Source: an uncultured bacterium (GTDB lineage: Bacteria; Bacillota_I; Bacilli_A; RFN20; CAG-826). Taken from it: a stretch of DNA of 64,000 nucleotides. This document shows, one piece after another, positions 1-64,000 of the stretch. The DNA lies in contig CASEVI010000001.1 in assembly GCA_949291375.1 (NCBI GenBank), positions 68,980 through 132,979 of the forward strand, in the 5' to 3' direction. The translations under genes and the position numbers were made by a program. The notes beneath the pieces are model-generated. The model made no database searches. It was not told the DNA's origin and saw only the letters and a list, made by a program, of their open reading frames with translations. Each line of letters starts with the position of its first letter. The first letter of the stretch is position 1.

Positions 1-188
1 CTATTCACCTTGTCGAATAATTCTTTAAATCTTTCGTAATTTTTAATTTCTTTATCAAAATTTAAAATTAATTCTGAAAACGATTTAAAACCATTAACTT
101 CATCTAGTAAAGCATTTAAAACGGTTGAATTGATATATTCTTTATTACCTTTCCCTTTATAAGAAAGATAAACTTCACGGTTAGTCAA
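1..188 (-). CDS. prmC: 5' part of probable peptide chain release factor N5-glutamine methyltransferase (truncated by window edge)
   Basis: Manual translation from a TTG at 188 overlapping the prfA stop gives an open frame to the window edge (MTNREVYLSYKGKGNKEYINSTVLNALLDEVNGFKSFSELILNFD...). The call rests mainly on the conserved prfA-prmC gene order. Confidence 0.65.
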   Translation of the reverse strand, partial: MTNREVYLSYKGKGNKEYINSTVLNALLDEVNGFKSFSELILNFDKEIKNYERFKELFDKVN

Positions 189-1263
189 GTTTGTTTCCTT
201 TGATAAGTTGTTCTTGTTCATAATTCATTAATGCCTCAATAATAGAATCAAGTTCACCTTCCATTACTCTATCTAATTGTTGAATTGTAAAACCGATTCT
301 ATGGTCAGTAACTCTATTTTGTGGGTAATTATAAGTTCTAATTTTTTCGTTTCTATCGCCACTTCCAATTTTTGAACGGAAAGAAGCTTCGGTTTTTTCT
401 TTCTTTTCTTCCTCTAATTGAGCAAGTTTAGAAGCTAACATTTGCATACAAATTTCGTGGTTTTGAATTTGAGATTTTTCTGTTTGGCAGGAAACAACAA
501 TTCCTGTAGGAATATGTGTAATTCTAACAGCTGATTCAGTTTTATTAACGTTTTGTCCCCCTGCTCCTTGAGAACGATATCTATCAACTCTTAAATCTTC
601 ACTTCTAATTGTAACTTCATTTACTTCAACTTGTGGCATAACAACAACTGTCGCAGTTGAAGTATGAATTCTACCACTTGCTTCAGTTTTAGGAACTCTT
701 TGGACTCTATGAACGCCACTTTCATATTTTAAATGTGAATAAGCATCAGCTCCGCTAACAACAAATGAAACATAGGAATATCCGCCGACTCCACAAGGAG
801 ATTCATCTAAAATTTTTACTTTATACCCTTCTTTATCACAATATCGCATATACATTCTAAATAAATCGCCAGCAAAAATATTTGCTTCGTCTCCACCAAC
901 TGCACCTTTAATTTCAAAAATAATATCTTTGCCATCATTTGGATCTTTAGGAATGAGCAAAATACGAAGTTCTTCAACTATTTTATCCATTTTTTCTTCG
1001 TTATTTTTAATTTCTTCTTTAGCCATTGAAGCAATTTCAGCATCAGAATCATTTGCCATTATTAAAGCATCATTTTTATTATTTTCTGCTTCTTGGTATT
1101 CATGAAATTTCTCAACAACTGGTTCAAGATTGCTTCTTTCTTTTGATAAAGATTTGAATAATTTCATATCTTTAGCAGTTTCTTCTTTTAATAATAAATC
1201 ATCGATTTCTTTTATTCTTTCTTCACTAGTTTTTAATCTATCATACATATTTTTATCCATCAT
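181..1263 (-). CDS. prfA: Peptide chain release factor 1
   Basis: GGQ motif (GAGGQNVNKT), RF1-type GVHRVQRVPKTE, RIHTS. Start moved to ATG 1263, which has a GGAGG RBS upstream. Confidence 0.97.
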   Translation of the reverse strand: MMDKNMYDRLKTSEERIKEIDDLLLKEETAKDMKLFKSLSKERSNLEPVVEKFHEYQEAENNKNDALIMANDSDAEIASMAKEEIKNNEEKMDKIVEELRILLIPKDPNDGKDIIFEIKGAVGGDEANIFAGDLFRMYMRYCDKEGYKVKILDESPCGVGGYSYVSFVVSGADAYSHLKYESGVHRVQRVPKTEASGRIHTSTATVVVMPQVEVNEVTIRSEDLRVDRYRSQGAGGQNVNKTESAVRITHIPTGIVVSCQTEKSQIQNHEICMQMLASKLAQLEEEKKEKTEASFRSKIGSGDRNEKIRTYNYPQNRVTDHRIGFTIQQLDRVMEGELDSIIEALMNYEQEQLIKGNKLD

Positions 1264-1478
1264 ATTTTTATCCTCCACTTTAAAAATAAAATAATACAAA
1301 TAATTAACGTTATATACGTTTTAAAGTAGTTTCAAAAAGATTTATGTGAATAATAACGACTTTTCTTTTTTCCATGCGCCTTATTATATTAAATTAATTA
1401 AGATAAATAAACTTATAAGTATCTTAAATATTAATATTTAAGATTAAATAAGTTATAATTTTTAGGTAATTAAATTTT

Positions 1479-3170
1479 ATGTCTTATCTTGCTTTATATA
1501 GAAAATATCGTTCAACTTCATTTGATGAAGTTTATGGACAAAAACCAATTGTTAAAACTCTTGAAAACGCTTTAAGAGAAAATAAAATTGCTCACGCATA
1601 TCTTTTTAGTGGACCAAGAGGAACAGGAAAAACATCTATTGCTAGACTTTTTGCAAAAGCTTTAAATTGCGAAGAAGGAATGGGCAATATTTGTAATCAT
1701 TGTTCAAATTGTAAAGAAATTAGCGAAGGAACTTCTCCTGATGTTATAGAAATTGATGCTGCTAGTAATAGTGGGGTTGAAGAAATAAGAAATTTAATTG
1801 AAAGAGTTAAATATGCTCCAACTAAATCAAGATATAAAGTCTATATCATCGATGAAGTTCATATGTTAACTACAAACGCTTTCAATGCTTTACTTAAAAC
1901 TTTAGAAGAACCTCCTTCTAACGTAGTTTTTATTTTATGTACGACTGAATTATATAAAGTTTTACCAACTATTGTTTCTAGATGTCAAAGATATGAATTC
2001 AAAAAATTAAGCGATGAAGAATTAACTTCTCTTTTGAGTGATGTTTTAAAAAAAGAAAATATTAGTTTTGAAAATGATGCAATTACCGAAATCGTCGAAC
2101 TTGCTAATGGTGGAGCTAGAGACGCTTTATCGATTTTAGATCAACTTATTTCATTTACATCTTCTAATTCATTACACGCAAAAGATATCGAATCATTATT
2201 TGGACTAACAACAAAAAAAGAAAAAATTACATTATTAGAATTAATTAAAAATAAGGATTATCAAAATTTGGTATCATCTTTTAACAACTTAATTTCAAAA
2301 AATGTTGATCTAACACGCTTAATTAATGATTTATTAACCATGTTAAAAGATGCTTTAATCGCTTCAAAAATTAAAAACAATAAGGAAGATTTATATACTT
2401 CATTAATAAATAAATATTTTAATGAAGAAGAAATCTCAAATATGATTAATGTTCTTTTAGAATTAATAAAAGAATTAAAAATAACGAATAATCCTTCTCT
2501 TTTAATCGAACTTTACTTAATTAAACTTATCGATACAAATACTTCTATAAAAGAAGTAAAAAGTAAAAAAGATGAACCTGTTAAAGAAAAAGTTATCGTT
2601 AAGGAAGTAGTTAAAGAAGTTCCTGTTATTAAAGAAGTTGTTAAGGAAGATAAAAATCCAACTCCTACTTCAATTATTAATACAATTTCTAAACTCGATC
2701 CAATATTTAATGAAGAAAAAAGGGATGTATTTAATCAAGATAATGGTCTTATAAAAGATGGGACTTCTTATGTTTTAAGTCAAGATGACTTAATCAAATT
2801 AACGGTTTTATCAAATAAAGAAGCTAAAAGAGAATTAATGAGTAGATGGAAATTATTAATTCCATTTAAAAAAAATCCTTCTTTAGAACCTTATATAACA
2901 CTTCTTTTAGAAGGTGTTCCATATTTACTTACTGACACAATACTTGTTTTATCTTATAATCTTTCTTCGAGAGCTAAATTAATTAATATAAAAGCTAACC
3001 AAGCAAAACTTCAAGAATGCTTATATAAAATTGTTGGTAAAAATATTAATATTTATGCTTTAGATAGAATTCAATCGACTAATTTAGTTAGTTTATATAG
3101 GAATTTAGATGAAGTAAAAAGACTACCTAGAGCAAGAGATTTGAATATAAATGATATTAAATTTGAATAA
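1479..3170 (+). CDS. dnaX: DNA polymerase III subunit gamma/tau
   Basis: ALYRKYR, Walker A GPRGTGKT, Zn motif CNHCSNC, DEVHML, SRC motif. Confidence 0.97.
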   Translation: MSYLALYRKYRSTSFDEVYGQKPIVKTLENALRENKIAHAYLFSGPRGTGKTSIARLFAKALNCEEGMGNICNHCSNCKEISEGTSPDVIEIDAASNSGVEEIRNLIERVKYAPTKSRYKVYIIDEVHMLTTNAFNALLKTLEEPPSNVVFILCTTELYKVLPTIVSRCQRYEFKKLSDEELTSLLSDVLKKENISFENDAITEIVELANGGARDALSILDQLISFTSSNSLHAKDIESLFGLTTKKEKITLLELIKNKDYQNLVSSFNNLISKNVDLTRLINDLLTMLKDALIASKIKNNKEDLYTSLINKYFNEEEISNMINVLLELIKELKITNNPSLLIELYLIKLIDTNTSIKEVKSKKDEPVKEKVIVKEVVKEVPVIKEVVKEDKNPTPTSIINTISKLDPIFNEEKRDVFNQDNGLIKDGTSYVLSQDDLIKLTVLSNKEAKRELMSRWKLLIPFKKNPSLEPYITLLLEGVPYLLTDTILVLSYNLSSRAKLINIKANQAKLQECLYKIVGKNINIYALDRIQSTNLVSLYRNLDEVKRLPRARDLNINDIKFE

Positions 3171-3188
3171 AAAAGGAGAAAATTTACT

Positions 3189-3494
3189 ATGAATATGCAA
3201 CAAATGCTTCAATCTGTTAAAAAGATGCAAAGAGAATACGAAAAAGAACACAAAAAATTAGAAGAAACCACTTTTAAAGGAAGCGCAAATGGAATCGTTG
3301 AAGTTTCTTTAAAAGGTGATTTTACATTAGAAAAAGTAATTATTTTAGATGATTCTATCTTAACTAAAGATGATAAAGATATGATTGAAGAGGCTGTTGT
3401 TTTAGCTTATAACAAGGCAAAAGAAGAAATTATGGCTAAAGAAGATGAGCTTATGGCTAAATTTCAACAACAACCTGGAGGAATGTTCTTTTAA
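3189..3494 (+). CDS. ybaB: YbaB/EbfC family nucleoid-associated protein
   Basis: 101 aa, MNMQQMLQ...D.DM.E..V.AYN.A pattern, located between dnaX and recR. Confidence 0.9.
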   Translation: MNMQQMLQSVKKMQREYEKEHKKLEETTFKGSANGIVEVSLKGDFTLEKVIILDDSILTKDDKDMIEEAVVLAYNKAKEEIMAKEDELMAKFQQQPGGMFF

Positions 3495-3496
3495 AA

Positions 3497-4093
3497 ATGA
3501 AGGAACTTTTATCAATAATTAATTTAACTGAAGCTTTTAAATCATTCCCATCAATTGGCGAAAAAACCGCAGAAAGAATGGCTTATGCCATTTTAGATAT
3601 GGATCATCGAAAAGTAGATTTTTTAATTAACTCAATTAAAGAAGCGAAAGAAAAAATTCATGCTTGTCCTAATTGCGGTGCATTAATAGATACAAACGAA
3701 TGCCCTTATTGTGGAAAAGATAGAAGCCACGATATCTGTATTGTTGTTTCTTATCCAAAAGATATTTTAACTTTCGAAAGAACAGAATCTTATAAAGGAA
3801 TTTATCATTGTTTAAATGGAGAAATATCTTCTTCAAAAGGTAAAACTATTAAAGATTTAAACATTGATCAATTAACTTATCGAATTAAAAAAGAAAATAT
3901 CAAAGAATTAATTATTGCAACTAATCCAACAATTGAAGGCGAAACTACTGCTTTATATATAGCAAAAATCTATGAAGATTATCCTATTAAAGTATCTCGT
4001 CTTGCTCATGGGATTCCAATGGGCTCAAATATTGAATATAGTGATAATTTAACTCTTTTGAAAGCTTTAGAAAATAGAACGGATTTAAAATAA
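3497..4093 (+). CDS. recR: Recombination mediator RecR
   Basis: PSIGEKTAER HhH, C4 zinc finger CPNC...CPYC, Toprim IIATNPTIEGE, SRLAHGIP. Confidence 0.97.
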   Translation: MKELLSIINLTEAFKSFPSIGEKTAERMAYAILDMDHRKVDFLINSIKEAKEKIHACPNCGALIDTNECPYCGKDRSHDICIVVSYPKDILTFERTESYKGIYHCLNGEISSSKGKTIKDLNIDQLTYRIKKENIKELIIATNPTIEGETTALYIAKIYEDYPIKVSRLAHGIPMGSNIEYSDNLTLLKALENRTDLK

Positions 4094-4108
4094 ATATAGG
4101 TATAAATT

Positions 4109-4735
4109 ATGTTTATAAGTTTTGAAGGAATAGATGGATCTGGAAAATCAACAATTGCAAAAATGGTTGATGAAAGATTAAGGAAAGAAGGTTATCAAAC
4201 AGTTTTAACACGCGAACCTGGCGGAGTAAAAATCGCAGAGGATATACGTGCTATTATTTTAGATAGAAACAATACAAATTTAGATGACCATACTGAAGCT
4301 CTTCTTTTTGCTGCAGCAAGAAGACAACATTTAAAAGAAAGAATATTGCCCGCTTTAAAAGAAAATAAAATTGTTTTATGTGATAGATTTGTAGATTCAT
4401 CTTTAGCTTATCAAGGTGGAGGAAAACATCTTGGCGTAGATGAAGTTTATAGTATAAATATTTTTGCTACTGATAATCTTTTACCAGATTTAACCCTTCT
4501 TTATGATATGGATCCAAAAGATGCTTTAAAAAGAATAGATAAAAATAAAAATAGAGAAGTTAATCGTTTAGATTTAGAAAAATTATCTTTTTATAATACA
4601 GCTAGAGAAACTTTTTTAGATTTAGCAAAAAAATATCCAAAAAGAATTAAAATTGTTGATGCTTCTAAATCCATCAATGAAGTTTTTGAAGATTCAATAA
4701 AAATTATCGAAGAAAAATTGCATGAAAGTAAGTGA
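4109..4735 (+). CDS. tmk: Thymidylate kinase
   Basis: FISFEGIDGSGKST, TREPGG, CDRFVDSSLAYQG. Confidence 0.97.
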   Translation: MFISFEGIDGSGKSTIAKMVDERLRKEGYQTVLTREPGGVKIAEDIRAIILDRNNTNLDDHTEALLFAAARRQHLKERILPALKENKIVLCDRFVDSSLAYQGGGKHLGVDEVYSINIFATDNLLPDLTLLYDMDPKDALKRIDKNKNREVNRLDLEKLSFYNTARETFLDLAKKYPKRIKIVDASKSINEVFEDSIKIIEEKLHESK

Positions 4736-5690
4736 AAAATTGAAAATATATCAGCCTAACGCTTATAACTTATTTTATAACGCTTTAAAAAATAATAAAT
4801 TTTTCCATGCTTATTTACTAGTTTCAAAAAAAGGTAGTTCATTAGGAACTTATGCAAAATATATAGCAAAATCTTTACTTTGTGAAAAAGATATCTTTGC
4901 TTGCGAAAATTGTAATACTTGCTTAAGAGTTGAAGAAGAAACTTATGGCGATTTTTTAATGCTCGATGCAAGAATGGATTCATTAAAAATCGATGATATA
5001 AAAAACAAAATTGAAGATCTTTTTTCTCGTTCAGCTTCAGAAAAAAGAGGAATAAAAGTTTATATAATTGAAAATATTGAATATTTAAACGCAAAAATGG
5101 CAAATGCTCTTTTAAAATTTATTGAAGAGCCTCCTAAAGATACTTATGCGATTTTTACTAGTGAAAATGAAGGAAGAATTCTTCCAACTATCCTTTCTAG
5201 ACTTGAAATTGTGCGTTTTAAAGATATCGATAAAGAAATTTTTATAAATAGGGCTAAAGAAGAAGGAATAATTAATGAAGATTTTTATTTACTTTCTTAT
5301 TTATATAATGATTATGATGAAATCGTTTTAAATTTAACCAATCCTTCATATTTAAGTGTAAAGGAATTATTAATTGAATTTATAAAAAGACTTTCTAGGA
5401 AAGCTGAAGCAAGATTTTTTATTGAAAAAAACATTATTCCTTCCCTTAATAGTAAAGAGAAAATTTATATTTTTTATGATTTATTAAGTGCATTTTTTAA
5501 TGAAGCGATTAAAAATAAACTAAAGGACAAAATATTTTTAGCCCCTTATTTAGGATTAATTGAAATCATTAATAAAAATATTCCTAATCTTGAACACGCT
5601 ATAAAAGTTATTTTAGAAGATGAAAATTTAATTTCAAAAAATATTAATCCATCACTTCTTTTATTAAATACTTTAACTAACCTCTATTAA
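4722..5690 (+). CDS. holB: DNA polymerase III subunit delta'
   Basis: HAYLL, CENCNTC Zn motif, NALLKFIEEP, ILPTILSR, follows tmk. Confidence 0.9.
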   Translation: MKVSEKLKIYQPNAYNLFYNALKNNKFFHAYLLVSKKGSSLGTYAKYIAKSLLCEKDIFACENCNTCLRVEEETYGDFLMLDARMDSLKIDDIKNKIEDLFSRSASEKRGIKVYIIENIEYLNAKMANALLKFIEEPPKDTYAIFTSENEGRILPTILSRLEIVRFKDIDKEIFINRAKEEGIINEDFYLLSYLYNDYDEIVLNLTNPSYLSVKELLIEFIKRLSRKAEARFFIEKNIIPSLNSKEKIYIFYDLLSAFFNEAIKNKLKDKIFLAPYLGLIEIINKNIPNLEHAIKVILEDENLISKNINPSLLLLNTLTNLY

Positions 5691-5715
5691 GTTTTACTTA
5701 CGAACGAAAAAAATT

Positions 5716-5755
5716 GACTTCATTTTTCTTTCATTCGAAAAATGAGGCTTTTTTT
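5716..5755 (+). terminator. Intrinsic terminator of dnaX-holB operon
   Basis: Hairpin GACTTCATTTTTC / GAAAAATGAGGC followed by a T7 tract. Confidence 0.75.
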
Positions 5756-5789
5756 ATTAAAAAATATGAAAAAAATATGAAAAAAGTAC

Positions 5790-5818
5790 TTTACAAAAAT
5801 TATTTTTCTTCATAATAT
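5790..5818 (+). promoter_or_regulatory. SigA-type promoter for the downstream ncRNA candidate
   Basis: TTTACA (5790-5795), 17-bp spacer, TAATAT (5813-5818). Lies after the holB terminator with no + strand ORF downstream. Confidence 0.55.
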
Positions 5819-5826
5819 AAAGTCAA

Positions 5827-6189
5827 TAAAAGAGTTCAGGGAACGATATCCTTAACTTCCTAATCATAGATTTTCTAAAAAATACTAGATGGATAATATA
5901 ATATTTTTTAAAAAAAGAAGTCTAGGAAAAATAGAAAATGGGAAACCAGTAATTAAACAATTACTTCTATGATATCCAGAAAGATCCTTTGTTTAATAAT
6001 TATTATTTAAAGATAATGAAGACAAAGTAATAAGATGTAAAGAAGAATTTGTAGGAAATGGAATTAGGAATTAAGAAAAGATTACCAGCTAGGAATTAAG
6101 GATAATCTAGTCTTAATGGGAGAGATAGTATAAAAAAACTATCGATGATGTGTAAGGTGGTAGAAAATTAAGTAAACTGAACTCTTTTA
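5827..6189 (+). ncRNA. Unassigned large structured RNA (about 363 nt)
   Basis: Perfect 13-bp closing stem (5827-5839 / 6177-6189) plus at least seven internal complementary pairs including a GAAA-tetraloop hairpin. G-rich and C-poor on the + strand, no ORF, upstream promoter. Confidence 0.7.
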
Positions 6190-6195
6190 GTTTAT

Positions 6196-6687
6196 TTAAA
6201 CTACAAGTTCATATGCTAATCGTGGAGAACCATTTTTAAGATAAATGACTCCACATTTTTTAAAGTCAAATTTTGCTAAAACATATTGAAAGACTTTATT
6301 ATCTTCATGTGTATCAATACGAATATGATCAGTTTTTGTTAAACAAAAAGCTAAGACATAACTAAAAACATGGTTTATCTTTTGAGCACTCGCTAAAGAA
6401 TGAATAGTTCCATAAGCTGAATTATCTACCCATTTTCCATTTTCAATATATTTATAGGTTGGATCTTCTCCTAAAATAAAGGCAAAAGAGAATAATATTT
6501 CGTTATTTTCATTAATTCCAAGATATAAATTACCATCTAATATATGACTCTTAATTAATTCTAAAGATGGGTTATTATCTCCCCATTGATTAGGATTATT
6601 CGTTTTTTTCATATATTCTCTAGCTATTTTATAGACTTCCATAATCTCATTAAGTCTATTTAAATTAGCTTTAATAATATTTACCAT
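6196..6687 (-). CDS. GNAT family N-acetyltransferase
   Basis: 163 aa, HSLAS motif A region, [12 protein letters not shown]...FKKCG. Start overlaps the glyA stop. Confidence 0.8.
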
Positions 6688-7955
6688 ATTAAAAAAGTAG
6701 GATGTTTTTTATTTAAGTTTACAACTTCTTCTTTTAAAGAAGACAAAACCTTTTCATCATTACGATTGTTAATTGCTTTATCAATAATATTTGCAACTAA
6801 TCTAAAATCATCTTCATTATACCCTTTAGTGGTCATCGCAGGTGTCCCAATTCTAATTCCAGATGTAAACATTGGTTTTTCTTTATCTCCAGGAATAGAA
6901 TTTTTATTTACGGTAATATTAACTTTTTGTAATAAATCTTCTACTTCTTTTCCTGTAACTCCTTTAGTTGATTTTACATCAAGCAAAATCATATGGTTAT
7001 CAGTTCCTCCACTTATAACTTTATATCCTAATCTCATAAATTCATCTGCTAAAGCTTTAGCATTTTTAACTACGTTAACCATATATTCTTTATAAGAAGG
7101 TTCTAAATCTTCTTTAAAAGCAACTGCTTTAGCGGCAATTATGTGTTCTAAAGGTCCGCCTTGACAGCCAGGGAATAAAGTTTTATCTATTTTTTTAGCT
7201 AATTCTTCATCGTTAGTCATAATAATTCCACCTCTAGGTCCTCTTAAAGTTTTGTGAGTTGTTGAAGTTATTACATCAGCATAACCAACAGGTGAATTAT
7301 GTAAATTTGTAGCAATAAGTCCAGCAATATGGGCAATATCAGCCATTAAATAGGCACCGCATTCATCGGCAATTTCTTTAAACTTCTTAAAATCGATTTC
7401 TCTAGGATAAGCACTTGCTCCACAAATAATTAAATTAGGTTTTACTTCTAAAGCTATTTTTCTTACTTCATCATAATCTATTAAACCAGTTTCAATATTA
7501 ACTCCATACGTAAATGATTCATAGTCTTGACCAGAAAAAGATAATTTATAACCATGAGTTAAATGACCTCCGGCATCTAAAGACATGCCTAAGATTTTAT
7601 CACCATGATTAATTAAACTTCTTATAGCAGCCATATTAGCACTACTTCCAGAATGTGCTTGGACATTTACATATTTAACATTAAATAGTTTTTTTAATCT
7701 TTCTCTAGCTAAGTCCTCGATTTTATCGATATATTGACACCCTCCATAATATCTTTTTGAAGGATATCCTTCAGCATATTTATTAGTCAAAATACTTCCT
7801 TGAGCTTCTAAAACAGCTTTAGAAACAAAGTTCTCACTAGCAATTAACTCAATATGTTCATTTTGTCTTTGGTGCTCTAATTCGATAAAATCAAATATTT
7901 CTTTATCTTCTTTTTCTAAATAACTCATTATTATGTTCTCCATTTTTATATACAT
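6681..7955 (-). CDS. glyA: Serine hydroxymethyltransferase
   Basis: [25 protein letters not shown] lysine in [13 protein letters not shown]. True start may be 7943 or 7928. Confidence 0.98.
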
Positions 7956-8016
7956 CTAAGATAGATTTTAAAGTTTAAAATTATAAATGCAACAAATAAA
8001 TTAAAAATATAAAATA

Positions 8017-8032
8017 ATTTTCACGTGGAAAT
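8017..8032. promoter_or_regulatory. parS-like site (intergenic)
   Basis: ATTTTCACGTGGAAAT. The inner 12 bp are identical to the B. subtilis parS core TTTCACGTGGAA. Confidence 0.45.
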
Positions 8033-8131
8033 AAATTTTAGGCATTATAGTTAATAAACTATAATCTATTGAAAAAAGATGTCTAAAATAATAAACTTTA
8101 TAATAGTTTTTTAAGAACAAAGGTTAATTTA

Positions 8132-8956
8132 ATGGAATACTATATTAGTGTAAAATTTTCTAAATCAAATAAAACATATTACTTTGGAACTGACGATTCT
8201 ACTTTAAAAGTCGGTGATTTTGTTGTAGTTGATACAGTAATTGGAATTGAAATGGGTGAAGTTGAAGAACTTCCTCGTTTAATGTCGACTTTAAAATTTC
8301 CTTTAGAAATCAAACCAATAGTAAGAAAAGCAACTTTAGAAGATATAAAAGCTTTTAATTATAATGCAACCGCTGCAATTTCAGCAGCAAAAGTATTTGA
8401 AAAAGATGCTACAATATTAAATTTAAATATGAATTTAATTTCTGCTCAATATACTCTTGATCGCACAAAAATTTTATTTACATATGTTGCTGATGAAAGA
8501 GTCGATTTTAGAGAATTATTAAAAAATCTAGCAAATGAATTACATTGTCGAATAGAACTTAAGCAAATTAATGCAAGAGAAAGAGCCCAATTAATCGGCG
8601 GAATTGGTACATGCGGATTACCTCTTTGCTGTACTACTTTTTTAAATACTTTTGATGGAGTTTCTCTTAATAGAGCTAAAAATCAAATGTTAACAATTAA
8701 TATTCCTAAACTTTCTGGACAATGTGGAAAATTAATGTGTTGTTTAAAATTTGAAGATGATTTATATACCGAAGAAAAGAAAAAATATCCTTCAATCGGC
8801 ACTAAAGTTGTGATAAATAATAAAGAATATAAGATTACTTCTTATAATATTTTAACTAAAATCATTAGACTTGACGCTAGTGATGATGTTGAATTTCTAT
8901 CTTTAGATGATGTTAATAAATTAATTAGAAAAAATAACAAAAATGAATCAAAATAA
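8132..8956 (+). CDS. yaaT: PSP1 domain / stage 0 sporulation family protein (YaaT/RicT-like)
   Basis: RVDFRELL, RIELKQI, GGIGTCGLPLCC, KLSGQCGKLMCCLKFE. Confidence 0.92.
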   Translation: MEYYISVKFSKSNKTYYFGTDDSTLKVGDFVVVDTVIGIEMGEVEELPRLMSTLKFPLEIKPIVRKATLEDIKAFNYNATAAISAAKVFEKDATILNLNMNLISAQYTLDRTKILFTYVADERVDFRELLKNLANELHCRIELKQINARERAQLIGGIGTCGLPLCCTTFLNTFDGVSLNRAKNQMLTINIPKLSGQCGKLMCCLKFEDDLYTEEKKKYPSIGTKVVINNKEYKITSYNILTKIIRLDASDDVEFLSLDDVNKLIRKNNKNESK

Positions 8957-9785
8957 AGGCATTTTATATTTAGTTCCTTCTCCAATTGGAAATTTAAACG
9001 ATATTTCTAAAAGAATAATCGATACATTAAATAGTGTGGATTGTATTTTTTGTGAAGATACAAGAAATACTCAAAAATTATTAAATCTTTTAAACATTAA
9101 AAAGAATACTATTTCTTGTCATGAACATAATGAAAAAGAAATGTCTTTTAAACTTATTTCTTTACTTAATGAAGGAAAAGATATTGCCTATATGTCTGAT
9201 GCTGGTTATCCAGCTATATCAGATCCAGGAGAGATATTAGTTAAAGAAGTTAGTAAAAATAATATAAAAATTGTTCCTTTAAGTGGTCCTACCGCTTCTT
9301 TAACTGCTTTAATAGCATCTTCTTTAGATACTTCTCATTTCCTTTTTTATGGATTTTTAAATTCAAAACACTCTGAAAGAATTAAAGAAATAAAAGAAAT
9401 TAAAGATTTTCCTTATACAATTATTTTTTATGAAGCACCTCATCGAATTAATGAAACATTGCTCGATTTATATGAGCTATTAGGAGATAGAAAAATTACT
9501 ATCGCTAGAGAACTATCAAAAATTCACGAAGAATTCATTTATACATCTTTAAAAGAAATAACCTCATTAAATAAAGAATTTAAAGGTGAATTAGTGCTTG
9601 TTTTAGAAGGTAATACTATTAAAAAAGACAATTATGATTTGTCGTTAATTATAGAAAAATATAATGAATTAATTAAAAATAATATTTCTAAAAAAGATGC
9701 GATTATCTCTTTATCAATTATCTATAAAATAAATAAAAATATATTAAAAAAGATGTTTATAAATAATAAAAAAGAAGAAAACTAG
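8943..9785 (+). CDS. rsmI: 16S rRNA (cytidine1402-2'-O)-methyltransferase
   Basis: LYLVPSPIGNL, CEDTR, SDAGYPAISDPG, YEAPHR, ARELSKIHEE. Confidence 0.96.
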   Translation: MNQNKGILYLVPSPIGNLNDISKRIIDTLNSVDCIFCEDTRNTQKLLNLLNIKKNTISCHEHNEKEMSFKLISLLNEGKDIAYMSDAGYPAISDPGEILVKEVSKNNIKIVPLSGPTASLTALIASSLDTSHFLFYGFLNSKHSERIKEIKEIKDFPYTIIFYEAPHRINETLLDLYELLGDRKITIARELSKIHEEFIYTSLKEITSLNKEFKGELVLVLEGNTIKKDNYDLSLIIEKYNELIKNNISKKDAIISLSIIYKINKNILKKMFINNKKEEN

Positions 9786-10123
9786 TTTTCTTCTTTTTTA
9801 TTATTTTCTTCTTCCTCTTCAATTAATCCTTTGACATTATTAACTGGAAGAGCAAAAACAATTCCTTGAGAACGTGTTTCAAGCCCACAATCTTTATATA
9901 TTTCTTCCATAACATCAGCTTTTTTATCTTCTTCAATAACTATTAAAACAAGTTCTTTATCAGGATGGATAACTATCCCATAAAATTTTTCAATATCTTT
10001 ATTTCCGGTTCCTCTTGCATTAATAACTGTTCCTCCTCTAGCTCCTTTTTTTCTTGCTGCTTCCATAACTAAATCGGAGAAACCTTTATTAATTATTACA
10101 CAAATTAAATATCTATTAATCAT
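9782..10123 (-). CDS. P-II family protein (DUF1538-associated type)
   Basis: VMEAARKKGARGGTVINARGTG, KELVLIV, GIVFALPV. Confidence 0.85.
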   Translation of the reverse strand: MINRYLICVIINKGFSDLVMEAARKKGARGGTVINARGTGNKDIEKFYGIVIHPDKELVLIVIEEDKKADVMEEIYKDCGLETRSQGIVFALPVNNVKGLIEEEEENNKKEEN

Positions 10124-10154
10124 ATAAATTATTCACTCCTTTTATTTATATATG

Positions 10155-10598
10155 TTATCTTTTATTAATTTTTTCATTGATTCTAGTATCTGAAAAGAAT
10201 CGATAAGGTAATACACCCATAATTGAATCAAACTCAATTAAAAAAGATATCCCTTTAGCTGATTTAGAAATTAAAAAACGATCATCAATAATTTTATCTA
10301 CTTTTTCAATTAAAGATTCTTTAATTACTGTTAAAACTATATCTTTCTTATCTCCTTCAATACCTAACATATATAAAAATTCACTTGGTGCAGTCCCTTT
10401 TCCATATACTAAAAATGAAGAAGATGCTCCTAAATCTAAAAATTCATTAATAAAATAGTCACCTTGATAACGATTAACAATTACAACTGAAAGATAAAGT
10501 TTCTCAACCTTATATTTTTTATCATAACTAGAGTTATCTTCTTTTATTCTTCTAACTCTTCTATTTTTAAATATATCTTTAAATCCTTTTCTAATCAT
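10155..10598 (-). CDS. P-II-like protein with basic N-terminal extension
   Basis: LSVVIVNR...GKGTA...KDIVLTVI...GISFLIEFDSIMG, a P-II-like pattern. Sits between DUF1538 and the second P-II. Confidence 0.6.
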   Translation of the reverse strand: MIRKGFKDIFKNRRVRRIKEDNSSYDKKYKVEKLYLSVVIVNRYQGDYFINEFLDLGASSSFLVYGKGTAPSEFLYMLGIEGDKKDIVLTVIKESLIEKVDKIIDDRFLISKSAKGISFLIEFDSIMGVLPYRFFSDTRINEKINKR

Positions 10599-10603
10599 AA
10601 ACC

Positions 10604-12169
10604 CTATTTAAACTCAATTAATTGCATATCATTAACATCTCTAATTTTATCTCTAGCTCTTTTATCAATAATAAAGGCGTTAATTTTAGAAACTATACCT
10701 ATAAGTTCGATTGAAATAATTGGAAGCATTGAAATTATTCCTATAACCCCAAATCCATTAGAAGGAGAGTCATTTTGTAAAGAAACTCCAATAATAAAAG
10801 GCATTACAAATGCTGAAGCCATTGAACCACAAGCAATTCCTCCACTATCAAAGGCAATAGCAACATAAATATCATCAACAAATAAAGAAAGGACAAAAGC
10901 TAAGCCATAACCAATACCAAAAATATATAAAATATTTAAATAAGGGAAATATAAAGCTCTAACAATTGAAATGACACAAGCTAAAGCAACGCCAAGAGAA
11001 AGTCCGATAAGCATCGTCTTTTTCTTAATTACACCATTAGAAATTTCTTCCACTTGCGAATTTAAAATATGAACAGAAGGCTCAGCTAAAACAATTGATG
11101 CACCAATTAAAATTGAAACAATAATTAATAAATAAGGAATATCTATTAACCCTTCTCCTAAGGCTTTTCCAACAGGTATAAATCCATAATTTGCTGCGGT
11201 TAAAAATATAGCAAGACCAATAAATGTATATATAAAACCAATTAATATTCTTGCTAATTCTTGTTTATGTAATTTTAAAAAGAGTAAATCATAAATAAAG
11301 AAAAATACAATAACTGGGGCAATAGCAAGTCCAACTTCTTGTAATGATGAAATCAAGGATTCAACTAAAGAATAAGTTTCATTAGTTACCGGTGTTAAAC
11401 TTTCTGGTTTTAAAAATAACCCTAAAATTAAAACGACGATTACAGGTCCAATAGAACATAATCCACTTAAACCAAAAGAATCATCATCAGATTTATCTCC
11501 ACCCTTAACTCCAGCAATACCAATACCAAAGCTAACTAAAAATGGAACTGTAATTTGACCAGTCGTAACTCCACCACTATCAAAAGATAACTCTAAAAAA
11601 GCTCCTTGACCATCACCATATAAAGAAGCAACAATAAAAATAATTAAATAAAATAATAAAACATATGTTTTAATTGATTTTGAAAAAATAATTCTTAAAA
11701 TTCCAATAACTAAGAAAATTCCTACACCAATTCCAACAAATATTTTAATAATCCAAGGATTAATGATTTCAGCTGGAATATAATCAGCTAAAACTGTTAA
11801 ATCAGGTTCAGCAATAGTAATTAAAGTTCCTAATAAAAATCCAACTAAACATAATAAAACTAGAGATTTTCTTTTAGTTAAATCTTCTCCAACATATCTT
11901 CCTATTGGAGACATTGATAAGTCTGCCCCTAAAGAAAATATCGCGACCCCTATTGACAAAACAATCCCAGAAATAAGAAAAGATATTAATAATTCCCATG
12001 AAAAAATAATTTCATTTAAAACATTTAAACTTGTATAAACATATTGAACAGCAAAAAGAATCCCTACTATAACCATAATAGGAATAACTGAAATTATAGA
12101 TTCTTTAAAACGATGAAAAATCTCTTTAAAGAATAAGAAAAATCTAGAATTTTTAAATGTTTTTTGCAC
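10604..12169 (-). CDS. DUF1538 family membrane protein (two fused repeats)
   Basis: Two repeats of the family motifs: TIAEPDL / VLAEPSV, FDSGGVTTG / FDSGGIACG, SFGLSG / NGFGVIG. GTG start. Confidence 0.85.
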   Translation of the reverse strand: MQKTFKNSRFFLFFKEIFHRFKESIISVIPIMVIVGILFAVQYVYTSLNVLNEIIFSWELLISFLISGIVLSIGVAIFSLGADLSMSPIGRYVGEDLTKRKSLVLLCLVGFLLGTLITIAEPDLTVLADYIPAEIINPWIIKIFVGIGVGIFLVIGILRIIFSKSIKTYVLLFYLIIFIVASLYGDGQGAFLELSFDSGGVTTGQITVPFLVSFGIGIAGVKGGDKSDDDSFGLSGLCSIGPVIVVLILGLFLKPESLTPVTNETYSLVESLISSLQEVGLAIAPVIVFFFIYDLLFLKLHKQELARILIGFIYTFIGLAIFLTAANYGFIPVGKALGEGLIDIPYLLIIVSILIGASIVLAEPSVHILNSQVEEISNGVIKKKTMLIGLSLGVALACVISIVRALYFPYLNILYIFGIGYGLAFVLSLFVDDIYVAIAFDSGGIACGSMASAFVMPFIIGVSLQNDSPSNGFGVIGIISMLPIISIELIGIVSKINAFIIDKRARDKIRDVNDMQLIEFK

Positions 12170-12203
12170 AATTCAAATTATACCAAAGAATATATTTTTT
12201 TAC

Positions 12204-13145
12204 TTATTTTTTATTAGTTTTCTTAAATAAAGTATTGAATTCTTTAGGCATTTCGCATTTGAAATCATATGTTTTTCCATCAAGAGGATTTGTGAAAATT
12301 AATTCATAAGCATGAAGTGCTAATCTATTAAGTGGATTTTCTGGTTCACCATATTTATCATCGCCTAAAACATAATGTTTCATACTTCCTAAAGTTACCC
12401 TAATCTGATTTTTTCTTCCACTTTCTAAATTTATATCGAGTAAAGAATATTTATCATTTTCTTTTATAACTTTATAGTTAGTTACACATTTATAAGCGCC
12501 TTTATCTTTTGAAGATGTCACATACATTAAATTTAAAGAATTCATCTTTAAATAATTAACAACACGGTCTTCTTTTTTATTTAAAACGCCTTCAACAACT
12601 GCATAATAACCTCTTTTTTTAACAATTTCGTTCCATTTATCAGTTAAAGCATCTTTTAATCTTTCGTTTTTAACAAACATCAAAACACCACTCGTTTCTT
12701 TATCTAAACGATGAACAACAAAAATTCTGGCTTTTCGATCTTTTTCTTGCAGATAATCCATTACCATACGATAAGCAGTTGAAGATTTTTCTTTATCAGA
12801 AGCAACAGATAATAATCCATAAGGCTTATTTATTGCAATAATTTCATCATTTTCGAAAATTATTGGCAAATCTCTTCTCTTTTTACGCATTATTGGTCTT
12901 TTTGAAATAATTAAAATATCACCTTTAGATAACATAAAGTTAAATTGTGAAACTGGAGCCCCATCAATAGAAATTAAATGATGTGATAAAAGATTTTTTG
13001 CATTATTCCTTGAAAAAGAAAGGTTTTCAATTAAATAAGTTAAAAGTTCTTTCTCTTCTTTAACTTTATATTCTTTAATATCTAAAACCTTCTTTTCTTC
13101 TTTAATATTTCTATTTTTTAAATTTTGTTTATAATTTTTATTCAT
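12204..13145 (-). CDS. RluA family pseudouridine synthase
   Basis: INKPYGL, VHRLDKETSG (catalytic Asp), GRKNQIR, LGDDKYG, LHA. Confidence 0.95.
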   Translation of the reverse strand: MNKNYKQNLKNRNIKEEKKVLDIKEYKVKEEKELLTYLIENLSFSRNNAKNLLSHHLISIDGAPVSQFNFMLSKGDILIISKRPIMRKKRRDLPIIFENDEIIAINKPYGLLSVASDKEKSSTAYRMVMDYLQEKDRKARIFVVHRLDKETSGVLMFVKNERLKDALTDKWNEIVKKRGYYAVVEGVLNKKEDRVVNYLKMNSLNLMYVTSSKDKGAYKCVTNYKVIKENDKYSLLDINLESGRKNQIRVTLGSMKHYVLGDDKYGEPENPLNRLALHAYELIFTNPLDGKTYDFKCEMPKEFNTLFKKTNKK

Positions 13146-13156
13146 TTTTTACTTAT

Positions 13157-14767
13157 TTAATTTTTAATACTTGCTTCAACAAATCCTAAAAATAAAGGAT
13201 GTGGTTGTAATGGACGTGATAGAAATTCTGGGTGAAATTGACACGCGATAAAAAATGGGTGATTTTTAAGTTCAATGATCTCACAAAGATTCGTTTGAGG
13301 ATTAACACCTGAAAAAACAACACCTTTTTCTTCAAAATCTTTTTTGAATTCATTATTAAATTCATATCTATGTCTATGTCTTTCTTTAATCATGTCTTTT
13401 TTATATAAAGAATGAGCTAAAGTTCCTTCAATAACATGACAATCATATTCTCCAAGTCTCATTGTTCCACCAAGTTTAATTCCTTCGTATTGGTCTGGAA
13501 GATAATCGATAATTTTATGAGTTGTATTTGGATCAAATTCACTAGAATTAGCATCTTTAAAATTTAAAACATCTCTAGCTATTTCAATTAAAGAGAGTTG
13601 CATACCCAAACAAAGCCCTAAAAAAGGAATATTGTTTTCACGTGCAAACTTAATTGCCTCGATTTTGCCATCTATTCCTCTTGTGCCAAATCCTCCCGGA
13701 ACAATAATTCCTTGTACATCTTTTAACTCTTCTTTAGCATTGTCATTAGTTAAAGTTTCACTATTAACCCATATAATATTTACTTTTTTATTTAAAGCAT
13801 ATCCAGCATATTTTAAAGATTCAACAACACTAATATAAGCATCATGAAGTTGGACATATTTTCCTACTAAAGCAATATTTACACTTCCTTTTAAATTCTT
13901 AATCTTTTCAATCAATCCTTCCCAATCACTCATATCAGCAGACGGCAAATTTTGATATTCAAAATGTTCTAAAATTAAATCCTCAAGATGTTGTTTCTTC
14001 AAATTTAGAGCAACTTCATAAACAATTGGAACATCTTTAACTGAAATAACTGCTTTATGTGGTAAATTGCAAAATAATGCAACCTTATCTTTGGCTGCTT
14101 TATCAATATCAACTTCACATCTTAAAAGTAAAGCGTCTGGTTGAATACCAATGCCTAATAATTCTTTAACACTATGTTGAGTTGGTTTAGTTTTTATTTC
14201 CCCGGTTGTTTTTAAATAAGGTACTAAAGTTGTATGGATATAAAATGTATTTTTATAGCCTAAATCTCTTCTCATTTGTCTAATTGCTTCTAAAAATGGT
14301 TGAGATTCAATATCACCAACTGTTCCTCCAATTTCAACAATACAAACATCAGTATCACCTTTTGCATTAAATCCATCTTCAAGTCTTTTAATAATTTCAT
14401 TTGTAATATGGGGAATAATTTGGATTGTTGCACCTAAGTATTCACCTTTTCTTTCTTTTTCAATGACTGACGAATAAATTTTTCCGCTTGTAACACTGCT
14501 TTCTTTAGTAAGGGAAGTATTAATAATTCGTTCATAATGTCCTAAATCAAGGTCAGTTTCAGCTCCATCTTTAGTAACAAAAACTTCACCATGTTGATAA
14601 GGGGACATTGTTCCTGGGTCAACATTTAAATAAGGATCAAGTTTAATTGAAAATACATTCAAACCTCTTCTTTTTAGTAAACGTCCAACACTAGCAGCGC
14701 TTATTCCTTTGCCTAAGGAAGAAACAACTCCACCAGTAACAAATATAAATTTCATATCCTTATTCAT
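13157..14767 (-). CDS. pyrG: CTP synthase
   Basis: [52 protein letters not shown]. Confidence 0.99.
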
Positions 14768-14843
14768 AAAACAAAAAGACCCCCAGGAAATAACGAAACA
14801 ATGTCTAAAATAACTTTAATATTCTATAAAAATTATTACATAT

Positions 14844-14884
14844 AAAAAAGCAAAAATGTTAATAACTCCAATTTTTGCTTTTTT
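14844..14884 (-). terminator. Intrinsic terminator after ROK kinase
   Basis: AAAAAAGCAAAAAT / ATTTTTGCTTTTTT inverted repeat. Confidence 0.6.
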
Positions 14885-14903
14885 TATACAAATAATATTT
14901 AAA

Positions 14904-15854
14904 TTAATCCATTAATAATGAAGCAGCACCAATAATTCCAGCGTCATTTTTAAGTTTTGCAATTAAAACTTCGCTAGCTGGAGCTCCTTCATATCCATAA
15001 TTTTGTTTTACTAAATATGCTTTTAATTTATTAGTTAAATATTCTCCTTGATTAGAAATTCCTCCACCAATAACAAATGCTTCTGGACGGAATATATTAG
15101 CAAAATCTAGCATACCTTCACCTAAATACATAATATATTCATCTATTAATTTATTAGCGGCTTCATCACCTTTTTTAGCACATTCAAACGAAGTAAGACC
15201 ACTAACATTTTCAATATCATTATTACAATATTCCCGCATCATTGAGTCTTTATATTTTTGCATATATTCACGGGTCATTCTTAATAAAGCGCTAGCAGAA
15301 GCATAAGTTTCTAAACATCCTTTTCTTCCACATCCACAACTTCTTCCATTTAAAATTAAGCAAACATGTCCAAGTTCAGCACCCTTACCTTCGTTTCCTT
15401 CGTATAATTTTCCATTTAAAATAAGTCCGCCACCGATTCCTGTTCCTAAAGTAAGTAAAACAACATTTTGCATACCTTTAGCAACACCAAATCTTTGTTC
15501 ACCTAAAGCAGCAACATTAGCATCATTCGAAAGATATATTGGTAAATTTAGATCTTTTAAATAATCTTTTAATGGAACATCTCTTCCACCGATATTAGCC
15601 ATTTTATTAATTAATCCCTTTTTATTATCAACCATTCCAGGGACGCCAAAGCCAATTCCTTGAACATCCAGCTCTTTTTCCTTACACTCATTAATAATTT
15701 TAACTAATAATTCTTTAATATCTTTAAGAAAAACATCAACATGTTTTCCATCAGTAACAACTTTATCTTTGAGTAAAATCTTCCCATTTAAATCAACAGC
15801 ACCAGCTTTAATTGACATTCCGCCAACATCAACACCAATATAAACTTTTTTCAT
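14904..15854 (-). CDS. ROK family sugar kinase (glucokinase/GlcNAc kinase-like)
   Basis: IGVDVGG, NDANVAALGE, TLGTGIGGG, GAELGH, CGCGRKGCLE. Confidence 0.93.
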   Translation of the reverse strand: MKKVYIGVDVGGMSIKAGAVDLNGKILLKDKVVTDGKHVDVFLKDIKELLVKIINECKEKELDVQGIGFGVPGMVDNKKGLINKMANIGGRDVPLKDYLKDLNLPIYLSNDANVAALGEQRFGVAKGMQNVVLLTLGTGIGGGLILNGKLYEGNEGKGAELGHVCLILNGRSCGCGRKGCLETYASASALLRMTREYMQKYKDSMMREYCNNDIENVSGLTSFECAKKGDEAANKLIDEYIMYLGEGMLDFANIFRPEAFVIGGGISNQGEYLTNKLKAYLVKQNYGYEGAPASEVLIAKLKNDAGIIGAASLLMD

Positions 15855-15920
15855 GATAAATCCTCTAATTTTTCTTAATATATTGTATAAAAATAAAAAA
15901 ACTTCTTAAATAGAAAAATT

Positions 15921-16024
15921 ATAGTTTCGTTTATTTTTCAAATAAAAGATTTTTAACTTTTAAACGAAACACTTAAAGTAAAAATGCGATAAAATACGAA
16001 GTTTTTTCATAGTAAAAACGAAAC
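15921..16024. promoter_or_regulatory. Putative DeoR-family operator half-sites in the ROK/aldolase divergent promoter
   Basis: ATAGTTTCGTTT at 15921-15932 and AAACGAAAC at 15962-15970 and 16016-16024. Same half-site as the palindrome upstream of the deoR-type gene. Confidence 0.6.
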
Positions 16025-16060
16025 ATATATGAAAGAATTTATTCAAAGGAGTTATTAAAA

Positions 16061-17158
16061 ATGCCATATATATCATCAAAACAAATTTTAACTTATGCTA
16101 GAGATCATAAGATTGCTCATGGAGCTTTTAATGTCAATGCGTTATGCCAAGCAAAAGCTATAATTGAAGCTTGTGAAGAGTTACGCTGTGCTGCTATTAT
16201 TCAAGTTGCTGAACCAGGTTTAGCATATATTGGTGGAAGAGCAGATTTTTTAAATGGAACAATGGAAGAAAAGAAATTAGGTGCTAAAAGAATTGCTAAA
16301 TATGTTAAAGCTTTAGCAGAAAAATCACCTATTCCAATCTGTTTACACCTCGATCACGGTAGAAGTTTTGAATCCTGCAAAGCAGTTATTGATGCTGGAT
16401 TTAATAGTGTCATGATTGATGGAAGTGCCCTTCCTTATGAAGAAAACGTTAAATTAACTGCAAAAGTTGTTAAATATGCTCATAAAAGAGGCGTTCAAGT
16501 TGAAGGTGAATTAGGTGTTTTAGCAGGTGTTGAAGATCATGTCTTTGCTGCTTCTTCTACTTATACTAACCCAATGACAGCTATCGATTTCTTTAAAAGA
16601 ACAGGCGTTGATTCATTAGCCATCTCATATGGAACAAAACATGGTGCTGTTAAAGGTGATAACGTTAAATTAAGAAAAGAGATTGTTATTGCAACAATGG
16701 AAAATATGTTACATGAAAACATTGATGGAGCTATTGTTTCACATGGTTCAAGTTTAGTTCCTCAATATATCGTTAACGAAATTAATGCTTTAGGCGGACA
16801 AGTTAAAGGACACGGAATCCCACTTGAACAATTAAAAGAAGTTATCCCAGCAGGTGTTTCAAAAATTAATATGGATACTGATATTAGACTTGCTACTACA
16901 AGAAATTTACTTGAATATTATGAAGCTGATAAATCAAGACAAGAAGGTAGCAAAGTTTATAAATTATTAAAAGAAAAACCAGATTCATTCGAATATCGTT
17001 ATTATTTAAAAGAATATATTAATGAACTCGAAACAAATAAAGGTTTTAACGATGAACTTAAAGCAATTGTTCCATTAATGGAAAAAGCCGTCAAAGAAAT
17101 TGTTTTAACTGCTTCTGTTGAATTTGGAAGTGTTGGAGATGCTCCATACATTAAATAA
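16061..17158 (+). CDS. Class II fructose-bisphosphate aldolase family protein
   Basis: HLDH, SVMIDGS, VEGELG, Zn ligands in GTKHG and SHGSS, KINMDTDIR. Confidence 0.92.
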   Translation: MPYISSKQILTYARDHKIAHGAFNVNALCQAKAIIEACEELRCAAIIQVAEPGLAYIGGRADFLNGTMEEKKLGAKRIAKYVKALAEKSPIPICLHLDHGRSFESCKAVIDAGFNSVMIDGSALPYEENVKLTAKVVKYAHKRGVQVEGELGVLAGVEDHVFAASSTYTNPMTAIDFFKRTGVDSLAISYGTKHGAVKGDNVKLRKEIVIATMENMLHENIDGAIVSHGSSLVPQYIVNEINALGGQVKGHGIPLEQLKEVIPAGVSKINMDTDIRLATTRNLLEYYEADKSRQEGSKVYKLLKEKPDSFEYRYYLKEYINELETNKGFNDELKAIVPLMEKAVKEIVLTASVEFGSVGDAPYIK

Positions 17159-17204
17159 ATAAATTATTTTATTTATATTTTATATATTTAAAGTTTAGTT
17201 TATA

Positions 17205-17248
17205 AAAAATACTCTATAACATTCAGCCCTTAGTTATAGAGTATTTTT
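17205..17248 (+). terminator. Intrinsic terminator after aldolase
   Basis: AAAAATACTCTATAAC / GTTATAGAGTATTTTT 16-bp inverted repeat. Confidence 0.8.
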
Positions 17249-17459
17249 ATTTATTATAAGATAAAAGTTAATAAAATATTTTATTTAGATAAAATTTTTA
17301 GCGACAAATACTGGTACAATTAATTTTTTAATAATCTTTTTTTATAAAAAGTGAATAAAAATATTAAGTTGTAACCTTCTTGTAGGTACAAGGGGTTGGG
17401 AAGCCTTTTATAATCCCTTTATTTTATATATAGGTACTTTTATATAAAAAAAGAGGAGC

Positions 17460-18632
17460 CTAATCCTCTTTCTTATCTAAAAATGAAATTGTCGGTTTAA
17501 CCTCATCAACAAGTGGTCTACACCATTCAACAAATTCATCACTAACATCATGACCATCTTTGATGTATTCAACTGGGAAAACCCTTTCATCCAACATAAC
17601 CTTTTCAATCGGAATTAAAATTGGTTCGATTTTATATGGTTTTGTAGAAACTCTTTTAATTCCAGCCATTACACCATTAATATGTTTTAAAGCAGCATCA
17701 ATCGCAACTTCACCCATTAAAATCGCTTCCTCTTTATCGACTTTCGAAACTAAAGCTGAAGAACATCTACAAATTAATCCAGGTTTTTCACTTCTTGCTT
17801 TAATACCTAATTTTTCAATAACTAAAGTAGCTAAATGTGTTGAAACATCTCCAAAATATGTAGCTCTTTCTGTTTTAAAAATAGGTTTAACAATTGGATT
17901 ACCATTTTTATCTTTTAATCCTTCACTACAAACAACTACTACTCCATGATGTTTTTCCCATTCTTTTTTAACATCTTCGATAAATTGATCTTCATCAAAA
18001 GGAACTTCGGGGAAATAAATTAAATGAGGAGCATCACCTTTTTTCTTTCTAGCTAAAGCACTACTAGCAGCAAGCCAACCAGCATTTCTTCCCATGACTT
18101 CGATAATTGAAACATGAATTGGTAAACCCTTAACATCTTGAGCGCAGTCGCTGACCGTTTGAGCAATATAATTTGCACAAGAAGCAAATCCAGGAGCATG
18201 ATCAGTTACACCAATATCATTATCAATTGTTTTAGGAATACCAACGCAAGTTAATTCAACTCCTCTTTTTAAACCGTGTTTATAAATATTACCAATGGTA
18301 TCCATAGTTCCGTTTCCACCAGTAAACAAAACATAGCCAACGTTATATTTAATTAAAATATCAATTATTTTCTCATATTCTTTTTCATAAAGAGGAAAAC
18401 GAGAAGAACCGATTGCACTTCCAGGAGTATCCTTTAAAATCTCTAATTCTTCATTACTAAGGTCAGTTAAATCATTAAATTCTTCATTAAAAAGACCATC
18501 ACTTCCATATTTAGGAGCATAAATTCTTCCTTTAAAACCTTCTTTTCTTAATTTTTTTAATGCCCCATATAATGAAGCATTAATAACAGCGGTAGGTGCC
18601 CCACCATGAGCAATAATTAAATTTTTTTCCAT
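17460..18632 (-). CDS. PfkA-family phosphofructokinase-like kinase
   Basis: HGGAPTAVIN, GSSR, GGNGTMDT, PKTIDND, EVMGRNAGWLA. Confidence 0.9.
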   Translation of the reverse strand: MEKNLIIAHGGAPTAVINASLYGALKKLRKEGFKGRIYAPKYGSDGLFNEEFNDLTDLSNEELEILKDTPGSAIGSSRFPLYEKEYEKIIDILIKYNVGYVLFTGGNGTMDTIGNIYKHGLKRGVELTCVGIPKTIDNDIGVTDHAPGFASCANYIAQTVSDCAQDVKGLPIHVSIIEVMGRNAGWLAASSALARKKKGDAPHLIYFPEVPFDEDQFIEDVKKEWEKHHGVVVVCSEGLKDKNGNPIVKPIFKTERATYFGDVSTHLATLVIEKLGIKARSEKPGLICRCSSALVSKVDKEEAILMGEVAIDAALKHINGVMAGIKRVSTKPYKIEPILIPIEKVMLDERVFPVEYIKDGHDVSDEFVEWCRPLVDEVKPTISFLDKKED

Positions 18633-18634
18633 AA

Positions 18635-19756
18635 CTAATAAACCTTCTTTCCATTAATATAGACTTCTTCTACTTCATAATTAGAATTTAAAATAACAAA
18701 ATCGGCATTTTTTCCTTCTTTAATCGAACCAATCTTATCATCCATTCCCATAAGTTTAGCAGCATTTAAAGAGGTAATATGAGAAGCAATAACATCATCA
18801 AGATTCGAAAACTTTTTAATATTTCTAAACCCTCTATCCATAGTTAAACAACTTCCTGCTCTAACTCCACTATCTTTTAATTTAGCATCTTGATTTTTCA
18901 CAACAATTGGAGAATTCCCAATCATATAATCTCCATCAGGAAGACCAGCACACATTAAAGAATCAGTTATTCCAACAACTTTATTATTTCCTTTAATTTT
19001 TCTAATCCATTCGACCATTTCTGGGACGACATGGATTCCATCTAAAATTACTTCATTATATAAATCATCAAAATATAAAGCAGCAGTTGCAATTGAAGGA
19101 AAATGTTGATGAATTCCTTTCATTGCATTTAAACAATGAGTAATCGATCTAGCTCCAGCTTCATATCCTTTTTTAGTTTCATCAAAGGTTGCTGAAGAAT
19201 GTCCCATCGCAACTCTTATTCCTTTAGAAACTAAATATTTAATAACTTCTTCACTATTTTCTCTTTCAGGAGCAATCGTCATATATTTAAAAAGACCATG
19301 AGAATGAGAAATATATTCATCTACCTTAGAAATAGAAGGTTTTTGAATACATTCTTCAAGTTGAGCACCTTTAAATTCAAGTGATAAAAATGGTCCTTCG
19401 ATATGAACTCCTTTAATTATCGGATTATTTAATGAAACTTTATAAATTAATTCTAATTGTTTAAAAACAACCTCATCATGTTCAGTTAAAAGAGTTGGAA
19501 ATACACTAGTTACACCTTTAGAAATATAAAATTTTAATATTTCTTCAGCTTCTTTTTCATTTTTAACAGTTGAAAAATCATATCCATTCCCACCATGTGT
19601 ATGAACATCAAAAAAACCTGGTATCATTATTTTAGAAGAATAATCTTTACCTTCTAAATCGTTTTTAGATAATCCTAAAAAAGTAGAATCAAAAAGGACA
19701 TCACATATCTCCTCTTTATCTTCTTTAACTACTTTAATATTTTTAAAATTTTCCAT
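18635..19756 (-). CDS. nagA: N-acetylglucosamine-6-phosphate deacetylase
   Basis: PGFFDVHTHG, GVHIEGPF, MGHS, THCLNAM, GITDS. Start moved to ATG 19756. Confidence 0.92.
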   Translation of the reverse strand: MENFKNIKVVKEDKEEICDVLFDSTFLGLSKNDLEGKDYSSKIMIPGFFDVHTHGGNGYDFSTVKNEKEAEEILKFYISKGVTSVFPTLLTEHDEVVFKQLELIYKVSLNNPIIKGVHIEGPFLSLEFKGAQLEECIQKPSISKVDEYISHSHGLFKYMTIAPERENSEEVIKYLVSKGIRVAMGHSSATFDETKKGYEAGARSITHCLNAMKGIHQHFPSIATAALYFDDLYNEVILDGIHVVPEMVEWIRKIKGNNKVVGITDSLMCAGLPDGDYMIGNSPIVVKNQDAKLKDSGVRAGSCLTMDRGFRNIKKFSNLDDVIASHITSLNAAKLMGMDDKIGSIKEGKNADFVILNSNYEVEEVYINGKKVY

Positions 19757-19781
19757 TATAAAATCTCTACTTTCATTTTTC

Positions 19782-19840
19782 TTTATTAGTAAAATTATAC
19801 CATAATCTATGGTATAATTTTTATTAATATTACTAATAAA
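19782..19840. promoter_or_regulatory. Palindromic divergent promoter region (nagA / aldose epimerase)
   Basis: AAAATTATACCATA-ATC-TATGGTATAATTTT perfect inverted repeat giving TGGTATAAT on both strands, flanked by TTATTAGTAA / TTACTAATAA. Confidence 0.6.
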
Positions 19841-19866
19841 TTTTAAAAATATTAAAGGATAAATAT

Positions 19867-20715
19867 ATGATTGAAACAATAAAAAATAACTCTTTAGAAG
19901 TAAAAATATCAACTATTGGAGCATTATTAACATCAATTAAAGATTTAAATAATAATAACGAAGAGCTTTTATATCAAATAGAAGAAAATTCATGGCCTTT
20001 CCAAGATGTTCAAATATTTCCACTTATTGGAAAAGGAGAATATATTTATAAAAATAAAAAATATGAATTTCCTCTTCGTCATGGTTTTATAAGAAATTCT
20101 TATTTTGAAGTAGTTAAAAAAGATGAAGATGAAATAACATTATCTTTTACTTCTAATGAAGAAACTTATAAGATTTATCCTTTTTTATTTACATTTTTAA
20201 TTACTTTTTCATTAAATGAATATACTTTAAATGTTAAAACTAAAATAATAAATAATGATAAAAGTAAAGATTTATATTGTGCTTATGGTTCTCATACTGG
20301 TTTAAAAGCATCTTCAAAAAATGGAAAAATTAGTTTTGATAAAGATATAAAAATTAATCCATTAACTAAAAATGGATTAATCGATTTAAATATTGAAGAA
20401 AATTTGAGAATAAAAGAATTAAGTTTAACTAAAGATACATTTAAAAAATATGATACATTAGTTTTAAGAAATCGTTATTCTTCAATTACTTTAGATAATG
20501 GGTTTAATTATTTAGTTAAATATAATTTTTTAAATGCTCCATATTTAGCAGTTTGGTCAAATAGTAATAAGGGTGAATTTATTTGTGTTGAACCTTGGTG
20601 GGGTATTTCTAATTACACTAACGAATTAATAAATATTAAAGATATTAATGAGATAAATGTTATAAAAAATGAGAAAGAATTCTCTTATTCATTCTCATTT
20701 GTCTATAAAAATTAA
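19867..20715 (+). CDS. Aldose 1-epimerase family protein (LacX-like)
   Basis: FPLIG, RHGF, GSHTGL, FICVEPWWG. Confidence 0.88.
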   Translation: MIETIKNNSLEVKISTIGALLTSIKDLNNNNEELLYQIEENSWPFQDVQIFPLIGKGEYIYKNKKYEFPLRHGFIRNSYFEVVKKDEDEITLSFTSNEETYKIYPFLFTFLITFSLNEYTLNVKTKIINNDKSKDLYCAYGSHTGLKASSKNGKISFDKDIKINPLTKNGLIDLNIEENLRIKELSLTKDTFKKYDTLVLRNRYSSITLDNGFNYLVKYNFLNAPYLAVWSNSNKGEFICVEPWWGISNYTNELINIKDINEINVIKNEKEFSYSFSFVYKN

Positions 20716-20734
20716 TTAACTATTTAAATATTTA

Positions 20735-21508
20735 TTAAGATACATAATCTACTTTAATACCAATATTTTTAAAGAAATCTTTGTATTCAATAGCAAGTTC
20801 ATCATCAGTTACAATTCGACTTACTTGGGATTGAGTAAATTGAACTAATAAACCTCTTTTATTAAATTTAGATGAATCAGTGATAATAATAATGTTTTTA
20901 GCACTTTCAGCCATATTTTTTATTGCTTCACTTCTAGAAAAATCACTTCCCATAAAACCAATGTTTTTAACAAATCCATCAGTTCCTAAAAAGATTTTAT
21001 CAACAAAAAATTGACGAACACTACTTCTTACAAGTGGACCAACTAATACTTGAGCATCATTTTGATATTCTCCACCTAAAAGAATAATTTTATTATTACC
21101 TAATTTAGAAGCGTGTTCAGCAATATAAATTGAATGGGTAATAATTGTAACACCTGGTTTATTTTTAACAATTTCTTCAGCTAAAAGAGCACAGGTTGAA
21201 CCACTTCCAATTAAAATAGTTTCATTTACATCAATTAAAGAAGCTGCTTTTTTAGCAATCTTACATTTTTTATCATAATTAATTGATAAACGATTAGTAA
21301 TATCAGCAGTATTCTTTTTTAAAGCAAAACCATGTCTTCTAATTAAAATTCCATAATCACTTAAAAGATCTAAATCTTTACGAATAGTTACTTCACTAAC
21401 ATTTAATAATTTAGATAAATCTTTAACGGTTATACTTTTTTTTGCATCAACAAGTTCGACTATTTCACTTTGTCTTTTATTAATTTTCATTCTTCCTTGT
21501 CTCTTCAT
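20735..21508 (-). CDS. DeoR/GlpR family transcriptional regulator
   Basis: HTH VSEVTIRKDL, RRHGFA, KCKIAKKAA, GSGST, VDKIFLGTDG, DSSKF. Confidence 0.95.
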   Translation of the reverse strand: MKRQGRMKINKRQSEIVELVDAKKSITVKDLSKLLNVSEVTIRKDLDLLSDYGILIRRHGFALKKNTADITNRLSINYDKKCKIAKKAASLIDVNETILIGSGSTCALLAEEIVKNKPGVTIITHSIYIAEHASKLGNNKIILLGGEYQNDAQVLVGPLVRSSVRQFFVDKIFLGTDGFVKNIGFMGSDFSRSEAIKNMAESAKNIIIITDSSKFNKRGLLVQFTQSQVSRIVTDDELAIEYKDFFKNIGIKVDYVS

Positions 21509-21524
21509 ATATAAATGATAGATT

Positions 21525-21559
21525 AATAGTTTCGTTTTGTAAATATAAACGAAACTATT
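21525..21559. promoter_or_regulatory. Putative DeoR-family operator palindrome
   Basis: AATAGTTTCGTTT-N9-AAACGAAACTATT perfect 13-bp inverted repeat 17 bp upstream of the regulator start, between the divergent deoR-type and tauE-type genes. Confidence 0.7.
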
Positions 21560-21654
21560 TATATATTTATAAGTACAATTTTACTAGTTATTATTTATAC
21601 ATAAATAATAAAATAACTTTTATTTCATTATTATAAAGAGTATTATCTACTTAT

Positions 21655-22506
21655 ATGGTTTATTATTTTATTTTTCCTCTAGTTGTTATAATTGCTTCAA
21701 TTGTTGGAGCGATTGCGGGGATTGGTGGAGGAGTCATCATTCGTCCAGTACTAGATGCTTTTAATTATTTTTCTACTCCTGAAATAACTAATATGATTTC
21801 AACGATGTGTGTTGTTTTTGGAACTTCAACTTCGATAATTCGTCATATTGCATCTAAAAGTAAGATTGAAAATTGGAAAACTGCTGTATTTTTAGGAATT
21901 GGAGCGGTTGTAGGAGGAGTTATTGGTCAATATTTATTCCAATTTGTTAAAGATTCTTCAAATGGTGATGTTTTAATTATTATTCAATCAGCTATTTTAA
22001 TTGCTCTTTTAGTTTTTGTTCTTATTTATATGAAGCTTCTTCTTCCTAAAGGAAAACAAATGCATATTAAAAACTTTATAGTAACAAGTATTATTGGAAT
22101 ATTTTTAGGAATTTGTTCTACTTTCTTAGGAATTGGAGGAGGACCTATTAATGTTGCTGTTTTACTTCTTTTCTTTGGAATGGATATGAAACAAGCGGCA
22201 ATTAATTCACTTATTACAATTATTTTCTCTCAACTTTCTAAAATAGTAATGGCTGGAATTGATGGAACATTTATTACACTTTTTACAATTAATGAACTTC
22301 CTACTCAAGCAGATCAATCTTGGTGGATATTCCTTCTTATCTTAGTACCTATTTCAATTATTGGATCACTTTTAGGAACATTCTTTAATAAAAAAATGAA
22401 CAATAAAGGTGTTCAAATAGTTTATATGGCTACTACTGTTGCAATTATTATTATTAATATTTATTTAATTGTAATGTCTTCTCTTAGACTCGGTGAAATA
22501 ATTTAA
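21655..22506 (+). CDS. TauE/SafE (TSUP) family transporter
   Basis: Two repeats GAIAGIGGGVIIRP / STFLGIGGGPINVA. Hydrophobic multi-pass protein. Confidence 0.88.
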   Translation: MVYYFIFPLVVIIASIVGAIAGIGGGVIIRPVLDAFNYFSTPEITNMISTMCVVFGTSTSIIRHIASKSKIENWKTAVFLGIGAVVGGVIGQYLFQFVKDSSNGDVLIIIQSAILIALLVFVLIYMKLLLPKGKQMHIKNFIVTSIIGIFLGICSTFLGIGGGPINVAVLLLFFGMDMKQAAINSLITIIFSQLSKIVMAGIDGTFITLFTINELPTQADQSWWIFLLILVPISIIGSLLGTFFNKKMNNKGVQIVYMATTVAIIIINIYLIVMSSLRLGEII

Positions 22507-22535
22507 TATATATAAACTAAAAATAAATTATTATA

Positions 22536-22572
22536 GAAAAGAGAATATAAATTGACTTTATATTCTCTTTTC
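22536..22572. terminator. Bidirectional intrinsic terminator
   Basis: GAAAAGAGAATATA / TATATTCTCTTTTC inverted repeat between convergent genes. Confidence 0.75.
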
Positions 22573-22699
22573 ATTTTAAGTTTTAAAAGGGGTGTAAATA
22601 TTTAAAAATCATTTAAAACTTATTTATATTATTACACTTAAAATATAAAAATGTTGTGAATATATGTAAAGTTTTATTAGATACGACTTAAATAATAAA

Positions 22700-23236
22700 T
22701 TATTCAATATAAATATAATTTAATGACCCGTTTATTTCATAAACATAGTGTGAAGAATCACATTTTAAAACGAAATTAGAATCTACTTGAATATATTTTT
22801 CATTGAATAAGGAATCTATAACATCACTATTTGTTAAAAGTGAGATGTTATCTTCTCTACTTTTATTAAAAGTTTTTGTAGGCATATTTGTTTTAAAAAG
22901 TTCTAAACATTCATCATAACTTGATTTTAATGGCCACTTATAAATAAATGGTTCAAATAAAACCCCCCGTTCGGCAATGCCATAAATATATAAAGTATAT
23001 ACATTATTTATTTTTCCATATAAAGAATAAATTACGCCATAAGGATTTTCTTGTTCTTCTTTAGGAGCAAGTTCATTTTTATAAGCAGAAGCATAAGAAA
23101 AAATATAGGTTTCTTCATAATTTAATTTTTTTGTTAATTCTTCATATACTTCCTCGTGTGATGGAGCGGCATATAAACAAGAAGTACTTAATAAAGAAGT
23201 AAAAAATAAAGTTGTAATTAATAAAATCTTTTTCAT
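22700..23236 (-). CDS. Hypothetical lipoprotein
   Basis: MKK + hydrophobic stretch + LSTSC lipobox-like. No recognisable domain. Confidence 0.6.
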   Translation of the reverse strand: MKKILLITTLFFTSLLSTSCLYAAPSHEEVYEELTKKLNYEETYIFSYASAYKNELAPKEEQENPYGVIYSLYGKINNVYTLYIYGIAERGVLFEPFIYKWPLKSSYDECLELFKTNMPTKTFNKSREDNISLLTNSDVIDSLFNEKYIQVDSNFVLKCDSSHYVYEINGSLNYIYIE

Positions 23237-23470
23237 ATAAAAATATTTTACATTAAATTTATGTATATAACTATGTAGTAGAATGTGTTAAATGTTTTTT
23301 GTTAGTTAAAATTAATAATTTGCACACTATTTTATTCAAATTATCGATATTAAATAATAAGATAATAATCATATATTTTCTAGAATTCAAAAAAAGAAAT
23401 AACTTTTAAAGTAAATAAAAATAATATTTATATTATTGCATTAGCATAATTGATCGATTCATATTTAAAA

Positions 23471-23488
23471 GAGGAGTTTTCACTCCTC
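23471..23488 (-). terminator. Terminator of the tpi-like...ABC operon
   Basis: GAGGAGT-TTTC-ACTCCTC hairpin followed by a T tract on the minus strand. Confidence 0.65.
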
Positions 23489-23528
23489 TCAATAAGACAA
23501 ATAATTATTTAAATGTTTTTATAATAAA

Positions 23529-24692
23529 TTATTCACCTAAAACTGCTTTTGCTGCTTCATAAATGTAACTGAAATCAGCATTCTTCTCAACTGAAGCGTC
23601 TGCAGAAACTTTATCAGCATTTCCACCAACTCTATCAGCATCTAAGATATTTTGAGCATATTCAGCCATTTTGCCACTTTCATATAATTCGATTTGTTCT
23701 TTATCACCTAACCAAATAGCAATATCTGTAGCTAAATCTTCAGCCATAACTGAACCGGCTGTAATTTCTTCGATATCATTACATGTTTCTTCTGGATTAT
23801 CTCTACGGAAATTCATTCCTTTAACGAGACCTCTCATAACTTTCTTGAAAGTTTCTTCATTGTTTTCTAACCAATCAGCGTTAACTGCCCAAGTAGATGG
23901 TTTATATTGATCAGCAAAGTGTGTTGATGTTTTACAAACAACTTTCATTGTTCCTAAATCTTCAAGTAATGTTGCTGATGGAGCGAAAGCAATAACGAAG
24001 TCATAGTTTGTTGCTTGAATTGCTGTTGAAGCAGAATCAACTTGTGAAACTGTAATTTCATTGTCTGGATTATAAGTAGTTAAGTTATTTGGAACTTTAA
24101 CACCTGTTGAGTCTGTGTACCAAATATCATCGCCATCGTCCATAATTGCATTAACGCCATCAATAATTGTAGTTAAGAATTGAGCTGGTGTTTTTGTTAA
24201 ATCTAATCCAATAGAAGCGCCTTTTAAAGCATTTCCGATTTCTTCTAAAGATGATTCAAGAGTTAAATCTTTACCAGGACCTGCTGGATTTGCAAATAAT
24301 CTGTCATCATCTGTTAAATTGTCAAGAGCTACTAATTTAATTTGTGGATCTTCTGCCCAATAATTGTAAGCAACACCACCACCCATGAATGAAATTTGAA
24401 TATCGCCATTCATAACTTGAGTAGCTAATGCAGGTCCAGCACCAACGACTGCTTCTGCTTCGATACCTTCTTCTTTAAAGAATCCTTGGTTAATAGCACT
24501 ATAACCAGCGCCAGCACCTAAATTACTATGTAAACCGATTTTGATTTTTTCAACTGTAGGGGTTGGATCTGGATCTGGTGTTGGATCTGGATCTGGTGTT
24601 GGATCTGGATTTGGTGTTAGATTACAAGCAACTAATGCTCCTAAACCAAGAAAACCGATTGCTAATAATGATAAAAGCTTTGTTTTTTTCAT
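23529..24692 (-). CDS. NitT/TauT (SsuA-like) ABC transporter substrate-binding lipoprotein
   Basis: Lipobox LVAC, Pro-rich linker, GFFKEEGIEAE, GDIQISFMG. Last gene of an ABC operon. Confidence 0.82.
   Translation of the reverse strand: MKKTKLLSLLAIGFLGLGALVACNLTPNPDPTPDPDPTPDPDPTPTVEKIKIGLHSNLGAGAGYSAINQGFFKEEGIEAEAVVGAGPALATQVMNGDIQISFMGGGVAYNYWAEDPQIKLVALDNLTDDDRLFANPAGPGKDLTLESSLEEIGNALKGASIGLDLTKTPAQFLTTIIDGVNAIMDDGDDIWYTDSTGVKVPNNLTTYNPDNEITVSQVDSASTAIQATNYDFVIAFAPSATLLEDLGTMKVVCKTSTHFADQYKPSTWAVNADWLENNEETFKKVMRGLVKGMNFRRDNPEETCNDIEEITAGSVMAEDLATDIAIWLGDKEQIELYESGKMAEYAQNILDADRVGGNADKVSADASVEKNADFSYIYEAAKAVLGE
24562..24615. repeat. 3 x 18-bp tandem repeat encoding a (TP[D/N]PDP)3 linker
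   Basis: GTTGGATCTGGATCTGGT twice plus GTTGGATCTGGATTTGGT. Confidence 0.9.
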
Positions 24693-24749
24693 AAATTCTC
24701 CTCTAAATTTTAAATTATTTATTTCACAAATATTTTTGTGTAAACCTAA

Positions 24750-25649
24750 TTAATGTTTTGTACTGTCAACATACATCTTATAAACTACATCCCAAATATG
24801 ATTACGATATTCTTGGAATTTAGGATCAAGTTTTGTTGCTTGCGTACGTGGATAAGGTAAATCAATATCAATAATTTCTTTTACTTGTCCTGGTCTTGCA
24901 CTCATGATAATAACTCTAGAAGCAAGGAGGACACATTCATCAACATCATGAGTAATAAAGAAACATGTTTTTCTTTCCTTTTCCCATGTTCTTAATAAAT
25001 CTTCTTGAAGTTGAGATCTTGTTTGAGCATCTAAAGCTCCAAATGGTTCATCAAGTAGTAAGACTTCAGAATTCAATGCATATCCTCTAGCGATTGCAAC
25101 TCTTTGCTTCATGCCACCAGATAATTCTTTTGGATATTTATTTTCAAACCCATTTAATTGAACCATGTCAATATATTTTTGTGCAATAGCTTCTCTTTCT
25201 AATTTAGAATAATTAACTCTCTTCATTAATGGAACAGTATTTCCATTTTCATCGGTAGTATATACTTGTTCCATTTCTCCGGTTTTCTTATTCTTTTTCA
25301 TTACTGGTACTTCGTGTTTAATAAATTTAGTACCATACATAACATTCTTTTTAACAGTTGACCAAGGGAATAAGGCATATTGTTGGAAAATAATTCCTCT
25401 ATCTGGGCCAGGCCCAAGAATCGGCCTTCCATGAATTGTTGCTTCTCCACTTGTTGGTTGTTCAAGTCCCCCAATAATATTTAATAATGTAGTTTTACCA
25501 CAGCCAGACGGACCAACAACACAAATAAACTCATTTTCTCTAATTTCAAGATTAACACCATTTAAAGCGACAACATCTTCGCCGTTTTCAACAGGATAAA
25601 TCTTTTTAACGTTATCAATTTTTATAACAACTTTTCCTTCGTTACTCAT
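24750..25649 (-). CDS. NitT/TauT ABC transporter ATP-binding protein
   Basis: [46 protein letters not shown]. Confidence 0.95.
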
Positions 25650-25661
25650 AAATTTCTCCTA

Positions 25662-26591
25662 TTATTTCCATCTTGTTAATCTTTTTTCGATTATTAATAA
25701 AATTTTATCTAATAAAATTCCAAATAAACCAAGAACAATGATACCCATAATACAGTAATCAAGTCTTAAGTTATTACCTTGGTTATTAATAAAGAAACCT
25801 AAACCAAATTGGGTTCCACTCATTTCAGCAGCAACTAATGTTGTCATAGCAGCACCAACACCAAGTCTCATAGCGGTAAGAATGAATGGGAATGCGCTAG
25901 GAACAATAACACCTAAGAATAAGTTTCTATCTTTAGCACCAAATGTATATGCGGCTTTAACTAATGTTAAATCAACATTTCTAACACCTTGATAAATTGT
26001 AACGGTCATTGTTAAGAAAACTGCTAACCAAATGATGAAATATTTAGCGCCTTCGCCACCAGCAAATGCAGCAACAACGATAGGAACATAAGCTAATGGT
26101 GGAATGCATCTTAAGAATTGAACAAATGGATCTAAGAATGCTCTAACAGGTTTATACCAAGCCATCAAGAATGCAACTGGAATTGAAGTTACACATGCAA
26201 TTAAGAAACCGATAAGAACACGTTGAACGGAATACCATAAATGCTGCCACAATCTTCCGTTACTAGCCATTTCAATAAATTTTGAAACGACTTCTGGAGG
26301 TGATGATAGCCAGCTCTTTCCTCCCATTACATCAACCGCAATGTAAGAATAAAGCCACCAGATTGCAATAACGCAAATAACACCAACTAAACCAACAATC
26401 GCAGTTTTCCATCCTGGCCATAAAGAGAAATCTTTCATTTTTTTAGGACCAGAAGTGGCAACATCGTTAACAGGTTTTGATAATCTTGTTAAGTCAACGG
26501 CTGCAATTGCTGCTTCTCTTTCTTCTCTCTTTTTAATAATGAATGCAGGTGTTAATTTCTCTTTAAGAGATTTTTTCTTTTCTTCTGCCAT
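25662..26591 (-). CDS. NitT/TauT ABC transporter permease
   Basis: SVQRVLIGF, RCIPPLAYVP, EAA-like LVKAAYTFGA, LVAAEM..GLG. Confidence 0.93.
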   Translation of the reverse strand: MAEEKKKSLKEKLTPAFIIKKREEREAAIAAVDLTRLSKPVNDVATSGPKKMKDFSLWPGWKTAIVGLVGVICVIAIWWLYSYIAVDVMGGKSWLSSPPEVVSKFIEMASNGRLWQHLWYSVQRVLIGFLIACVTSIPVAFLMAWYKPVRAFLDPFVQFLRCIPPLAYVPIVVAAFAGGEGAKYFIIWLAVFLTMTVTIYQGVRNVDLTLVKAAYTFGAKDRNLFLGVIVPSAFPFILTAMRLGVGAAMTTLVAAEMSGTQFGLGFFINNQGNNLRLDYCIMGIIVLGLFGILLDKILLIIEKRLTRWK

Positions 26592-26604
26592 AAATAACTA
26601 CTCC

Positions 26605-27417
26605 TTAATCAGCTAATTCTTCGCTGATGCCAATACGAGTATCATCATGGTCTTGAAGCAATGTTACAGGATAAGCAACAGTTTTATCTAAGAAACTAGC
26701 TCTTCTTACGACTGATCTATGCCAATTTCTAAAGCAATACAATCTAATCTTTTTTGCAGATAATATTTCTTTAAAGCCAATAGTGATTGCATATTCTGGC
26801 ATAAGATAATATGCACCATCGAAATCATCCATTGAGTTAACAACTCTAGTTGCTTCAGTAATTTTAACTACTCTGGTTCCTAAGTTTTTATACTCTTCTT
26901 CGCTTTCACCATGTTCAGGTGGTTCATTGAAAGCGATGTGACCAGTAATTCCAATACCTCCGAAACAAATGTCAACTCCGCCATGATCTTGTATAACTTT
27001 ATCAATGTATTCGATATTTTCTAAACTAGGAAAGATTCTTTGCTTTTCATCCATAATTAAGTCTTTATCGATTAAGTTATAACAAATTTCATACATTATT
27101 TTTCTAAATGATAATGGATTTGTAACATCAACTAAGTGAGATTCGTCATCCATATATTCATCCATATTTATAAATGTTACTTCTTTAAGAGAAACTCTTT
27201 CTTCATTAACTCTTTTAGCAAAGTATTTATATTGACCTACAGGTCCTAAAGGTACAATAAATAATGTTTTTTTATTGTTAGCATTATTTTCTTTAATAGT
27301 ATCAACCATTAAATCGGCCATCGATTTAAAGGTTGATTCTTTATCTTTATAAATATCAATTGGTATTTTACCAGTTGTAATATCTTTACCTTTAATTTTT
27401 AAGAAATCTTTATTCAT
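26605..27417 (-). CDS. NagB-like glucosamine-6-phosphate isomerase/deaminase family protein
   Basis: PLGPVGQY, NMDEY (catalytic Asp), GGIGITGHIAFNEP, TIGFKEIL. Confidence 0.85.
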   Translation of the reverse strand: MNKDFLKIKGKDITTGKIPIDIYKDKESTFKSMADLMVDTIKENNANNKKTLFIVPLGPVGQYKYFAKRVNEERVSLKEVTFINMDEYMDDESHLVDVTNPLSFRKIMYEICYNLIDKDLIMDEKQRIFPSLENIEYIDKVIQDHGGVDICFGGIGITGHIAFNEPPEHGESEEEYKNLGTRVVKITEATRVVNSMDDFDGAYYLMPEYAITIGFKEILSAKKIRLYCFRNWHRSVVRRASFLDKTVAYPVTLLQDHDDTRIGISEELAD

Positions 27418-28843
27418 CTTTGTCTTCCTCCATACATAAGTGAACTGATGGACGTTTAAATGTCATTGGTAAGACTAAGACATTTGGATGATCGCCAACA
27501 AATTTTTTAGCATCATTATATGCTTCCATAACTGTATTTCTTGTCTTCATTCCCATTTCTCTAGCCCAGCCAGGTTTTTTAGCTCCAACAATATAAACAG
27601 CTTTACAATCTCTTTCTGCAATATGAGCACAAGAGATCATTGAGAATGCATGGAATGGATGGAATGCGTAATTGAAACGATATGCATCAATATATTTTTT
27701 TGTATCCATCTTATCATAATAATGTTCAATATCTGGTAATGTATTGCCATTATTAACATAATAATCAAAGACATCTTTCATTGCTGGGAATTCTTCATCC
27801 CCGAAATCATCGCATTGAGCTAAAGCAATAATAACTGGATTATCACTCATAACTCTTTTAAGTCTTATGATTTGAGCAGCAATTGCTTGTTCAATTAAGA
27901 TAGGGTTTCTTCCTTGTCTTGTACCATATTGGAAGTCATTTGGAAGACCCATAATAATTACGTCGTATTTTTTCTTTGCCCAATGGACATAAGTTCTTTT
28001 ATCCGCAACTTCCCAACTTGCTTTTTCTACAGCATGCGCTTCACCTGCAAATACAGCAATTTGATGAGAGAATGAATCTAACACAGCATCAACACAGAAG
28101 AAGCTTCTTCCCATTCCGTGTTCCATCCATTCACCTATAGCGTCAAATTTTTGTCTCATTAATGAATGCGAAGTAACTGGAACGAAATCATCTCTATGCA
28201 TGACAGCTGGGCAGTGATGAGATGAAATTGATTCCCAATTTGAGATACCAGTTGCACAGTGTTTATATCCACCGCTATATCCACCATAAGGATTACCTTG
28301 AGTATGACCAATTAAGAATGTTATATCGCTATCATAAACGTACTTATTGATAACAACTTTAGCATTGAATTTAGGTTCATAACCAAGATCAACTATATGT
28401 TCAGGATCTTCGCTATCATGGTTGATAATTTGTCCTTTTGGATAGAATCTATCAAAGATCTCATCTCCCAAAATTCTTTTAATTTCTTCAGGTTTATTTT
28501 TTCTATGTAAACCATTTGAACAGATAAGTAAGATATCTTTTTCTTCAACACCATATTTTTCACATTCACTAATAATTAATGGAATTGAAGTTTTACGGTG
28601 TGAATCATCTTGAAATCCACCTTTAACTTTGTCTGGGAAGACAATTGTTACCTTGCTTCCTTTATGAACCAATTCAGAAATTGGTTTCATATTGAGCGGA
28701 TGTAATAAAGCGTTCATCGTTGCTTCTTTAACATCCTTAATACCTTCTGGGTCTTTTACTGTAACACCTGTTTCAAAAATGTCACTACCTTCAGGTACTT
28801 CGACAGCAACTTGACCATCGCCATACTCTAAATTAACTTTCAT
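27410..28843 (-). CDS. LarA-family (DUF2088, nickel-pincer-dependent racemase/epimerase-like) protein, divergent
   Basis: N-terminal LEYG, CSNGLHR, NHD, GGYSGGYK (K184 equivalent), SHH (H200 equivalent). Confidence 0.85.
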   Translation of the reverse strand: MKVNLEYGDGQVAVEVPEGSDIFETGVTVKDPEGIKDVKEATMNALLHPLNMKPISELVHKGSKVTIVFPDKVKGGFQDDSHRKTSIPLIISECEKYGVEEKDILLICSNGLHRKNKPEEIKRILGDEIFDRFYPKGQIINHDSEDPEHIVDLGYEPKFNAKVVINKYVYDSDITFLIGHTQGNPYGGYSGGYKHCATGISNWESISSHHCPAVMHRDDFVPVTSHSLMRQKFDAIGEWMEHGMGRSFFCVDAVLDSFSHQIAVFAGEAHAVEKASWEVADKRTYVHWAKKKYDVIIMGLPNDFQYGTRQGRNPILIEQAIAAQIIRLKRVMSDNPVIIALAQCDDFGDEEFPAMKDVFDYYVNNGNTLPDIEHYYDKMDTKKYIDAYRFNYAFHPFHAFSMISCAHIAERDCKAVYIVGAKKPGWAREMGMKTRNTVMEAYNDAKKFVGDHPNVLVLPMTFKRPSVHLCMEEDKDE

Positions 28844-28844
28844 A

Positions 28845-29654
28845 CTACTTTAACCCTTCCTTATATGTTTTTACGATTTCTTCAAAATCACTTAAGTAGA
28901 AACCGAAATCTTTTCCAAATCTTGTTAATGCTATTAATCCACCATCAAGTTCATCAATTGAAGCAAGCATTTTAGCATTATCGATTTTTAATCCTCCACC
29001 GTAAACAACATTACAAGGAACTACGCTTTTAATATGTTTAACGATATCTTCAATATATTCTTTATCAGGTGGTGTTTTTCCAGGTCCAATTGCCCACACA
29101 GGTTCATAAGCAATTGTAACTTTTGAAAGATCAACATCTTTTAAACCAACTAATAATTGATTTTTCAATACTTCATATTTATGTACTTGTTCTTCCATTT
29201 TTTCGCCAATGCAATAAAGAACATTCATTCCTAAATCAGCAGCACATTTAACTTCTTTATTTAAAATAAGATTAATGTCATAACTTCCACCATTAAGTGA
29301 AGTTAAATAATTTAAATGATTTCTTTCTTCACAGTGCCCAATTAAGCAATCATTAACCCCAATTGCTTTCATTGATTTAGCGGTTCTAGAAGTTGTAAAT
29401 GCACCAAAATTGCCACCAACACTCACATCTTGATAGTGGACACTTTGACATCCAATATGAATCTTTTTTGCCTCACTTAATGCAGGAAAAAGATTAGATT
29501 CTTGAAAATAAATTGTAATTGGAATGTCTAAATTCATTTTTTCGATGCCTGAAACAATTGTTTTTGCATAACTTTCATTTAAGGCTGTGTCATTGATACC
29601 ACCTAACTCACGAGGAATATCGAATCTTTTTAAGTTTAAATATATATTTTTCAT
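28845..29654 (-). CDS. Triose-phosphate isomerase family protein, divergent
   Basis: NLK (catalytic Lys), IGHCEER, AYEPVWAIG, YGGG. Confidence 0.88.
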   Translation of the reverse strand: MKNIYLNLKRFDIPRELGGINDTALNESYAKTIVSGIEKMNLDIPITIYFQESNLFPALSEAKKIHIGCQSVHYQDVSVGGNFGAFTTSRTAKSMKAIGVNDCLIGHCEERNHLNYLTSLNGGSYDINLILNKEVKCAADLGMNVLYCIGEKMEEQVHKYEVLKNQLLVGLKDVDLSKVTIAYEPVWAIGPGKTPPDKEYIEDIVKHIKSVVPCNVVYGGGLKIDNAKMLASIDELDGGLIALTRFGKDFGFYLSDFEEIVKTYKEGLK

Positions 29655-29784
29655 GTATGAAAGCCCTTACATTTCTTATATTCTAATTTACAACTTTTTT
29701 AAAAACTAGTCATTAAAAAGTAAGACTTACTTTTATTTTAAAAAGTCTTTCATATGGTCACTTTAAACTTTCATTCGAAACAGT

Positions 29785-30402
29785 TTATATATTATTTTCA
29801 CTTACATTTATTAAATAATCACATTTTTTCACAATATCATAATGTGATTGATAGTTTTTTTCTAAAATAATCCATTTAGAAAAAAACATTTCATAATTAG
29901 AAGGGTTCCTTTTCATTATTCTTTCTTTTTGTAATTTTTGATCTTTAAACTTTAAAAATATTGAATAATTAAAATATTTACCTAATAAATTAGTATTCAG
30001 AGAATAACTTCCTTCAACAATTATTATCTTCTTCTTTTTCTTATTTATTTTTTCTTTTTTTTCATTATATTGTTGAGTTTTACAATTAAAAATAGAATAA
30101 GAAAAAGAAGAAATGTCTTTATTAGTTAACTTATCAATTACTTCTTCTTTTAATCTTTTATAGTTTATATTTCCATTAACTAAAGAAGAGATATTATTCA
30201 TATCGATGTAACCTTTATTTTCTAAATAAAAATCATCGATATGAATAATAGCTAATTCATCTTTATATATAGTTTTTAAAGATAGTGCTAGTGTAGATTT
30301 TCCACTAGCACTATCTCCATCTATAGCAATTACTATATTTTCTTTATTTTTTTCTTTTAATAAATCATCTATTTTATTTTTAATTAATTCAATATAGTCC
30401 AT
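29785..30402 (-). CDS. Uridine kinase / nucleoside kinase family P-loop protein
   Basis: IAIDGDSASGKST, IHIDDFY, IIVEGSYS. Confidence 0.8.
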   Translation of the reverse strand: MDYIELIKNKIDDLLKEKNKENIVIAIDGDSASGKSTLALSLKTIYKDELAIIHIDDFYLENKGYIDMNNISSLVNGNINYKRLKEEVIDKLTNKDISSFSYSIFNCKTQQYNEKKEKINKKKKKIIIVEGSYSLNTNLLGKYFNYSIFLKFKDQKLQKERIMKRNPSNYEMFFSKWIILEKNYQSHYDIVKKCDYLINVSENNI

Positions 30403-30425
30403 TTTTTATTATTAAAAGATAGAAA

Positions 30426-31055
30426 TTAATTATTAGTATTATTATTTTCTACATTATCTTCTTTATTATTTAAATGATAAGAAGGGATAAATTTTTGGAT
30501 TAATTTTAATCCATAAAGCAAACGGATAATTGCTGGAATTAAAATAATTTGTAAAATCATTCCTGGCCATGCAGTAACGAAAAAGCCTGTCCAATAAGCA
30601 GCCCATGAATAAGTAGACCCATCAGTTTTTAAAAATGTAAAGATATAAGTAGCAAATCCACCGATAATTCTTCCTATTATCATTGCACTAATAAGCGAAA
30701 TATAAATAGGAACAAGTGAGTCTAACTTTGACATTTTTTTATTTTTAGTTAAAAGCATGAATAATAATCCAGAAATAGCACCATATGTAGCAAGTTCAAA
30801 CATCATTGATAAAGATGTTGGAATAATTGGTGGATTTCCAAAGATTAAAGTTCTAGTAATTGGGGTGATTAAGCCAATAAATGCTCCATAAATTGGACCT
30901 AAAACGAATCCACATAAAAATACTGGTATATGCATTGGTAAAAGCATATTCCCAATTTCTGGAATTTGTCCAGTTATAAAAGGGAAAAGCCATCCTAAAG
31001 CTAAAAACATAGCTGCTAAACAAATTTTATTTATTTGAAGTGCAAATTTTGTCAT
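30426..31055 (-). CDS. ECF transporter S component (substrate unknown)
   Basis: GNMLLPMHIPVFLCGF.LGP.YG, MMFELATYG, PGMILQIILIP. Start moved to ATG 31055 with a GGAGG RBS. Confidence 0.85.
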   Translation of the reverse strand: MTKFALQINKICLAAMFLALGWLFPFITGQIPEIGNMLLPMHIPVFLCGFVLGPIYGAFIGLITPITRTLIFGNPPIIPTSLSMMFELATYGAISGLLFMLLTKNKKMSKLDSLVPIYISLISAMIIGRIIGGFATYIFTFLKTDGSTYSWAAYWTGFFVTAWPGMILQIILIPAIIRLLYGLKLIQKFIPSYHLNNKEDNVENNNTNN

Positions 31056-31528
31056 ACAAGACCCTCCGATAATTACTTTATACTCGTTATTCACTTTCAA
31101 AACAAATATTTAGGCAAATAATTTAAATAAATTTAATAAAATCATTACGTTCGAAAGCAATTTTCTTTTGAAATTAGAAGATTCTTCATTTAACTATTTT
31201 TTGTGCATTTAAATTAAGTAAAGCATGCTATTAAATTGTACCAAATTGTTTTAAAACTAAAAATGTTGGAAAGTAGTAATCCCTTATTTAATTTTTTTAT
31301 TTTTTATATATTTTTAATCATTCATTCTTAAATAAGATTTCTAATTAAAAAATACATAAAAACAAAAGAAAGTTAAGATAGCGAACTACTGATTACACCC
31401 ATCTTTAAAATTTTTGTATTTAATTTTGTATCTTAATAACAAAAAAATTAAAATATATTGTATTTTTACAAAATTTATAAAAGAATAAACAAGAAATTTT
31501 TTATATTTTAATAAAATCAAACGCTAAT

Positions 31529-32023
31529 TTAATCTTTTAAAGAAAGAGATAAATCATAATCGTTTTCATTTATTATATATAAATTATTATAAACTAAAAA
31601 ACCGCTTGGTTTATTATTTTCATATAAATACATATCTTCTATTCTATACACGAGATTATCTATTAATTCGAAGCCGGCTTTTACATTTAATTCCTCAAAA
31701 ATAAAACTACATATATCATCTATATTATTTTTATAAGAGTAAGCATTAAATTTGTATGGGCCTTCAAATTTGCTAATTAAAAATGTCCTATCGAAATAAA
31801 AGTAATGTTCTTCTCTATTTTGGTCTCCACTCGCATAAAGGAGATATCCTAAATCATTACCTCTAATTTCATCAATAATTTTTATTGAACCTAATAAAGC
31901 ACATTCTTTGTTACTTTTTAAAAAATCATCTAAAACTAAATATTCCAAATTTCTTCTTCCGCAAGAGCCAAACAAAATAACACTAACTAAGCTTAAACCA
32001 ATAATTTTAAATAACTTTTTCAT
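31529..32023 (-). CDS. Hypothetical lipoprotein
   Basis: MKK signal with LFGSC lipobox. No recognisable domain. Confidence 0.6.
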   Translation of the reverse strand: MKKLFKIIGLSLVSVILFGSCGRRNLEYLVLDDFLKSNKECALLGSIKIIDEIRGNDLGYLLYASGDQNREEHYFYFDRTFLISKFEGPYKFNAYSYKNNIDDICSFIFEELNVKAGFELIDNLVYRIEDMYLYENNKPSGFLVYNNLYIINENDYDLSLSLKD

Positions 32024-32342
32024 AAATTTTCCTTTAAAACATATAAACTATTGAATAAAACAAAGAAAATAATCCAAAAAATATAAAAACAAAATCGAAT
32101 ATCATTAAACTTATTTTATGCACTTTATCAATTTTTACTTTACTTAAATGCTCAAAAATTAAAGATAAAATACCTGAAAATAGAGGAATATTAATTACAT
32201 TATTAAAATCGTTAACTTATTGTCAAAATAAAAGTTATTTGAAGAAGAAATTAAAACAATGACAATTAAATACGGTAAGTAATAACTTTTACACTTTCAT
32301 GAGGGAGTTTTTTAAAATCTGTCAAAAACGTATAAAAATGGC

Positions 32343-33314
32343 CTAATTTTGATTTTGACTTTCTTCAATCTTTTTCTTCCTTTTAAATTTAAACCAACTT
32401 GAAGGAAGTTGAGAAAAAATTACAGCGATAAACATGATTATCGAACCAAAAATTTCTTCAATAGACATATTTTGGTCAACATCACTAAATTTATAAAATT
32501 GATAAATAATTACTGCGCTTATTGCACTAAAAACGCTTTCTAAAGAAAGAATTAAACTGGCAACTGTTGGATTAACGCCCATTTTTTGTCCAACCATTTG
32601 TAAGGTATAAGCTATTCCACTAGAAACTATTCCAATAAATAAAATTGCAATTATCGATTCTAAATTGATCATATTAATAAAAGCTTGTGGATCAAATCCT
32701 AAAATGAGTCTAATTATAAAAGAAATTATTCCTTGAACTATAAGTTGTCCAAAAGAAAGATAATAAACATTTATTTTTGAAGAATAATGATCAACAAGTA
32801 AAATTTGAATAGCAAAAAATAATGTCCCTACTAAAATAAGTAAATCTCCACTAGAAAAAGAAAACCCACTATTAAAATCAAAAGATAAAAGTAATAAACC
32901 AACTAGAGCAATAAAAATTGAAATATAAACATTTAAACCACATTTTTTATGTAAAAATAAACCAAAAATAGGTACTAATATTATATATAAAGATGTTAAA
33001 AATCCAGTTTTTCCAGCACTTACTGTTTCTAAACCCATCTGTTGAAAAAGAGAAGCTAAACATAAAGCTATTCCACATAATAAAGGTGCAATAATTAAAT
33101 CTTTCTTTTTATATTTTATGTTATTTTTCTTATCTTTTTTTAAGAAAAATAACATAAAAGGAAGTATAGTTAATGCTCCTACTATACTCCTAAGATATAA
33201 AATAGTATAAGCATCCATATATTTAGATGCCATCGATTGAAATATAAAACTTATACCCCATAAAAAGGCTACAAGAAGTAAAACTAAACTACCTTTAAAT
33301 GCATTATTTTTCAC
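32343..33314 (-). CDS. DMT/EamA family transporter
   Basis: LWGISF, FQQMGL..VSAGKTGFLTSLY, GIAYTLQ..GQK..NPTVASLILSLESVF. Two EamA repeats. Confidence 0.92.
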   Translation of the reverse strand: MKNNAFKGSLVLLLVAFLWGISFIFQSMASKYMDAYTILYLRSIVGALTILPFMLFFLKKDKKNNIKYKKKDLIIAPLLCGIALCLASLFQQMGLETVSAGKTGFLTSLYIILVPIFGLFLHKKCGLNVYISIFIALVGLLLLSFDFNSGFSFSSGDLLILVGTLFFAIQILLVDHYSSKINVYYLSFGQLIVQGIISFIIRLILGFDPQAFINMINLESIIAILFIGIVSSGIAYTLQMVGQKMGVNPTVASLILSLESVFSAISAVIIYQFYKFSDVDQNMSIEEIFGSIIMFIAVIFSQLPSSWFKFKRKKKIEESQNQN

Positions 33315-33377
33315 GATTAAAGATTATATTATAAATAAAATTTCATTTAAAGATTGATATTTATACTAGTAAAATAA

Positions 33378-35783
33378 CTATTTATTTTTCTTTTTAGTAA
33401 AAGTCATTAAAAATTTAAATGTATTTTTTATATAGTTTTTATCATTTAATATATCAATAAATAAAGGAACATTGTCTTTATTGATTAATCCATTAGAAAA
33501 ATAAACCATTTGTCTAATTGGAGAATCAAAAACCAATTGTCTAACAAAGCTATCTTCTCGAATAATTTTTACACATAAAAATACATTTTTTAATAATTTT
33601 GCGCCTTTTGAACCATAAGTTAAGGCTAAATCTAAGGAAGAATTAATATCATGAACTATATTTTCTTTATCTATTTTTCTTAAAACTAATGATTTATCTA
33701 ATTCTAAAAATTCATTATCAGAAATATCTTTAACATCACATTTAAAATATTTTTGAGTCTTTAAATAATATGGAGAATCACTATAATCCATTCTTACTCC
33801 ATTTACCTTAACTCTAAATTTTTCGATAACATCAAGTGAATTTTTAGCAATTTCAATATTATATATTCCATCTTGAACTATATATTTTTTAACATTTATA
33901 TCATAATAAGCAAAAGAAGAATAAGGTAAAGTAAGCTCAACATGAGTCGAAGAATTTGCTTTAACTAAAACTTTATCAAATTTTTTTAATTCTCTTTTTG
34001 CATTAAAAACTACATCATTTGGTTTTCCAATGTAAAGTTGAACTACTTCTTTAGCATCTATCGATGAATTATTAACTAAATCAAAAGAAACTTTAATCTC
34101 TTCATTTTCGTTAGCAATTTCTTTATCAATATTAAAGTTTGAATAAGTAATGTTTGAATAAGAAAGGCCATAACCAAATGGGAATAACACTTCATCACTA
34201 TGAGAAGCATAATATCGATAACCTACAAAAATTGATTCTTTATGTGGATTATCAAAACGATTATTAGTTAAATAATTACTCATTACTGAAGAAGATAATT
34301 TTTTAAAGAATGTTTCAGCTAATCTTCCACTAGGATTAGCTTTTCCATATAAAATATTAAGTAAAGCTTCGTTTATCCCTTCTCCTCCATAATAACATTC
34401 AACCAAACCTCGAATATTATCGATAAAAGGAAGTTCAACAACAGACCCATTTTCTAAAACTACAATAATATTTGGATTAACTTTACTAATCTCATTAACA
34501 AGTTCAATTTGAGGAAGAGGTAAAGAAGCATCTTTTCTATCATATCCTTCACTTTCAATTTCATTAGGTAACCCTAAGAAAATAACAACTTTATTTTTAT
34601 TTTTTGCTAAATCTACAGCTTCTTTTATTAAAGGTTTACTATTTTGGATAGATAAAGAGTCATATCCTCTAGCATATTGATAGTGGGTTGAGAATTTTTC
34701 TAATTCTTTAATAAATCCAGGTAATCTATAAGGATTAACTTTTGAAGAACCTAAACCTTGATATCTAACACGATTAATAAATTCACCAACAAAAAGAATT
34801 GTGTCATTATCGTGGAGTGGTAATAATTTTCCATCATTTTTAAGTAAAACAATTGATTCTTCAGCAGCTTTGACACTAAATTCATGATCAGATAGATAAT
34901 CACAAACTTCATTCTCATTATTTTCAATAATTCGATATAAAGAAATACATCTTTCAACTGCTTTATTTATTTCTTCTTCACTTATATTTCCTTTTCTATA
35001 ATCTTCTAAAACTTTAAAATAATTAACATTATTTGAATTAGGCATTTCTAAATCTAAGCCATTTTTAATTGATAATGTTGCATCATTAATTGCTCCCCGA
35101 TCAGAAATACTTATTCCTTTAAACCCCCATTCGTTTCTTAATAATTCAGTTAAAAGATATTTATTTTCACAAGCATATACACCATTTATTAAATTATATG
35201 AAGGCATTATTGAAGCAGGTTCTGCTTCAATAATACATTTTTTAAATGCTTCTAAATATATTTCATGAAGTGCTCTTAAATCTACTACTTCATTAATTCT
35301 TGCTCGATCTTTTTCTTCACTATTTACTGCAAAATGTTTAACACATGCTCCAACATTATTAGATTCAATACCTTTAATATATGAGCTAGCTAATTCACCT
35401 GTTAAATAAGGATCTTCACTAAAATATTCAAAATTTCTTCCACATAGTGGATTTCTTTTAATATTAATTGCTGGTCCTAAAACAATTTGGATATTTTGAT
35501 TTCTTGCTTCTTTTCCAATTCTTCTTCCAATTTCAAATAATAAATTTTTATCAAATGAACATGCTGATAAAGATGCAGTAGGAAAACAAACTGCACTATA
35601 AGAAGAAAATGTTCCTTTTTCATTATTTTCACTTTCTTTTCTTAATCCATGAGGTCCATCACTCATTCGAATACTTTTTAAATTAATTTTTTCTAAAGGA
35701 ATAGTTGTCCAAGAATCTTTTCCTCTTAAAAAAGCTATTTTTTCTTCAATACTTAAATTTTTAATTTCTTCTTTAATATCCAT
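33378..35783 (-). CDS. Glycoside hydrolase family 3 (beta-glucosidase-like) with Fn3 domain
   Basis: MSDGPHGLR, LCGRNFEYFSEDP, VKHFAVN, ESEGYDR, FPFGYGLSY. Confidence 0.95.
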   Translation of the reverse strand: MDIKEEIKNLSIEEKIAFLRGKDSWTTIPLEKINLKSIRMSDGPHGLRKESENNEKGTFSSYSAVCFPTASLSACSFDKNLLFEIGRRIGKEARNQNIQIVLGPAINIKRNPLCGRNFEYFSEDPYLTGELASSYIKGIESNNVGACVKHFAVNSEEKDRARINEVVDLRALHEIYLEAFKKCIIEAEPASIMPSYNLINGVYACENKYLLTELLRNEWGFKGISISDRGAINDATLSIKNGLDLEMPNSNNVNYFKVLEDYRKGNISEEEINKAVERCISLYRIIENNENEVCDYLSDHEFSVKAAEESIVLLKNDGKLLPLHDNDTILFVGEFINRVRYQGLGSSKVNPYRLPGFIKELEKFSTHYQYARGYDSLSIQNSKPLIKEAVDLAKNKNKVVIFLGLPNEIESEGYDRKDASLPLPQIELVNEISKVNPNIIVVLENGSVVELPFIDNIRGLVECYYGGEGINEALLNILYGKANPSGRLAETFFKKLSSSVMSNYLTNNRFDNPHKESIFVGYRYYASHSDEVLFPFGYGLSYSNITYSNFNIDKEIANENEEIKVSFDLVNNSSIDAKEVVQLYIGKPNDVVFNAKRELKKFDKVLVKANSSTHVELTLPYSSFAYYDINVKKYIVQDGIYNIEIAKNSLDVIEKFRVKVNGVRMDYSDSPYYLKTQKYFKCDVKDISDNEFLELDKSLVLRKIDKENIVHDINSSLDLALTYGSKGAKLLKNVFLCVKIIREDSFVRQLVFDSPIRQMVYFSNGLINKDNVPLFIDILNDKNYIKNTFKFLMTFTKKKNK

Positions 35784-35874
35784 AAATTGTTAAACCTCAT
35801 TAATACGCTTTTTATTATATCAAAATATTTATTATTAATTATTTCTTTTATATAATTTTTAAGGGATTTTATAT

Positions 35875-36534
35875 ATGAAGATTATAGATAAAAGGACATT
35901 TAAAAAGATAAATCAATATAATTATTTTAAAACATTTGATGATCCAACATATGGATTTAATGTTAAAGTTGATGTTACTAACTTAGTTAAATATAAAAAT
36001 GAGAAAAAAATTTCATTTTTTATACCATTTTTATATTTAACTACACTTGCAATGAATAGTGTTTATGAATTTCATCTTCGTGAAATAAATAATGAAATAG
36101 TTTATTTCGATACAATTAATCCAACCTATACAGTAATTGGAAATAATGGGGTTTATTATAATACACGTAATGATTTAAGAGATTCATTTAAAGAATTTTA
36201 TGAAGAAACAAGAAAAAATATTGATTTAATTAAGAATAAAACCAATATTGATTTAGTTTATAATGACGAAGATTATGCCGTTTATTATATGACCTGCGTT
36301 CCTACGATTTCTATCTTAGGAATGAATCATCCGACTCCTTCGAAAAATTATACTTCTAGTAGTGTTCCTCGTGTTTTATGGGATAAATATTATTTAGATA
36401 AAAATGATAACCATTATTATTTAACACTGAATATTACTGTTTCACATTGTTTTATCGATGGTTATCCATTAAGTGCCGCATTTATTAAATTAAATGAAAT
36501 GTTAAATAATTTAGATAAATATTTAGATTTATAA
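35875..36534 (+). CDS. CatA-like O-acetyltransferase (chloramphenicol acetyltransferase fold)
   Basis: Size 219 aa, PRVLWDKY, catalytic region VSHCFIDGY (HxxxDG). Confidence 0.8.
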   Translation: MKIIDKRTFKKINQYNYFKTFDDPTYGFNVKVDVTNLVKYKNEKKISFFIPFLYLTTLAMNSVYEFHLREINNEIVYFDTINPTYTVIGNNGVYYNTRNDLRDSFKEFYEETRKNIDLIKNKTNIDLVYNDEDYAVYYMTCVPTISILGMNHPTPSKNYTSSSVPRVLWDKYYLDKNDNHYYLTLNITVSHCFIDGYPLSAAFIKLNEMLNNLDKYLDL

Positions 36535-36543
36535 AAAGTAAGT

Positions 36544-36579
36544 AAAAAGAGCCATATTTAGTAAAAAGTGGCTCTTTTT
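36544..36579. terminator. Intrinsic terminator after the CAT-like gene
   Basis: AAAAAGAGCCA / TGGCTCTTTTT inverted repeat. Confidence 0.75.
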
Positions 36580-36725
36580 ATTATAAAATTGATTAATTTT
36601 TCTTAAAAGTGAATATTATTTCTTATTGAAAGCATTCTTGTCTAGTGAACGTCGACGTAGGTTGCGGGTGGGAATAATTAAATTTATTCCCTTATAATAT
36701 GGCATTTTTTAAAATTTTATTTTAT

Positions 36726-37166
36726 CTATAAAATTGTCACGCTTCCATCGTCTTTTATTTCCAATTTGTCACCCGTTTTAACAGTATCTAAAAATTCTTT
36801 TCCTAATTTATCAATGCAAATAATAGGTGAATTTTGCCACACTTTAGCTAAAACAATTCCACTAGCTGCTAACGAATCTATTTCTTCACTAAAAAGGAAG
36901 GCAGCAGGATTTATACCCATATCACAAACTGTTTGAATTACTAACCCTCCAGTAGTTGAACCAATTGTAATAGGCAAACATAAAATTTTATTAGTAATAT
37001 CAACACCATATAAATCTTTATTATTTTGATCACTAACAATTACTTTTTTCTTTTTCATTAAAGCTGATTTTTGGAAAGAAGCAAGTGTATTAAATCCTTG
37101 ATGAGAAACAGCTGCTTCACCAGTAAAATTACCTTTAGCAATAACTCTTCCTTTAAATGTTTTCAT
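36726..37166 (-). CDS. Aconitase X swivel-domain subunit (DUF126)
   Basis: GEAAVS..GFN, ITNKILCLP..IGSTTG (catalytic Ser region), LASGIVLA, SVTI. Confidence 0.88.
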   Translation of the reverse strand: MKTFKGRVIAKGNFTGEAAVSHQGFNTLASFQKSALMKKKKVIVSDQNNKDLYGVDITNKILCLPITIGSTTGGLVIQTVCDMGINPAAFLFSEEIDSLAASGIVLAKVWQNSPIICIDKLGKEFLDTVKTGDKLEIKDDGSVTIL

Positions 37167-37178
37167 GTCTTCTTCCTC

Positions 37179-38468
37179 CTATTTAGTAATTAAGTCTAAA
37201 ATCTCATCATCTTTAAAATAACGAGCCATTGAATACGTTCTTAATTTATTCGAATTTGTTAAAATCGCTTTACCATGAACAAGCGGATTATTTGTGTACA
37301 TCAAAGGACAGATTGAAGAAAGTCTAACACCATAGTCATAGGCTTCTTTATACAAAGATTCATTTTCTTTAATAAATTTAGCTTTTACTTTTGGAGCGCT
37401 AGTTAAAATTACTTGACCATTTACTTTATTTTTAGAGTGTTCTTTTAATGATTTAACAATATTTTCACACCAAGATTTTAATTGATAGTAAGTTAAATGT
37501 GGGCATCCTATAAATGTTATTTCTGGATTAGCATCTTCCTTTTTCCACATATTTGGATAAGATTTATAAACTCTATCTAATTCAGTGTCATCGATAATAT
37601 ATTTTTTAGCATTAGCAATAACTAAATTTTCACCTTTTTCTTTAGCTTCAGGTGTTAAATTTTCAACATGGAATAAACCAACCGCTCCATTTGAAGCACT
37701 TGCTGCACCCATATCTTTTAAATAAGCTTCGTTTTCATGGTCAAGTTCGCTTCCTATAAATTTATCTAATCCTTTAATATAAGGGACTTCTTCCATTACT
37801 TTCATTCCAATAGCTGAACCTAAAATTTGAGCTTCAGGAACACTGCTTGTTTTAACTTCAACTACCCAAGTGGCTTTTCTATTTTCATCAAGTAATAAAC
37901 CAAATTCAGGTACATATCCAATGATTGAGCCAAATAAATCAAGCATTCCTGAATTTCTATTACAGCGAGCTCCTAAAACTGAGTTTGCAAAAACTACTGC
38001 ACTAGATTCAGCCCATGATAAAATATCTCCTTTTTTAGGTCTGTTGCCACATTCTTCTAAGTAACAAGTACAAGAAAAAGAATCTTTATCAACTAAGCCA
38101 GCTTTTAACATTTGTTCAGTATATTCTTCTTGTTTTCCATATAAAATTTTATTGAAAACAATTTTTTCTAAAAGATTGCACTTAACATTTTCATAATCTA
38201 AAGGTGCTGGATCACATGTAAATCCGCCTTCAGCTTTTAATCCTTCTTTATTAATTTCTTCCATTGTTTTAAATAACGGTCTTAATAATGGAATACCAAA
38301 AGAAGTAACAAGGTGCCCTTCTTCATGTGTTACTGGAATCATTCTCTTTGCACCGAAAATATCACCAAAAAGAACAAGTGTTTCCATCATTTTTCTTAAA
38401 GTATCACCCTTTTTACCTTCTAAAATGTCAATCTGTTCTTGAGTTAACTCCATTTTATAATCAATCAT
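37179..38468 (-). CDS. Aconitase X catalytic subunit (DUF521)
   Basis: SCTCY, WAESSAVVFANSVLGARCNR, GAASASNGAVGLFHV...TPEA, IGCPH, SICP. Confidence 0.92.
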   Translation of the reverse strand: MIDYKMELTQEQIDILEGKKGDTLRKMMETLVLFGDIFGAKRMIPVTHEEGHLVTSFGIPLLRPLFKTMEEINKEGLKAEGGFTCDPAPLDYENVKCNLLEKIVFNKILYGKQEEYTEQMLKAGLVDKDSFSCTCYLEECGNRPKKGDILSWAESSAVVFANSVLGARCNRNSGMLDLFGSIIGYVPEFGLLLDENRKATWVVEVKTSSVPEAQILGSAIGMKVMEEVPYIKGLDKFIGSELDHENEAYLKDMGAASASNGAVGLFHVENLTPEAKEKGENLVIANAKKYIIDDTELDRVYKSYPNMWKKEDANPEITFIGCPHLTYYQLKSWCENIVKSLKEHSKNKVNGQVILTSAPKVKAKFIKENESLYKEAYDYGVRLSSICPLMYTNNPLVHGKAILTNSNKLRTYSMARYFKDDEILDLITK

Positions 38469-38478
38469 AAATTTCTCC

Positions 38479-40536
38479 TTATAAATCCATTGCTACTTTA
38501 TAAGCACCCCAAATAACATTTCTTAAATTGCCAACTTCTTTTGCATCTCCTACTAAGTGAACGTGAGACGATTTTTTAGCAAGTGGGGCTGGATTATAAC
38601 CAATTGAACAGATGATTGTATCATAATCTAAAGCGACTTCATTACCATAAATATCTACACAAACCACAGCCTTATCTGTAATTTCTCTAACATTTGTATC
38701 TAAATGAACATCAGTATTATGAAGTTTAAAGAAATCTCTTAAATATGAAGAGTTAGCTAAACATAACCCTCTAACAGCCATCAAATCTTGCTTTATTTCA
38801 ACAATTGAAACTGTTTTTCCTTTTAAAAGTAAATCATAAGCAATTTCGCACCCTGTTAAACCGCCACCAATAATTACAACTTTGTCACCAACTTGTTCTT
38901 TATTATCTAGATAAGATAATGCATCGATACATTTCTCTGCACCTTTAATATTTAATTTTCTAGCTTTTGCACCATTAGCAACAATTATTTCATCTTCCTT
39001 TAATTCTTGAATATCATTAATAGGTGTATTTAACTTAACATTAACTTTGAGTTGTTCCATTTGCCTTATATACCAAGCAATTAATTTCTTGTCATTATCC
39101 TTAAAATCAAAATTAGAAGCTTCACAGAAAACGCCACCTAAGTGATCGCTTTTTTCATAAATTGTCACTTTGTGACCTCTTAATGTGGCAACTCTAGCTG
39201 CTTCCATTCCTCCAATTCCACCTCCAATAATGGCAATAGATTTTGGAGTTTTTGCCTGTTGAATTCGATAAGAGCTATTCATTGTTTCAGGATTTAAAGC
39301 ACATCTTGACATGTGTTGAACATCGCTAAAAGCTTGATCATTAGCAACACCTTTATAATGAGCCATATTAAAGCAACCATTATGGCAATGAATACATGGC
39401 ATAATATCCTCTAATCTATCTTCCATTACCTTAGTAACCCAAGCTGGATCAGTTAAAAATTGTCTTGCTACACCCATCGCATCAATTTTTCCTTCTTTGA
39501 TAGCCTCGCTAGCAACATCTAAAGTCATTTTCCCTGCACAAACTAAAGGAATTGTGACTGCTTTTTTAAGTTCAGCAACATCTTCTAAATTACAATTATT
39601 TGGCATATAGACAGGTGGATGAGCCCAATACCAGGCATCATAAGTACCATTATCACAATTTAACATATCATATCCTGCATCTTGAAGATATTTAGCGGCT
39701 AATAAAGACTCTTCTAAATCTCTACCGACTTCGTTATAGTTACTTCCTTCTTCAGGAAGTGCGCCATGATCAAATCCTTTTGTTTTTGAAATAACTGAAT
39801 ATCTTAAAGAAACAGGGAAATCTTTTCCACATTTATCTTTAATCGCATGAACTACTTCTACAGGAAAACGATATCTATTAACAAAACTTCCGCCATAATC
39901 GTCAGTTCTTTGATTAGTATATTTTAAGGTAAATTGATCCAACAAATATCCTTCATGAACTGCGTGAACTTCAACTCCATCTACACCAGCATCTTTAAGC
40001 ATTTTGGAAGTTAAAGCATAAGCTTCGATTATTTCTTTGATTTCTTTAACTGTTAATGCTCTACATTTAATAGATGGATCCCAACGTGAAGGAAGTTCGC
40101 TTGGAGAAGCACATAAATAAGATGCGTCAATAATAGGTTTAGCTAAAAATCTCAAGACTTTATTTTTAGCTAATATTTTTAAAGGTTCGGTAATTGCAAA
40201 GCTTCTACCGAATCCAGCAGTAAGTTGAACAAATAATTTTGCGCCTGTTTTATGGAATTCTTCCATATAAACCTTTAATTCATCAAACATCTTTTTATTT
40301 TTATAAAGCCAACGATTTAAAATAGTATCTTTTAAAGGAGCAATACCTGGAATGATTAATCCAACATTGTTTTTAGCTCTAGTTAAAAAGAAATTTGCGG
40401 CTTCTTTGTCAAAATGGTTTCTTTCCATCCAACCAAAAAGAGATGTTCCACCCATTGGACATAAAACTATTCTATTTTTAATAGTTACATTCCCAATATT
40501 CCAAGGTGTAAATAAAGTTTCATATTCTTTTTTCAT
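38479..40536 (-). CDS. NADH:flavin oxidoreductase, Old Yellow Enzyme / 2-enoate reductase type with Fe-S and FAD domains
   Basis: VEVHAVHEGYLLDQF, RTDDYGGS..NRYRF, CIHCHNGC...C, two GxGxxG motifs. Confidence 0.93.
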   Translation of the reverse strand: MKKEYETLFTPWNIGNVTIKNRIVLCPMGGTSLFGWMERNHFDKEAANFFLTRAKNNVGLIIPGIAPLKDTILNRWLYKNKKMFDELKVYMEEFHKTGAKLFVQLTAGFGRSFAITEPLKILAKNKVLRFLAKPIIDASYLCASPSELPSRWDPSIKCRALTVKEIKEIIEAYALTSKMLKDAGVDGVEVHAVHEGYLLDQFTLKYTNQRTDDYGGSFVNRYRFPVEVVHAIKDKCGKDFPVSLRYSVISKTKGFDHGALPEEGSNYNEVGRDLEESLLAAKYLQDAGYDMLNCDNGTYDAWYWAHPPVYMPNNCNLEDVAELKKAVTIPLVCAGKMTLDVASEAIKEGKIDAMGVARQFLTDPAWVTKVMEDRLEDIMPCIHCHNGCFNMAHYKGVANDQAFSDVQHMSRCALNPETMNSSYRIQQAKTPKSIAIIGGGIGGMEAARVATLRGHKVTIYEKSDHLGGVFCEASNFDFKDNDKKLIAWYIRQMEQLKVNVKLNTPINDIQELKEDEIIVANGAKARKLNIKGAEKCIDALSYLDNKEQVGDKVVIIGGGLTGCEIAYDLLLKGKTVSIVEIKQDLMAVRGLCLANSSYLRDFFKLHNTDVHLDTNVREITDKAVVCVDIYGNEVALDYDTIICSIGYNPAPLAKKSSHVHLVGDAKEVGNLRNVIWGAYKVAMDL

Positions 40537-40651
40537 TATCCTTTTCTCCCTAATAAGTTTATGAATTTATTAATATTATAAAATAAAAGTTAAAAAGAAT
40601 AATCACTAATCTAATTAAATATTATATTTCTTAAAAGATATAAAAAAATAA

Positions 40652-40685
40652 AGTCGAATGATTAACTGAACTTCATCATTCGACT
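40652..40685 (-). terminator. Terminator of rlmD-mazG-like operon
   Basis: AGTCGAATGAT / ATCATTCGACT hairpin with a T tract on the minus strand. Confidence 0.7.
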
Positions 40686-40818
40686 AAAGGAGAAAAATAT
40701 TATATGCAATATAGTGAAATAAAAATATTAATTTAATTAATAAATATAATAGAGAGGACTATATTGCTTATGAATTATTAATAATGTTAAGGCTAAAACA
40801 AATTTTTGACAAGAGATT

Positions 40819-41142
40819 TTATAATTTATCGTATTTAGTTGCTTTCCCATAACTTTTTTCAACAGGATATTTTTCTTCATTTTTCTTCATTTTTTTATTA
40901 ATAATTTCATCTAAATCTAAATTAAGCTTAAGTGCTAAATCAATTACATAAACACTTACATCAGCTAATTCATCTTTAACATCGTCAATATTAAAATTAT
41001 TTTCATCCCATTGAAAACATTCTAATAATTCATTAGCTTCAATTGATATTGATTTTGCTAAATTAGCCGGCGAATGAAATTGATCAAAATTTCGATCATC
41101 ACTAAATTTTTTTATTCTTTCAACAGTTTCTTTTTTAATCAT
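40819..41142 (-). CDS. MazG-like nucleotide pyrophosphohydrolase
   Basis: QFHSPANLAKSISIEANELLECFQW, DELADV, NEEKYP. Confidence 0.9.
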   Translation of the reverse strand: MIKKETVERIKKFSDDRNFDQFHSPANLAKSISIEANELLECFQWDENNFNIDDVKDELADVSVYVIDLALKLNLDLDEIINKKMKKNEEKYPVEKSYGKATKYDKL

Positions 41143-41265
41143 AATAATTTTCCCTTATTATATTTTTTAATTCTAAATATACGTATTATAAATTTTAAAT
41201 TTTAGGAAAATCGATTTGGGTAAAAAACAATTTTCGGTTTTCTTTTCGAAATCTTTAAAATTTAT

Positions 41266-42603
41266 TTATCTTTTTAATTCCAAATAAACTACAGTTTCCA
41301 CATGGAATGTTCTAGGGAACATATCTACAAAATCTATGCTTTCAATATTATAATTTTTCTTTAAAATTGATAAATCGCGAGCAAGTGTTCCAACATCGCA
41401 AGAAATATAAACAATTTTTTTAGGATGAGAATTCATAATCCCTTTTAAAAATTTTGGGTCTAATCCTTTTCTTGGTGGATCAACAAAGACACAATCATAA
41501 GCCTTTTTTAATATTACATCTTTTGTATCACTAACAATAAATTTAGCATTTTTAATATTATTTAATTTTGCATTTTGATTAGCATCTTCAATCGCTTCTT
41601 TAACTATTTCAACACCTAAAACGTTTTTAACATATTTTGATACTATTAAACCAATCGTTCCAATTCCACAATATGCGTCCAAAATTTCATCTTCTTTTGT
41701 TAAATGAGCTTTAGAAATTGCTAATGAATAAAGTTTTTCACATTGATCATGATTTATTTGATAAAAAGATTTAGAAGAAATTTTAAAATTTACTCCTAAA
41801 AGAGAATCAAAAATAAACCCTCTCCCATAAGCAACTTCTTCTTTTTCTCCTAAAATAACATTAGTTCTTCTTTCATTATAATTATAAATAACAGTTGTAA
41901 TTTCTGGATTTAATTTTAATAATTCTTTAACAAAAACGCCTTTATTTTTAAATTGTTTTTCTTTTGTAACTAAAACAACCATTATTTCTTTACTTACTTT
42001 ACCAACTCTTATTAAAACATGCCTTAAAATACCTTCATCTTTATCTTCATCATAAGCACTTATTTTCATTGAAAGCATTAAATCTTTAATATTTTTTAAT
42101 ATAGAAACGTGTTCTTTACTTTCAATAACACATTCAGAAATTGGAACAATATCATGACTTTTAAAACGATAAAAACCATAAACTAACCTTTTTTGTTTAT
42201 CATAGCCAAAAGGAACTTGGATTTTATTGCGATAATAATATGGTTCTTCCATTCCAATGATTGAAGGATTTTTAACATCTATTTTAGCAATAGATTTTAA
42301 AGTATTTATAGCAACTTTTCTTTTATATTCTAATTCTTTTTCATATAAAAGATTTTGAAAAGAACATCCTCCACAACTAGTTGCACATGGACATTTAGGA
42401 TTTATTCTATAAGGAGATAATTTAGTTAGTTTTTTAATTTTACCAATATCATAATCTTTTTTATGATATAAAACTTCTATTTCAGCTTCTTCATCAATTA
42501 AAAGAGAAGGAACAAAATAAGTCCTTTTATTTTTATCTTTAGCTAATCCTTGACCATCAAAAGTAAAGTCGACACATTTAACATTTATAATTTCGTTTTT
42601 CAT
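41266..42603 (-). CDS. rlmD: 23S rRNA (uracil1939-C5)-methyltransferase
   Basis: TRAM domain, CGGCSFQ, YRNK, SFYQIN, DAYCGIGTIG, VDPPRKG, ISCD..TLARD, DMFPRTFHVE. Confidence 0.95.
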   Translation of the reverse strand: MKNEIINVKCVDFTFDGQGLAKDKNKRTYFVPSLLIDEEAEIEVLYHKKDYDIGKIKKLTKLSPYRINPKCPCATSCGGCSFQNLLYEKELEYKRKVAINTLKSIAKIDVKNPSIIGMEEPYYYRNKIQVPFGYDKQKRLVYGFYRFKSHDIVPISECVIESKEHVSILKNIKDLMLSMKISAYDEDKDEGILRHVLIRVGKVSKEIMVVLVTKEKQFKNKGVFVKELLKLNPEITTVIYNYNERRTNVILGEKEEVAYGRGFIFDSLLGVNFKISSKSFYQINHDQCEKLYSLAISKAHLTKEDEILDAYCGIGTIGLIVSKYVKNVLGVEIVKEAIEDANQNAKLNNIKNAKFIVSDTKDVILKKAYDCVFVDPPRKGLDPKFLKGIMNSHPKKIVYISCDVGTLARDLSILKKNYNIESIDFVDMFPRTFHVETVVYLELKR

Positions 42604-42611
42604 ATTTTTTA

Positions 42612-42917
42612 TTATTTAAAATAATTATTTATTAAATTTTTTTCTCCAATTATATTAATAAACTCTTTAGATGTAACTTCTTTATCATTATAAAGAAGTT
42701 TATTTATTTCTAAATATCCATTATTTACTTTAACAATTAATTTATTGTCTATTAAAGAAGTTATACCTCCATTATCTAAATATTGTAATGTTATAATTCC
42801 TTGATATTTTTTATAGTTTAAAAATATAACTACTTTATTATTTAAATAAGCATAATAAACATTATTATTATGCTTATTTATAAAATCAAAATCTTTATTA
42901 AAATCTAGTTTTTCCAT
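42612..42917 (-). CDS. Hypothetical protein
   Basis: 101-aa ORF co-oriented with and closely spaced to rlmD. No motif recognised. Confidence 0.5.
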   Translation of the reverse strand: MEKLDFNKDFDFINKHNNNVYYAYLNNKVVIFLNYKKYQGIITLQYLDNGGITSLIDNKLIVKVNNGYLEINKLLYNDKEVTSKEFINIIGEKNLINNYFK

Positions 42918-43027
42918 ATATTAACAATTAAATTAGTGACAATTATTTTCTTTTTTATTTTAAAAAGAAGAGAAATAATCGTATTTTTTCACTATTTTTT
43001 AAAAATTTATTTTATAATAAAAACACT

Positions 43028-43073
43028 AGATGGTGCTTCTTATTCTATCCCTTATAAGCACCATCTTTTTTTT
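43028..43073. terminator. Intrinsic terminator hairpin downstream of metG
   Basis: AGATGGTGCTT / AAGCACCATCT, with a T8 tract on the + strand. Confidence 0.65.
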
Positions 43074-43085
43074 AATATAAATAAT

Positions 43086-44675
43086 TTATTTATTACTCAT
43101 TAAAGACTTAACATATTCAACTTCTTTATTAACATCAAGTCTAGGGAAAAGAATTGCTCCTTTTTTAACATGTTTATTATCTAATAAATGTTCATTTAAA
43201 ATATTATTAAAATCAGCTTCTTCATTACTTAAGCTTAATTCTTCATAAACTTCTTTAACCTTTTTAACTAAAACAGGTTCTAAAAGTTTAGTTGAAACAA
43301 ATAAAACACGTGCTAAATGTGCTAAAACTGATTTTAAATTTTCCTTCTTAGTTTCATCTTTAGCTAATACCCAAGGAGTCGTTTCTTCAATATATTTATT
43401 TGCTCTAGAAACTAAAGTCATTACATCAATAAATCCTTCGGTAATTTTTAAATCATCTAATTCATTAATATATTTATCAATTGTTAATTTAATTAATGAA
43501 TCGATTTCATTATCTTCTTTATTTATATTTTTTAAATAAGAAGGAATAACTCCATCAAAATATTTTTCAATCATGGAAATAGTTCTTGATACTAAATTTC
43601 CATAGTTATTAACTAAATCCATATTGATACGATCAATAAATTGTTCAGGAGTAAACTGACCATCATTTCCAAATATAATTTCACGAGTTAAATAATATCT
43701 AAGAGCATCAACACCATATCTTTCAATTAATGGATAAGGTGAAACTACATTTCCTTTTGATTTAGACATTTTTCCATCTTTCATCATTAATAATCCGTGA
43801 ACAAAAACTCTATCTGGAAGTCTTAAACCCATTGATGTTAAAAATTCTGGCCAATAAATTGTATGGAAACGTGTAATATCAGCCCCAATTACATGAATAA
43901 TTTCACTTTCTTCACTTTCCCAGAATTTTTTATATAATGAATCATCTTCACTTAAATAATTTAAAGCGGAAACATAATTAAAAAGTGCATCAACCCAAAC
44001 ATAGGAAACATGTCCTTCATATTCTTTAATTGGAACACCCCATTTAAAAGAAGTTCTGGAAACACATAAATCTTCTAATCCAGGTTTAATAAAATTATTA
44101 ATCATTTCATTTTTTCTCCCTAAAGGATAAATACTTTTTTCTTTATCAAAGAATTCTTTTAATTCAGGTAAATATTTTTGAGTTTTAAAAAATAGACAAG
44201 GTTCTTCTTCTTTAACAACTTCTCTTCCACAATCAGGACAAAGATGATTTTCTCCAACCTGTGTATCGGTCCAAAAAGATTCACAAGGAATACAATACCA
44301 TCCTTTATAACTACCTAAATAGACATCATCATTTTTAATCATATGAGAGAAAACTTTTTGAACTACCGCTATATGTTTAGGATCAGTTGTTCTAATAAAT
44401 TCATCATTAGAAATTTCCATTACTCTCCATAAATCTTTAAACTTTGCAACGATTCCATCAACATAACTTTGAGGATCTAATCCAGCTGTTTTAGCATTTT
44501 TTTCAATTTTTAAACCATGTTCATCAGTACCTGTTAAAAAGAATGTTTCAAAATGTCTCATTCTTTTATAACGAGCAAAAACATCACATAAGGTAGTACA
44601 ATAAGCATGACCAATATGAGCATTTCCTGATGGATAATAAATAGGAGTTGTTATATAAAATCTTTTCTTTTCCAT
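43086..44675 (-). CDS. metG: Methionine--tRNA ligase (short form, no C-terminal tRNA-binding domain)
   Basis: ITTPIYYPSGNAHIGH, TGTDEHG, Zn knuckle CIPC...CPDC, YVWVDAL, KMSKS. Confidence 0.98.
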   Translation of the reverse strand: MEKKRFYITTPIYYPSGNAHIGHAYCTTLCDVFARYKRMRHFETFFLTGTDEHGLKIEKNAKTAGLDPQSYVDGIVAKFKDLWRVMEISNDEFIRTTDPKHIAVVQKVFSHMIKNDDVYLGSYKGWYCIPCESFWTDTQVGENHLCPDCGREVVKEEEPCLFFKTQKYLPELKEFFDKEKSIYPLGRKNEMINNFIKPGLEDLCVSRTSFKWGVPIKEYEGHVSYVWVDALFNYVSALNYLSEDDSLYKKFWESEESEIIHVIGADITRFHTIYWPEFLTSMGLRLPDRVFVHGLLMMKDGKMSKSKGNVVSPYPLIERYGVDALRYYLTREIIFGNDGQFTPEQFIDRINMDLVNNYGNLVSRTISMIEKYFDGVIPSYLKNINKEDNEIDSLIKLTIDKYINELDDLKITEGFIDVMTLVSRANKYIEETTPWVLAKDETKKENLKSVLAHLARVLFVSTKLLEPVLVKKVKEVYEELSLSNEEADFNNILNEHLLDNKHVKKGAILFPRLDVNKEVEYVKSLMSNK

Positions 44676-44771
44676 AAATTAAACTAACCTTTCTTTTTAC
44701 CTTTTGTTTTATAAAAATAATTAATAAATAATCATTGATTAATATATCATTTTTTTAATTTCTTTTATATA

Positions 44772-44804
44772 AGAAAAAATGGAGTTTTGATCTCCATTTT
44801 TTCT
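44772..44804. terminator. Terminator after rpmE
   Basis: AGAAAAAATGGAG / CTCCATTTTTTCT inverted repeat. Confidence 0.75.
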
Positions 44805-44825
44805 ATAAATAAATTTAATTTTAAA

Positions 44826-45032
44826 CTATTTTTTAAGTCCGTATTTTTTATTGAATTTATCAACTCTACCATCAGCTTGAACGAATCTTTGTTTTCCAGT
44901 ATAGAATGGATGGCAATTTGAACATGTATCAACTCTAATTTCTTTCATTGTTGATTCTGTTTCAAATGTTGCACCACAAGAAACGCATGTAACTTTGCAT
45001 TTTTGATACTTTGGATGAATTCCTTCTTTCAT
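44826..45032 (-). CDS. rpmE: 50S ribosomal protein L31 (zinc-binding type)
   Basis: [13 protein letters not shown]...[21 protein letters not shown]. Start moved to ATG 45032. Confidence 0.97.
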
Positions 45033-45167
45033 AATCTTTACTCCTTCCGCCTTGAACTTTCTTATATTCTTGTTCAAAGAAAGCATGTATCGAGATTATA
45101 GAAAAGAAAGGGATAAATATCAAGGAAAATATGCTTTTTTAGATATATTTACTTATATTTTACAAGT

Positions 45168-45774
45168 TTATTTTCCATTAATTGCGTCAAATGGATTTTT
45201 CTTAGTATAGTGAGTAGTAGGAATATATGTAAAAATTGTACTTGCTAATATTGAAATTAATAATAAAAGTAAAAATTCAATTATTCCAATATTTAAATAA
45301 CTAGCTTTAACTAAAATAAATGAAGTTAAATAATTGTTAATTACAACAACACAAACTATCGTTCCTATTAAAGATAAAACGAAATTTATTAAAGCAATAC
45401 CTAATCCTTCAAAGAAGAAGATAGAAAATACATCTATTTTTCTACATCCTAACGCTCTTAAAATTCCAATTCCCTTTTTTCTATAAGAAATACTATTAGA
45501 TATAAAGTTTCCAAAAAGAATCATTGAAAAATGGCTAGAAACACTCCGCAAATAGAAAGCCCAAATTTTAAAACCTTAAATGAGCCTGAAATATCATTAA
45601 TTCTAGCAACATTATTATTGTCAATAACAAATTTATTACTATCTAATTTATATTTTTCTTTTAAATTATTAATAGTAAAACTATCTATTTCATCATCATT
45701 TTTTAAATTGCATGAAGAAATAGATAAAAGTGAAAAAATAAAACGAATAAATTAATTTTTCTTTTTAATAACAT
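45168..45774 (-). pseudogene. Frameshifted lipoprotein-signal / FtsX-type ABC permease gene
   Basis: MLLKRKINLFVLFF, a shift at a T6 run, SLLSISSC...GVFLAIF, a shift at a T5 run, then SMILFGNFISNSISYRKKGIGILRALG. Two 1-nt deletions restore one ORF. Confidence 0.65.
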
Positions 45775-46311
45775 AATGTACCCTCAAAATTAGTAAAACT
45801 AAATCTAAAATAAATAAAATTGAAAAAATAATGAAAAAAAACAAAAATACAGTCGATTCATTAGTATCAATAAAAGCAAACCAAAAAACAATTTCTGTAG
45901 TGTAGTTATAATATATTGGATTTAAACAAGCATACGTAATTTGAATAAGAAGGATAGTAAAAAGTAATATCAAAAAACTCAACAATATTAAAAATAACGG
46001 ATCTTTTTTTATTCTTCTTTTAGTTTATTTATTAATATTTTCTTCTTTAGTTATTTTTTCTATGTTTTCATTATTTTCTTTATTATTTACATCGTTTTCT
46101 TTTGTCTCTCCATAAAAAAGTTCATCAATAGAAATATTAAAAATAGTATTGAGTTTATCCAAAATATCTAAAGAGATTTGATTTCTTCCATTTTCTAAAT
46201 ATGAAACAGCTTGTTTACTAATTCCTATCTTTTCACCTAATTCTTCTTGCGAAAGATTTTTATCTTTCCTTAAATTTTTAATTCTTAATCCAATTTCTCG
46301 TTACTAATCAT
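45752..46311 (-). pseudogene. Disrupted XRE-family HTH regulator with C-terminal membrane domain
   Basis: ATG 46311 with a frameshift at codon 5, then EIGLRIKNLRKDKNLSQEELGEKIGISKQAVSYLENG, an in-frame TAA at 46025-46027, and the same frame continuing into the two-TM ORF 45752-45985. Confidence 0.75.
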
Positions 46312-46666
46312 ATTCCTAAACATAATAAATCTATAAAATATTCGACATCAAGATATTTAAATAATATCTATATAACAATTTTTGTGGTTTTATAAGACAA
46401 TTTTCAATTAATATCATCATTTTTTATCCACACATAATTAAGTCATTAGGTAAATCAAAGCAGTTATTATAAACTTCAAAATATTTATCAATTAAACATC
46501 TAAATATGGATAAAATAAAGAAAAAAATTATTAATACCAATTTAAGTATAGAAACTAATAATAAAAATTGTTTTTTCATGAATTTCTTCATTATTTTAAA
46601 TTCATATAAATTTAAAAATTATATAAAAACAAAATTATTTTATAACAAAGAATTTTAAACAATAAA

Positions 46667-46712
46667 TCAACTATTAGTTGACTTTTATTAAATTTAGTCA
46701 ACTGTTATTTGA
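46667..46712. promoter_or_regulatory. Tandem TCAA-N7-TTGA palindromes (possible operators)
   Basis: TCAACTATTAGTTGA (46667-46681) and TCAACTGTTATTTGA (46698-46712), centres 31 bp apart. Confidence 0.4.
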
Positions 46713-46745
46713 CTAAATTATCTATAAATAAAAATTAATGATTAA

Positions 46746-47705
46746 TTAAAAAATAGATAATAAATAGTCTTCTTTTCCATAAATATATAGGAAATAAAGA
46801 GCAATTATTAAATCTAATGGATTATCTAATTTATATGATGAAACTATATTTAAAGAGAATTCATATACTTTAAAGATTTCCCAACCATCTTCTTCATTTT
46901 CACATTTTGAAAAGATATATTTTCTTTCTTCTTCTTTTCCTTTGATTTGAAGTTTTGGATACGATAAAGGAATTTCATTATAAAAAGTGGTTAAAAAAAT
47001 TAAAGAATAAAAAATAAGAGATTTAACCATATTAATATTATCACGTGGAAACTTATCTTTAAGATGATTATCAATTATTTCTAAGAATTCTTCGCATTTA
47101 TCTACTATACGAATATTATTATTAAATAAAGAAATTAAAGATTCATCAAAATATTTATAATATTTATTTAATTTTCTTTCTAGTAAAGAAGAAGAAAATA
47201 AATCAGCTTTATAAACATGATCAAATATCTTTTCTTTATACATTTCAAAATTATATTTTTCACCGCTTCCTAAATAAGAAAGATTTGAAACTACTATTAC
47301 TTTAACTCCTTTTAAAACAAGTGAAGATACATAAGAAAGAAATTCATCATAATGAGTTGAACCATATCTTTCTAAATCATCTAATATAACTAAATATCGA
47401 CATTCATTATTTATTTTTAAAATATAATCTAATGAAGAAATATCTTTAAATGGTGATACTGAAGTAGGTACTACACTATGAATAACTTCATCTTTATGTA
47501 CTTCCATATATAAAGATGTATTAATATCATCTATGTTTCTCTTTCCTAAAAGAGAAACATAGTAGATAGGAGTTTTTTTATAATCTTTAATAAATTCATT
47601 TAATAAATAAGTTTTCCCACTACCCCATTTACCATCAATTAAAATAACATTATCTTTACTTTTAACAAATTCTTTTAAAACATTTAATAATTCATTCTTA
47701 TTCAT
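46746..47705 (-). CDS. KAP-family P-loop NTPase
   Basis: Walker A DGKWGSGKT, Walker B VILDDLER, YKEKIFD. Confidence 0.75.
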   Translation of the reverse strand: MNKNELLNVLKEFVKSKDNVILIDGKWGSGKTYLLNEFIKDYKKTPIYYVSLLGKRNIDDINTSLYMEVHKDEVIHSVVPTSVSPFKDISSLDYILKINNECRYLVILDDLERYGSTHYDEFLSYVSSLVLKGVKVIVVSNLSYLGSGEKYNFEMYKEKIFDHVYKADLFSSSLLERKLNKYYKYFDESLISLFNNNIRIVDKCEEFLEIIDNHLKDKFPRDNINMVKSLIFYSLIFLTTFYNEIPLSYPKLQIKGKEEERKYIFSKCENEEDGWEIFKVYEFSLNIVSSYKLDNPLDLIIALYFLYIYGKEDYLLSIF

Positions 47706-47815
47706 ACCATTTACTATTTTAATCTAATTTCATAGTTTGTTAAGTAATTAAATATAGTAATAATCTAACTTTTATAAATATTTATTAATTAATAAACATG
47801 TTAAAATAATTAATT

Positions 47816-50800
47816 ATGGATATTAAAAAAGGCGAAATAGTTTATTTTGATAACTTTAAATTTGGTATTGTTATATCAACTTTTTCTTCTTACGCAATTA
47901 TTTATTTTCCTTTAGAAAAAAGACCATATAATTTCCCACTTAAAAATATCGATTCTTTAAATAATAAGGAAATTGTTGATAAATTAACGATTTATGATGT
48001 TTTTCATCTATCTTTATTAGATTATTTTTTTGAAAGTAAAATAATTAGCCGCGCTAAAAGCTATGCTAATCCTCAAACAATAAAATTATTAAGTGATAAT
48101 GAACATGAAGTCGAAGCTTCAATTTTAGGAACAGACTCCTACTATACATCAATATCTTTCTATAACAACGTTATTGCTTTTTCCTGTACTTGTCCTTATG
48201 AAAAAGATTGTAAACATTTATACGCTCTTATTTTATTTATAAAGCAAAAACATAAAATTTCTAATTTTATTAAATACGTAAATCAAGGCTATCTTACTCT
48301 TCAAGATACTTTAAATGAAATGGATTCTCTTAGTATTTTTTCTTCACATAATAAAAATAAAAATCTAGAGAATGAAAATAAATATTTTAAAAAAACTAAA
48401 GAGTTTATAAAAGATATTAATAAATTAAACAATAAAATCAAAATTTATCAAGAAATAGAAAAATTTATTGAGCTTAATAACGATTTAGAAATTATTGATT
48501 TAATAAAATTTATTTATAATGAAAATAACTCTTTTTATTTTAAAAGTAATGATTCAGTGTTAACTTTAAAATATTTTGCTTCTTATAATAAAGATGTTTT
48601 AGAAATCATTAATCAAAATATTAAAAATACCAATGATAAAGAATTATCGTTAATTAAAGAAAAATTATATCCTTTAAATGACATTGATATTACCCTAGAA
48701 AAACATAACTTAAATAATTCACTTTTATATTCTCTTTTTAATAACAATTATAAAAAACTTCAATTAGTTATTGATGAAATGAGCAATTTTAAATTCCAAT
48801 TAAAAGACTTTTATGTTCCATTTTTATATTATTCATTACAATTTATTAATATAAATGAGAATAATTTTGATTATTTATTAGATATTTCAAACTCCTCATC
48901 ATTAGTTATTCTTTATTCTTCTTTAAAAGATGAAATTTATAAAAATAGAGTTTTAGCTAAATTAATTAAAGAAAAGAATTTTGATTATAAAGATTATTTA
49001 GAATATTTTGATTTAAAAACAATAAAAAAATTATTTGATTTAAGTTTATATAATGAAACGACACTTAATTTAATATCCTCTTTTGCTAAAAAGTTAATAG
49101 AACAAGATGAAATATTATTTTTATTAAAGAAATTTTATGAAGTTTTTACTTCTTTTAATGGTTTTGCTTCTTATGATGCGAGAACAAAATTATATTTTCT
49201 TTTATCTGGAAAAAACCCATATTTATCTTTTTTATTAGATTCTTATAATAAAGATGCCGATGATTTTGAAATTAAAAGTTTAAAAAGATATTTTAATAAT
49301 ATAAAAGCATTTGAACTACCTAAAAGTTTTGACGATTATTTTGAAGTGAATTATGAAATAAGTGATGGAATATTCCATATTTATGCAAAAATTAAAACTA
49401 GTGAAATAAAAGTTTTTGATTTAGCAATTGAAGGTACAAGAGCTTATTATCGTTCAGAATTTTCTTCTCGCCATATCTCAAATGAAATTATTTCCTATTT
49501 TAAAAACAAATATGAAGATCTTTTACCTTCGATTTTAGAAGAATTCAATAAAATCAATTCTTCTAAAATCATTGAACAAGAGAATGAAAAATTTATATTT
49601 AATTTACATATTCTTTATGATCAATATTCTTTAAAAAATAGTTTAAAAAATAAGGTAAAATTAATTCCTGAATATAATAAAAATCATGATTTTTATCAAT
49701 TAAAGATTGGTATAAATAACTTTTATTCAATAAAAAGTGTAGCAAGATTTTTAAGATATATAATAAATGAAAGCGACCATAAATATGGCAAAAATTTAGA
49801 ATTTATTCATTCGATTAATAATTTTGATGAAAAAGCTCAAGATTTAATCCACTACTTACTTTTAAAGCAAGATTTACTTTATGATTCTACTTTTATTGAT
49901 TTAGATGATCTTGATTATTTTTATAAAATAAAAGGTTCATTAATATTAATCGATAATATTTTTTATACCTTAAGACTAGAATCATTAAACATTAAAATTA
50001 AAATAAATGATAAAGGTGAATTAAAAATGGATGAATTGCCTTCAAACTATAAAGTATTTAGATCTAATTATCCTTTTTTAATTAATGAAATTGATAAAAC
50101 AATCGATGTTTATACAGATAATCAATTAATTAATTCTTTAATTTCTTTAATTAATGAAAATCCTTATACAAATATATCCAATTTTTTTGATGAATTTAAA
50201 TATAAATTCTATCTTTCTAATGAAAAATATTTTGATATTGATAAAAATATTATATCTAAATTTAAAAAACATAATTTAATAATCGAAAGTTATATTGATT
50301 TAGATGACAATATCTTAAAAATATCATCTAAATATATTAAAAATAATATTGAACTTTATGATTTAAGTTTATTAAATGAAAACGATAAATATTTGCTTTC
50401 TTTTTATAAAAAAATAATTAATGAATATGGATTTAATAATGGAATAATGGAAGATTCTCATTTAATTTGGAATTTTTTAAATAGTGAATTAAATGATTTA
50501 AAAGAAATATCTCAAATTTATTTTAGTCATTCAATTTTATCTAAAAAAATATATCAATTTAAAAAACCAGGATTAAAAATTAAATATCAATCTAATTTAT
50601 TAGATATATTTATGGAAGATAGTAAATATAGTGATGAAGAATTATTAGAAATTTTCGCTTCTATAAAAAAGAAAAAATCATTTATTTTAATTAATAATGA
50701 ATTTATTGGCTTAGAAAACAATGATGCAACCTCTTTTAAAAACGAAGTTGAAGATTTTAATTTAATCTCTAATAAAGTAATAGAAAAAAATAAAGAATTA

Positions 50801-52300
50801 CCTCTTTATTATGCTTTTAAAAATATTGAATTTTTAGAAGATAAAAATAATGATGTTATTGAAAAACTTTATCAAGATATTAAAAACTTTAAATCTAAAA
50901 ATTATGAGGTTCCTAATGTAATAAAAGCTAATTTAAGAGATTATCAAAAAGAAGGATATTATTGGTTAAAAGTATTATATAAATATAATTTAGGTGGAAT
51001 TTTAGCTGATGATATGGGTTTAGGTAAAACGCTAGAAATCATTACTTTTATTGCTTCTTTATCTATTTCTTCTCCAATATTAATTGTGACTCCTACTTCT
51101 TTAATTTATAACTGGATAAATGAATTTTATAATTTTGACGATGAAAAGATTGATATTATTCCAATTTATGGAAATATAAATGAAAGAGAAAAAATAATTA
51201 ATAAAATAAAATCTAATAAAAAGACTATTTTTATAACAAGCTATGAAAGTTTAAGAAACGATATTGAAAAATATGAAAATAAAGAATTTGAAATAATAAT
51301 TTTAGATGAAGCTCAATTTATAAAAAATGTCGATGCTTTAAAAACTAAATCCGTTAAAAAAATTAAAGCTAAAAATAAATTTGTTTTAACAGGTACCCCA
51401 ATTGAAAATAGTATTATTGATTTATGGTCAATATTTGATTTTTTAATGCCAAATTTTCTTCCTCCATTAACTGAATTTAAGTCTAATTATGAAAGTGATG
51501 AAAATTATAAAAACGAAATAAAAAGAAAAATTACCCCATTCATTTTAAGAAGAAATAAGAATGATGTTTTAAAAGATTTACCTGAAAAATATGAAGTTTT
51601 ATTAACTTGCGAAATGAATAATGAGCAACAAAAGATTTATGATGCTGAAATTTTTAAAGCTAGAGAAAAAATGAATACATCTACAAATACTTTTGATATT
51701 CTTCCAACCTTAACAAGATTAAGACAAATTTGTATTGATCCATCTTTATATATAGATAAATACGAGGGTGGAAGTGAAAAAATAAATACTTTAATTAATT
51801 GTATAAAGGAAGAATTATCTTTAAATAATAAAATTTTAGTATTTTCTCAATTTGTTGGGGCTTTAAATATAATAAAAAATAGATTAGATAAAGAAAAAAT
51901 CACCTATGGAATCATAAAAGGCGATACAAAGTCTCAAGAAAGATTAAAAATAGCCCAAGATTTTAATTTTAATGATGCTTACGATGTCTTACTTGTTTCT
52001 TTAAAAGCAGGCGGAACAGGTTTAAATTTAATTGGAGCAAATGTTGTTATTCACCTAGATCCATGGTGGAATTATGCAATCGAAGAACAAGCTAGTGATA
52101 GAGTTTATAGAATTGGCCAAACTAGAAACGTCAAAGTTTTAAAATTAATTGTTAGAGATTCCATTGAACAACGTGTTTTAGAATTACAAAAACATAAAAA
52201 AGAAGTCGCAAATTCTATTATTTCAAATGATGACTCTTCAATTACAAATCTTAAAAAGGAAGATATCCTATTTATACTAGGAAAAAATAAATCTAATTAA
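47816..52300 (+). CDS. SWIM zinc finger + SNF2 family helicase/ATPase
   Basis: SWIM CTCPYEKDCKH, LRDYQ, ILADDMGLGKT, DEAQ, TGTPIEN, LRQIC, SLKAGGTGLNL, DRVYRIGQ. Confidence 0.95.
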   Translation: MDIKKGEIVYFDNFKFGIVISTFSSYAIIYFPLEKRPYNFPLKNIDSLNNKEIVDKLTIYDVFHLSLLDYFFESKIISRAKSYANPQTIKLLSDNEHEVEASILGTDSYYTSISFYNNVIAFSCTCPYEKDCKHLYALILFIKQKHKISNFIKYVNQGYLTLQDTLNEMDSLSIFSSHNKNKNLENENKYFKKTKEFIKDINKLNNKIKIYQEIEKFIELNNDLEIIDLIKFIYNENNSFYFKSNDSVLTLKYFASYNKDVLEIINQNIKNTNDKELSLIKEKLYPLNDIDITLEKHNLNNSLLYSLFNNNYKKLQLVIDEMSNFKFQLKDFYVPFLYYSLQFININENNFDYLLDISNSSSLVILYSSLKDEIYKNRVLAKLIKEKNFDYKDYLEYFDLKTIKKLFDLSLYNETTLNLISSFAKKLIEQDEILFLLKKFYEVFTSFNGFASYDARTKLYFLLSGKNPYLSFLLDSYNKDADDFEIKSLKRYFNNIKAFELPKSFDDYFEVNYEISDGIFHIYAKIKTSEIKVFDLAIEGTRAYYRSEFSSRHISNEIISYFKNKYEDLLPSILEEFNKINSSKIIEQENEKFIFNLHILYDQYSLKNSLKNKVKLIPEYNKNHDFYQLKIGINNFYSIKSVARFLRYIINESDHKYGKNLEFIHSINNFDEKAQDLIHYLLLKQDLLYDSTFIDLDDLDYFYKIKGSLILIDNIFYTLRLESLNIKIKINDKGELKMDELPSNYKVFRSNYPFLINEIDKTIDVYTDNQLINSLISLINENPYTNISNFFDEFKYKFYLSNEKYFDIDKNIISKFKKHNLIIESYIDLDDNILKISSKYIKNNIELYDLSLLNENDKYLLSFYKKIINEYGFNNGIMEDSHLIWNFLNSELNDLKEISQIYFSHSILSKKIYQFKKPGLKIKYQSNLLDIFMEDSKYSDEELLEIFASIKKKKSFILINNEFIGLENNDATSFKNEVEDFNLISNKVIEKNKELPLYYAFKNIEFLEDKNNDVIEKLYQDIKNFKSKNYEVPNVIKANLRDYQKEGYYWLKVLYKYNLGGILADDMGLGKTLEIITFIASLSISSPILIVTPTSLIYNWINEFYNFDDEKIDIIPIYGNINEREKIINKIKSNKKTIFITSYESLRNDIEKYENKEFEIIILDEAQFIKNVDALKTKSVKKIKAKNKFVLTGTPIENSIIDLWSIFDFLMPNFLPPLTEFKSNYESDENYKNEIKRKITPFILRRNKNDVLKDLPEKYEVLLTCEMNNEQQKIYDAEIFKAREKMNTSTNTFDILPTLTRLRQICIDPSLYIDKYEGGSEKINTLINCIKEELSLNNKILVFSQFVGALNIIKNRLDKEKITYGIIKGDTKSQERLKIAQDFNFNDAYDVLLVSLKAGGTGLNLIGANVVIHLDPWWNYAIEEQASDRVYRIGQTRNVKVLKLIVRDSIEQRVLELQKHKKEVANSIISNDDSSITNLKKEDILFILGKNKSN

Positions 52301-52434
52301 AAATTTCTAAAAAGGTTATTTTAATTAATTAAAAAATAATAAATGTAAAGAAAACTTTACATGTTTTAACATCTTTTTTCTTTACAAAAATTAAATTCAA
52401 TTTATGATTTTAAGTATTGATGGAGGAAAAATAA

Positions 52435-53841
52435 ATGATAAGTAAGAAATTAGCTGTCGAAATTTTAAATGAAGCTACTTCTACTGGCGCAGACTTTGCT
52501 GAAATCTATTATGAAGATACCCTTGTTAAAAATATTTCTTTAGAAAATGAAAAAGTAGAGGGAGTAGATAGCAATGTTATTAACGGCGTTGGAGTCAGAT
52601 TATTAAAAGAAAATAGGAGTGTTTATGGTTATACCAATGACCTTACAAAAAAAGGATTATTAAAACTCGTTGCTTCCTTAAAAGCATCTTTTACAGGAGA
52701 AAGAATTTTAGAACCTTTAACCACTTTAAAAAAAATAAGAGTTAAAGATATTCATAAAGTAGAAATTCCACTCGAAAGTGTTGATAATCAAGAAATTATT
52801 AATTATTTAAAAAAAGCATCAACAATTATTTCTTCATACGATAAACGTATAACAAGAGTTAATGCTGGCTTTGCTATTACTCATAATGATGTTTCAATTT
52901 TTAATAGTGAAGGAAAATGTTGGAATACTACTCGTATTTATGGACGTTTAGCTTTAGCAAGTGTTGCTAGTGAAAATGGAAAAATTGAGACAAGATTTGA
53001 TGGACCAGGTACTCAAGCAGGTTGGGAATTCTTTTCAAAAACACTTAATATTGATAAACTTGCAAAAGAACATGCGGAAAAATTAATTTTAATGCTAGGT
53101 GCCAAAGAATGTCCATCAGGAAAATTCCCAGTTGTAATTGGAAATGGTTGGGGTGGAGTTATTTTCCACGAAGCTTGCGGTCACCAATTAGAGGCAACTT
53201 CAGTTGCTAAAGGATTATCTGTCTTCTCAGGAATGAAAGGTCAAGTTATCGCTAATCCAATAGTTAGTGCTTACGATGATGGTTCATTACCAAATGAATG
53301 GGGATCAAATTCACTAGATGATGAAGGCAATATTCCTCAAAAGAACGAATTAATTAAAGATGGCGTTTTAACCGGATATTTAGTTGATAACTTCAATGGC
53401 AGAAGAATGGGAGAAAAAGGAAATGGCGCTTGTCGAAGACAATCATATAAATTTGAGCCTACTTCTAGAATGTCCAACACTTATATTGCTCCAGGAAAAA
53501 GCACACCAGATGAAATTATAAAAGCTACAAAACTTGGACTTTATGCAGTAAGTTTTGGTGGAGGAAGCGTTAATCCTTCCACAGGTGATTTCAACTTTGG
53601 TTGTAGTGAAGCATATATTATTAAAGATGGTAAAATTCTTTGCCCAGTTAGAGGCGCAACATTAGTTGGTAATGCTCGTGATATATTAAAACATATTGAT
53701 ATGATTGCTAATGATGGTGGTTTTGGACAAGGAATGTGTGGTTCTGTTTCTGGATTAATTCCAGTAAATGTTGGTCAACCAACTATTAGAGTTGATGAAA
53801 TTGTTGTCGGAGGAAGAGGAGGATCAATCAATGAATTCTAA
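52435..53841 (+). CDS. tldD: TldD family metalloprotease subunit
   Basis: GVIFHEACGHQLE (HExxxH), DDEG, RMSNTYI, GQGMCG. Confidence 0.92.
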   Translation: MISKKLAVEILNEATSTGADFAEIYYEDTLVKNISLENEKVEGVDSNVINGVGVRLLKENRSVYGYTNDLTKKGLLKLVASLKASFTGERILEPLTTLKKIRVKDIHKVEIPLESVDNQEIINYLKKASTIISSYDKRITRVNAGFAITHNDVSIFNSEGKCWNTTRIYGRLALASVASENGKIETRFDGPGTQAGWEFFSKTLNIDKLAKEHAEKLILMLGAKECPSGKFPVVIGNGWGGVIFHEACGHQLEATSVAKGLSVFSGMKGQVIANPIVSAYDDGSLPNEWGSNSLDDEGNIPQKNELIKDGVLTGYLVDNFNGRRMGEKGNGACRRQSYKFEPTSRMSNTYIAPGKSTPDEIIKATKLGLYAVSFGGGSVNPSTGDFNFGCSEAYIIKDGKILCPVRGATLVGNARDILKHIDMIANDGGFGQGMCGSVSGLIPVNVGQPTIRVDEIVVGGRGGSINEF

Positions 53842-55147
53842 AAAATTTATTAAACTTGCTAGTGAAGACGGTTTAGAAGCAAGTGAAATTGTTATTACAA
53901 AAAATACTAACTTCTCATTCTCATTATTCCATTCCGAAATTGATTCATATTCAGTTTCTACAACCTCAAAAATTTTAGCTCGTGGTATTTTTAATGGCAA
54001 AATTGGAACTGCTACAACTGAAAAAGACGATACAACTACTGCTTCTTTTTTAATTGATACTATTAAAACTGCTGCGTCATTAAATGAAAAAGAAGAAAAA
54101 CCTATTATTTTTGAAGGTAGTAAAAAATATCATAAGAAAAATGTTTACTCTAAAGCATTAGAAGAATGGAAAGCTGAAGATAAAATCTCTCTTTTACATA
54201 AATTAGAAGAAAAATTAAAGAACTTAGATTCTAGAGTTAGCGAAGTTCAAGTTGAATATAGTGAAAATTCAAGTGAAGAAAGTTTCTCTAATTCTTATGG
54301 ATTAAATCTTAAAAATAAAGGCAACTATTTCTATATTTATGGAAACGTTGTCGTTAAAGATGGCGATGAAATAAAATCTAATGGAGATATTTTCTTAGAT
54401 TCAGATCCTGCTAAATTTGATTTAGATAAATTTGCAACAAAGATTGTTGAAGATACTATTTCTCTTTTACATGGAACTCCTATTAAAAATAAAAAATATA
54501 AAGCGATTTTATCTCCAGATGTAGTTTCTTCATTATTAAATGCCCTTTTAAGTTCATGCAGTGCTGAAAGTGTTCAAAAACATTCTTCGTTACTAGAAGG
54601 TAAACTTAATACTCAAGTTTTATCTAAAAAGATTACAATTGATGAAAAGCCATTAACAAAAAATTGTTTCTTTACATACTTTGATGATGAAGGTGTAGCT
54701 TGTACAAATAAACGTGTTTTTGATAAAGGTGTATTAAAAACATATTTCTATAATCTTGAAACTGCTGCTAAGGATGGAGTTGAATCTACTGGAAATGCCT
54801 CAAGAAGTGGCTCAAAGATGGGAATTTCTTTCTCAAATATCGTCTTAAAACCAGGAAAATTAACTCAGGAAGAATTATTTGCTAAGATTAAAAATGGTGT
54901 ATATATCACTGATATAAGTGGTTTACATGCTGGACTTAATCCTCAAAGTGGAGATTTCTCACTTCAAAGCGAAGGATATCATGTCATAGATGGTAAAAAA
55001 GCTGGTCCTTTAACATTAATTACAATTGCTGGAAACTTATTTAAAGTATTTAATGATGTAATTGCTCTTGGAAATGATCATAAACTTACACTTTCTTCAA
55101 ATGATGTTCCTTCTATAGCTGTAAAAAATATTGCAGTTAATAGTTAA
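53831..55147 (+). CDS. pmbA: PmbA/TldE family protein
   Basis: TldD paralog without HExxxH, FDDEG, STGNA, SGDFS, TIAGN. Start moved to ATG 53831, overlapping the tldD end. Confidence 0.88.
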   Translation: MNSKKFIKLASEDGLEASEIVITKNTNFSFSLFHSEIDSYSVSTTSKILARGIFNGKIGTATTEKDDTTTASFLIDTIKTAASLNEKEEKPIIFEGSKKYHKKNVYSKALEEWKAEDKISLLHKLEEKLKNLDSRVSEVQVEYSENSSEESFSNSYGLNLKNKGNYFYIYGNVVVKDGDEIKSNGDIFLDSDPAKFDLDKFATKIVEDTISLLHGTPIKNKKYKAILSPDVVSSLLNALLSSCSAESVQKHSSLLEGKLNTQVLSKKITIDEKPLTKNCFFTYFDDEGVACTNKRVFDKGVLKTYFYNLETAAKDGVESTGNASRSGSKMGISFSNIVLKPGKLTQEELFAKIKNGVYITDISGLHAGLNPQSGDFSLQSEGYHVIDGKKAGPLTLITIAGNLFKVFNDVIALGNDHKLTLSSNDVPSIAVKNIAVNS

Positions 55148-55178
55148 TTTTCTTTAAATTATTTATTCCTTAATATAA

Positions 55179-55216
55179 AAAACCTCTTATTCTTAAAAAT
55201 GAGAATAAGAGGTTTT
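55179..55216. terminator. Bidirectional terminator
   Basis: AAAACCTCTTATTCT / AGAATAAGAGGTTTT inverted repeat between convergent genes. Confidence 0.8.
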
Positions 55217-55236
55217 AATTTTAATAAACAAATAGA

Positions 55237-56106
55237 TTATTTATGTAATATATATAAAATTCCTATTGTTTTCGGACCACAATGAGAAGAAATAACACTT
55301 CCAGCTCTAGTAATATGAATATTTGAAGGATCTACATAATTTTTAATCTTTTCATAAACATATTCTTCTATTCCATCCATTCTTCCACTATGAGTAATAA
55401 ATATATTAGAAGTGTCAATATTTGGCAAATCTTTCATAAATTCCTCAATTTGTAAATCAACTGCTTTTGCATATTTTCCACGTGGAACCTTATAAACAGT
55501 TAAATTACCATCAATTACTTTAGCAATTGGATGGATAGATAAAAGATTAGCAAATAATTTGGTCATTCCTGAACATCTTCCACCTTTATATAAATAATCT
55601 AGTTGATCAATACAAAATTTAGCGCTAACATGAGGGACGAGTTCTCTAACCTTTCTGGCAATTTCATGAACATCATCGCCTTCATCTCTAAACTTACACA
55701 TTTTTAAAACAAGTAAACCAGATCCAGTAGATAAATTTTTACTATCGACTACTTCAATTCTTCCTTCTGGAAATTCTTTTGCAGCAAGTAAAGCATTATT
55801 ATATGAAGAAGATAATCCAGAACCAATTCCGGTATAAATTACATCATATCCATCTTCGATATACTTTTTAAAATCATCGATGAATTCGCCAATATTTCTT
55901 GCTCCCGTTTTTGGTGTTTTACCCGTTTCTTCAACACGTTTATAAATTTCATCTGGAAAAAGATTAACGCCATCAAGATAATCTCTTTCATCACCTGGAA
56001 TTGTGACATGGAGAGGAACGACTTTAATATCATTTTTCTTAATCAGTTCATCACCTAAATCACATGTGGAGTCACACATTACTATTATTTTATTCATTTT
56101 TATCAC
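55237..56106 (-). CDS. DegV family fatty-acid-binding protein
   Basis: CDSTCDL, IGSGLSSSY, DSKNLSTG, LYKGGR, SSHCGP. Confidence 0.93.
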   Translation of the reverse strand: MIKMNKIIVMCDSTCDLGDELIKKNDIKVVPLHVTIPGDERDYLDGVNLFPDEIYKRVEETGKTPKTGARNIGEFIDDFKKYIEDGYDVIYTGIGSGLSSSYNNALLAAKEFPEGRIEVVDSKNLSTGSGLLVLKMCKFRDEGDDVHEIARKVRELVPHVSAKFCIDQLDYLYKGGRCSGMTKLFANLLSIHPIAKVIDGNLTVYKVPRGKYAKAVDLQIEEFMKDLPNIDTSNIFITHSGRMDGIEEYVYEKIKNYVDPSNIHITRAGSVISSHCGPKTIGILYILHK

Positions 56107-56238
56107 TCCTAAAAAGCAAATATATTACTTATTATAATTTAGTAAAAAGTTAATTAAAATAAGAAAATTGTTAAATTAATTAAAATTTTTATAGTTTTTA
56201 CTTGATTATTAGTTTATTATATCTCACGAGGAGTATTT

Positions 56239-56952
56239 ATGAAAAAGAACAAAGCTAAATCTTTATGGAAAGATTTTAAAGCTTTCGTAGCTAGAGGAAA
56301 TGTCCTTGATATGGCTACTGGTGTTGTTATTGGTGGTGCTTTCAATGCAATCGTTACAGCATTAGTTAATATTTTACTCTCAGTTTGTACTTGGGCTGTT
56401 CCAGGTGGATTAAGCGGTTTAATTACTGTCCTTCCAGCTGTTACAAGTGCTCAACAAGGTATGAATAATGCTCTTGGTTTAGGTCAAACTTTTGACAAAG
56501 CTATGTTACAAGAATTAGCTGAAAAATTAGCAAATGCTACTTATTCTGCTGAAGAAGTCACTCCATCTGTTATTGAAACAGTTAAATCTTCAATTACTTC
56601 TAACTATACTTTATATGGTCAAACTTATGCTTATAATCAAGCTGCAGTTATTAACTGGGGAGCATTTATTAACGCAATTATTTCATTCTTAATTATTGCA
56701 TTAACATTATTTATTATTATTAAAGTATTCACTTATCTTTCTAACAAGAGCAAAGAATTTGAAGCAAGACTTCAAGAACAATATTACCTTGCTCATCCAG
56801 AAGAAAGACCAGTACCTCCTGCTCCAGGTGCTCCTTCTTTAAAGGAAGTTGATTTACTTGTTCAAATTAGAGATGAATTAAGAAAACAAAATCCTCCTAA
56901 AGTAGAAGAAAAACCATTACCTCCAAATGATGAAGGTAATAAACCTGAATAA
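56239..56952 (+). CDS. mscL: Large-conductance mechanosensitive channel with extended loop
   Basis: FKAFVARGNVLDMATGVVIGGAF (TM1), NWGAFINAIISFLII (TM2), LLVQIRDEL. Confidence 0.9.
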   Translation: MKKNKAKSLWKDFKAFVARGNVLDMATGVVIGGAFNAIVTALVNILLSVCTWAVPGGLSGLITVLPAVTSAQQGMNNALGLGQTFDKAMLQELAEKLANATYSAEEVTPSVIETVKSSITSNYTLYGQTYAYNQAAVINWGAFINAIISFLIIALTLFIIIKVFTYLSNKSKEFEARLQEQYYLAHPEERPVPPAPGAPSLKEVDLLVQIRDELRKQNPPKVEEKPLPPNDEGNKPE

Positions 56953-56971
56953 TTGCTTTAAAATTAAAAAT

Positions 56972-56998
56972 AAAAAGTCCGAATAAATCGGGCTTTTT
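56972..56998. terminator. Bidirectional terminator
   Basis: AAAAAGTCCGA / TCGGGCTTTTT hairpin. Confidence 0.75.
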
Positions 56999-57001
56999 AT
57001 T

Positions 57002-58123
57002 TTAATTGTTTGTATTATTCTTATTTATAACATCGCTTTCAAATAACTGTTTATCTTTTTCTTTAAAAGTAGATACTTCATTTTTATAAACTTTTAAATA
57101 TTTAATTGATGTTTCTTCAATTAATGATTCAGCTTTTTCAATCTTAGTTAAATAAAGATTATATGTTCTTAAAGTTAAAAGAGAATTATTTTTCTTTAAA
57201 TAATTAGTTGCACTATCATCAAATTCTTCAAAATATTTTTTTGCTTCATCTAATTTATCTTCTTTTAAAAGTAAATATAAATACCACATTTTAGCTTTTA
57301 AAATAGTTTCATTACTTACTTTAGAAGTAGTATTAATAATGTTATTTACTAAAGTAAAAGAAGAATTAAAATCATTATTTTCTAAATAATTATAAATAGA
57401 AAGGAAATTTACATCAGCTGTATAATCGGTAATTTCGTCAAAAACTTTATAGTTTTTAGAATCTTTATTAAGTAAAATATCACCTTCAATTTGTAAACGA
57501 GTATTATATGCTTCAACATTTATTTTTTTAGCCAATAAAGTATAACGATATCCATCAGTTGTAGCATCAAGTTTAAAAGGAATGTAATTATAAAGAATAA
57601 ATAACCCACCAACTGTTGCAATTAAAACAATTGCATATTTAATAAATGCAAAGGATGAATCATCACTTATAAACATAAATGAAAGATAAAGTGCTAAAAA
57701 TTCAAATAAAATTAAAATAAATGGAAAAACAATATAAGCAACAGGATTATGTTTTTCTTTTTTTGTTGATGGTAATATCTTTGTTTCGCCTGCTAAACCA
57801 TCAAAACTTTTAAATCCAACTTTTGTTTTTAATTTATCATTTATTAAAGCTTTATAAAAACATAAACCAAAAACATTAAATGATAAGATATTATATCCAC
57901 CAATTTTAGCCCCTAAAACGTGACCAACTTCAACAAATATAACATTTATTAAAACTCCAATAATTAAAGAAATAATTACAAAACCATAAATTGCTGAAGA
58001 ATTGTTTCCTAAACTTGCTAAAATTGCTTCACTATTAGCTGAAATTATAAAATAACCAACAATAACTACAATTACTAGCATTACTAAGTAGACTAATGTT
58101 GATATTACATCTTCTTTTTTCAT
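57002..58123 (-). CDS. M50 (site-2 protease)-like membrane protein lacking the first Zn ligand
   Basis: VEVGH where HExGH is expected, NYIP....TTDG motif, helical C-terminal domain. Confidence 0.65.
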   Translation of the reverse strand: MKKEDVISTLVYLVMLVIVVIVGYFIISANSEAILASLGNNSSAIYGFVIISLIIGVLINVIFVEVGHVLGAKIGGYNILSFNVFGLCFYKALINDKLKTKVGFKSFDGLAGETKILPSTKKEKHNPVAYIVFPFILILFEFLALYLSFMFISDDSSFAFIKYAIVLIATVGGLFILYNYIPFKLDATTDGYRYTLLAKKINVEAYNTRLQIEGDILLNKDSKNYKVFDEITDYTADVNFLSIYNYLENNDFNSSFTLVNNIINTTSKVSNETILKAKMWYLYLLLKEDKLDEAKKYFEEFDDSATNYLKKNNSLLTLRTYNLYLTKIEKAESLIEETSIKYLKVYKNEVSTFKEKDKQLFESDVINKNNTNN

Positions 58124-58257
58124 TTTTCTTCTCTCCTTTTTATATTTTAAGATAATCTTTTTTTATTTTATTAAATAAGATCATCAAACGTGTATCTAAC
58201 TATTTAATAAAAGTCCATTTTTTTAAAAAGAGATAAGACTTAATAATAATATCACAA

Positions 58258-58800
58258 TTACTTATTACTTTTAAAATTAATTACAATATTTCCTATGATT
58301 TTTTCATTAATAAATAATAAACATTCATTAATTATTTTTGTTTCATCATAATTTGAATCAATAAATAAATCTAAAATTAAATCAGAAATGCTAAAAGATA
58401 AATATTTAGCAATTTTTCTTTTTGTATATGAATCAATTGATTCATACTTATTTAAAAATAATGAAAAAGATTGAAAAAAATAAGAAAAGGAAAAATCTTT
58501 CAAAGCTTGAAAAGCGTTAGAATCTGCGACTTCTTTATTAAACATTTCGTCTTTATATAAAAAGAAAACAAATTCTTTAATTATTTCTTTTATTGATGCT
58601 AAATTTGTAGCGACAAGCCTTTTATTTATATAAATTGAAAGAATCAAATCATAAATATTTTTATAATGATAATAAAATGTTTGACGAGTTATTTTTAAAA
58701 CATTGCAAAGCTTAGAAACATCAATTTCTTCTAAAGGAATTTTTCTAGCAAGTTTAATAAATGTATCTTGAATTCTATTTTCTAAAGATGAACTTACCAT
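58258..58800 (-). CDS. TetR/AcrR family transcriptional regulator
   Basis: IDVSKLCNVLKITRQTFYYHYKNIYDL HTH. Confidence 0.88.
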   Translation of the reverse strand: MVSSSLENRIQDTFIKLARKIPLEEIDVSKLCNVLKITRQTFYYHYKNIYDLILSIYINKRLVATNLASIKEIIKEFVFFLYKDEMFNKEVADSNAFQALKDFSFSYFFQSFSLFLNKYESIDSYTKRKIAKYLSFSISDLILDLFIDSNYDETKIINECLLFINEKIIGNIVINFKSNK

Positions 58801-61312
58801 GATATTTCTCCTTTAATTTTAAAATTAATCGATATATAAAATATAAGAAAATATATGTTAATAAAAGAATAAATGTTGCAATATATTCTTCTAAACTCAT
58901 ATATCTAGGAGCTGGCGAATTACCATTAATTAATAACCAGTTAACACCAAAAGTTGACCATAAATATAAAGAAAATACTAAAAATGCTGCCAAAATTAAT
59001 ATTGAGGTTCTATATTTATTTAAAGGACGAGAAATTTCAATTAAAGGAATAAATGACCCTAAAGAAATAAATAATGTTGCGATATTTAAAATTTGAAACC
59101 TATCGAAATAAGATTGGAAACCTAAGAAGAATATTAAATATAATAAAATAATTGCTAAACCAAGCAAAACTCCATGAGGTAAAGCATTTTTAATAATATT
59201 TTTTAAGAAGTCGCCTTTAATAATATTTTTATTTGGTTCTAAAGCTAAAAGGAAAGCTGAAACTCCGATTGTACATAATTCCCAACAATAGAAATTATTT
59301 GGAGCAAATGGCCAAAGTTGTGCGTTAGAACTTCCAAATTGTGTAACTAAAGCATAAATAAGGAAGAAAACATTTAATAAAACTGCAAAAATCGTTTTTG
59401 TTAAAAATAAAGAACAAGTTCTCTGAAGATTATTAATAACTCTTCTTCCTTGAAAAACGACATCAGGTAATTTAGTAAAATCATTATTTAACAAAACTAA
59501 ATTGGCAATATCTCTACTTGCCTTACTTCCACTTTCTAAAGCAATTGAAACATCAGCACTTTTTAAAGATAAAATATCATTAATTCCATCACCAACCATT
59601 GCAACAGTATGATTATTTTGTCTTAAACTTTTAACAATTAATTCTTTTTGTTCAGGAGAAACTCTTCCAAAAATAGTATATTTTAAAGCCGCTTCTTTTA
59701 CTTCTTCGTTACTTAAGTTTTCTAAAGAAATATATTTATCAGCATTTTTAACTCCACTAGCTTCAGCGATTTTTAAAACTGTTAAAGGATTATCTCCGCT
59801 AATAACTTTTATATCAACATCATTATCGTTAAACCATTTTATAGATTCTTTCGCTTCTTCTCGAATATGATCTTGTAATAAAATTACCGCAATCGCTTCA
59901 ATATCATCCGGTAATTTATTATTAACTATTTTCCCTTTTGATAAACCTACAACTAATGTTCTAAATCCAGCAAGAGAATTTTCTTCAATATAATCTTTAA
60001 TTTCATCGCTATTTTTTAATTCGAAGAAATTATAAGCTCCAATAATTAAAGTTCCATTATCTTCAAGTTCAGCAGCACTATATTTGTAAACGCTAGAAAA
60101 AGGAATATAAGTTAGTACTTTAAATATTTTTTTACTTTCAAAATATTTTAATAAAGCATTCGAAGTCTCATTATCTTCACCTAATTTATGGCAATAAGAA
60201 GCAATTAAAGCTTCAAAACGGTCATGAGTCAAATTTTTTGTAAACAATTTATAATTAAATACCGATAAAGATCCATCTGTAATTGTTCCGGTTTTATCAA
60301 TACATAAAGTATCAACTCTAGCTAATGTTTCTTGAGAATACATATCTTTAACAAGAACTTTTTGTGAACTTAATTTAATTACACCAACCGCTAAAGCAAC
60401 ACTGGTTAAAAGATACATTCCAGAAGGAATCATTGAAACTAATGATCCAGCTAAAGTTAAAATAATTCGATTATTTTCAACTAGCCATTCAAAAATACTA
60501 TTTATATCGTGATCTATATTTATAATAGAAATAACTCCGAATTCGATTAAATCTAATATTCCAATACAAATAACAAAAATACCAATTACTCTAAATAACC
60601 TATTAAGTTGAATGAACATTTTCGAATGAGGTTCTTTAAATTCTTTACTTTTAAGTTGAAGTTTAGAAATATAATTTTCTTCGCCCACCTTATCAACGCG
60701 TGCATAAAAGGAACCATTAGTTACATAAGTTCCGCTATATAATTTACTATTTAAAACTTTTTTAGAAGGAATTGATTCCCCTGTTAATAAAGATTCATTT
60801 ACACTTCCTTCACCATTGATTAATATTGAATCACAAGGAATTTTTGTATCTTTTTTACAAAAAATAATATCATCTAGAACAATATCATCACTTGAAATTT
60901 CAATTTTTTTACCATCACGAATAACAGTTACCAAATCTTTTTCAATTAAGGAAAGTTTATCTACTGCTATTTTTGCTCTAATATCTTGGAATAATCCAAT
61001 TCCTAGATTAAAAATTAAAATTAAAAGGAAAATAGTTGAAGACCAAAGATTAAAAATAATTAAAACCATGCCAATCAAAACTAAAAGAATATTAAAGAAT
61101 GTAAATACATTTTTACAAATAATACGAAAATAAGTTCCGGAGATTTTAATTTTAGTCTTATTATTTAAATGATCTTGAATTCTTTTTTCTACCTGATAAG
61201 AAGATAAACCTTTCGAGTATTTAGGAGAATATCTTTTTATTATATTTTTCTTACTTTTTGTCTCTTTCTTTTTATTTTTTAATTCTTTAAATTTCTTAAA
61301 CATCTTTAACAT
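58775..61312 (-). CDS. P-type cation-translocating ATPase (CtpE-like)
   Basis: LLTGES, SMIPSG, DKTGT, ISGDNP, GDGIND. Confidence 0.93.
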   Translation of the reverse strand: MLKMFKKFKELKNKKKETKSKKNIIKRYSPKYSKGLSSYQVEKRIQDHLNNKTKIKISGTYFRIICKNVFTFFNILLVLIGMVLIIFNLWSSTIFLLILIFNLGIGLFQDIRAKIAVDKLSLIEKDLVTVIRDGKKIEISSDDIVLDDIIFCKKDTKIPCDSILINGEGSVNESLLTGESIPSKKVLNSKLYSGTYVTNGSFYARVDKVGEENYISKLQLKSKEFKEPHSKMFIQLNRLFRVIGIFVICIGILDLIEFGVISIINIDHDINSIFEWLVENNRIILTLAGSLVSMIPSGMYLLTSVALAVGVIKLSSQKVLVKDMYSQETLARVDTLCIDKTGTITDGSLSVFNYKLFTKNLTHDRFEALIASYCHKLGEDNETSNALLKYFESKKIFKVLTYIPFSSVYKYSAAELEDNGTLIIGAYNFFELKNSDEIKDYIEENSLAGFRTLVVGLSKGKIVNNKLPDDIEAIAVILLQDHIREEAKESIKWFNDNDVDIKVISGDNPLTVLKIAEASGVKNADKYISLENLSNEEVKEAALKYTIFGRVSPEQKELIVKSLRQNNHTVAMVGDGINDILSLKSADVSIALESGSKASRDIANLVLLNNDFTKLPDVVFQGRRVINNLQRTCSLFLTKTIFAVLLNVFFLIYALVTQFGSSNAQLWPFAPNNFYCWELCTIGVSAFLLALEPNKNIIKGDFLKNIIKNALPHGVLLGLAIILLYLIFFLGFQSYFDRFQILNIATLFISLGSFIPLIEISRPLNKYRTSILILAAFLVFSLYLWSTFGVNWLLINGNSPAPRYMSLEEYIATFILLLTYIFLYFIYRLILKLKEKYHGKFIFRK

Positions 61313-61317
61313 ATTTA

Positions 61318-64000
61318 TTAACTCCTCAAAGTTTCAATTATATTTTTCCTACTTGCAATAATTGATGGTGCTAGACCTGATATAAAACCGATTATTATCG
61401 AAATTATTATTAAAATCGGTAAATTGTATGAGGTTACAAAAAATATTGAACCCAAGAAATAATCTTTATATAAATAATTTAATAAATTATTTAATGGAAT
61501 TGTAATTAAAAATGCAATTATAAATCCTAAAATCGAGGAAAATATTGAAATTATAATACTTTCATTAATAAAAATTTGTCCAACTTCACCTTTTTCAATA
61601 CCTAAACTTCTTAAAATTCCTATTTCTTTGCTTCTTTCTAATACAGATGAATAAGTAATTATTCCCATTAATATTGAAGAAACGATTAATGAGATTGAAC
61701 TAAAAATAATTAAAACGATATTCATAATTTCAGTTAGTTCAAATACTTGATTACCTAAAATAGTTACTAAATCAGTGTAATAAACCTGTTCTTCCTTTTT
61801 TGATGCATGAAAATCATCTCCAGGCGTATAAGAAATGACATTATATTCATCCAATAATTTTAAAATTTCATCTTTAGAAACAAGATCTTTTGGATAAATC
61901 ATTATTGATTCAATCTGAGAATAATTATTTAAAAAGGAAACAAAATTTATGAATGCATCATAAAACTCAACATAATTTTGATTTTGTAAATAACCTAAGA
62001 TTTTCATCATCGATTCTTTTAAACCAACTTCAAAAATATAATTAGAATTTAAATTTATTCCCGAAGAAGAAAGTTCTTCCATAAAATCTTTAATTCCATT
62101 AATTAATATGTTTCCGTTAGTTGGTGAATAAAAATCAAAATAATCATCTATTAATGTAGTTACTTTAGAAGCTAAAGCGCTGATTTCATCTGTTCCATAA
62201 ATATCACCATAAAAATCAAATTCTCGGTAAAGATTTAAAATAGCATTTTTAAAGTAGTCAGGATTTTGGTAATTTTTAAAAACAAAATTTTGAATTATTT
62301 TTTTATTAACCTCACTATTCAAATTTTTATTTAATATATCATCGGCTAAATCTTGTTGATAACAGACTCCAACTCCTAAAGAAGAAAGTGTTAAACCTTC
62401 TTTTGGTCTTAATATTCCAACAATTTCAATTTCTTGACCTTTATTGCTATTATAAAGGTCTTCAATTGGATTTTCTTTTATCGTATATATTTCACGTGGA
62501 AAACCGTTTGGCCCAAAAGCATCGAGTTTTTTATTTAAAGCATAATAATCATCATTTGAAAACACTTTAAATTTTTTATTTAAAATATCTTCAAAACCTA
62601 TACCAGTAAATCCATCGAAACCTAAAATAGAAAACATTTCACGTGGAAGTGAATTATATTCGTCTAGAACGAGTATTGCTTCATTTTTATCATTGAAATT
62701 AGGATATTTTCCATCCAATAAATCATAATTTTCTTTTATATAATTTTCACTACCATTTATTGGATGAAAAGTTGTATTTGATGAATAAAAAAACATGGAA
62801 ATAGCATTATTTCTATTTGTCGAAAATTTTTTACTATTGTCAATTAAATACGGTTGCTCTGAAGCATTCTGACCGACCATTTTTAAAGCATAATCTTCGC
62901 TTCTATTAATGATAAAATTTTCCATATAAGGAGTATTATCTTTAATATAATTTAAATAATTTATATATTTTTCACTTAAATAATTAATTTTTACTTCATT
63001 TTGACTTAAAACATTGTCATTTGCTTGTATAATGTTACCATGTGGAAACTCTATTAAACCATTATTTATCGATAAATTATTAACTTCTGTGATAATTGGA
63101 ATTGTTATTGGAAGCATCATTGATGCTTCTTTTTCTACTTTTTTAACATAATTATTAACTCCACTAGATAAAGCTAAAACTAATGATAATCCAATTAATC
63201 CAAAAGAAGATCCTAGAAGTGTTAAAAAACTTCTAATTTTCTTAGAAAATATATTCTTAGCAGTGATTTTTAAACTATTTATAAATGAAAAATTACTTTT
63301 GTGATATTTTTTGTTGATACTATTTATATCAAAATCTGTTAAATTATCTTTATTTATAACTTCTTGATTAGTAATTCTTCCATTCTTTAAATATATTATT
63401 TCATCAGCATAAACTCTTGCTAATTCTTCATTATGAGTTATTAAAATAACAAGTTTAGTAGTAGAAATTTCTTTTAAAAGATCCATTATAATCTCACTAT
63501 TCTTATGATCTAAAGCACCTGTTGGTTCATCCGCTAAAATTGTTGATGGATTTTTAATTAAAGCTCTAGCAATAGAAACTCTTTGTTGCTCTCCACCACT
63601 TAAAAGATTTACTTTTTTCTTTTTGTAACCACTTAAATCGATTTTTTTTAATATTTTATTAACTAATTTATCTTTTTCTCTTCTTTTTATTTTATTATTT
63701 TCTAACCCTATTAAAATATTATCTTCAACAGTCAAATTGGATATTAAATTATATTGTTGAAAAATGAATCCAATATCTTTTAAGCGATAATTATTTGTTT
63801 CTTTTTCATTAAAATTATTAATATTTAAATCATTATAAAAAATTTCACCTTCGCTAGGTTTATCAATTCTACCAATCAAATTTAAAAGAGTTGATTTTCC
63901 ACTCCCAGAAGGACCTAAAATAACATACAATCCTTTATTAGAAAAATCTAAATTTATTTTATCTAAAATAACAAACTTATTACCGTTTTTTAGGTAATAT
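61318..64000 (-). CDS. Fused ABC transporter ATP-binding/permease protein (MacB/FtsX type), 5' end beyond window
   Basis: GPSGSGKST, LSGGEQQR, LADEPTGALD, FtsX permease ERSKEIGILRSLG. The frame is open from 63930 to the window edge. Confidence 0.92.
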   Translation of the reverse strand, partial: YYLKNGNKFVILDKINLDFSNKGLYVILGPSGSGKSTLLNLIGRIDKPSEGEIFYNDLNINNFNEKETNNYRLKDIGFIFQQYNLISNLTVEDNILIGLENNKIKRREKDKLVNKILKKIDLSGYKKKKVNLLSGGEQQRVSIARALIKNPSTILADEPTGALDHKNSEIIMDLLKEISTTKLVILITHNEELARVYADEIIYLKNGRITNQEVINKDNLTDFDINSINKKYHKSNFSFINSLKITAKNIFSKKIRSFLTLLGSSFGLIGLSLVLALSSGVNNYVKKVEKEASMMLPITIPIITEVNNLSINNGLIEFPHGNIIQANDNVLSQNEVKINYLSEKYINYLNYIKDNTPYMENFIINRSEDYALKMVGQNASEQPYLIDNSKKFSTNRNNAISMFFYSSNTTFHPINGSENYIKENYDLLDGKYPNFNDKNEAILVLDEYNSLPREMFSILGFDGFTGIGFEDILNKKFKVFSNDDYYALNKKLDAFGPNGFPREIYTIKENPIEDLYNSNKGQEIEIVGILRPKEGLTLSSLGVGVCYQQDLADDILNKNLNSEVNKKIIQNFVFKNYQNPDYFKNAILNLYREFDFYGDIYGTDEISALASKVTTLIDDYFDFYSPTNGNILINGIKDFMEELSSSGINLNSNYIFEVGLKESMMKILGYLQNQNYVEFYDAFINFVSFLNNYSQIESIMIYPKDLVSKDEILKLLDEYNVISYTPGDDFHASKKEEQVYYTDLVTILGNQVFELTEIMNIVLIIFSSISLIVSSILMGIITYSSVLERSKEIGILRSLGIEKGEVGQIFINESIIISIFSSILGFIIAFLITIPLNNLLNYLYKDYFLGSIFFVTSYNLPILIIISIIIGFISGLAPSIIASRKNIIETLRS

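Follow-up and report, generated by a model that had tools for sequence, protein, structure and literature searches.

Few bacterial RNAs are at once large, intricately folded and without a known function: OLE, GOLLD, ROOL, HEARO and raiA, with a few more, make up the list, and all have turned out to be unusual. HEARO reportedly turned out to be the IscB guide RNA; OLE is said to be a membrane ribonucleoprotein, and ROOL and GOLLD are said to be RNA cages. In published accounts, OLE (RF01071) is a large, intricately folded, stable and lineage-restricted ncRNA of anaerobic Bacillota, biochemically of unknown function, that works as a ribonucleoprotein (PMC9723947, PMC12054373), and ROOL, GOLLD and OLE form RNA-only homo-oligomers (PMC12286853).

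The window analysed here, one continuous 64-kb stretch of bacterial DNA, carries a real, single-copy, structured RNA gene at positions 5827-6189 of its + strand. This is probably an independent gene for a stable structured ncRNA of ~345-365 nt belonging to an undescribed family, which is confined, as far as seen, to two genus-level groups of uncultured Bacilli of 26-28 % GC related to Candidatus Onthovivens. Literature searches for an account of such an RNA, or of one from this lineage, returned nothing relevant. The initial annotation had proposed a new large ncRNA class with its own promoter, a proposal supported by conservation in eight species, by selection, by covariation and by the lack of any Rfam match.

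The locus and its distribution

The gene lies between holB and a gene pair on the opposite strand, with the following features.

5691-6195: gap between holB and the GNAT gene, 505 nt, with no ORF longer than 33 aa
5718-5757 (+): holB terminator-like hairpin (5718-5747) and T-run; 1 site against 0.2 expected in the terminator scan
5790-5818 (+): sigma-70-type promoter of the RNA; -35 TTTACA, 17-nt spacer, -10 TAATAT
5827-6189 (+): structured RNA, group A member, 363 nt; fold z = -3.98; homologues 80-96% identical, versus ~52% for holB 4-fold sites
6196-6687 (-): GNAT-family acetyltransferase, 163 aa, convergent neighbour of the RNA (PDB 2pc1 GNAT, E = 5.7e-12)
6681-7955 (-): glyA, co-oriented with the GNAT gene

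The segment layout initially described for this ORF-free gap is present in the sequence, and both the holB terminator and the TTTACA-17-TAATAT promoter were found by scans. The -10 element ends 8 nt before P1, the helix that closes the RNA, and transcription therefore probably starts at ~5824-5826. Promoter layout and the 8-nt distance to P1 are the same in 8/8 homologues, among which the elements also read TTGCAA, TTGTCA or TTGCCA, a 17-nt spacer, and TAATAT, TACTAT or TAACAT. The holB terminator-like hairpin at 5718-5757 stands as a divider between holB and the RNA gene; an A-run lies upstream of it, so the hairpin could work in both directions.

Gene order is holB -> RNA <- GNAT <- glyA, and the RNA is convergent with GNAT-glyA in 8/8 loci. 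No gene follows the RNA on the + strand, as the next gene, GNAT, converges on it. The 163-aa GNAT protein has no match in Pfam or NCBIfam, and it is regarded as context only, not tied to the RNA, because L029-L031 have kept GNAT-glyA without the RNA.

The same RNA occupies the same site in four further species (L007-L010), which together with the window form group A (361-365 nt). In three more species (L021/22, L023/24 and L045) the site carries a form that has diverged strongly, and these constitute group B (343-347 nt). Between the RNA and GNAT, group B has a 10-bp hairpin followed by a U-run (hairpins at 6457-6491 in L021 and 1520-1554 in L045); a separate terminator in this position was not found in group A. 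With the window RNA alone as query, nhmmer detects L007-L010 at E = 1e-48 to 1e-80; a profile from alignment A2, which includes those sequences, detects them at 1e-93 to 1e-108. Across groups, nhmmer with the window RNA, the group A profile or the L021 RNA as query does not detect the other group. Covariance model R1, built on group A, likewise recovers group A only under default filters, and with filters off it gives only terminator-like and fragment matches at the group B loci, so that no unified covariance model could be made. The presumed homology of groups A and B rests on synteny, promoter, P1, the hairpin hp2 and collinear helices.

The RNA is absent at the locus from the group A sister lineages L028 and L029-31 and also from L025-27 and L032-34. 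L028 is the closest lineage without GNAT-glyA, and its 780-nt gap holds no RNA, GNAT remnant or glyA remnant. Relative to Thomasclavelia, L025-27 and L032-34, the RNA and GNAT-glyA together are an insertion between holB and yaaT. There is one copy in the 64 kb and one per fetched locus, always at the same site; matches at <=2 mismatches number 10 in the 64 kb against 5.4 expected, which is chance level. Searched with blastn, phage and plasmid collections gave no match to the RNA. A pattern scan of JGI metagenome contigs and IMG/VR (AAAGAGTTCAG-N{310,340}-CTGRRCTCTTT) gave 9 + 1 matches, which were rejected as chance because all lie in unrelated DNA of 40-52 % GC and most are coding-like.

Architecture in groups A and B

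P1 closes the ends of the RNA and contains a short P2. Enclosed by P2 are the central hairpin, a 3' hairpin domain and a long arm (H2-H5) that carries hp2. Compensatory and G-U changes maintain the helices, although between the groups the sequence has for the most part diverged beyond recognition. The elements in the window, all on the + strand, are as follows.

5827-5839 (+): P1, 5' strand, UAAAAGAGUUCAG; invariant in 8/8 sequences
5843-5844 (+): P2, 5' side AC; partner GU at 6172-6173
5847-5862 (+): H2, 5' strand; partner 6090-6104, with 15 bp and a single bulged C
5863-5973 (+): long arm, with H3 (5863-5869/5967-5973), H4 (5870-5877/5932-5939) and H5 (5885-5890/5920-5925)
5939-5948 (+): GNRA (GAAA) tetraloop hairpin UGG-GAAA-CCA; group A only, absent from group B
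5949-5964 (+): hairpin hp2, core UAAUU-AAAC-AAUUA, sequence-invariant across groups A and B; closed by U-G in L045
5987-6027 (+): central hairpin H6 (5987-5994/6020-6027, cap 6000-6007/6012-6019); most conserved block within group A
6028-6089 (+): purine-rich linker of variable sequence in which AGGAA recurs; conservation is poor even among group A members (judged from alignment columns 210-275)
6090-6104 (+): H2, 3' strand, then the conserved junction UAAUC
6106-6164 (+): 3' domain, helix 6106-6115/6153-6164 around hairpin 6124-6129/6138-6143
6177-6189 (+): P1, 3' strand, CUGAACUCUUUUA, then the U-rich tail GUUUAUUU

All of the helices proposed in the initial annotation occur in the window, and all but one hold as written. 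The perfect 13-bp closing stem (5827-5839/6177-6189) was confirmed; taken alone it is only modestly unusual, as 5/300 dinucleotide shuffles of the 505-nt gap contain a perfect inverted repeat of 13 bp or longer. Pairing is complete for 5863-5870/5966-5973 (8/8), 5871-5877/5932-5938 (7/7), 5885-5889/5921-5925 (5/5) and 5987-5992/6022-6027 (6/6), the 15 bp and single bulge of 5847-5862/6090-6104 are as described, and the hairpins at 5939-5948, 5949-5964 and 6124-6143 are present. These internal helices are also recovered by MFE and RNAalifold. The exception is the helix placed at 6113-6118/6167-6172, which exists but was registered 1 nt off: 3/6 positions pair as written, and its 5' strand CUUAAU lies at 6112-6117. 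This helix (6112-6117/6167-6172) is an alternative pairing of the 3' domain and competes with the alifold helix 6106-6115/6153-6164.

Substitutions in P1 among the homologues fall on the 3' strand only, each giving G-U. The residues that follow P1 are not conserved, being GGG in group A and AAAG or GAG in group B. P2 extends to 5 bp in group B (AACUU/AAGUU) and contains one U-G pair in L007. The outer 8 bp of H2 (AUCCUUAA/UUAAGGAU in group A) have the counterpart AUUCUUCA/UGAAGAAU in group B, with compensatory changes across groups at 3/8 pairs. Within the long arm, both-sided pair changes between the groups affect 7/7 pairs of H3 and 3/7 of H4, H5 shows compensatory change at 3 pairs within group A, and the AU-rich apical loop includes a conserved AUAAUAU common to the groups. 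The stem of the GAAA hairpin covaries as well (GG/CC in the window, GC/GC in L009, GU/AC in L010).

Group B also has a long central hairpin, with the cap CCUU-AAAG-AAGG, and the word UUAAAGA is common to both groups. The 3' domain contains a segment, GAUGAUGUGUAAGGUGGUAGA, that is invariant in group A; group B has an 11-12-bp hairpin in place of this domain. Relative to the arm helices, hp2 and the central domain are not positioned alike in the two groups, which may mean either that the fold is plastic or that part of one model is wrong. A by-eye check of group A for a K-turn, an 11-nt tetraloop receptor, the T-box word 'GGUGGUA' and anti-Shine-Dalgarno complementarity yielded nothing conserved in group B, and these ideas were dropped for that reason.

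Selection, covariation and strand

Identity of the RNA to the window is 96, 95, 83 and 80 % in the four group A homologues. The neutral comparison gives 62-70 % for holB third codon positions, ~50-61 % for 4-fold sites and 64-87 % for the upstream spacer, which outside the promoter is 64% identical between the window and L009/L010. Judged by these sequence comparisons, the RNA is under purifying selection, far better conserved than silent sites or flanking spacer.

Covarying homologues exist in both groups. Group A retains 97.8 % pairing over 90 consensus pairs with 5 compensatory changes, values reached by 1-3/500 shuffles, and slid controls are 41-49 % paired. Group B has 84 pairs, 97.2 % paired, with 5 compensatory changes (5/500 shuffles). 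These figures come from 8 distinct sequences in two clades, and most pairs never vary within each clade. The cross-group core comprises 45 pairs, 97.8 % paired, with 14 compensatory changes and a score of 0.36 against 0.17 when shuffled (0/500), in an alignment (A6) that was built by hand from positional homology and so leans towards structure.

The window RNA has a folding energy of -73.3 kcal/mol (z = -3.98), and 0/100 shuffles are as stable. Its reverse strand also folds well (z = -5.37), and folding energy alone thus cannot assign the strand. All one-sided pair changes lead to G-U, however, which places the RNA on the + strand; this strand is supported further by the conservation of the promoter on it, by the downstream hairpin and U-run of group B and by the L021 fold, which is 11 kcal/mol better on the + strand than on the - strand. 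Composition is A 44.6, U 29.5, G 17.4 and C 8.5 % (62 % A+G), in line with the initial description of the + strand as G-rich and C-poor. A coding reading was rejected: its only candidate is a non-conserved 27-aa ORF (5889-5972) that meets a stop after 6 codons in L010, and indels among the homologues are not multiples of 3.

Competing readings and comparison with known RNAs

An extremely diverged housekeeping RNA would have to be RNase P RNA, the only one of fitting size and layout, with all core motifs lost. Such an identity fits the length of 345-365 nt, the terminal 5'/3' helix, the strong promoter of its own, the housekeeping neighbourhood and the high conservation. The nesting P1 > P2 > {arm, 3' hairpin domain} loosely recalls P1/P2 > P4 > {P5-S-domain, P15-18}, and rnpB, ssrA, ffs and tRNA genes are all absent from the 64-kb window and the 8.5 kb upstream of it (of a 470-kb scaffold), those 8.5 kb containing no Rfam family. 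The absence of housekeeping signatures noted initially is nevertheless borne out by Rfam, ARAGORN and motif scans. Rfam 15 gives zero matches in the 64-kb window at the gathering score and nothing relevant at E<=10 in stretches of 480-650 nt from the window, L021 and L045; the same scan detects the Thomasclavelia SRP RNA at 57.5 bits. In these three diverged members no RNase P (RNaseP_bact_a/b and relatives), tmRNA, SRP or 6S model scores at E<=10, the RNase P models have no match in the 64 kb either, and ARAGORN finds no tmRNA there. With what we take to be the consensus motifs for CR-I, CR-V, T-arm/CCA and SRP helix 8, CR-I (GAGGAAAGUCC) has no match within 3 mismatches in 8/8 sequences, CR-V (ACARAA...GGCUUA) has one A-rich 3-mismatch match in L023 only, and the RNA contains neither a T-arm or CCACCA motif nor the SRP motif GGAAGCAG. 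No P3-like hairpin lies between P1/P2 and H2 in either consensus structure, and at 343-365 nt, and branched, the RNA does not match the 6S rod. Outside the helices almost nothing agrees between groups A and B, in contrast to the invariant catalytic core of RNase P, and absence at the locus from the lineages listed above argues against an essential housekeeping RNA, which would have had to move each time. We therefore regard this identity as very unlikely. A sponge of the CsrB/RsmZ kind, titrating a GGA-binding translational regulator, is just as hard to credit. CsrB is close to this RNA in size, the RNA is purine-rich, and unpaired GGA/AGGA words occur in J1/2 (GGGAA), in the loop AUGGAUAA (common to both groups), in UAGGAAAAA and in the linker (AGGAA). 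Yet the alignments contain ~4 conserved unpaired GGA words per group, where a CsrB-type sponge would present at least 7, and many others are part of helices or belong to the non-conserved linker. The long-range nested architecture is not a string of short GGA-loop hairpins, and there is no csrA in the loci examined.

Antisense-controlling riboswitches exist, and the RNA might be a very large orphan riboswitch-like or antisense regulator in which formation of P1 gates antisense read-through into GNAT-glyA. P1, with its A-tract, stem and U-tract, is arranged like a bidirectional terminator, no second terminator precedes GNAT in group A, and the two transcription units converge at every locus. 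The reading is nonetheless unlikely: the separate hairpin and U-run of group B indicate that read-through is not a conserved feature, L029-31 have GNAT-glyA without the RNA, 345-365 nt far exceeds known aptamers, the would-be terminator 'loop' is 337 nt, and cis-regulatory families (riboswitch, T-box) give no Rfam match at E<=10. The perfect 13-bp terminal repeats could instead be the DNA ends of a mobile-element relic, either the TA-flanked MITE raised initially or an orphan IS guide or structural RNA, as the insertion between holB and yaaT and the patchy presence at the locus among close lineages would suggest. Against these points stand the single copy in the 64 kb and in each fetched locus, a position common to 8 species, purifying selection that keeps the RNA well ahead of neutral sites in conservation, and covarying internal helices. 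Repeat substitutions fall only on the 3' arm and are always G-U, which implies an RNA-level, not a DNA-level, constraint. No transposase, TnpB, IscB or recombinase lies near the loci examined, the phage, plasmid and viral collections give no match, and the HEARO model, like those of OLE, ROOL, GOLLD and raiA, has none at E<=10 or at the gathering score. A MITE in particular is at odds with a single-copy, syntenic and covarying element, and a relic of any of these kinds is highly improbable. The other alternative raised initially, a retron msr/msd RNA with a1/a2 as the terminal helix and its RT encoded elsewhere, could appeal to the G residues that come after the terminal inverted repeat in group A. 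It is effectively refuted by context and retains next to no probability: Pfam lists contain no reverse-transcriptase domain within 5-10 kb in any locus, the RT would be expected directly downstream on the same strand, where the convergent GNAT is found, the residues after P1 vary (GGG versus AAAG or GAG), and the RNA is longer than typical msr/msd.

The reading preferred here is a trans-acting, protein-binding RNA. Action in trans and not in cis is favoured because no + strand gene follows, the neighbours differ, and L029 has GNAT-glyA without the RNA. From the gene and its fold we infer a long-lived molecule, with a predicted transcription start, 3' end and stability, that would work in trans with its ends protected by P1. 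The invariant duplexes (the P1 5' strand and hp2) and the purine-rich junctions would offer a recognition platform for a putative protein partner, and the RNA may, much like 6S, OLE or raiA-type RNAs, be part of a dedicated ribonucleoprotein or sequester a protein; this suggestion draws on analogy and on the still unexplained fact that P1 and hp2 are invariant in sequence. Roles in pairing with mRNAs as an sRNA, in cis-regulation or in housekeeping catalysis are less likely than such protein binding. On balance, the eight sequences appear to found a new class of ~350-nt multi-domain ncRNA, unrelated to any curated RNA family, that would form a ribonucleoprotein or RNA-only complex, could conceivably be a ribozyme, is specific to a clade of small-genome, low-GC Bacilli and has arisen, or been retained, with the holB-yaaT insertion.

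If true, the new RNA would provide a further, independent example with which to ask about the roles that large RNAs retain in present-day cells. Its helices have persisted, whereas almost all of the sequence beyond two duplexes has been replaced. The hosts are small-genome uncultured Bacilli, where each retained gene likely matters; the narrow distribution limits the reach of the finding. The system is tractable, with ~350 nt, a simple promoter and two highly diverged natural variants for structure-function comparison, and the RNA-free sister lineages allow a gene-content comparison for a partner.

Among known systems, RNase P RNA (RF00010 / RF00011) shares with the new RNA its length, a terminal helix closing a nested multi-domain fold, a promoter of its own, a housekeeping neighbourhood and a GNRA hairpin. 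The new RNA differs in lacking a covariance-model signal, the P4 core, P3 and the conserved J nucleotides, in having a sequence almost wholly different between two related genera and in being missing at the locus in sister lineages. OLE is likewise large, folded and lineage-restricted, but it is ~600 nt long, has long invariant stretches and adjoins its partner gene oapA, whereas the new RNA is ~350 nt, has little sequence conservation outside P1 and hp2 and has no conserved partner gene nearby. ROOL, GOLLD and raiA are also large structured RNAs of unknown function in Bacillota. ROOL and GOLLD are longer and often reside in prophages or near tRNAs, in contrast to the chromosomal housekeeping cluster of the new RNA, which has no phage, plasmid or viral match; by analogy, any newly found ornate RNA might act through RNA-only oligomerisation. 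6S RNA (SsrS) is a ~180-200-nt single rod with a central bubble, and the new RNA is twice as long and branched into at least three domains. The two are alike in their paired ends and in a structure conserved much more than sequence, and 6S RNA is abundant, acts in trans and binds a protein, RNA polymerase, instead of base pairing.

Locus and homologues of the RNA downstream of holB

The window derives from a 470-kb metagenomic scaffold (ENA ERZ16268108), has a GC content of 26 % and decodes sensibly under the standard bacterial genetic code. Its genes run dnaX-ybaB-recR-tmk-holB on the + strand, followed by a 505-nt gap, a convergent 163-aa gene and glyA on the - strand, and then yaaT/PSP1 and rsmI, again on the + strand. 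The RNA under study lies in the gap, among these features:

5718-5747: terminator-like hairpin, with T-run, of holB, from a terminator scan
5790-5818, + strand: promoter TTTACA-17-TAATAT, from a scan of the gap
5827-6189, + strand: the 363-nt RNA
6196-6687, - strand: the convergent 163-aa gene, a GNAT acetyltransferase by structure match

Searches of Pfam-A and NCBIfam with the 163-aa protein return nothing, even at permissive thresholds, yet it matches solved GNAT acetyltransferases (2pc1, E = 5.7e-12; 3h4q, 2.8e-8); the GNAT label given in the initial annotation stands, and the protein would represent a GNAT subfamily outside the profile libraries.

The perfect 13-bp helix reported to close the RNA (P1, 5827-5839/6177-6189) is present, and the inner helices listed with it all pair as described, except that 6113-6118/6167-6172 is off by one (CUUAAU occupies 6112-6117). 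The + strand has a folding energy of -73.3 kcal/mol (z = -3.98). A stable fold is likewise predicted for the reverse complement (z = -5.37), so that folding energy by itself cannot tell the strands apart. When the gap is shuffled 300 times, 5 of the shuffles contain a perfect inverted repeat of 13 bp. The single sequence thus suggests a structured RNA but does not settle the matter.

A genome scan with HolB identified four related 'uncultured Bacilli' MAGs (L007-L010; HolB 76-92 % identical), after which the next relatives are Thomasclavelia, at ~34 %. The RNA occupies the same site in all four (nhmmer E = 1e-48 to 1e-80), and the sequences of this group A are 361-365 nt long. A protein search with HolB yielded further homologues in a graded series, and their contigs were fetched. 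In the lineages with HolB 50-53 % identical (L021/22, L023/24 and L045), gene order is unchanged and the gap carries a 343-347-nt RNA, here called group B. Its 5' end, UAAAAGAGUUCAG, is the identical 13 nt of group A, its 3' end is CUGAGCUCUUUUA or UUGAACUCUUUUA, and it carries a hairpin, UAAUU-AAAC-AAUUA (hp2), identical to that of group A. The rest of the sequence is too diverged for detection by nhmmer or by a group A covariance model. The homologues sought for the RNA thus exist, as eight sequences in two diverged groups. A HolB cluster 42-44 % identical to that of the window includes Candidatus Onthovivens merdipullorum; the clade accordingly belongs with the uncultured Bacilli of low GC content.

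Two observations concern the sequence upstream of the RNA. In group B, an inverted repeat, TTGACAATT-N-AATTGTCAA, is conserved between holB and the RNA promoter (L021:6005-6033, with equivalents in L023 and L045) and may serve as an operator or as the terminator of holB. The contigs L005 and L006, which come from different assemblies, both end exactly 18 nt 5' of P1, in the promoter spacer (window ~5809), probably at an assembly break caused by strain variation or low-complexity A/T sequence.

Selection, strand and architecture

The window RNA is 96, 95, 83 and 80 % identical to its counterparts in L008, L007, L009 and L010, respectively; the corresponding identities are 69, 70, 65 and 62 % at holB third codon positions (about 50-61 % at 4-fold sites over the same pairs) and 87, 85, 64 and 64 % in the spacer upstream of the RNA. 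The covariation check proposed for homologues yields compensatory pairs within each group and between them.

Pairing and compensatory change in the consensus structures
Group A (alignment A2): 90 pairs, 97.8 % paired, 5 compensatory (three in arm helix H5); 1-3 of 500 shuffles reach the observed value
Group B (alignment A3): 84 pairs, 97.2 % paired, 5 compensatory; 5 of 500 shuffles
Cross-group core (A6, hand-built): 45 pairs, 97.8 % paired, 14 compensatory; 0 of 500 shuffles

Sliding the 3' partners of group A by 1-3 columns lowers pairing to 41-49 %. The core alignment joins positionally homologous strands with fixed linkers (P1, P2, outer H2, two arm helices, hp2 and the base of the 3' domain); all are collinear and have shared words on their flanks. 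The alignment is hand-curated and biased towards structure; it scores 0.36 for covariation, compared with 0.17 for shuffled versions. Even so, the helix changes between groups are blunt: outer H2 reads AUCCUUAA/UUAAGGAU in one and AUUCUUCA/UGAAGAAU in the other, an arm helix reads UUUUCUA/UAGAAAA against ACCUCUA/UAGAGGU, and in the next arm helix all seven pairs differ.

Every one-sided pair change in both groups leads to G-U, where the opposite strand would have C-A mismatches, and for L021, folding of the + strand is favoured over that of the - strand by 11 kcal/mol. All eight sequences have a promoter of the same type at the same place, with a 17-nt spacer and a -10 element that always ends 8 nt before P1 (-35 variants TTTACA, TTGCAA, TTGTCA and TTGCCA; -10 variants TAATAT, TACTAT and TAACAT). 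Downstream, a 10-bp hairpin flanked by A- and U-runs follows P1 by ~18 nt in group B (L021 6457-6491, L023 6451-6485, L045 1520-1554), and group A has a U-rich tail alone. The G-U changes, strand stability, conserved promoter and group B downstream hairpin identify the RNA as a predicted independent + strand gene, whose transcript would begin at ~5824-5826 and end just past 6189.

P1 closes the whole molecule and is followed by a short P2 (AC/GU in group A, with U-G in L007; AACUU/AAGUU in group B), which opens onto three elements. The first is H2 together with a long arm, itself a stack of two or three helices, with hp2 as an invariant side branch and an AU-rich apical loop containing AUAAUAU in both groups; group A alone adds a GAAA-tetraloop hairpin, the stem of which covaries. 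The second is a central hairpin, whose tetraloop cap lies inside the shared word UUAAAGA, and behind it a purine-rich linker that varies. The third, a 3' hairpin domain after the conserved junction UAAUC, differs between groups, and the nesting level of hp2 and the central domain differs between the two consensus models. In the window, the 6112-6117/6167-6172 pairing of the 3' domain competes with a 10-bp alternative, 6106-6115/6153-6164; GUCUUAAU thus has two mutually exclusive pairings, both partners being invariant across group A, and may be an alternative-structure element or reflect plain ambiguity. The P1 5' strand and hp2 are sequence-invariant amid full turnover of their surroundings, and all five P1 substitutions fall on the 3' strand. 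This asymmetry argues for sequence-specific recognition of the two RNA duplexes, beyond pairing.

Known families and distribution

Rfam 15 gives no family at gathering score in the 64-kb window or eight related loci, apart from the small SRP RNA of Thomasclavelia, the recovery of which shows that the scan works. At E<=10, 480-650-nt stretches of the window, L021 and L045 return noise only, with no match to RNase P, tmRNA, SRP, 6S, T-box, riboswitch, OLE, ROOL, GOLLD, HEARO or raiA. The RNase P CR-I/CR-V, tmRNA T-arm/CCA, SRP helix 8 and group II domain V motifs, said to be missing, have low-complexity near-matches only in scans with consensus motifs. ARAGORN finds no tRNA or tmRNA in the window, and tmRNA is rejected; so is a coding gene, the sole ORF being 27 aa and not conserved.

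Other observations concern the wider scaffold. No Rfam family is found in the 8.5 kb upstream of the window (covered by L046:1-10000), and the window with this upstream sequence is an unusually RNA-gene-poor stretch. In Thomasclavelia, the usual Firmicute small SRP RNA lies directly upstream of dnaX (L011:1834-1921, 57.5 bits), whereas none is detected there in the window (1300-1478) even at E<=10, prfA being divergent at this position in the clade; ffs must have moved. A match to the L31-Firmicutes ribosomal-protein leader at 45041-45079 (- strand; 29.5 bits, E = 0.0014) stays below the gathering score of 33.3; it lies where an ORF of 86 aa, probably rpmE, has its 5' end (44826-45086, - strand, taking the longest possible start). 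A 1.17-kb segment at 45576-46745 has no ORF longer than 77 aa and no Rfam match at E<=1.

Among the lineages examined, only groups A and B carry the RNA at the holB locus. It is absent there from the lineages nearest group A by HolB identity: L029-31 keep GNAT-glyA, with holB and GNAT convergent and overlapping by 15 nt at their tails (L029:4749-4763; also L030 and L031), and L028 has a 780-nt non-coding gap from holB to yaaT (L028:3802-4581) with no remnant of RNA, GNAT or glyA. In the more distant L025-27, L032-34 and Thomasclavelia, yaaT directly follows holB. The L028 and L029-31 loci indicate that the RNA is independent of GNAT-glyA and that close relatives have lost or relocated it two or more times. 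Such patchy presence fits an accessory RNA specific to certain lineages more readily than it fits an essential one such as RNase P RNA.

Alternatives and a possible role

The comparative evidence shows a strongly selected RNA, predicted to be transcribed independently, whose ends pair and whose fold has several domains; it fits no described family. An antisense or riboswitch-like regulator of GNAT-glyA is improbable, although the least so of the alternatives: L029-31 keep these genes without the RNA, and cis-regulation is rejected, as no same-strand gene lies downstream. A derived housekeeping RNA has a slighter chance still, given its repeated loss or movement at this locus, and a sponge built on GGA motifs is equally doubtful. 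No better can be said for a mobile-element relic, since the P1 asymmetry argues against a DNA-level inverted repeat. The TA-flanked MITE suggested in the initial annotation fails: the RNA has one copy per locus, is always syntenic, selected and covarying, and has no phage, plasmid or viral match. Another suggestion made there, a retron-like msr/msd, fares worst and is extremely improbable; no reverse transcriptase lies near any locus, the next gene is convergent, and the residues after P1 are not conserved.

The main proposal of a new large structured ncRNA class with its own promoter is supported, from eight sequences in two small clades: this is a real, unusual large RNA of narrow distribution. 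Very probably it is a free-standing gene for a structured ncRNA from a new family, rated as putatively new at the level of RNA class because it falls outside every curated family tested. That it also acts in trans through a protein partner is rather likely. The RNA would be stable and trans-acting, a dedicated protein binder serving as ribonucleoprotein scaffold or sequestering RNA. This protein-binding model appears the most economical because sequence is kept much less than structure, except in two duplexes and a few purine-rich junctions that do not vary. Self-assembly, as reported for ROOL, GOLLD and OLE (PMC12286853), would be a possible mode of action here too, and catalysis is conceivable. 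The proposed scaffold or sequestering role is modelled on the protein-binding RNAs 6S and OLE.

Follow-up and report, generated by a model that had tools for sequence, protein, structure and literature searches.

A TIM-like/LarA-like gene pair at the core of a conserved, probably catabolic sugar gene cluster in an uncultured bacterium and its relatives

The sulfo-EMP2 pathway for sulfoquinovose uses a TauE-type exporter. Its enzymes are described by a set of Pfam families that comprises a PF00365 kinase, a PF01116 aldolase and a PF02952 isomerase, and the sulfo-EMP1 pathway uses a PF01263 mutarotase (PMC10665668). Among amino sugar enzymes, canonical NagA accepts GlcNAc-6-sulfate and requires an anion at C6 (PMC6016474). 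In 2025, the structures of LarA_Sp and LarA_Bw defined a LarA subfamily that has only one catalytic histidine and carries asparagine in place of the other, and genes encoding TPI, FBA, GlcN6P isomerase, aldose epimerase and PPi-PFK were described as neighbours of such single-His LarAs (PMC12611868). LarA_Sp has no lactate racemase activity; as purified, its cofactor is in part reduced and it holds a ligand, whose density is long (316.5 Da), extends to the active-site entrance and was fitted by the authors with a linear phosphorylated aldose (PMC12611868). In NphT, NPN chemistry abstracts hydride from sugars at C1 and dismutates them (PMC13524815). The cluster described here offers a good handle on the reaction of the single-His LarA subfamily.

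The window, that is, the whole 64-kb stretch of DNA analysed, contains all 14 genes listed in an earlier note on this DNA; the open reading frame check and profile searches found each of them at the coordinates and in the family given there (Table 1). The proposed minus-strand operon (23529–29654), which runs from the TIM-like gene through the LarA-like, NagB-like, permease and ATPase genes to the lipoprotein gene, was likewise borne out, with successive spacings of 1 nt, an 8-nt overlap, 13, 12 and 57 nt, and its G+C content does exceed that of the flanks (0.30–0.36 over 23.5–29.5 kb versus 0.20–0.27 on either side). The true start of the NagA-like protein is probably the ATG at 19756.

Table 1. 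Positions of cluster features in the 64-kb window
Feature	Position	Strand	Match or remark
TIM-like isomerase, 269 aa, operon gene 1	28845-29654	-	Pfam TIM
LarA-like nickel-pincer-nucleotide enzyme, 477 aa	27410-28843	-	Lar_N domain
NagB-like isomerase/deaminase, 270 aa	26605-27417	-	below NCBIfam nagB cut-off
ABC permease, NitT/TauT (TauC/SsuC-like) family	25662-26591	-	BPD_transp_1
ABC ATPase, NitT/TauT family	24750-25649	-	ABC_tran
Substrate-binding lipoprotein, NMT1/SsuA-like	23529-24692	-	NMT1 domain, LVAC lipobox
TauE/SafE-family anion transporter	21655-22506	+	Pfam TauE 126 bits
Palindromic operator candidate, DeoR/TauE intergenic	21525-21559		motif ATAGTTTCGTTT N8 AAACGAAACTAT
DeoR-family regulator	20735-21508	-	HTH_DeoR + DeoRC domains
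Aldose-1-epimerase-family protein	19867-20715	+	Pfam Aldose_epim 77 bits
NagA-like deacetylase	ORF 18635-19912; from probable start 18635-19756	-	TIGR00221
Phosphofructokinase-family kinase, PRK14072 (PPi-type) subfamily	17460-18632	-	PFK 184 bits
Class II ketose-bisphosphate aldolase, divergent	16061-17158	+	F_bP_aldolase 260 bits
Three GTTTCGTTT / AAACGAAAC motif copies, upstream of aldolase gene	15923-16025		
ROK-family glucokinase-like kinase	14904-15854	-	TIGR00744

The LarA homologue is of the nickel-pincer type, as the earlier note had supposed, with intact NPN and catalytic residues. It is approximately 60% identical to LarA_Sp (PDB 9Q2U, E 1e-177) and LarA_Bw (PDB 9Q3J, E 3.5e-172), and its H113, N184, K194, H210, H398, D71 and K74 are invariant in 84/84 homologues, while Gln305 occupies the place of the ligand-proximal His306 of LarA_Sp, a swap confined to this lineage. 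With solved structures and described gene neighbours for this LarA subfamily (PMC12611868), the cluster has already attracted notice. The assignment of the LarA homologue as an alpha-hydroxy-acid epimerase is also unsafe, because the second catalytic histidine is absent, and LarA_Sp is no lactate racemase. What is new here is the core pairing, the recurrence of linked genes and the altered phosphate sites.

The sample comprised 164 related loci, 94 of which are at least 12 kb long (long loci). The TIM-like gene lies directly upstream of the LarA-like gene in about 95% of loci (81 of the 84 genome loci from the LarA-side search), and LarA is present in 70 of the 80 loci from the TIM-side search. 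This arrangement is far beyond chance, and the translationally close TIM-like/LarA-like pair is the invariant core of the cluster; neither NagB nor DeoR has this role, and most relatives carry LacI. The genes linked to the pair recur, in rearranged order, in Bacilli, Clostridia, Lachnospiraceae, Erysipelotrichaceae, Spirochaetales and Anaerolineae. They encode PFK (67/94 long loci), class II aldolase (56/94), NagA (34–35/84 loci), a NagB-like protein (39/84, with a SIS-type enzyme substituting elsewhere), aldose epimerase (25–27/84), an NMT1-type (NitT/TauT) ABC importer (binding protein in 42/94 long loci, permease in 33–34/84 and ATPase in 35–38/84) and TauE or ChrA-type transporters (38/94 long loci, in several phyla), and the order PFK, TIM-like, LarA-like is very frequent. 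This co-occurrence in other genomes upholds the view of one functionally linked, conserved cluster over that of a chance neighbourhood.

The postulated link to DeoR has some support. It is confined to the Bacilli lineage (15–17 loci), LacI-type regulators occurring elsewhere (34 loci), and all NCBIfam matches of the DeoR protein (YciT, AgaR, SrlR, GlpR) fall below cut-off. An operator-like motif, GTTTCGTTT, marks both the DeoR/TauE promoter and the stretch preceding the aldolase gene, and in relatives it precedes the TIM-like gene. The motif of the palindromic candidate (Table 1) is retained ahead of the DeoR gene in L001, L006–L011 and L018, and between the DeoR and TIM-like genes in L015 and L016. 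The sharing of the operator-like motif ties together the aldolase, TauE and DeoR genes and, in relatives, the TIM-like operon, upstream of which it was not seen in the window itself. Matches to the pattern with at most one mismatch number 18 in the window versus 9.5 ± 3.2 expected, and the closest five, of which three are exact and two have one mismatch, fall without exception in the DeoR/TauE region and ahead of the aldolase gene.

None of the TIM-, NagB- and LarA-like proteins reaches an NCBIfam equivalog cut-off, and, as previously suspected, they are not canonical housekeeping enzymes. The TIM-like protein matches Pfam TIM with 110 bits, every NCBIfam TIM equivalog being below cut-off (95.8 vs 255); its catalytic N/K (NLKRFD), H (GHCEER) and E (YEPVWAIGPGK) are kept across 81 homologues, while the GG of loop 8 is changed to 'ALTR' and the S of loop 7 to G. 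The NagB-like protein has no Pfam match at E<0.001 and reaches 92.8 bits against NCBIfam nagB (cut-off 236.9). D72, H143 and E148 (E. coli numbering) never vary among 39 homologues; the TGGT loop is shorter by two residues, G or D takes the place of R172, and H that of K208. In the NagA-like motif NAMKGIHQHFPS, histidine stands at the position of an arginine found in 5/5 aligned solved NagAs, the 6-phosphate-binding residue whose role is described in PMC6016474, and the same replacement occurs in 25/25 cluster-linked NagA homologues showing the motif. As read from the alignments, the NagA-, NagB- and TIM-like enzymes keep their catalytic residues and are altered in those that bind the 6-phosphate. 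Among solved structures, the PFK comes closest to the PPi-PFKs 3K2Q and 3HNO, and it keeps R243 and R252. The aldolase has a long C-terminal insertion, and the cbbA subfamily model is the only one that it passes, every FBA and tagatose equivalog cut-off being missed; it keeps both 6-phosphate arginines (R of 'DIRLAT' and R of 'FEYRYYL'). The nearest structures to the aldose-1-epimerase-family protein are 3DCD and 3Q1N ('galactose mutarotase related', uncharacterised).

It could be argued that only the six-gene operon is special and that the aldolase, PFK, NagA and ROK genes are the housekeeping glycolysis and GlcNAc genes of a small genome, placed nearby by chance. The PFK (396 against a PRK14072 cut-off of 273) and NagA (260.8 against 225.65 for TIGR00221) indeed pass NCBIfam subfamily or equivalog cut-offs, the ROK kinase passes the glucokinase model TIGR00744 (266 against 260) and has pyrG beside it, and further pfk, fba or tpi genes are absent from the 64-kb window. 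However, PFK, FBA and NagA homologues (38–82% identical) adjoin the pair in distant phyla and in varied orders, the His-for-Arg replacement is a derived feature common to cluster NagAs, and the motif of the DeoR region recurs upstream of the aldolase gene, so that a chance grouping seems very improbable. The ROK kinase, with a homologue near LarA in just 7/84 genome loci, is weakly linked to the cluster and possibly a housekeeping enzyme.

The locus is very probably a cluster dedicated to catabolism and controlled by DeoR (by LacI in most relatives), which joins the TIM-like/LarA-like core to divergent hexose-6-phosphate-type enzymes (NagA, NagB-like or SIS/PGI/PMI-like, a PFK-family 1-kinase and a class II aldolase), a NitT/TauT importer and TauE. 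The parallel EMP-like route proposed earlier is partly supported: the dedicated linked cluster with noncanonical enzymes stands, and the LarA epimerase role is doubtful. As to the mechanism, we tentatively favour, with less than even confidence, a shadow EMP for an N-acetylhexosamine with a non-phosphate anion at C6, in which the TIM-like/LarA-like pair acts on the C3 fragment. The importer would bring in the sugar already bearing this anion, a sulfate ester or sulfonate being the leading candidate; the NagA-like and NagB-like enzymes would yield the matching ketose, the PFK-like kinase would phosphorylate it at C1, and aldolase cleavage would give DHAP and a 3-substituted glyceraldehyde. The TIM-like enzyme would form the enediolate of this C3 fragment, followed by isomerisation or elimination of the anion, and the LarA-like enzyme would act last, by redox-neutral hydride transfer on its NPN cofactor, for example from a keto-aldehyde hydrate to a 2-hydroxy acid or by aldehyde dismutation. 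TauE may export the anion or a sulfonated C3 product; a released oxyanion fits as its cargo as well as the C3 end product predicted earlier. Among the recurrent cluster genes we identified neither a dehydrogenase nor a reductase of the SLA type, in keeping with an end step that is redox-neutral. Also in favour of this mechanism are the altered anion sites of three enzymes with intact catalytic residues, the acceptance of GlcNAc-6-sulfate by canonical NagA (PMC6016474), the scarcity of other sugar kinases or PTS beside the frequent NMT1 binding proteins and TauE/ChrA transporters, the hydride chemistry of NphT (PMC13524815) and the reduced cofactor and ligand of LarA_Sp. An anion other than phosphate at C6 is nevertheless opposed by both retained aldolase arginines, by the adjoining ROK kinase and by the absence of sulfoquinovosidase, sulfoglycosidase and sulfatase genes from the window and scanned neighbours, and the long ligand density of LarA_Sp suggests a substrate larger than C3. 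Furthermore, some loci combine the pair with nucleoside-hydrolase/Bmp/RPE genes, with PTS or with LacI only, contexts that do not suggest a 6-sulfo sugar. One relative (L025) encodes an alkaline-phosphatase-superfamily protein.

The retained arginines of the aldolase and of the PFK (R243 and R252) would be expected in an ordinary phosphorylated route of the Aga/Nag type, in which a HexNAc receives its phosphate from a kinase encoded elsewhere, or from the adjoining ROK enzyme, and after deacetylation is deaminated to a ketose-6-phosphate, which is then phosphorylated again and cleaved. The LarA-like enzyme would then epimerise a sugar phosphate by means of a single base and a keto intermediate that rotates, in the manner of UDP-galactose 4-epimerase, the TIM-like enzyme would act on an unusual triose or tetrose phosphate (L-glyceraldehyde-3-P, tetrulose-4-P), and TauE would be incidental. 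TIM paralogues acting on tetrulose phosphates exist, such as EryH of the erythritol pathway, and AP_endonuc_2 and RpiB genes co-occur in two relatives (L052 and L066). NagA above the TIGR00221 cut-off, the ROK gene in the window, PTS in some relatives and the phosphorylated aldose fitted to LarA_Sp (PMC12611868) point the same way. Even so, we consider this route somewhat unlikely, as residues of the phosphate sites in the NagA-, NagB- and TIM-like enzymes are systematically altered, a non-PFK sugar kinase or PTS is found in only 12/94 long loci (13%; four kinase/PTS families probed), and the NitT/TauT importer and TauE/ChrA (about 40% of loci) are left without a reason. Nor is any Aga/Nag pathway known to require an additional epimerase or another TIM.

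The tightness of the pair, and the PFK, TIM-like, LarA-like operons found in many sugar contexts, including LacI-only loci, could also reflect a methylglyoxal bypass that relieves sugar-phosphate stress. Like methylglyoxal synthase, the TIM-like enzyme would strip DHAP or GAP of phosphate, an elimination for which its altered loop 8 and lid hinge residues could be favourable, and the LarA-like enzyme would turn methylglyoxal into lactate like glyoxalase III, a one-way reaction needing just one histidine; the usual intermediate of LarA is pyruvate together with reduced NPN (PMC12611868). Such a bypass is improbable, given the ligand of approximately 316 Da in the LarA_Sp pocket and a costly nickel cofactor that seems needless where glyoxalases already perform the reaction, and it would leave the altered NagA/NagB sites, the TauE link and the NitT/TauT importer unexplained.

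The importer belongs to the sulfonate/nitrate (NitT/TauT) family. The best NCBIfam matches of its permease (TauC) and ATPase (ntrCD, SaoA and TauB) are all below cut-off, and the binding lipoprotein, which has a PDPTP linker beside its lipobox, gave an AlphaFold model (pLDDT 93.9) whose top Foldseek matches are TauA, the thiamin-binding ABC protein 4NMY, SsuA, NrtA and CmpA, at 11–16% identity. Such an importer would suit a sulfo-EMP2-type sulfoquinovose pathway in which the TIM-like/LarA-like pair replaces sulfolactaldehyde dehydrogenase or reductase. The kinase, aldolase and TauE-type exporter match the sulfo-EMP2 set, a PF01263 mutarotase is used in sulfo-EMP1, and in three relatives (L022, L068 and L077) a Fucose_iso_C-like gene adjoins the aldolase gene. 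This pathway nonetheless appears quite unlikely: the window lacks GH31 and fucose-isomerase genes, as the earlier note had claimed, and any PF02952 gene, GH31 is equally absent from the scanned neighbours, a NagA deacetylase is needless for sulfoquinovose, and the cluster aldolase keeps both 6-phosphate arginines, one of which has been lost in the sulfofructose-phosphate aldolase SqiA. The 64-kb window holds no larB, larC or larE gene; homologues of LarE, LarB or LarC are encoded close to LarA in 11 loci.

The genes around the TIM-like/LarA-like pair, that is, a TIM-family isomerase and a nickel-pincer-nucleotide (NPN) enzyme, form a dedicated, widespread catabolic cluster of which the pair is the core, flanked by divergent paralogues of the entire hexose-6-phosphate enzyme set. 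The gene map proposed in the earlier note was reproduced exactly by an ORF list with translations, and families were assigned by Pfam and NCBIfam scans. The consecutive operon genes are separated by 1 nt, an 8-nt overlap and gaps of 13, 12 and 57 nt, and the G+C content of the operon (0.30-0.36) exceeds that of both flanks (0.20-0.27). The remainder of the window holds housekeeping genes, one GH3 gene and one EamA transporter gene; within the 64 kb neither a second tpi, pfk or fba gene nor, in family scans, larB, larC or larE was found.

Genes and sequence features of the pathway region and its surroundings, in window coordinates
Feature	Coordinates	Strand	Basis or remark
ROK glucokinase family	14904-15854	-	Pfam/NCBIfam
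Three half-site copies	15923-16025		upstream of aldolase gene
Class II aldolase	16061-17158	+	Pfam/NCBIfam
PFK, PRK14072 (PPi-type) subfamily	17460-18632	-	Pfam/NCBIfam
NagA	18635-19912	-	ATG at 19756 probably the true start
Aldose-1-epimerase family	19867-20715	+	Pfam/NCBIfam
DeoR regulator	20735-21508	-	Pfam/NCBIfam
Perfect palindrome	21525-21559		between DeoR and TauE genes
TauE	21655-22506	+	Pfam/NCBIfam
Predicted lipoprotein, 178 aa	22700-23236	-	without family assignment
Hairpin, then TTT	~23466-23490		by eye
Operon gene 6, NMT1/SsuA-like lipoprotein	23529-24692	-	Pfam/NCBIfam
Operon gene 5, ABC ATPase	24750-25649	-	Pfam/NCBIfam
Operon gene 4, TauC-like permease	25662-26591	-	Pfam/NCBIfam
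Operon gene 3, NagB-like	26605-27417	-	Pfam/NCBIfam
Operon gene 2, LarA-like	27410-28843	-	Pfam/NCBIfam
Operon gene 1, TIM-like	28845-29654	-	Pfam/NCBIfam
P-loop kinase (205 aa) and ECF-transporter S component (224 aa)	29785-31100	-	directly upstream of operon
GH3 glycosidase (801 aa) and EamA transporter	32343-35783	-	four to five genes upstream of operon
Aconitase-X family and fused oxidoreductase (685 aa)	37179-40536	-	adjoining genes
KAP-family NTPase, SNF2-type helicase (1494 aa), TldD/PmbA pair	46746-55147		first two divergent

Among nickel-pincer enzymes, the LarA-like protein belongs to the single-histidine subfamily. It matches PF09861 (Lar_N) with 127 bits and aligns over residues 1-474 with the solved structures of LarA_Sp from Streptococcus plurextorum (PDB 9Q2U/9Q3K; E 1e-177) and LarA_Bw from Blautia wexlerae (9Q3J; E 3.5e-172), at about 60% identity end to end, whereas ordinary LarA and malate racemase are matched only at E 1e-9 to 1e-19. 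LarA_Sp and LarA_Bw define this subfamily of octameric proteins with an invariant asparagine in place of the second catalytic histidine; in LarA_Sp the nickel-pincer nucleotide is covalently bound and partly reduced, a 316.5-Da ligand is present, and lactate racemase activity is lacking (Gatreddi et al. 2025, PMC12611868). LarA_Sp had been co-expressed with LarB, LarC and LarE in Lactococcus lactis. The same study noted neighbouring genes for TPI, FBA, GlcN6P isomerase, aldose epimerase, PPi-PFK, PGI and FBPase, and proposed a role in carbohydrate metabolism. Novelty is thus lower than the earlier note assumed, as the subfamily of this enzyme and the genes around it have been in print since 2025; the present analysis adds the obligate TIM-like partnership, the linkage to an importer and an exporter, the changes at the phosphate sites and an operator candidate. 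No functional assignment for the subfamily was found in the literature searched, including the nickel-pincer papers of 2025-2026. The mass of the LarA_Sp adduct was set aside as evidence, because several compounds match it, including NMN minus water, and mass cannot discriminate among them.

Residue positions were mapped through the 9Q2U alignment and the residue list of PMC12611868. H113, N184, K194, H210, H398, D71 and K74, the equivalents of catalytic, cofactor and ligand-proximal residues of LarA_Sp, are invariant in 84/84 homologues. H113 is the first catalytic histidine, N184 is the counterpart of His174 in L. plantarum LarA, and the NPN-binding set is complete, with K194 for the lysine thioamide link, H210 as nickel ligand, and D71 and K74 for ribose and phosphate. 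The catalytic histidine, the asparagine in place of the second one, the NPN lysine, the nickel histidine and the nucleotide Asp and Lys are thus common to the window protein, LarA_Sp and LarA_Bw, as are neighbouring genes for TPI, FBA, GlcN6P isomerase, aldose epimerase and PPi-PFK. The window differs from both in having a DeoR rather than a LacI regulator, and from LarA_Sp in that His306, one of four ligand-proximal residues, is Gln305, with 'GDGMG' changed to 'GTRQG'. Among the 84 loci compared, the glutamine variant, within 'DFQYG[TS][RK]Q', is confined to 19 loci of the DeoR-type Bacilli lineage, and the remaining 65 have 'xFHYGxG[MH]' or a near variant.

Identity as a canonical racemase or epimerase was rejected, as the NCBIfam LarAH14/15/16 'hydroxyacid isomerase' and other LarAH models score far under their cut-offs (best 194.5 vs 740); the NCBIfam LarA model gives 121.9 vs 460. 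Canonical LarA and the LarAH enzymes Mar, Hgr and GntE (PMC7583248, PMC11770544) resemble, in Lar_N fold and NPN cofactor residues, the window protein, for which hidden-redox hydride transfer would, judging from sequence, be the expected chemistry too, but the second catalytic histidine is missing (Asn184) and most substrate-site residues are unlike. The interpretation in the earlier note is partly supported: the parallel EMP-like route built around a nickel-pincer enzyme is real, and the proposals that this enzyme is an epimerase and that a C3 product is exported are not established.

Comparative genomics was used to define the cluster. A scan of one genome per species with two peptide patterns of the LarA family returned at least 600 matches, and by these at least 582 species-level genomes encode a relative; the closest among the matches listed is an uncultured Bacilli MAG (BRZ_RQ__bin105, contig CALVYH010000003.1; 99% LarA identity). 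The ORFs of 84 genome loci (+/-10 kb) were clustered and the clusters labelled with Pfam. A converse metagenome scan seeded with the TIM-like protein gave 80 further loci, of which 70 contain LarA, directly downstream in 59 of the 74 with room. A human-gut label is carried by many of the metagenome contigs matched. In one exception examined (locus L094) a NitT/TauT ABC system lies between the TIM-like and LarA genes, and in another (L099) such a system follows the TIM-like gene and the stretch covered contains no LarA. Gene order varies among Bacilli, Lachnospiraceae, other Clostridia, Erysipelotrichaceae, Spirochaetales and Anaerolineae, which argues for functional linkage against inherited synteny. 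Other partners of the pair are nucleoside hydrolases, Bmp binding proteins and RPE in Bittarella and Acetanaerobacterium, PTS, PMI and transketolase halves in Dielma, and, elsewhere, LacI on its own. Cultured carriers include Blautia wexlerae, Lachnospiraceae bacterium 28-4, Vallitalea guaymasensis, Dielma fastidiosa, Bittarella massiliensis and Streptococcus plurextorum. A LarE, LarB or LarC homologue lies near LarA in 11 of all 164 loci; in L029, L034 and L040 LarE-, LarB- and LarC-type genes and a family-5 binding protein are found directly downstream of the LarA gene.

Gene families in the related loci (long loci, at least 12 kb)
Family	Loci	Remark
TIM-like	81/84	directly upstream of LarA, same strand
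PFK	46/84	order PFK>TIM-like>LarA-like very frequent
NagB-like	39/84	
SIS-type isomerase	6/84	usually instead of NagB-like
Class II aldolase	37/84	
NagA	34/84	
LacI regulator	34/84	
DeoR regulator	15/84	Bacilli lineage only
NitT/TauT permease / ATPase	33 / 35 of 84	
NMT1 binding protein	29 + 4 of 84	two clusters
Aldose epimerase	25/84	
TauE	19 + 12 of 84	two clusters
ChrA-type halves	6/84	
Divergent PGI	12/84	
PMI	9/84	
RPE	8/84	
RpiB	5/84	
PFK	67/94 long	
Aldolase	56/94 long	
NMT1 binding protein	42/94 long	
TauE or ChrA	38/94 long	
ROK, FGGY or Khk kinase, or PTS	12/94 long	only these four families probed

The TIM-, NagB- and NagA-like enzymes combine retained catalytic residues with changed anion sites. 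In the TIM-like protein (best TIM equivalog 95.8 vs a cut-off of 255) the catalytic Asn/Lys, His and Glu, in NLKRFD, GHCEER and YEPVWAIGPGK, are kept in 81 homologues, and the phosphate-gripper loops are altered, loop 7 reading YGGG (canonical YGGS) and loop 8 'IALTRF' in place of 'VGGASL', with a conserved Thr-Arg. A lid (loop 6) shorter by two residues hinges on gap placement and is not claimed. Asp72, His143 and Glu148 of the NagB-like protein are invariant in 39 homologues, and the specific models score low (TIGR00502, 92.8 vs 236.9; AgaI, 56.3 vs 271). The elements that form the phosphate site of E. coli NagB are altered in the same 39 sequences, with the TGGT loop shortened by two residues, Gly or Asp at Arg172 and, at Lys208, an invariant His that precedes Arg or Lys. 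The NagA-like protein exceeds the TIGR00221 equivalog cut-off (260.8 vs 225.65). Its 6-phosphate-binding arginine is replaced by histidine in the window and in 25/25 cluster-linked homologues showing the motif, and is present in 5/5 aligned solved NagAs. The role of this residue (R227 in E. coli, R220 in M. smegmatis) has been described, and NagA requires a C6 anion, with GlcNAc-6-sulfate accepted at a sevenfold higher Km (PMC6016474). The aldolase runs against this trend, as both 6-phosphate-binding arginines of class II FBP aldolases are kept ('FEYRYYL' and the R of 'DIRLAT'); in the sulfofructose-phosphate aldolase SqiA one such arginine, the partner-subunit Arg in the 6-sulfonate pocket, is lost (PMC10665668). 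The corresponding PFK residues, compared by eye with E. coli PfkA and 3K2Q (R162 as His, R243 and R252 kept), are too uncertain to weigh.

The importer has the full NitT/TauT makeup, with an NMT1/SsuA-fold binding protein, a TauC-like permease and a TauB/NtrD-like ATPase, and every specific equivalog falls under its cut-off. An AlphaFold prediction of the binding protein (pLDDT 93.9) and its nearest Foldseek neighbours, namely TauA, the thiamin-binding ABC substrate-binding protein 4NMY, SsuA, NrtA and CmpA (11-16% identity), confirm the fold family. Foldseek yielded no clue to the ligand, and a PDB sequence search gave one weak match, 4NMY. Among very close relatives (L001-L004), the binding protein and permease (23529-26591) vary in the manner of exchangeable alleles. 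They are 50% and 74% identical to those of the window in L001, where flanking genes are 93-99% identical, 48% and 72% identical in L004, and 99-100% identical in L002, which suggests cassette-like replacement of surface-exposed uptake components.

These features have been weighed against two readings of the pathway. According to the first, a 'shadow EMP' mechanism, the substrate would be an N-acetylhexosamine with a C6 anion other than phosphate, in the first place a sulfate ester or sulfonate, and less likely a carboxylate. The aldolase would release DHAP and a 3-substituted glyceraldehyde, the TIM-like enzyme would form the enediolate of the latter, leading to isomerization or beta-elimination of the anion, and a redox-neutral hydride transfer by the LarA-like enzyme would be the last step. 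This chemistry appears plausible by analogy, because the NPN-dependent NphT abstracts a hydride from sugars at C1 and because pyruvate with reduced NPN is the normal LarA intermediate. The 'shadow EMP' mechanism is favoured because a 6-kinase is nearly absent, the importer belongs to the sulfonate/nitrate family, oxyanion-type exporters are frequent, and the anion sites of the NagA-, NagB- and TIM-like enzymes are changed. The preference is nevertheless tentative, given the retained aldolase arginines, the large LarA_Sp ligand, the contexts that have no sulfo signature and the lack of a glycosidase or sulfatase clue. As to the last point, large unassigned neighbour ORFs yielded, in Pfam scans, SLH proteins, an AraC regulator and weak GH32 and GH114-like matches, and neither GH31 nor GH20 nor sulfatase genes were detected. 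The sole locus with a possible ester hydrolase is L025 (Bacillota MAG), where a 654-aa alkaline-phosphatase-superfamily protein (11712-13676, + strand; phosphodiesterase, weak sulfatase match) follows the LarA gene and is itself followed by an NMT1-type ABC system, TauE and ChrA halves.

The second reading, in which the amino sugar would be phosphorylated and LarA would epimerize a sugar phosphate, is slightly less probable than the first. The aldolase arginines sit well with it, as does the likeness to the Aga/Nag pathways (NagA/AgaA, NagB/AgaI/AgaS, PfkA or tagatose-6-P kinase, KbaY/GatY), which have the same order of deacetylase, deaminase/isomerase, 1-kinase and class II aldolase and a DeoR-family regulator (the repressor AgaR), and in which AgaI and AgaS alternate as the NagB-like and SIS-type genes do among the cluster relatives. 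In contrast to Aga/Nag, the cluster has a NitT/TauT ABC system instead of a PTS, seldom a 6-kinase, changed phosphate-site residues in the NagA- and NagB-like proteins, and, in addition, the obligatory TIM-like/LarA-like pair and TauE; the AgaR, GatY and KbaY models all score under cut-off. The sulfo-EMP2 pathway (SqvD PF02952, SqiK PF00365, SqiA PF01116; PMC10665668) shares with the cluster a PFK-family kinase, a class II aldolase, a TauE-family transporter and the lack of a hexokinase step, and both the PF00365 kinase and the PF01116 aldolase occur in the window. The window contains no PF02952 isomerase, sulfoquinovosidase, or sulfolactaldehyde dehydrogenase or reductase, and only three relatives have a PF02952-like (Fucose_iso_C-like) gene; unlike sulfo-EMP2, the cluster has NagA- and NagB-like genes and its aldolase retains the partner-subunit arginine missing in SqiA. 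NphT, an NPN-dependent hydride transferase likewise in a sugar-gene context, has an aldo-keto-reductase (AKR) fold unrelated to LarA, and demonstrates that the nickel-pincer cofactor can, with no net redox change, oxidize C1 of sugars as well as reduce carbonyls (PMC13524815).

In its most elaborate form, the favoured 'shadow EMP' reading extends to a sulfatase-free, dehydrogenase-free 'shadow glycolysis' of (amino)sugars sulfated or sulfonated at C6, for example GlcNAc-6-sulfate from mucin. Down to the C3 fragment a sulfo group would take the place of the 6-phosphate. Sulfate or sulfite would then be expelled from this fragment by the TIM-like enzyme via an enediolate, an internal hydride shift catalysed by the single-histidine nickel-pincer enzyme would convert the keto-aldehyde so formed to a 2-hydroxy acid, and the oxyanion would leave through TauE. 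That all these steps hold together is improbable; if they did, the LarA fold would gain a new reaction class, and sulfidogenic gut bacteria a new supply of sulfate or sulfite. Mucin turnover and sulfur flow to sulfide producers would be concerned if the substrate were a sulfated or sulfonated sugar from host or diet, and even with a plain sugar phosphate the reaction would be the first non-racemase one known for this fold. Given the altered anion sites of three 'hexose-6-phosphate' enzymes, the substrate question can be framed as C6 phosphate versus sulfate, sulfonate or carboxylate; the single-histidine LarA enzyme is best studied together with its obligatory TIM-like partner, and the cluster's own importer, binding protein and regulator may be used for ligand fishing.

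With regard to regulation, the palindrome between the DeoR and TauE genes has the form ATAGTTTCGTTT-N8-AAACGAAACTAT, and the five closest copies of its half-site in the window all lie in this region or upstream of the aldolase gene. The half-site upstream of the DeoR gene is conserved in related MAGs; in L015 and L016 it occupies the intergenic region between divergent DeoR and TIM-like genes, and in L004 it lies 104 nt upstream of the TIM-like gene. A promoter scan of the window detected neither a half-site copy nor a sigma-70-like site before the TIM-like gene, and no promoter-like site between this gene and the upstream P-loop kinase and ECF-S genes, so the operon may be transcribed by read-through from the latter. 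No terminator was called after the binding-protein gene, where inspection by eye nevertheless shows a GAGGAGT/ACTCCTC hairpin with TTT after it. A further half-site copy, GTTTCGTTT, lies early in the TIM-like coding sequence of L004 and L006-L009 and is absent from the window.

Several neighbouring genes merit mention. Neither Pfam nor NCBIfam gave a match for the 178-aa predicted lipoprotein whose gene separates the operon from TauE; it is found only in the closest relatives, where it is strongly variable (98%, 45%, 40% and 36% identity). The P-loop kinase (uridine-kinase/PRK family) and ECF S component are kept upstream of the operon in 14 Bacilli-lineage loci, and a link to the supply of a vitamin or nicotinate-derived cofactor is possible. 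The GH3 glycosidase, which carries an Fn3-like domain, may release the pathway substrate from a glycoside; a homologue (cluster c30) also occurs in L059 and L062, near PFK, LacI, TIM-like and LarA-like genes. Further upstream, the aconitase-X family gene adjoins a fused Old-Yellow-Enzyme/pyridine-nucleotide-disulfide oxidoreductase gene, and the KAP-family P-loop NTPase gene, divergent from the SNF2-type helicase gene that precedes the TldD/PmbA pair, could form with this helicase gene a defence-type island.

Follow-up and report, generated by a model that had tools for sequence, protein, structure and literature searches.

Two activities are known for the AcnX family, and the characterised enzyme for each takes out water between C2 and C3 of a free 3-hydroxy acid (PMC8184944). 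According to the authors of the structures, there are further bacterial subclasses (IIc-IIf) without the landmark residues of either known activity (PMC8184944). The functions of most gut Fe-S flavoenzymes are not yet known (PMC11574389, PMC7371122). Here we describe a locus that pairs a member of each family, within a window (the whole stretch of DNA analysed) of 64,000 nucleotides from an uncultured gut bacterium with a genome of 1.29 Mb. The locus is probably an undescribed two-step route for removing a hydroxyl from an organic acid, because dehydratase and reductase co-occur in almost every genome that bears the dehydratase.

The three genes lie on the minus strand in the order flavoenzyme, AcnX large subunit, AcnX small subunit, with intergenic gaps of 10 and 12 bp. 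The earlier note on this DNA had described such a three-gene operon, and ORF coordinates and Pfam both bear it out. The features are as follows.

40642..40683, minus strand: upstream intrinsic terminator, stem GTCGAATGAT...ATCATTCGAC then a T-run; ends a MazG-like gene
38479..40536, minus strand: Fe-S flavoenzyme (type A), 685 aa; predicted 2-enoate (ene-) reductase
37179..38468, minus strand: AcnX large subunit (DUF521), 429 aa; predicted [4Fe-4S] 3-hydroxy-acid dehydratase
36726..37166, minus strand: AcnX small (swivel) subunit (DUF126), 146 aa; holds the catalytic serine loop
36543..36579, bidirectional: downstream intrinsic terminator, AAAAAGAGCCAC...GUGGCUCUUUUU, 12-bp stem

The trio is predicted to form its own transcription unit, bounded by terminators on both sides. 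The upstream terminator sets the 5' boundary of this unit, and the promoter must fall between it and position 40537. The strong downstream terminator serves both the trio (minus strand) and a convergent CAT-like gene (plus strand); a 191-nt region here has a folding energy of -33.9 kcal/mol (z = -5.2). Shine-Dalgarno sequences of both downstream trio genes overlap the preceding stop codon (TAAGGAG..ATG and TAGGAGG..ATG). An Rfam scan of positions 36400-41300 with permissive E-values found no relevant riboswitch or leader, about 100 loci searched for T-box motifs had none upstream of the module, and no conserved k-mers were found upstream of the flavoenzyme (OYE) gene or acnX.

Both AcnX subunits score above the gathering cut-offs of their families: the large subunit matches AcnX (PF04412) with 299.9 bits (cut-off 31.5) and the small subunit AcnX_swivel_put (PF01989) with 45.5 bits (cut-off 27). 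With separate DUF521 and DUF126 genes 12 bp apart, this is a two-subunit, type II AcnX. The best PDB match of the large subunit is TkAcnX (7cnr_A, 3.2e-42, against about 1e-19 for type I), and the small subunit matches 2hi6 and 7cnr_B. Active-site residues were assigned by sequence alignment to two crystal structures. C133, C322 and C387 align to the cluster ligands C110, C283 and C342 of Tk, the type II pattern, and E154-S155-S156, K408 and Y412 align to Tk Glu129-Ser130-Ser131, Lys361 and Tyr365; all of these are invariant among the window protein and 11 homologues. In the small subunit, the loop G69-S70-T71-T72-G73-G74 is kept in at least 95% of a set comprising the window protein and 76 family members. 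The counterparts of S70(S) in the alignments are Tk Ser62(S) and At Ser70, for which a general-base role has been proposed, the roles of AcnX residues being taken from the structures (PMC8184944). The large subunit is predicted to be a [4Fe-4S] 3-hydroxy-acid dehydratase of an uncharacterised bacterial type II subclass. A phylogeny against the characterised classes, which the earlier note had called for, places the window AcnX outside both of them in a maximum-likelihood tree obtained by quick search.

That the enzyme dehydrates cis-3-hydroxy-L-proline (the type I function) merits consideration as the sole activity described for a bacterial AcnX (PMC5144071, PMC8184944), and T72(S) does match At Thr72. 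This is the only one of four landmarks kept, however; At Trp35, Asp203 and Ile206 are replaced by L28(S), V54 and F57. The NCBIfam model for the C3LHyp dehydratase (NF051439) gives 139 bits against a cut-off of 700, the cysteine pattern is that of type II [4Fe-4S] enzymes and not At C273/C508/C510, and the window and At enzymes fall in different halves of the quick-search tree. The proline-racemase family (PF05544) is absent from the source genome and 20 relatives. A hydroxyproline role is consequently very improbable.

A mevalonate-5-phosphate dehydratase of the modified mevalonate pathway (the type IIb function) would fit the closest solved structure, TkAcnX (3e-42), with which the three-cysteine pattern is shared. 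Against it, HMG-CoA reductase (PF00368) is absent from all 21 genomes (source and 20 relatives), in which control families were matched. The Tk phosphate ligand Asn79 is replaced by D86 and the Gly48-Val49-Ser50 loop by T55-S56-F57; the clade does not group with the archaeal IIb enzymes, and the quick-search tree puts it and Tk 7cnr in opposite halves. A patchy, accessory distribution (25% of the order) is moreover ill-suited to an essential isoprenoid step, and this role is scarcely credible. Both known roles were rejected on model scores, landmark residues, gene absence and tree position. The earlier note had seen no proline racemase or mevalonate genes nearby, an absence that extends to the whole genome and the 20 relatives.

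The 685-aa protein has the architecture of the Fe-S flavoenzyme superfamily (FadH / 2-enoate reductase type), with an OYE-like FMN barrel, a [4Fe-4S] linker and a FAD/NAD(P)H domain (Oxidored_FMN PF00724, 1.5e-51; Pyr_redox_2 PF07992, 2.9e-33). Its best PDB matches are 2-naphthoyl-CoA reductase (6qkg, 3e-55) and FadH (1ps9, 3e-50). HAVHEGY at OYE residues 191-197 provides an H191/H194/Y197 triad, the CxxCxxxC...C motif corresponds to C381/C384/C388/C412, and GxGxxG motifs occur at 438 (GGGIGG) and 557 (GGGLTG). In a set comprising the window protein and 45 orthologues, the triad, the four cysteines and the two GxGxxG motifs are each retained by at least 97% of sequences. The protein is predicted to be a C=C reductase of free 2-enoates. 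Identity with BilR (NCBIfam long-form model, 346 against a cut-off of 750), BaiCD (330 against 825) or the mycofactocin OYE (score far under the cut-off) was rejected.

The evidence linking the two enzymes comes from their distribution. Among 151 genomes of the same order, AcnX is present in 38 (25%), the type-A reductase (orthologues at 58% identity or above) in 44, and both in 36 (Fisher p = 1.4e-24). In the two exceptions (G088 and G021) a paralogue of about 757 aa, 33-35% identical, directly adjoins acnX. The eight type-A genomes (of 44) that have no AcnX may reflect an independent role of the reductase or incomplete assemblies. A further 36 genomes, mostly Clostridia, carry AcnX with no adjacent reductase; a type-A orthologue (59-69% identity) is found elsewhere in 33 of these and was not found in three. 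Among 80 species-level acnX loci, a type-A orthologue is adjacent in about 24, with all arrangements represented (upstream, downstream, divergent or 3.5 kb away), and a type-B paralogue adjoins acnX in 12 more. Since nine of these 12 type-B genomes lack type A, and the AcnX sequences linked to type B are scattered across the AcnX tree, AcnX nearly always keeps some reductase of this kind even when the gene is swapped.

Chance adjacency of two unrelated enzymes in the source genome could be argued from the roughly half of the 80 loci that have no adjacent OYE gene. It is effectively refuted by the genome-wide tallies (36/38, 33/36, 12/12 and 4/4) and the Fisher p value, and linkage has been regained in varied gene orders. 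The earlier note had let its proposal stand or fall with conservation of the pairing, which held when examined across genomes (36/38 and 33/36). Co-occurrence shows a functional link; it does not give the order of the steps. The literature on AcnX/DUF521, tricarballylate or aconitate reduction, gut Fe-S flavoenzymes and crotonobetaine yielded no account of the pairing.

Clustering of ORFs around the 80 acnX loci and around 20 unlinked OYE genes showed that only OYE recurs, and no transporter or regulator conserved with the trio genes was found across the loci examined. Because no further gene is conserved beside acnX or the unlinked OYE gene, the three genes make up the whole module. The remaining neighbours are of housekeeping type or occur sporadically (RNase HII, MetH, SpoU, Band 7, PALP, GpmA, DUF5696, XRE, HydABC-like). 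In L009/L014 and in L069, OYE and acnX are separated by inserted genes of the alkaline-phosphatase superfamily, two unrelated genes in all. Between the trio and the GH3, EamA and CAT-like genes stand a gene on the opposite strand and a terminator, and synteny with these genes extends no further than the closest relatives (G008, G006/L001 and L003). Seven other genomes of the genus lack the entire block after rlmD, and two of these (G088 and G133) carry acnX elsewhere. A plant-glycoside link through these neighbours was rejected on the narrowness of that synteny.

Sister AcnX clades share this chemical node. One has a further Fe-S flavoenzyme of the OYE type in its operon; another is fused and lies in a cdh-like cluster with a 3-hydroxyacyl-dehydrogenase (3HCDH), BKACE and an amino-acid permease; a third is found with 3HCDH and acetoacetate-decarboxylase-family genes. 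These neighbours all point to free beta-hydroxy/beta-keto acid chemistry.

We propose, with a probability of roughly 0.6, that the trio is a self-contained, CoA-independent module in which a free 3-hydroxy-carboxylic acid is dehydrated and the product then reduced by the ene-reductase. This is the most economical reading because AcnX is so tightly tied to an OYE-type Fe-S flavoenzyme; the step order, direction, physiological role and nature of the substrate are what we infer. No CoA-handling partner (CoA ligase or transferase) is linked to the trio. The heterodimeric AcnX would hold the C1 carboxylate of the substrate via T71(S), S155(L), K408(L) and Y412(L) and bind the C3 hydroxyl at the cluster's unique iron ([4Fe-4S]; C133, C322, C387). 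The S70(S) alkoxide would abstract the C2 proton and water would depart, leaving the 2-enoate. In the flavoenzyme two electrons would pass from NAD(P)H through FAD and [4Fe-4S] to FMN. With the enoate carboxylate anchored by H191/H194, hydride would be delivered to C-beta and Y197 would protonate C-alpha to give the saturated acid. The net reaction would be R-CH(OH)-CH2-COO- + NADH + H+ -> R-CH2-CH2-COO- + NAD+ + H2O, which would give small-genome gut fermenters an additional outlet for NADH or a means of salvage.

The same enzymes might run the other way, the flavoenzyme desaturating a saturated acid and AcnX hydrating the enoate to a 3-hydroxy acid, in a CoA-free entry resembling beta-oxidation. 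AcnX reactions are reversible in principle, BaiCD-type enzymes are able to run oxidatively (PMC11574389), and the 3HCDH plus BKACE or acetoacetate-decarboxylase genes of the sister clades would consume a 3-hydroxy acid. However, the sister clusters that bear 3HCDH have no OYE gene and the window clade has no conserved dehydrogenase. NAD+-driven desaturation of a saturated carboxylate is strongly uphill, and the strictly fermentative carriers, with genomes of about 1 Mb, would seem to have no obvious high-potential acceptor. We regard the oxidative direction as distinctly unlikely. It is also conceivable, if unlikely, that the enzymes belong to one pathway without being consecutive, the flavoenzyme first reducing, for instance, a dienoate, keto or imine group while AcnX takes a different intermediate, or a third, unlinked enzyme intervening. 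Co-occurrence is silent on order and the phosphatase-superfamily insertions hint at extra steps in some lineages; yet in most genomes nothing else is conserved, and the reactions of the two families join directly, with no further step needed.

For dehydration followed by reduction, the pocket residues suggest what the substrate may be. Because V54 stands in place of At Asp203, an alpha-amino group would not be expected, nor would a phosphate tail, because D86 replaces Tk Asn79 and F57 replaces Tk Ser50; the tail is probably hydrophobic or cationic. The earlier note had proposed a new AcnX function, from hydroxy acid to enoate to reduced product, as an electron sink or for plant compounds or xenobiotics. 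The conserved pairing and the exclusion of the known functions favour the new function, and the electron sink may be its role. No observation favours hydroxycinnamates, flavonoids or xenobiotics, the GH3/EamA/CAT neighbours being confined to very close relatives.

A specific candidate is L-carnitine or a related cationic beta-hydroxy acid, converted through crotonobetaine to gamma-butyrobetaine in a CoA-independent counterpart of the Cai pathway. The replacement of the phosphate-ligand Asn by Asp86 and the invariant aromatic-rich loops in both enzymes would suit such a substrate. One sister AcnX-OYE operon lies within an MttB island, co-transcribed with a dimethylamine methyltransferase of the pyrrolysine type, and the cdh-like cluster of the fused sister AcnX (3HCDH, BKACE, permease) fits too. 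Identity to the sister clades is only about 45%, however, their pocket residues differ, and K96 is invariant in the pocket insertion. None of the 151 genomes of the order has a BCCT transporter, those with OpuAC proteins are all AcnX-negative, and herbivores are rich in carriers. No MttB or MtbB homologue was found in the source genome or any of 100 loci. We consider carnitine very unlikely; if it were the substrate, the first step from carnitine to TMA in the gut would extend beyond cai-bearing Enterobacteriaceae to hundreds of uncultured Firmicutes.

Near-obligate co-occurrence thus ties one AcnX clade to one flavoenzyme clade across anaerobes of guts and digesters, at least several hundred species in number, including some with genomes of about 1 Mb and very few accessory enzymes. 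If our reading is true, this would be a third AcnX reaction, a thioester-free means of removing a beta-hydroxyl while disposing of NADH, and a function for a widespread gut flavoenzyme clade, with a specific microbial metabolite conversion in animal guts.

Compared with the archaeal type IIb enzymes, TkAcnX of T. kodakarensis (TK1249/TK1248, PDB 7cnr/7cns) and the A. pernix PMDh, the window AcnX has the same two-subunit build at about 35% identity. It retains the three Cys ligands of the [4Fe-4S]/[3Fe-4S] cluster, the Glu-Ser-Ser and Lys...Tyr binders of carboxylate and hydroxyl, and the catalytic Ser of the small subunit, and its expected chemistry, 3-hydroxy acid to trans-2-enoate, would be alike. 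It differs in an insertion of about 20 residues with invariant Y92, K96, E101, F105, Y110 and Y116, in being bacterial and accessory, on the other major branch of the quick-search AcnX tree, and in being accompanied by an ene-reductase in nearly all carriers while the mevalonate pathway is absent. With type I (At) AcnX it shares the superfamily, the logic of C2-C3 dehydration, the catalytic Ser and the loop Thr72. Type I has a [2Fe-2S] cluster on a different Cys set, whereas the window AcnX has the type II pattern; the amino-group- and ring-binding residues are not conserved and the hydroxyproline gene context is missing.

The flavoenzyme shares its three-module architecture with the clostridial 2-enoate reductases and with FadH, BaiCD, BaiH, BilR and DZNR, and has the His-x-x-His...Tyr triad typical of carbonyl- or carboxylate-polarising OYEs. 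It lies outside every curated subfamily model compared (BilR, BaiCD, mycofactocin OYE). Its clade has an invariant loop, D295-N-G-T-Y-D-A-W-Y-W-A-H-P-P308, that is absent from FadH and NCR, and, unlike FadH/BaiCD/BilR-type enzymes, it has a 12-residue insertion within the Fe-S motif. Other AcnX-linked OYEs have loops that resemble D295-P308 in spirit.

The proposed logic is that of CaiB-CaiD-CaiA of E. coli and Proteus (L-carnitine to crotonobetaine to gamma-butyrobetaine), of bai and of Fld: dehydration to an alpha,beta-unsaturated acid derivative, then reduction, as an anaerobic electron sink. The analogy with the bai and phenyllactate pathways drawn in the earlier note is apt in this respect and loose in another, as both pathways work through CoA esters or 3-oxo activation. 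The Cai, bai and Fld substrates are CoA thioesters or 3-oxo-activated steroids, whereas the trio's dehydratase would, by homology, act on the free acid. Those pathways employ crotonase, BaiE or radical dehydratases, with reductases of the acyl-CoA-dehydrogenase type or Bai; the trio has an aconitase-type Fe-S dehydratase.

The flavoenzyme and the two aconitase X (AcnX) subunits are encoded by three minus-strand ORFs that lie 10 and 12 bp apart, and a Shine-Dalgarno sequence that overlaps the stop codon of the preceding gene lies before both downstream starts. The trio is a transcription unit of its own, since the terminator of the MazG-like gene lies upstream and a bidirectional terminator lies downstream. 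The three-gene operon claimed in the earlier note is thus confirmed.

Features of the trio and its flanks (window positions)
40683..40642, terminator of the MazG-like gene upstream of the trio, hairpin and T-run
40536..38479, minus strand, flavoenzyme ORF, 685 aa
38468..37179, minus strand, AcnX large-subunit ORF, 429 aa
37166..36726, minus strand, AcnX small-subunit ORF, 146 aa
36579..36543, bidirectional terminator downstream of the trio, 12-bp stem, shared with the convergent CAT-like gene

Farther downstream and beyond an opposite-strand gene, GH3 and EamA lie outside this unit. The order CAT-like acetyltransferase, GH3 glycosidase, EamA (32343-36534) persists beside the trio in none but the nearest relatives (genomes G008 and G006/locus L001, and locus L003); in a Christensenellaceae locus (L030) an EamA-family gene with 32% identity sits two genes downstream of acnXS. 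An Rfam search of the trio leader and tail matched no family. The intergenic stretch downstream of acnXS (36603-36710) is GC-richer and likewise has no Rfam match; its minus strand carries an 8-bp hairpin (GGGAAUAA...UUAUUCCC) followed by ACGTCGACGT. This hairpin has no T-run; the real terminator of the trio is the 12-bp stem beyond it. The source genome (1.29 Mb in 12 contigs, 26% GC, 96.7% complete) has as its closest public relatives gut MAGs labelled uncultured Bacilli.

In the 685-aa flavoenzyme an FMN barrel of the OYE type (PF00724) is joined to a cysteine motif (C381-x2-C384-x3-C388...C412) and to an FAD/NAD(P)H module that has a pair of GxGxxG motifs. Of the window protein and 45 orthologues, at least 97% keep H191, H194 and Y197 of the HAVHEGY signature, the four cysteines and the two Rossmann motifs. 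The protein scores far under the cut-offs of the curated BilR and BaiCD models. The 429-aa and 146-aa proteins belong to the Pfam families of the AcnX large and small subunits. The large subunit is nearest to AcnX of Thermococcus kodakarensis (type IIb, 7cnr_A, E = 3e-42), with the type I enzyme of Agrobacterium tumefaciens farther away (about 1e-19); residue roles in both have been published with structures (PMC8184944). The type II cluster ligands (C133, C322, C387), the Glu-Ser-Ser triad (E154-S156), K408 and Y412 are retained in the window large subunit, and the small subunit retains the catalytic serine loop G69-S70-T71-T72-G73-G74. Across the family the catalytic and cluster residues of the large subunit are invariant, and the serine loop is found in at least 95% of small-subunit sequences. 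Because cluster ligands and catalytic residues are retained family-wide, the window AcnX should be an active Fe-S dehydratase, predicted to act across C2-C3 of a 3-hydroxy acid.

The characterised AcnX functions do not account for this enzyme. Were it a dehydratase of cis-3-hydroxy-L-proline, the landmarks Asp203, Trp35 and Ile206 would be expected; they are replaced by V54, L28 (small subunit) and F57, and the NCBIfam equivalog, whose cut-off is 700 bits, gives 139. A proline-racemase-family gene, whose absence also counts against this activity, was found neither in the window genome nor in 20 relatives. Mevalonate-5-phosphate dehydratase is rejected on similar grounds: the phosphate ligand Asn79 is Asp86, the phosphate loop Gly-Val-Ser is Thr-Ser-Phe, and HMG-CoA reductase is absent from 21 of 21 genomes, while the control genomes were positive. 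The earlier note had seen no proline racemase or mevalonate genes nearby, and for the proline-racemase family and HMG-CoA reductase this holds genome-wide in all 21. A quick maximum-likelihood tree of 57 large subunits, provisional in its deep branches, places the window clade in a bacterial half (SH-aLRT 92) and both the T. kodakarensis (IIb) and A. tumefaciens (I) enzymes in the other. AcnX types IIc-IIf have been described as lacking the landmark residues and as being of unknown function (PMC8184944), a description that the window clade fits. Replaced landmarks, missing pathway genes and a separate clade in the quick tree together uphold that part of the earlier proposal of a new AcnX function which excludes the known ones.

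A scan using one genome per species put close relatives of the large subunit in at least 595 species, and the best 80 of these matches were fetched; they come from gut or digester MAGs, among them Bacilli, Christensenellales, Acutalibacteraceae and Oscillospiraceae. The small subunit adjoins the large in all 80. An orthologue of the window flavoenzyme (type A, 57-73% identity) is adjacent to acnX in about 24 of the 80, placed upstream, downstream, divergently or a few genes off; another 12 have as neighbour a different paralogue (type B, about 757 aa, about 29-33% identity). Adjacency alone thus amounts to about 45%; whole-genome searches reveal the true linkage. Among 151 genomes of the window's order, 38 carry AcnX, 44 carry type A and 36 carry both (Fisher p = 1.4e-24). 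In the two AcnX-only genomes type B lies directly beside acnX, and in nine of the 36 with both, acnX and type A are far apart or on different contigs. Of 36 genomes that lack a flavoenzyme close to acnX, 33 encode type A elsewhere (59-69% identity), and nine of the 12 with adjacent type B have no type A. All four further Bacilli carriers of the clade have type A; a genome with an AcnX of just 48% identity has none. These counts answer the question of whether the pairing is conserved, and they do so in its favour. Type-B-linked AcnX are dispersed over the AcnX tree, where the starred branches require at least five changes, and therefore the dehydratase retains a reductase of the flavoenzyme superfamily even when the particular gene is exchanged.

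Occurrence of AcnX is patchy (25% of the order, three of five sampled genomes of the window's own genus) and the locus is mobile, the whole block after rlmD being missing from seven genomes of that genus; patchiness and movement give the appearance of an accessory function. The neighbourhood analysis proposed earlier, a clustering of all ORFs around acnX (80-81 loci) and around 20 type-A genes not linked to it, leaves the flavoenzyme as the sole recurrent partner, with no transporter, CoA ligase or transferase, or regulator family. As a minor recurrence, XRE-type regulators flank four acnX loci, and no T-box, riboswitch or common leader motif was found at module loci. As a second minor recurrence, alkaline-phosphatase-superfamily (PF01663) genes lie between the genes for the flavoenzyme and the AcnX large subunit at L014:4911-6026 and L009, and at L069:5158-6225. 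The L009/L014 and L069 inserts are mutually unrelated and independently inserted, one beside a type-B and one beside a type-A reductase, and in these lineages the substrate may be supplied in the form of a phospho- or sulfo-ester. Two Bacilli MAGs (L022/L024:7012-9410 onward) carry, after the acnX pair and in its orientation, NuoE-like and NuoF-like genes and others similar to those of an electron-bifurcating hydrogenase (HydABC); the type-A reductase is divergent upstream. At L127:1782-9817 an AcnX pair (39% identical) directly follows nickel-pincer cofactor genes (LarC-like Ni_insertion, LarB-like AIRC), and genes for a DUF362 protein and an ArsP permease also precede it. In the window, too, a LarA-type cluster lies some 8 kb away from the trio; this is probably coincidence.

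We propose that AcnX (large and small subunits) would bind a free 3-hydroxy acid and remove water to give a 2-enoate, with the [4Fe-4S] cluster as Lewis acid and small-subunit S70 as base. The flavoenzyme would then reduce the 2-enoate with NAD(P)H, electrons passing from FAD through [4Fe-4S] to FMN, while H191 and H194 would polarise the carboxylate and Y197 would protonate C-alpha. Gene arrangement, cofactor and catalytic residues, the exclusion of the known functions and the coupling are demonstrated here; we infer this order and direction of steps, a role as an electron sink and the class of substrate. The substrate would be expected to lack an alpha-amino group and a phosphate and to have a hydrophobic or cationic tail, because of V54, F57, D86 and an invariant aromatic insertion (Y92/F105/Y110/Y116). 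A full-text literature search, which took in a gene-cluster survey of Fe-S flavoenzymes, turned up no paper that joins AcnX (DUF521) to an ene-reductase.

Sister clades were represented by AcnX of 40-45% identity. For one representative (P0128, 45% identical; JGI metagenome contig L104/L110, L110:12110-17307) the apparent operon order is pyrrolysine-type dimethylamine methyltransferase, OYE Fe-S flavoenzyme (36% identical to that of the window), AcnX large, AcnX small. An amber TAG separates 348-aa and 104-aa pieces of the methyltransferase in L110, and on the flanks are two sigma-54 activators and four genes of the MttB family, of which two are likewise amber-split; the locus has the look of a so far undescribed pathway for methylated-amine hydroxy acids. 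The sister-clade contexts give a specific but faint lead to hydroxy acids with a quaternary amine, carnitine for example. This lead gained no support when tested for the window clade: BCCT transporters occur in none of the order's 151 genomes and OpuAC-type binding proteins only in four AcnX-negative ones, the window genome has no MttB/MtbB homologues, and the pocket positions of its AcnX differ from those of P0128.

The well-supported sister of P0128 in the AcnX tree (P0136) is a fused protein of 603 aa with the subunit order reversed relative to type I fusions (L114/L115:4710-11878). Its neighbours are an AraC regulator, a 3-hydroxyacyl-dehydrogenase-family gene, an APC (amino-acid) permease, a Ser hydrolase, SnoaL and a divergent BKACE. 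Two other representatives are surrounded by 3HCDH, SDR and three acetoacetate-decarboxylase-family genes (P0135) and by an aerobic aromatic-cleavage cluster with MFS transporters (P0133). What the sister clades share is a free beta-hydroxy acid, which either loses water and is reduced or becomes a beta-keto acid by oxidation and is then cleaved, and these contexts support the general chemistry. The layout at L114/L115 is like that of cdh-type carnitine clusters, but all curated models fall under their cut-offs there.
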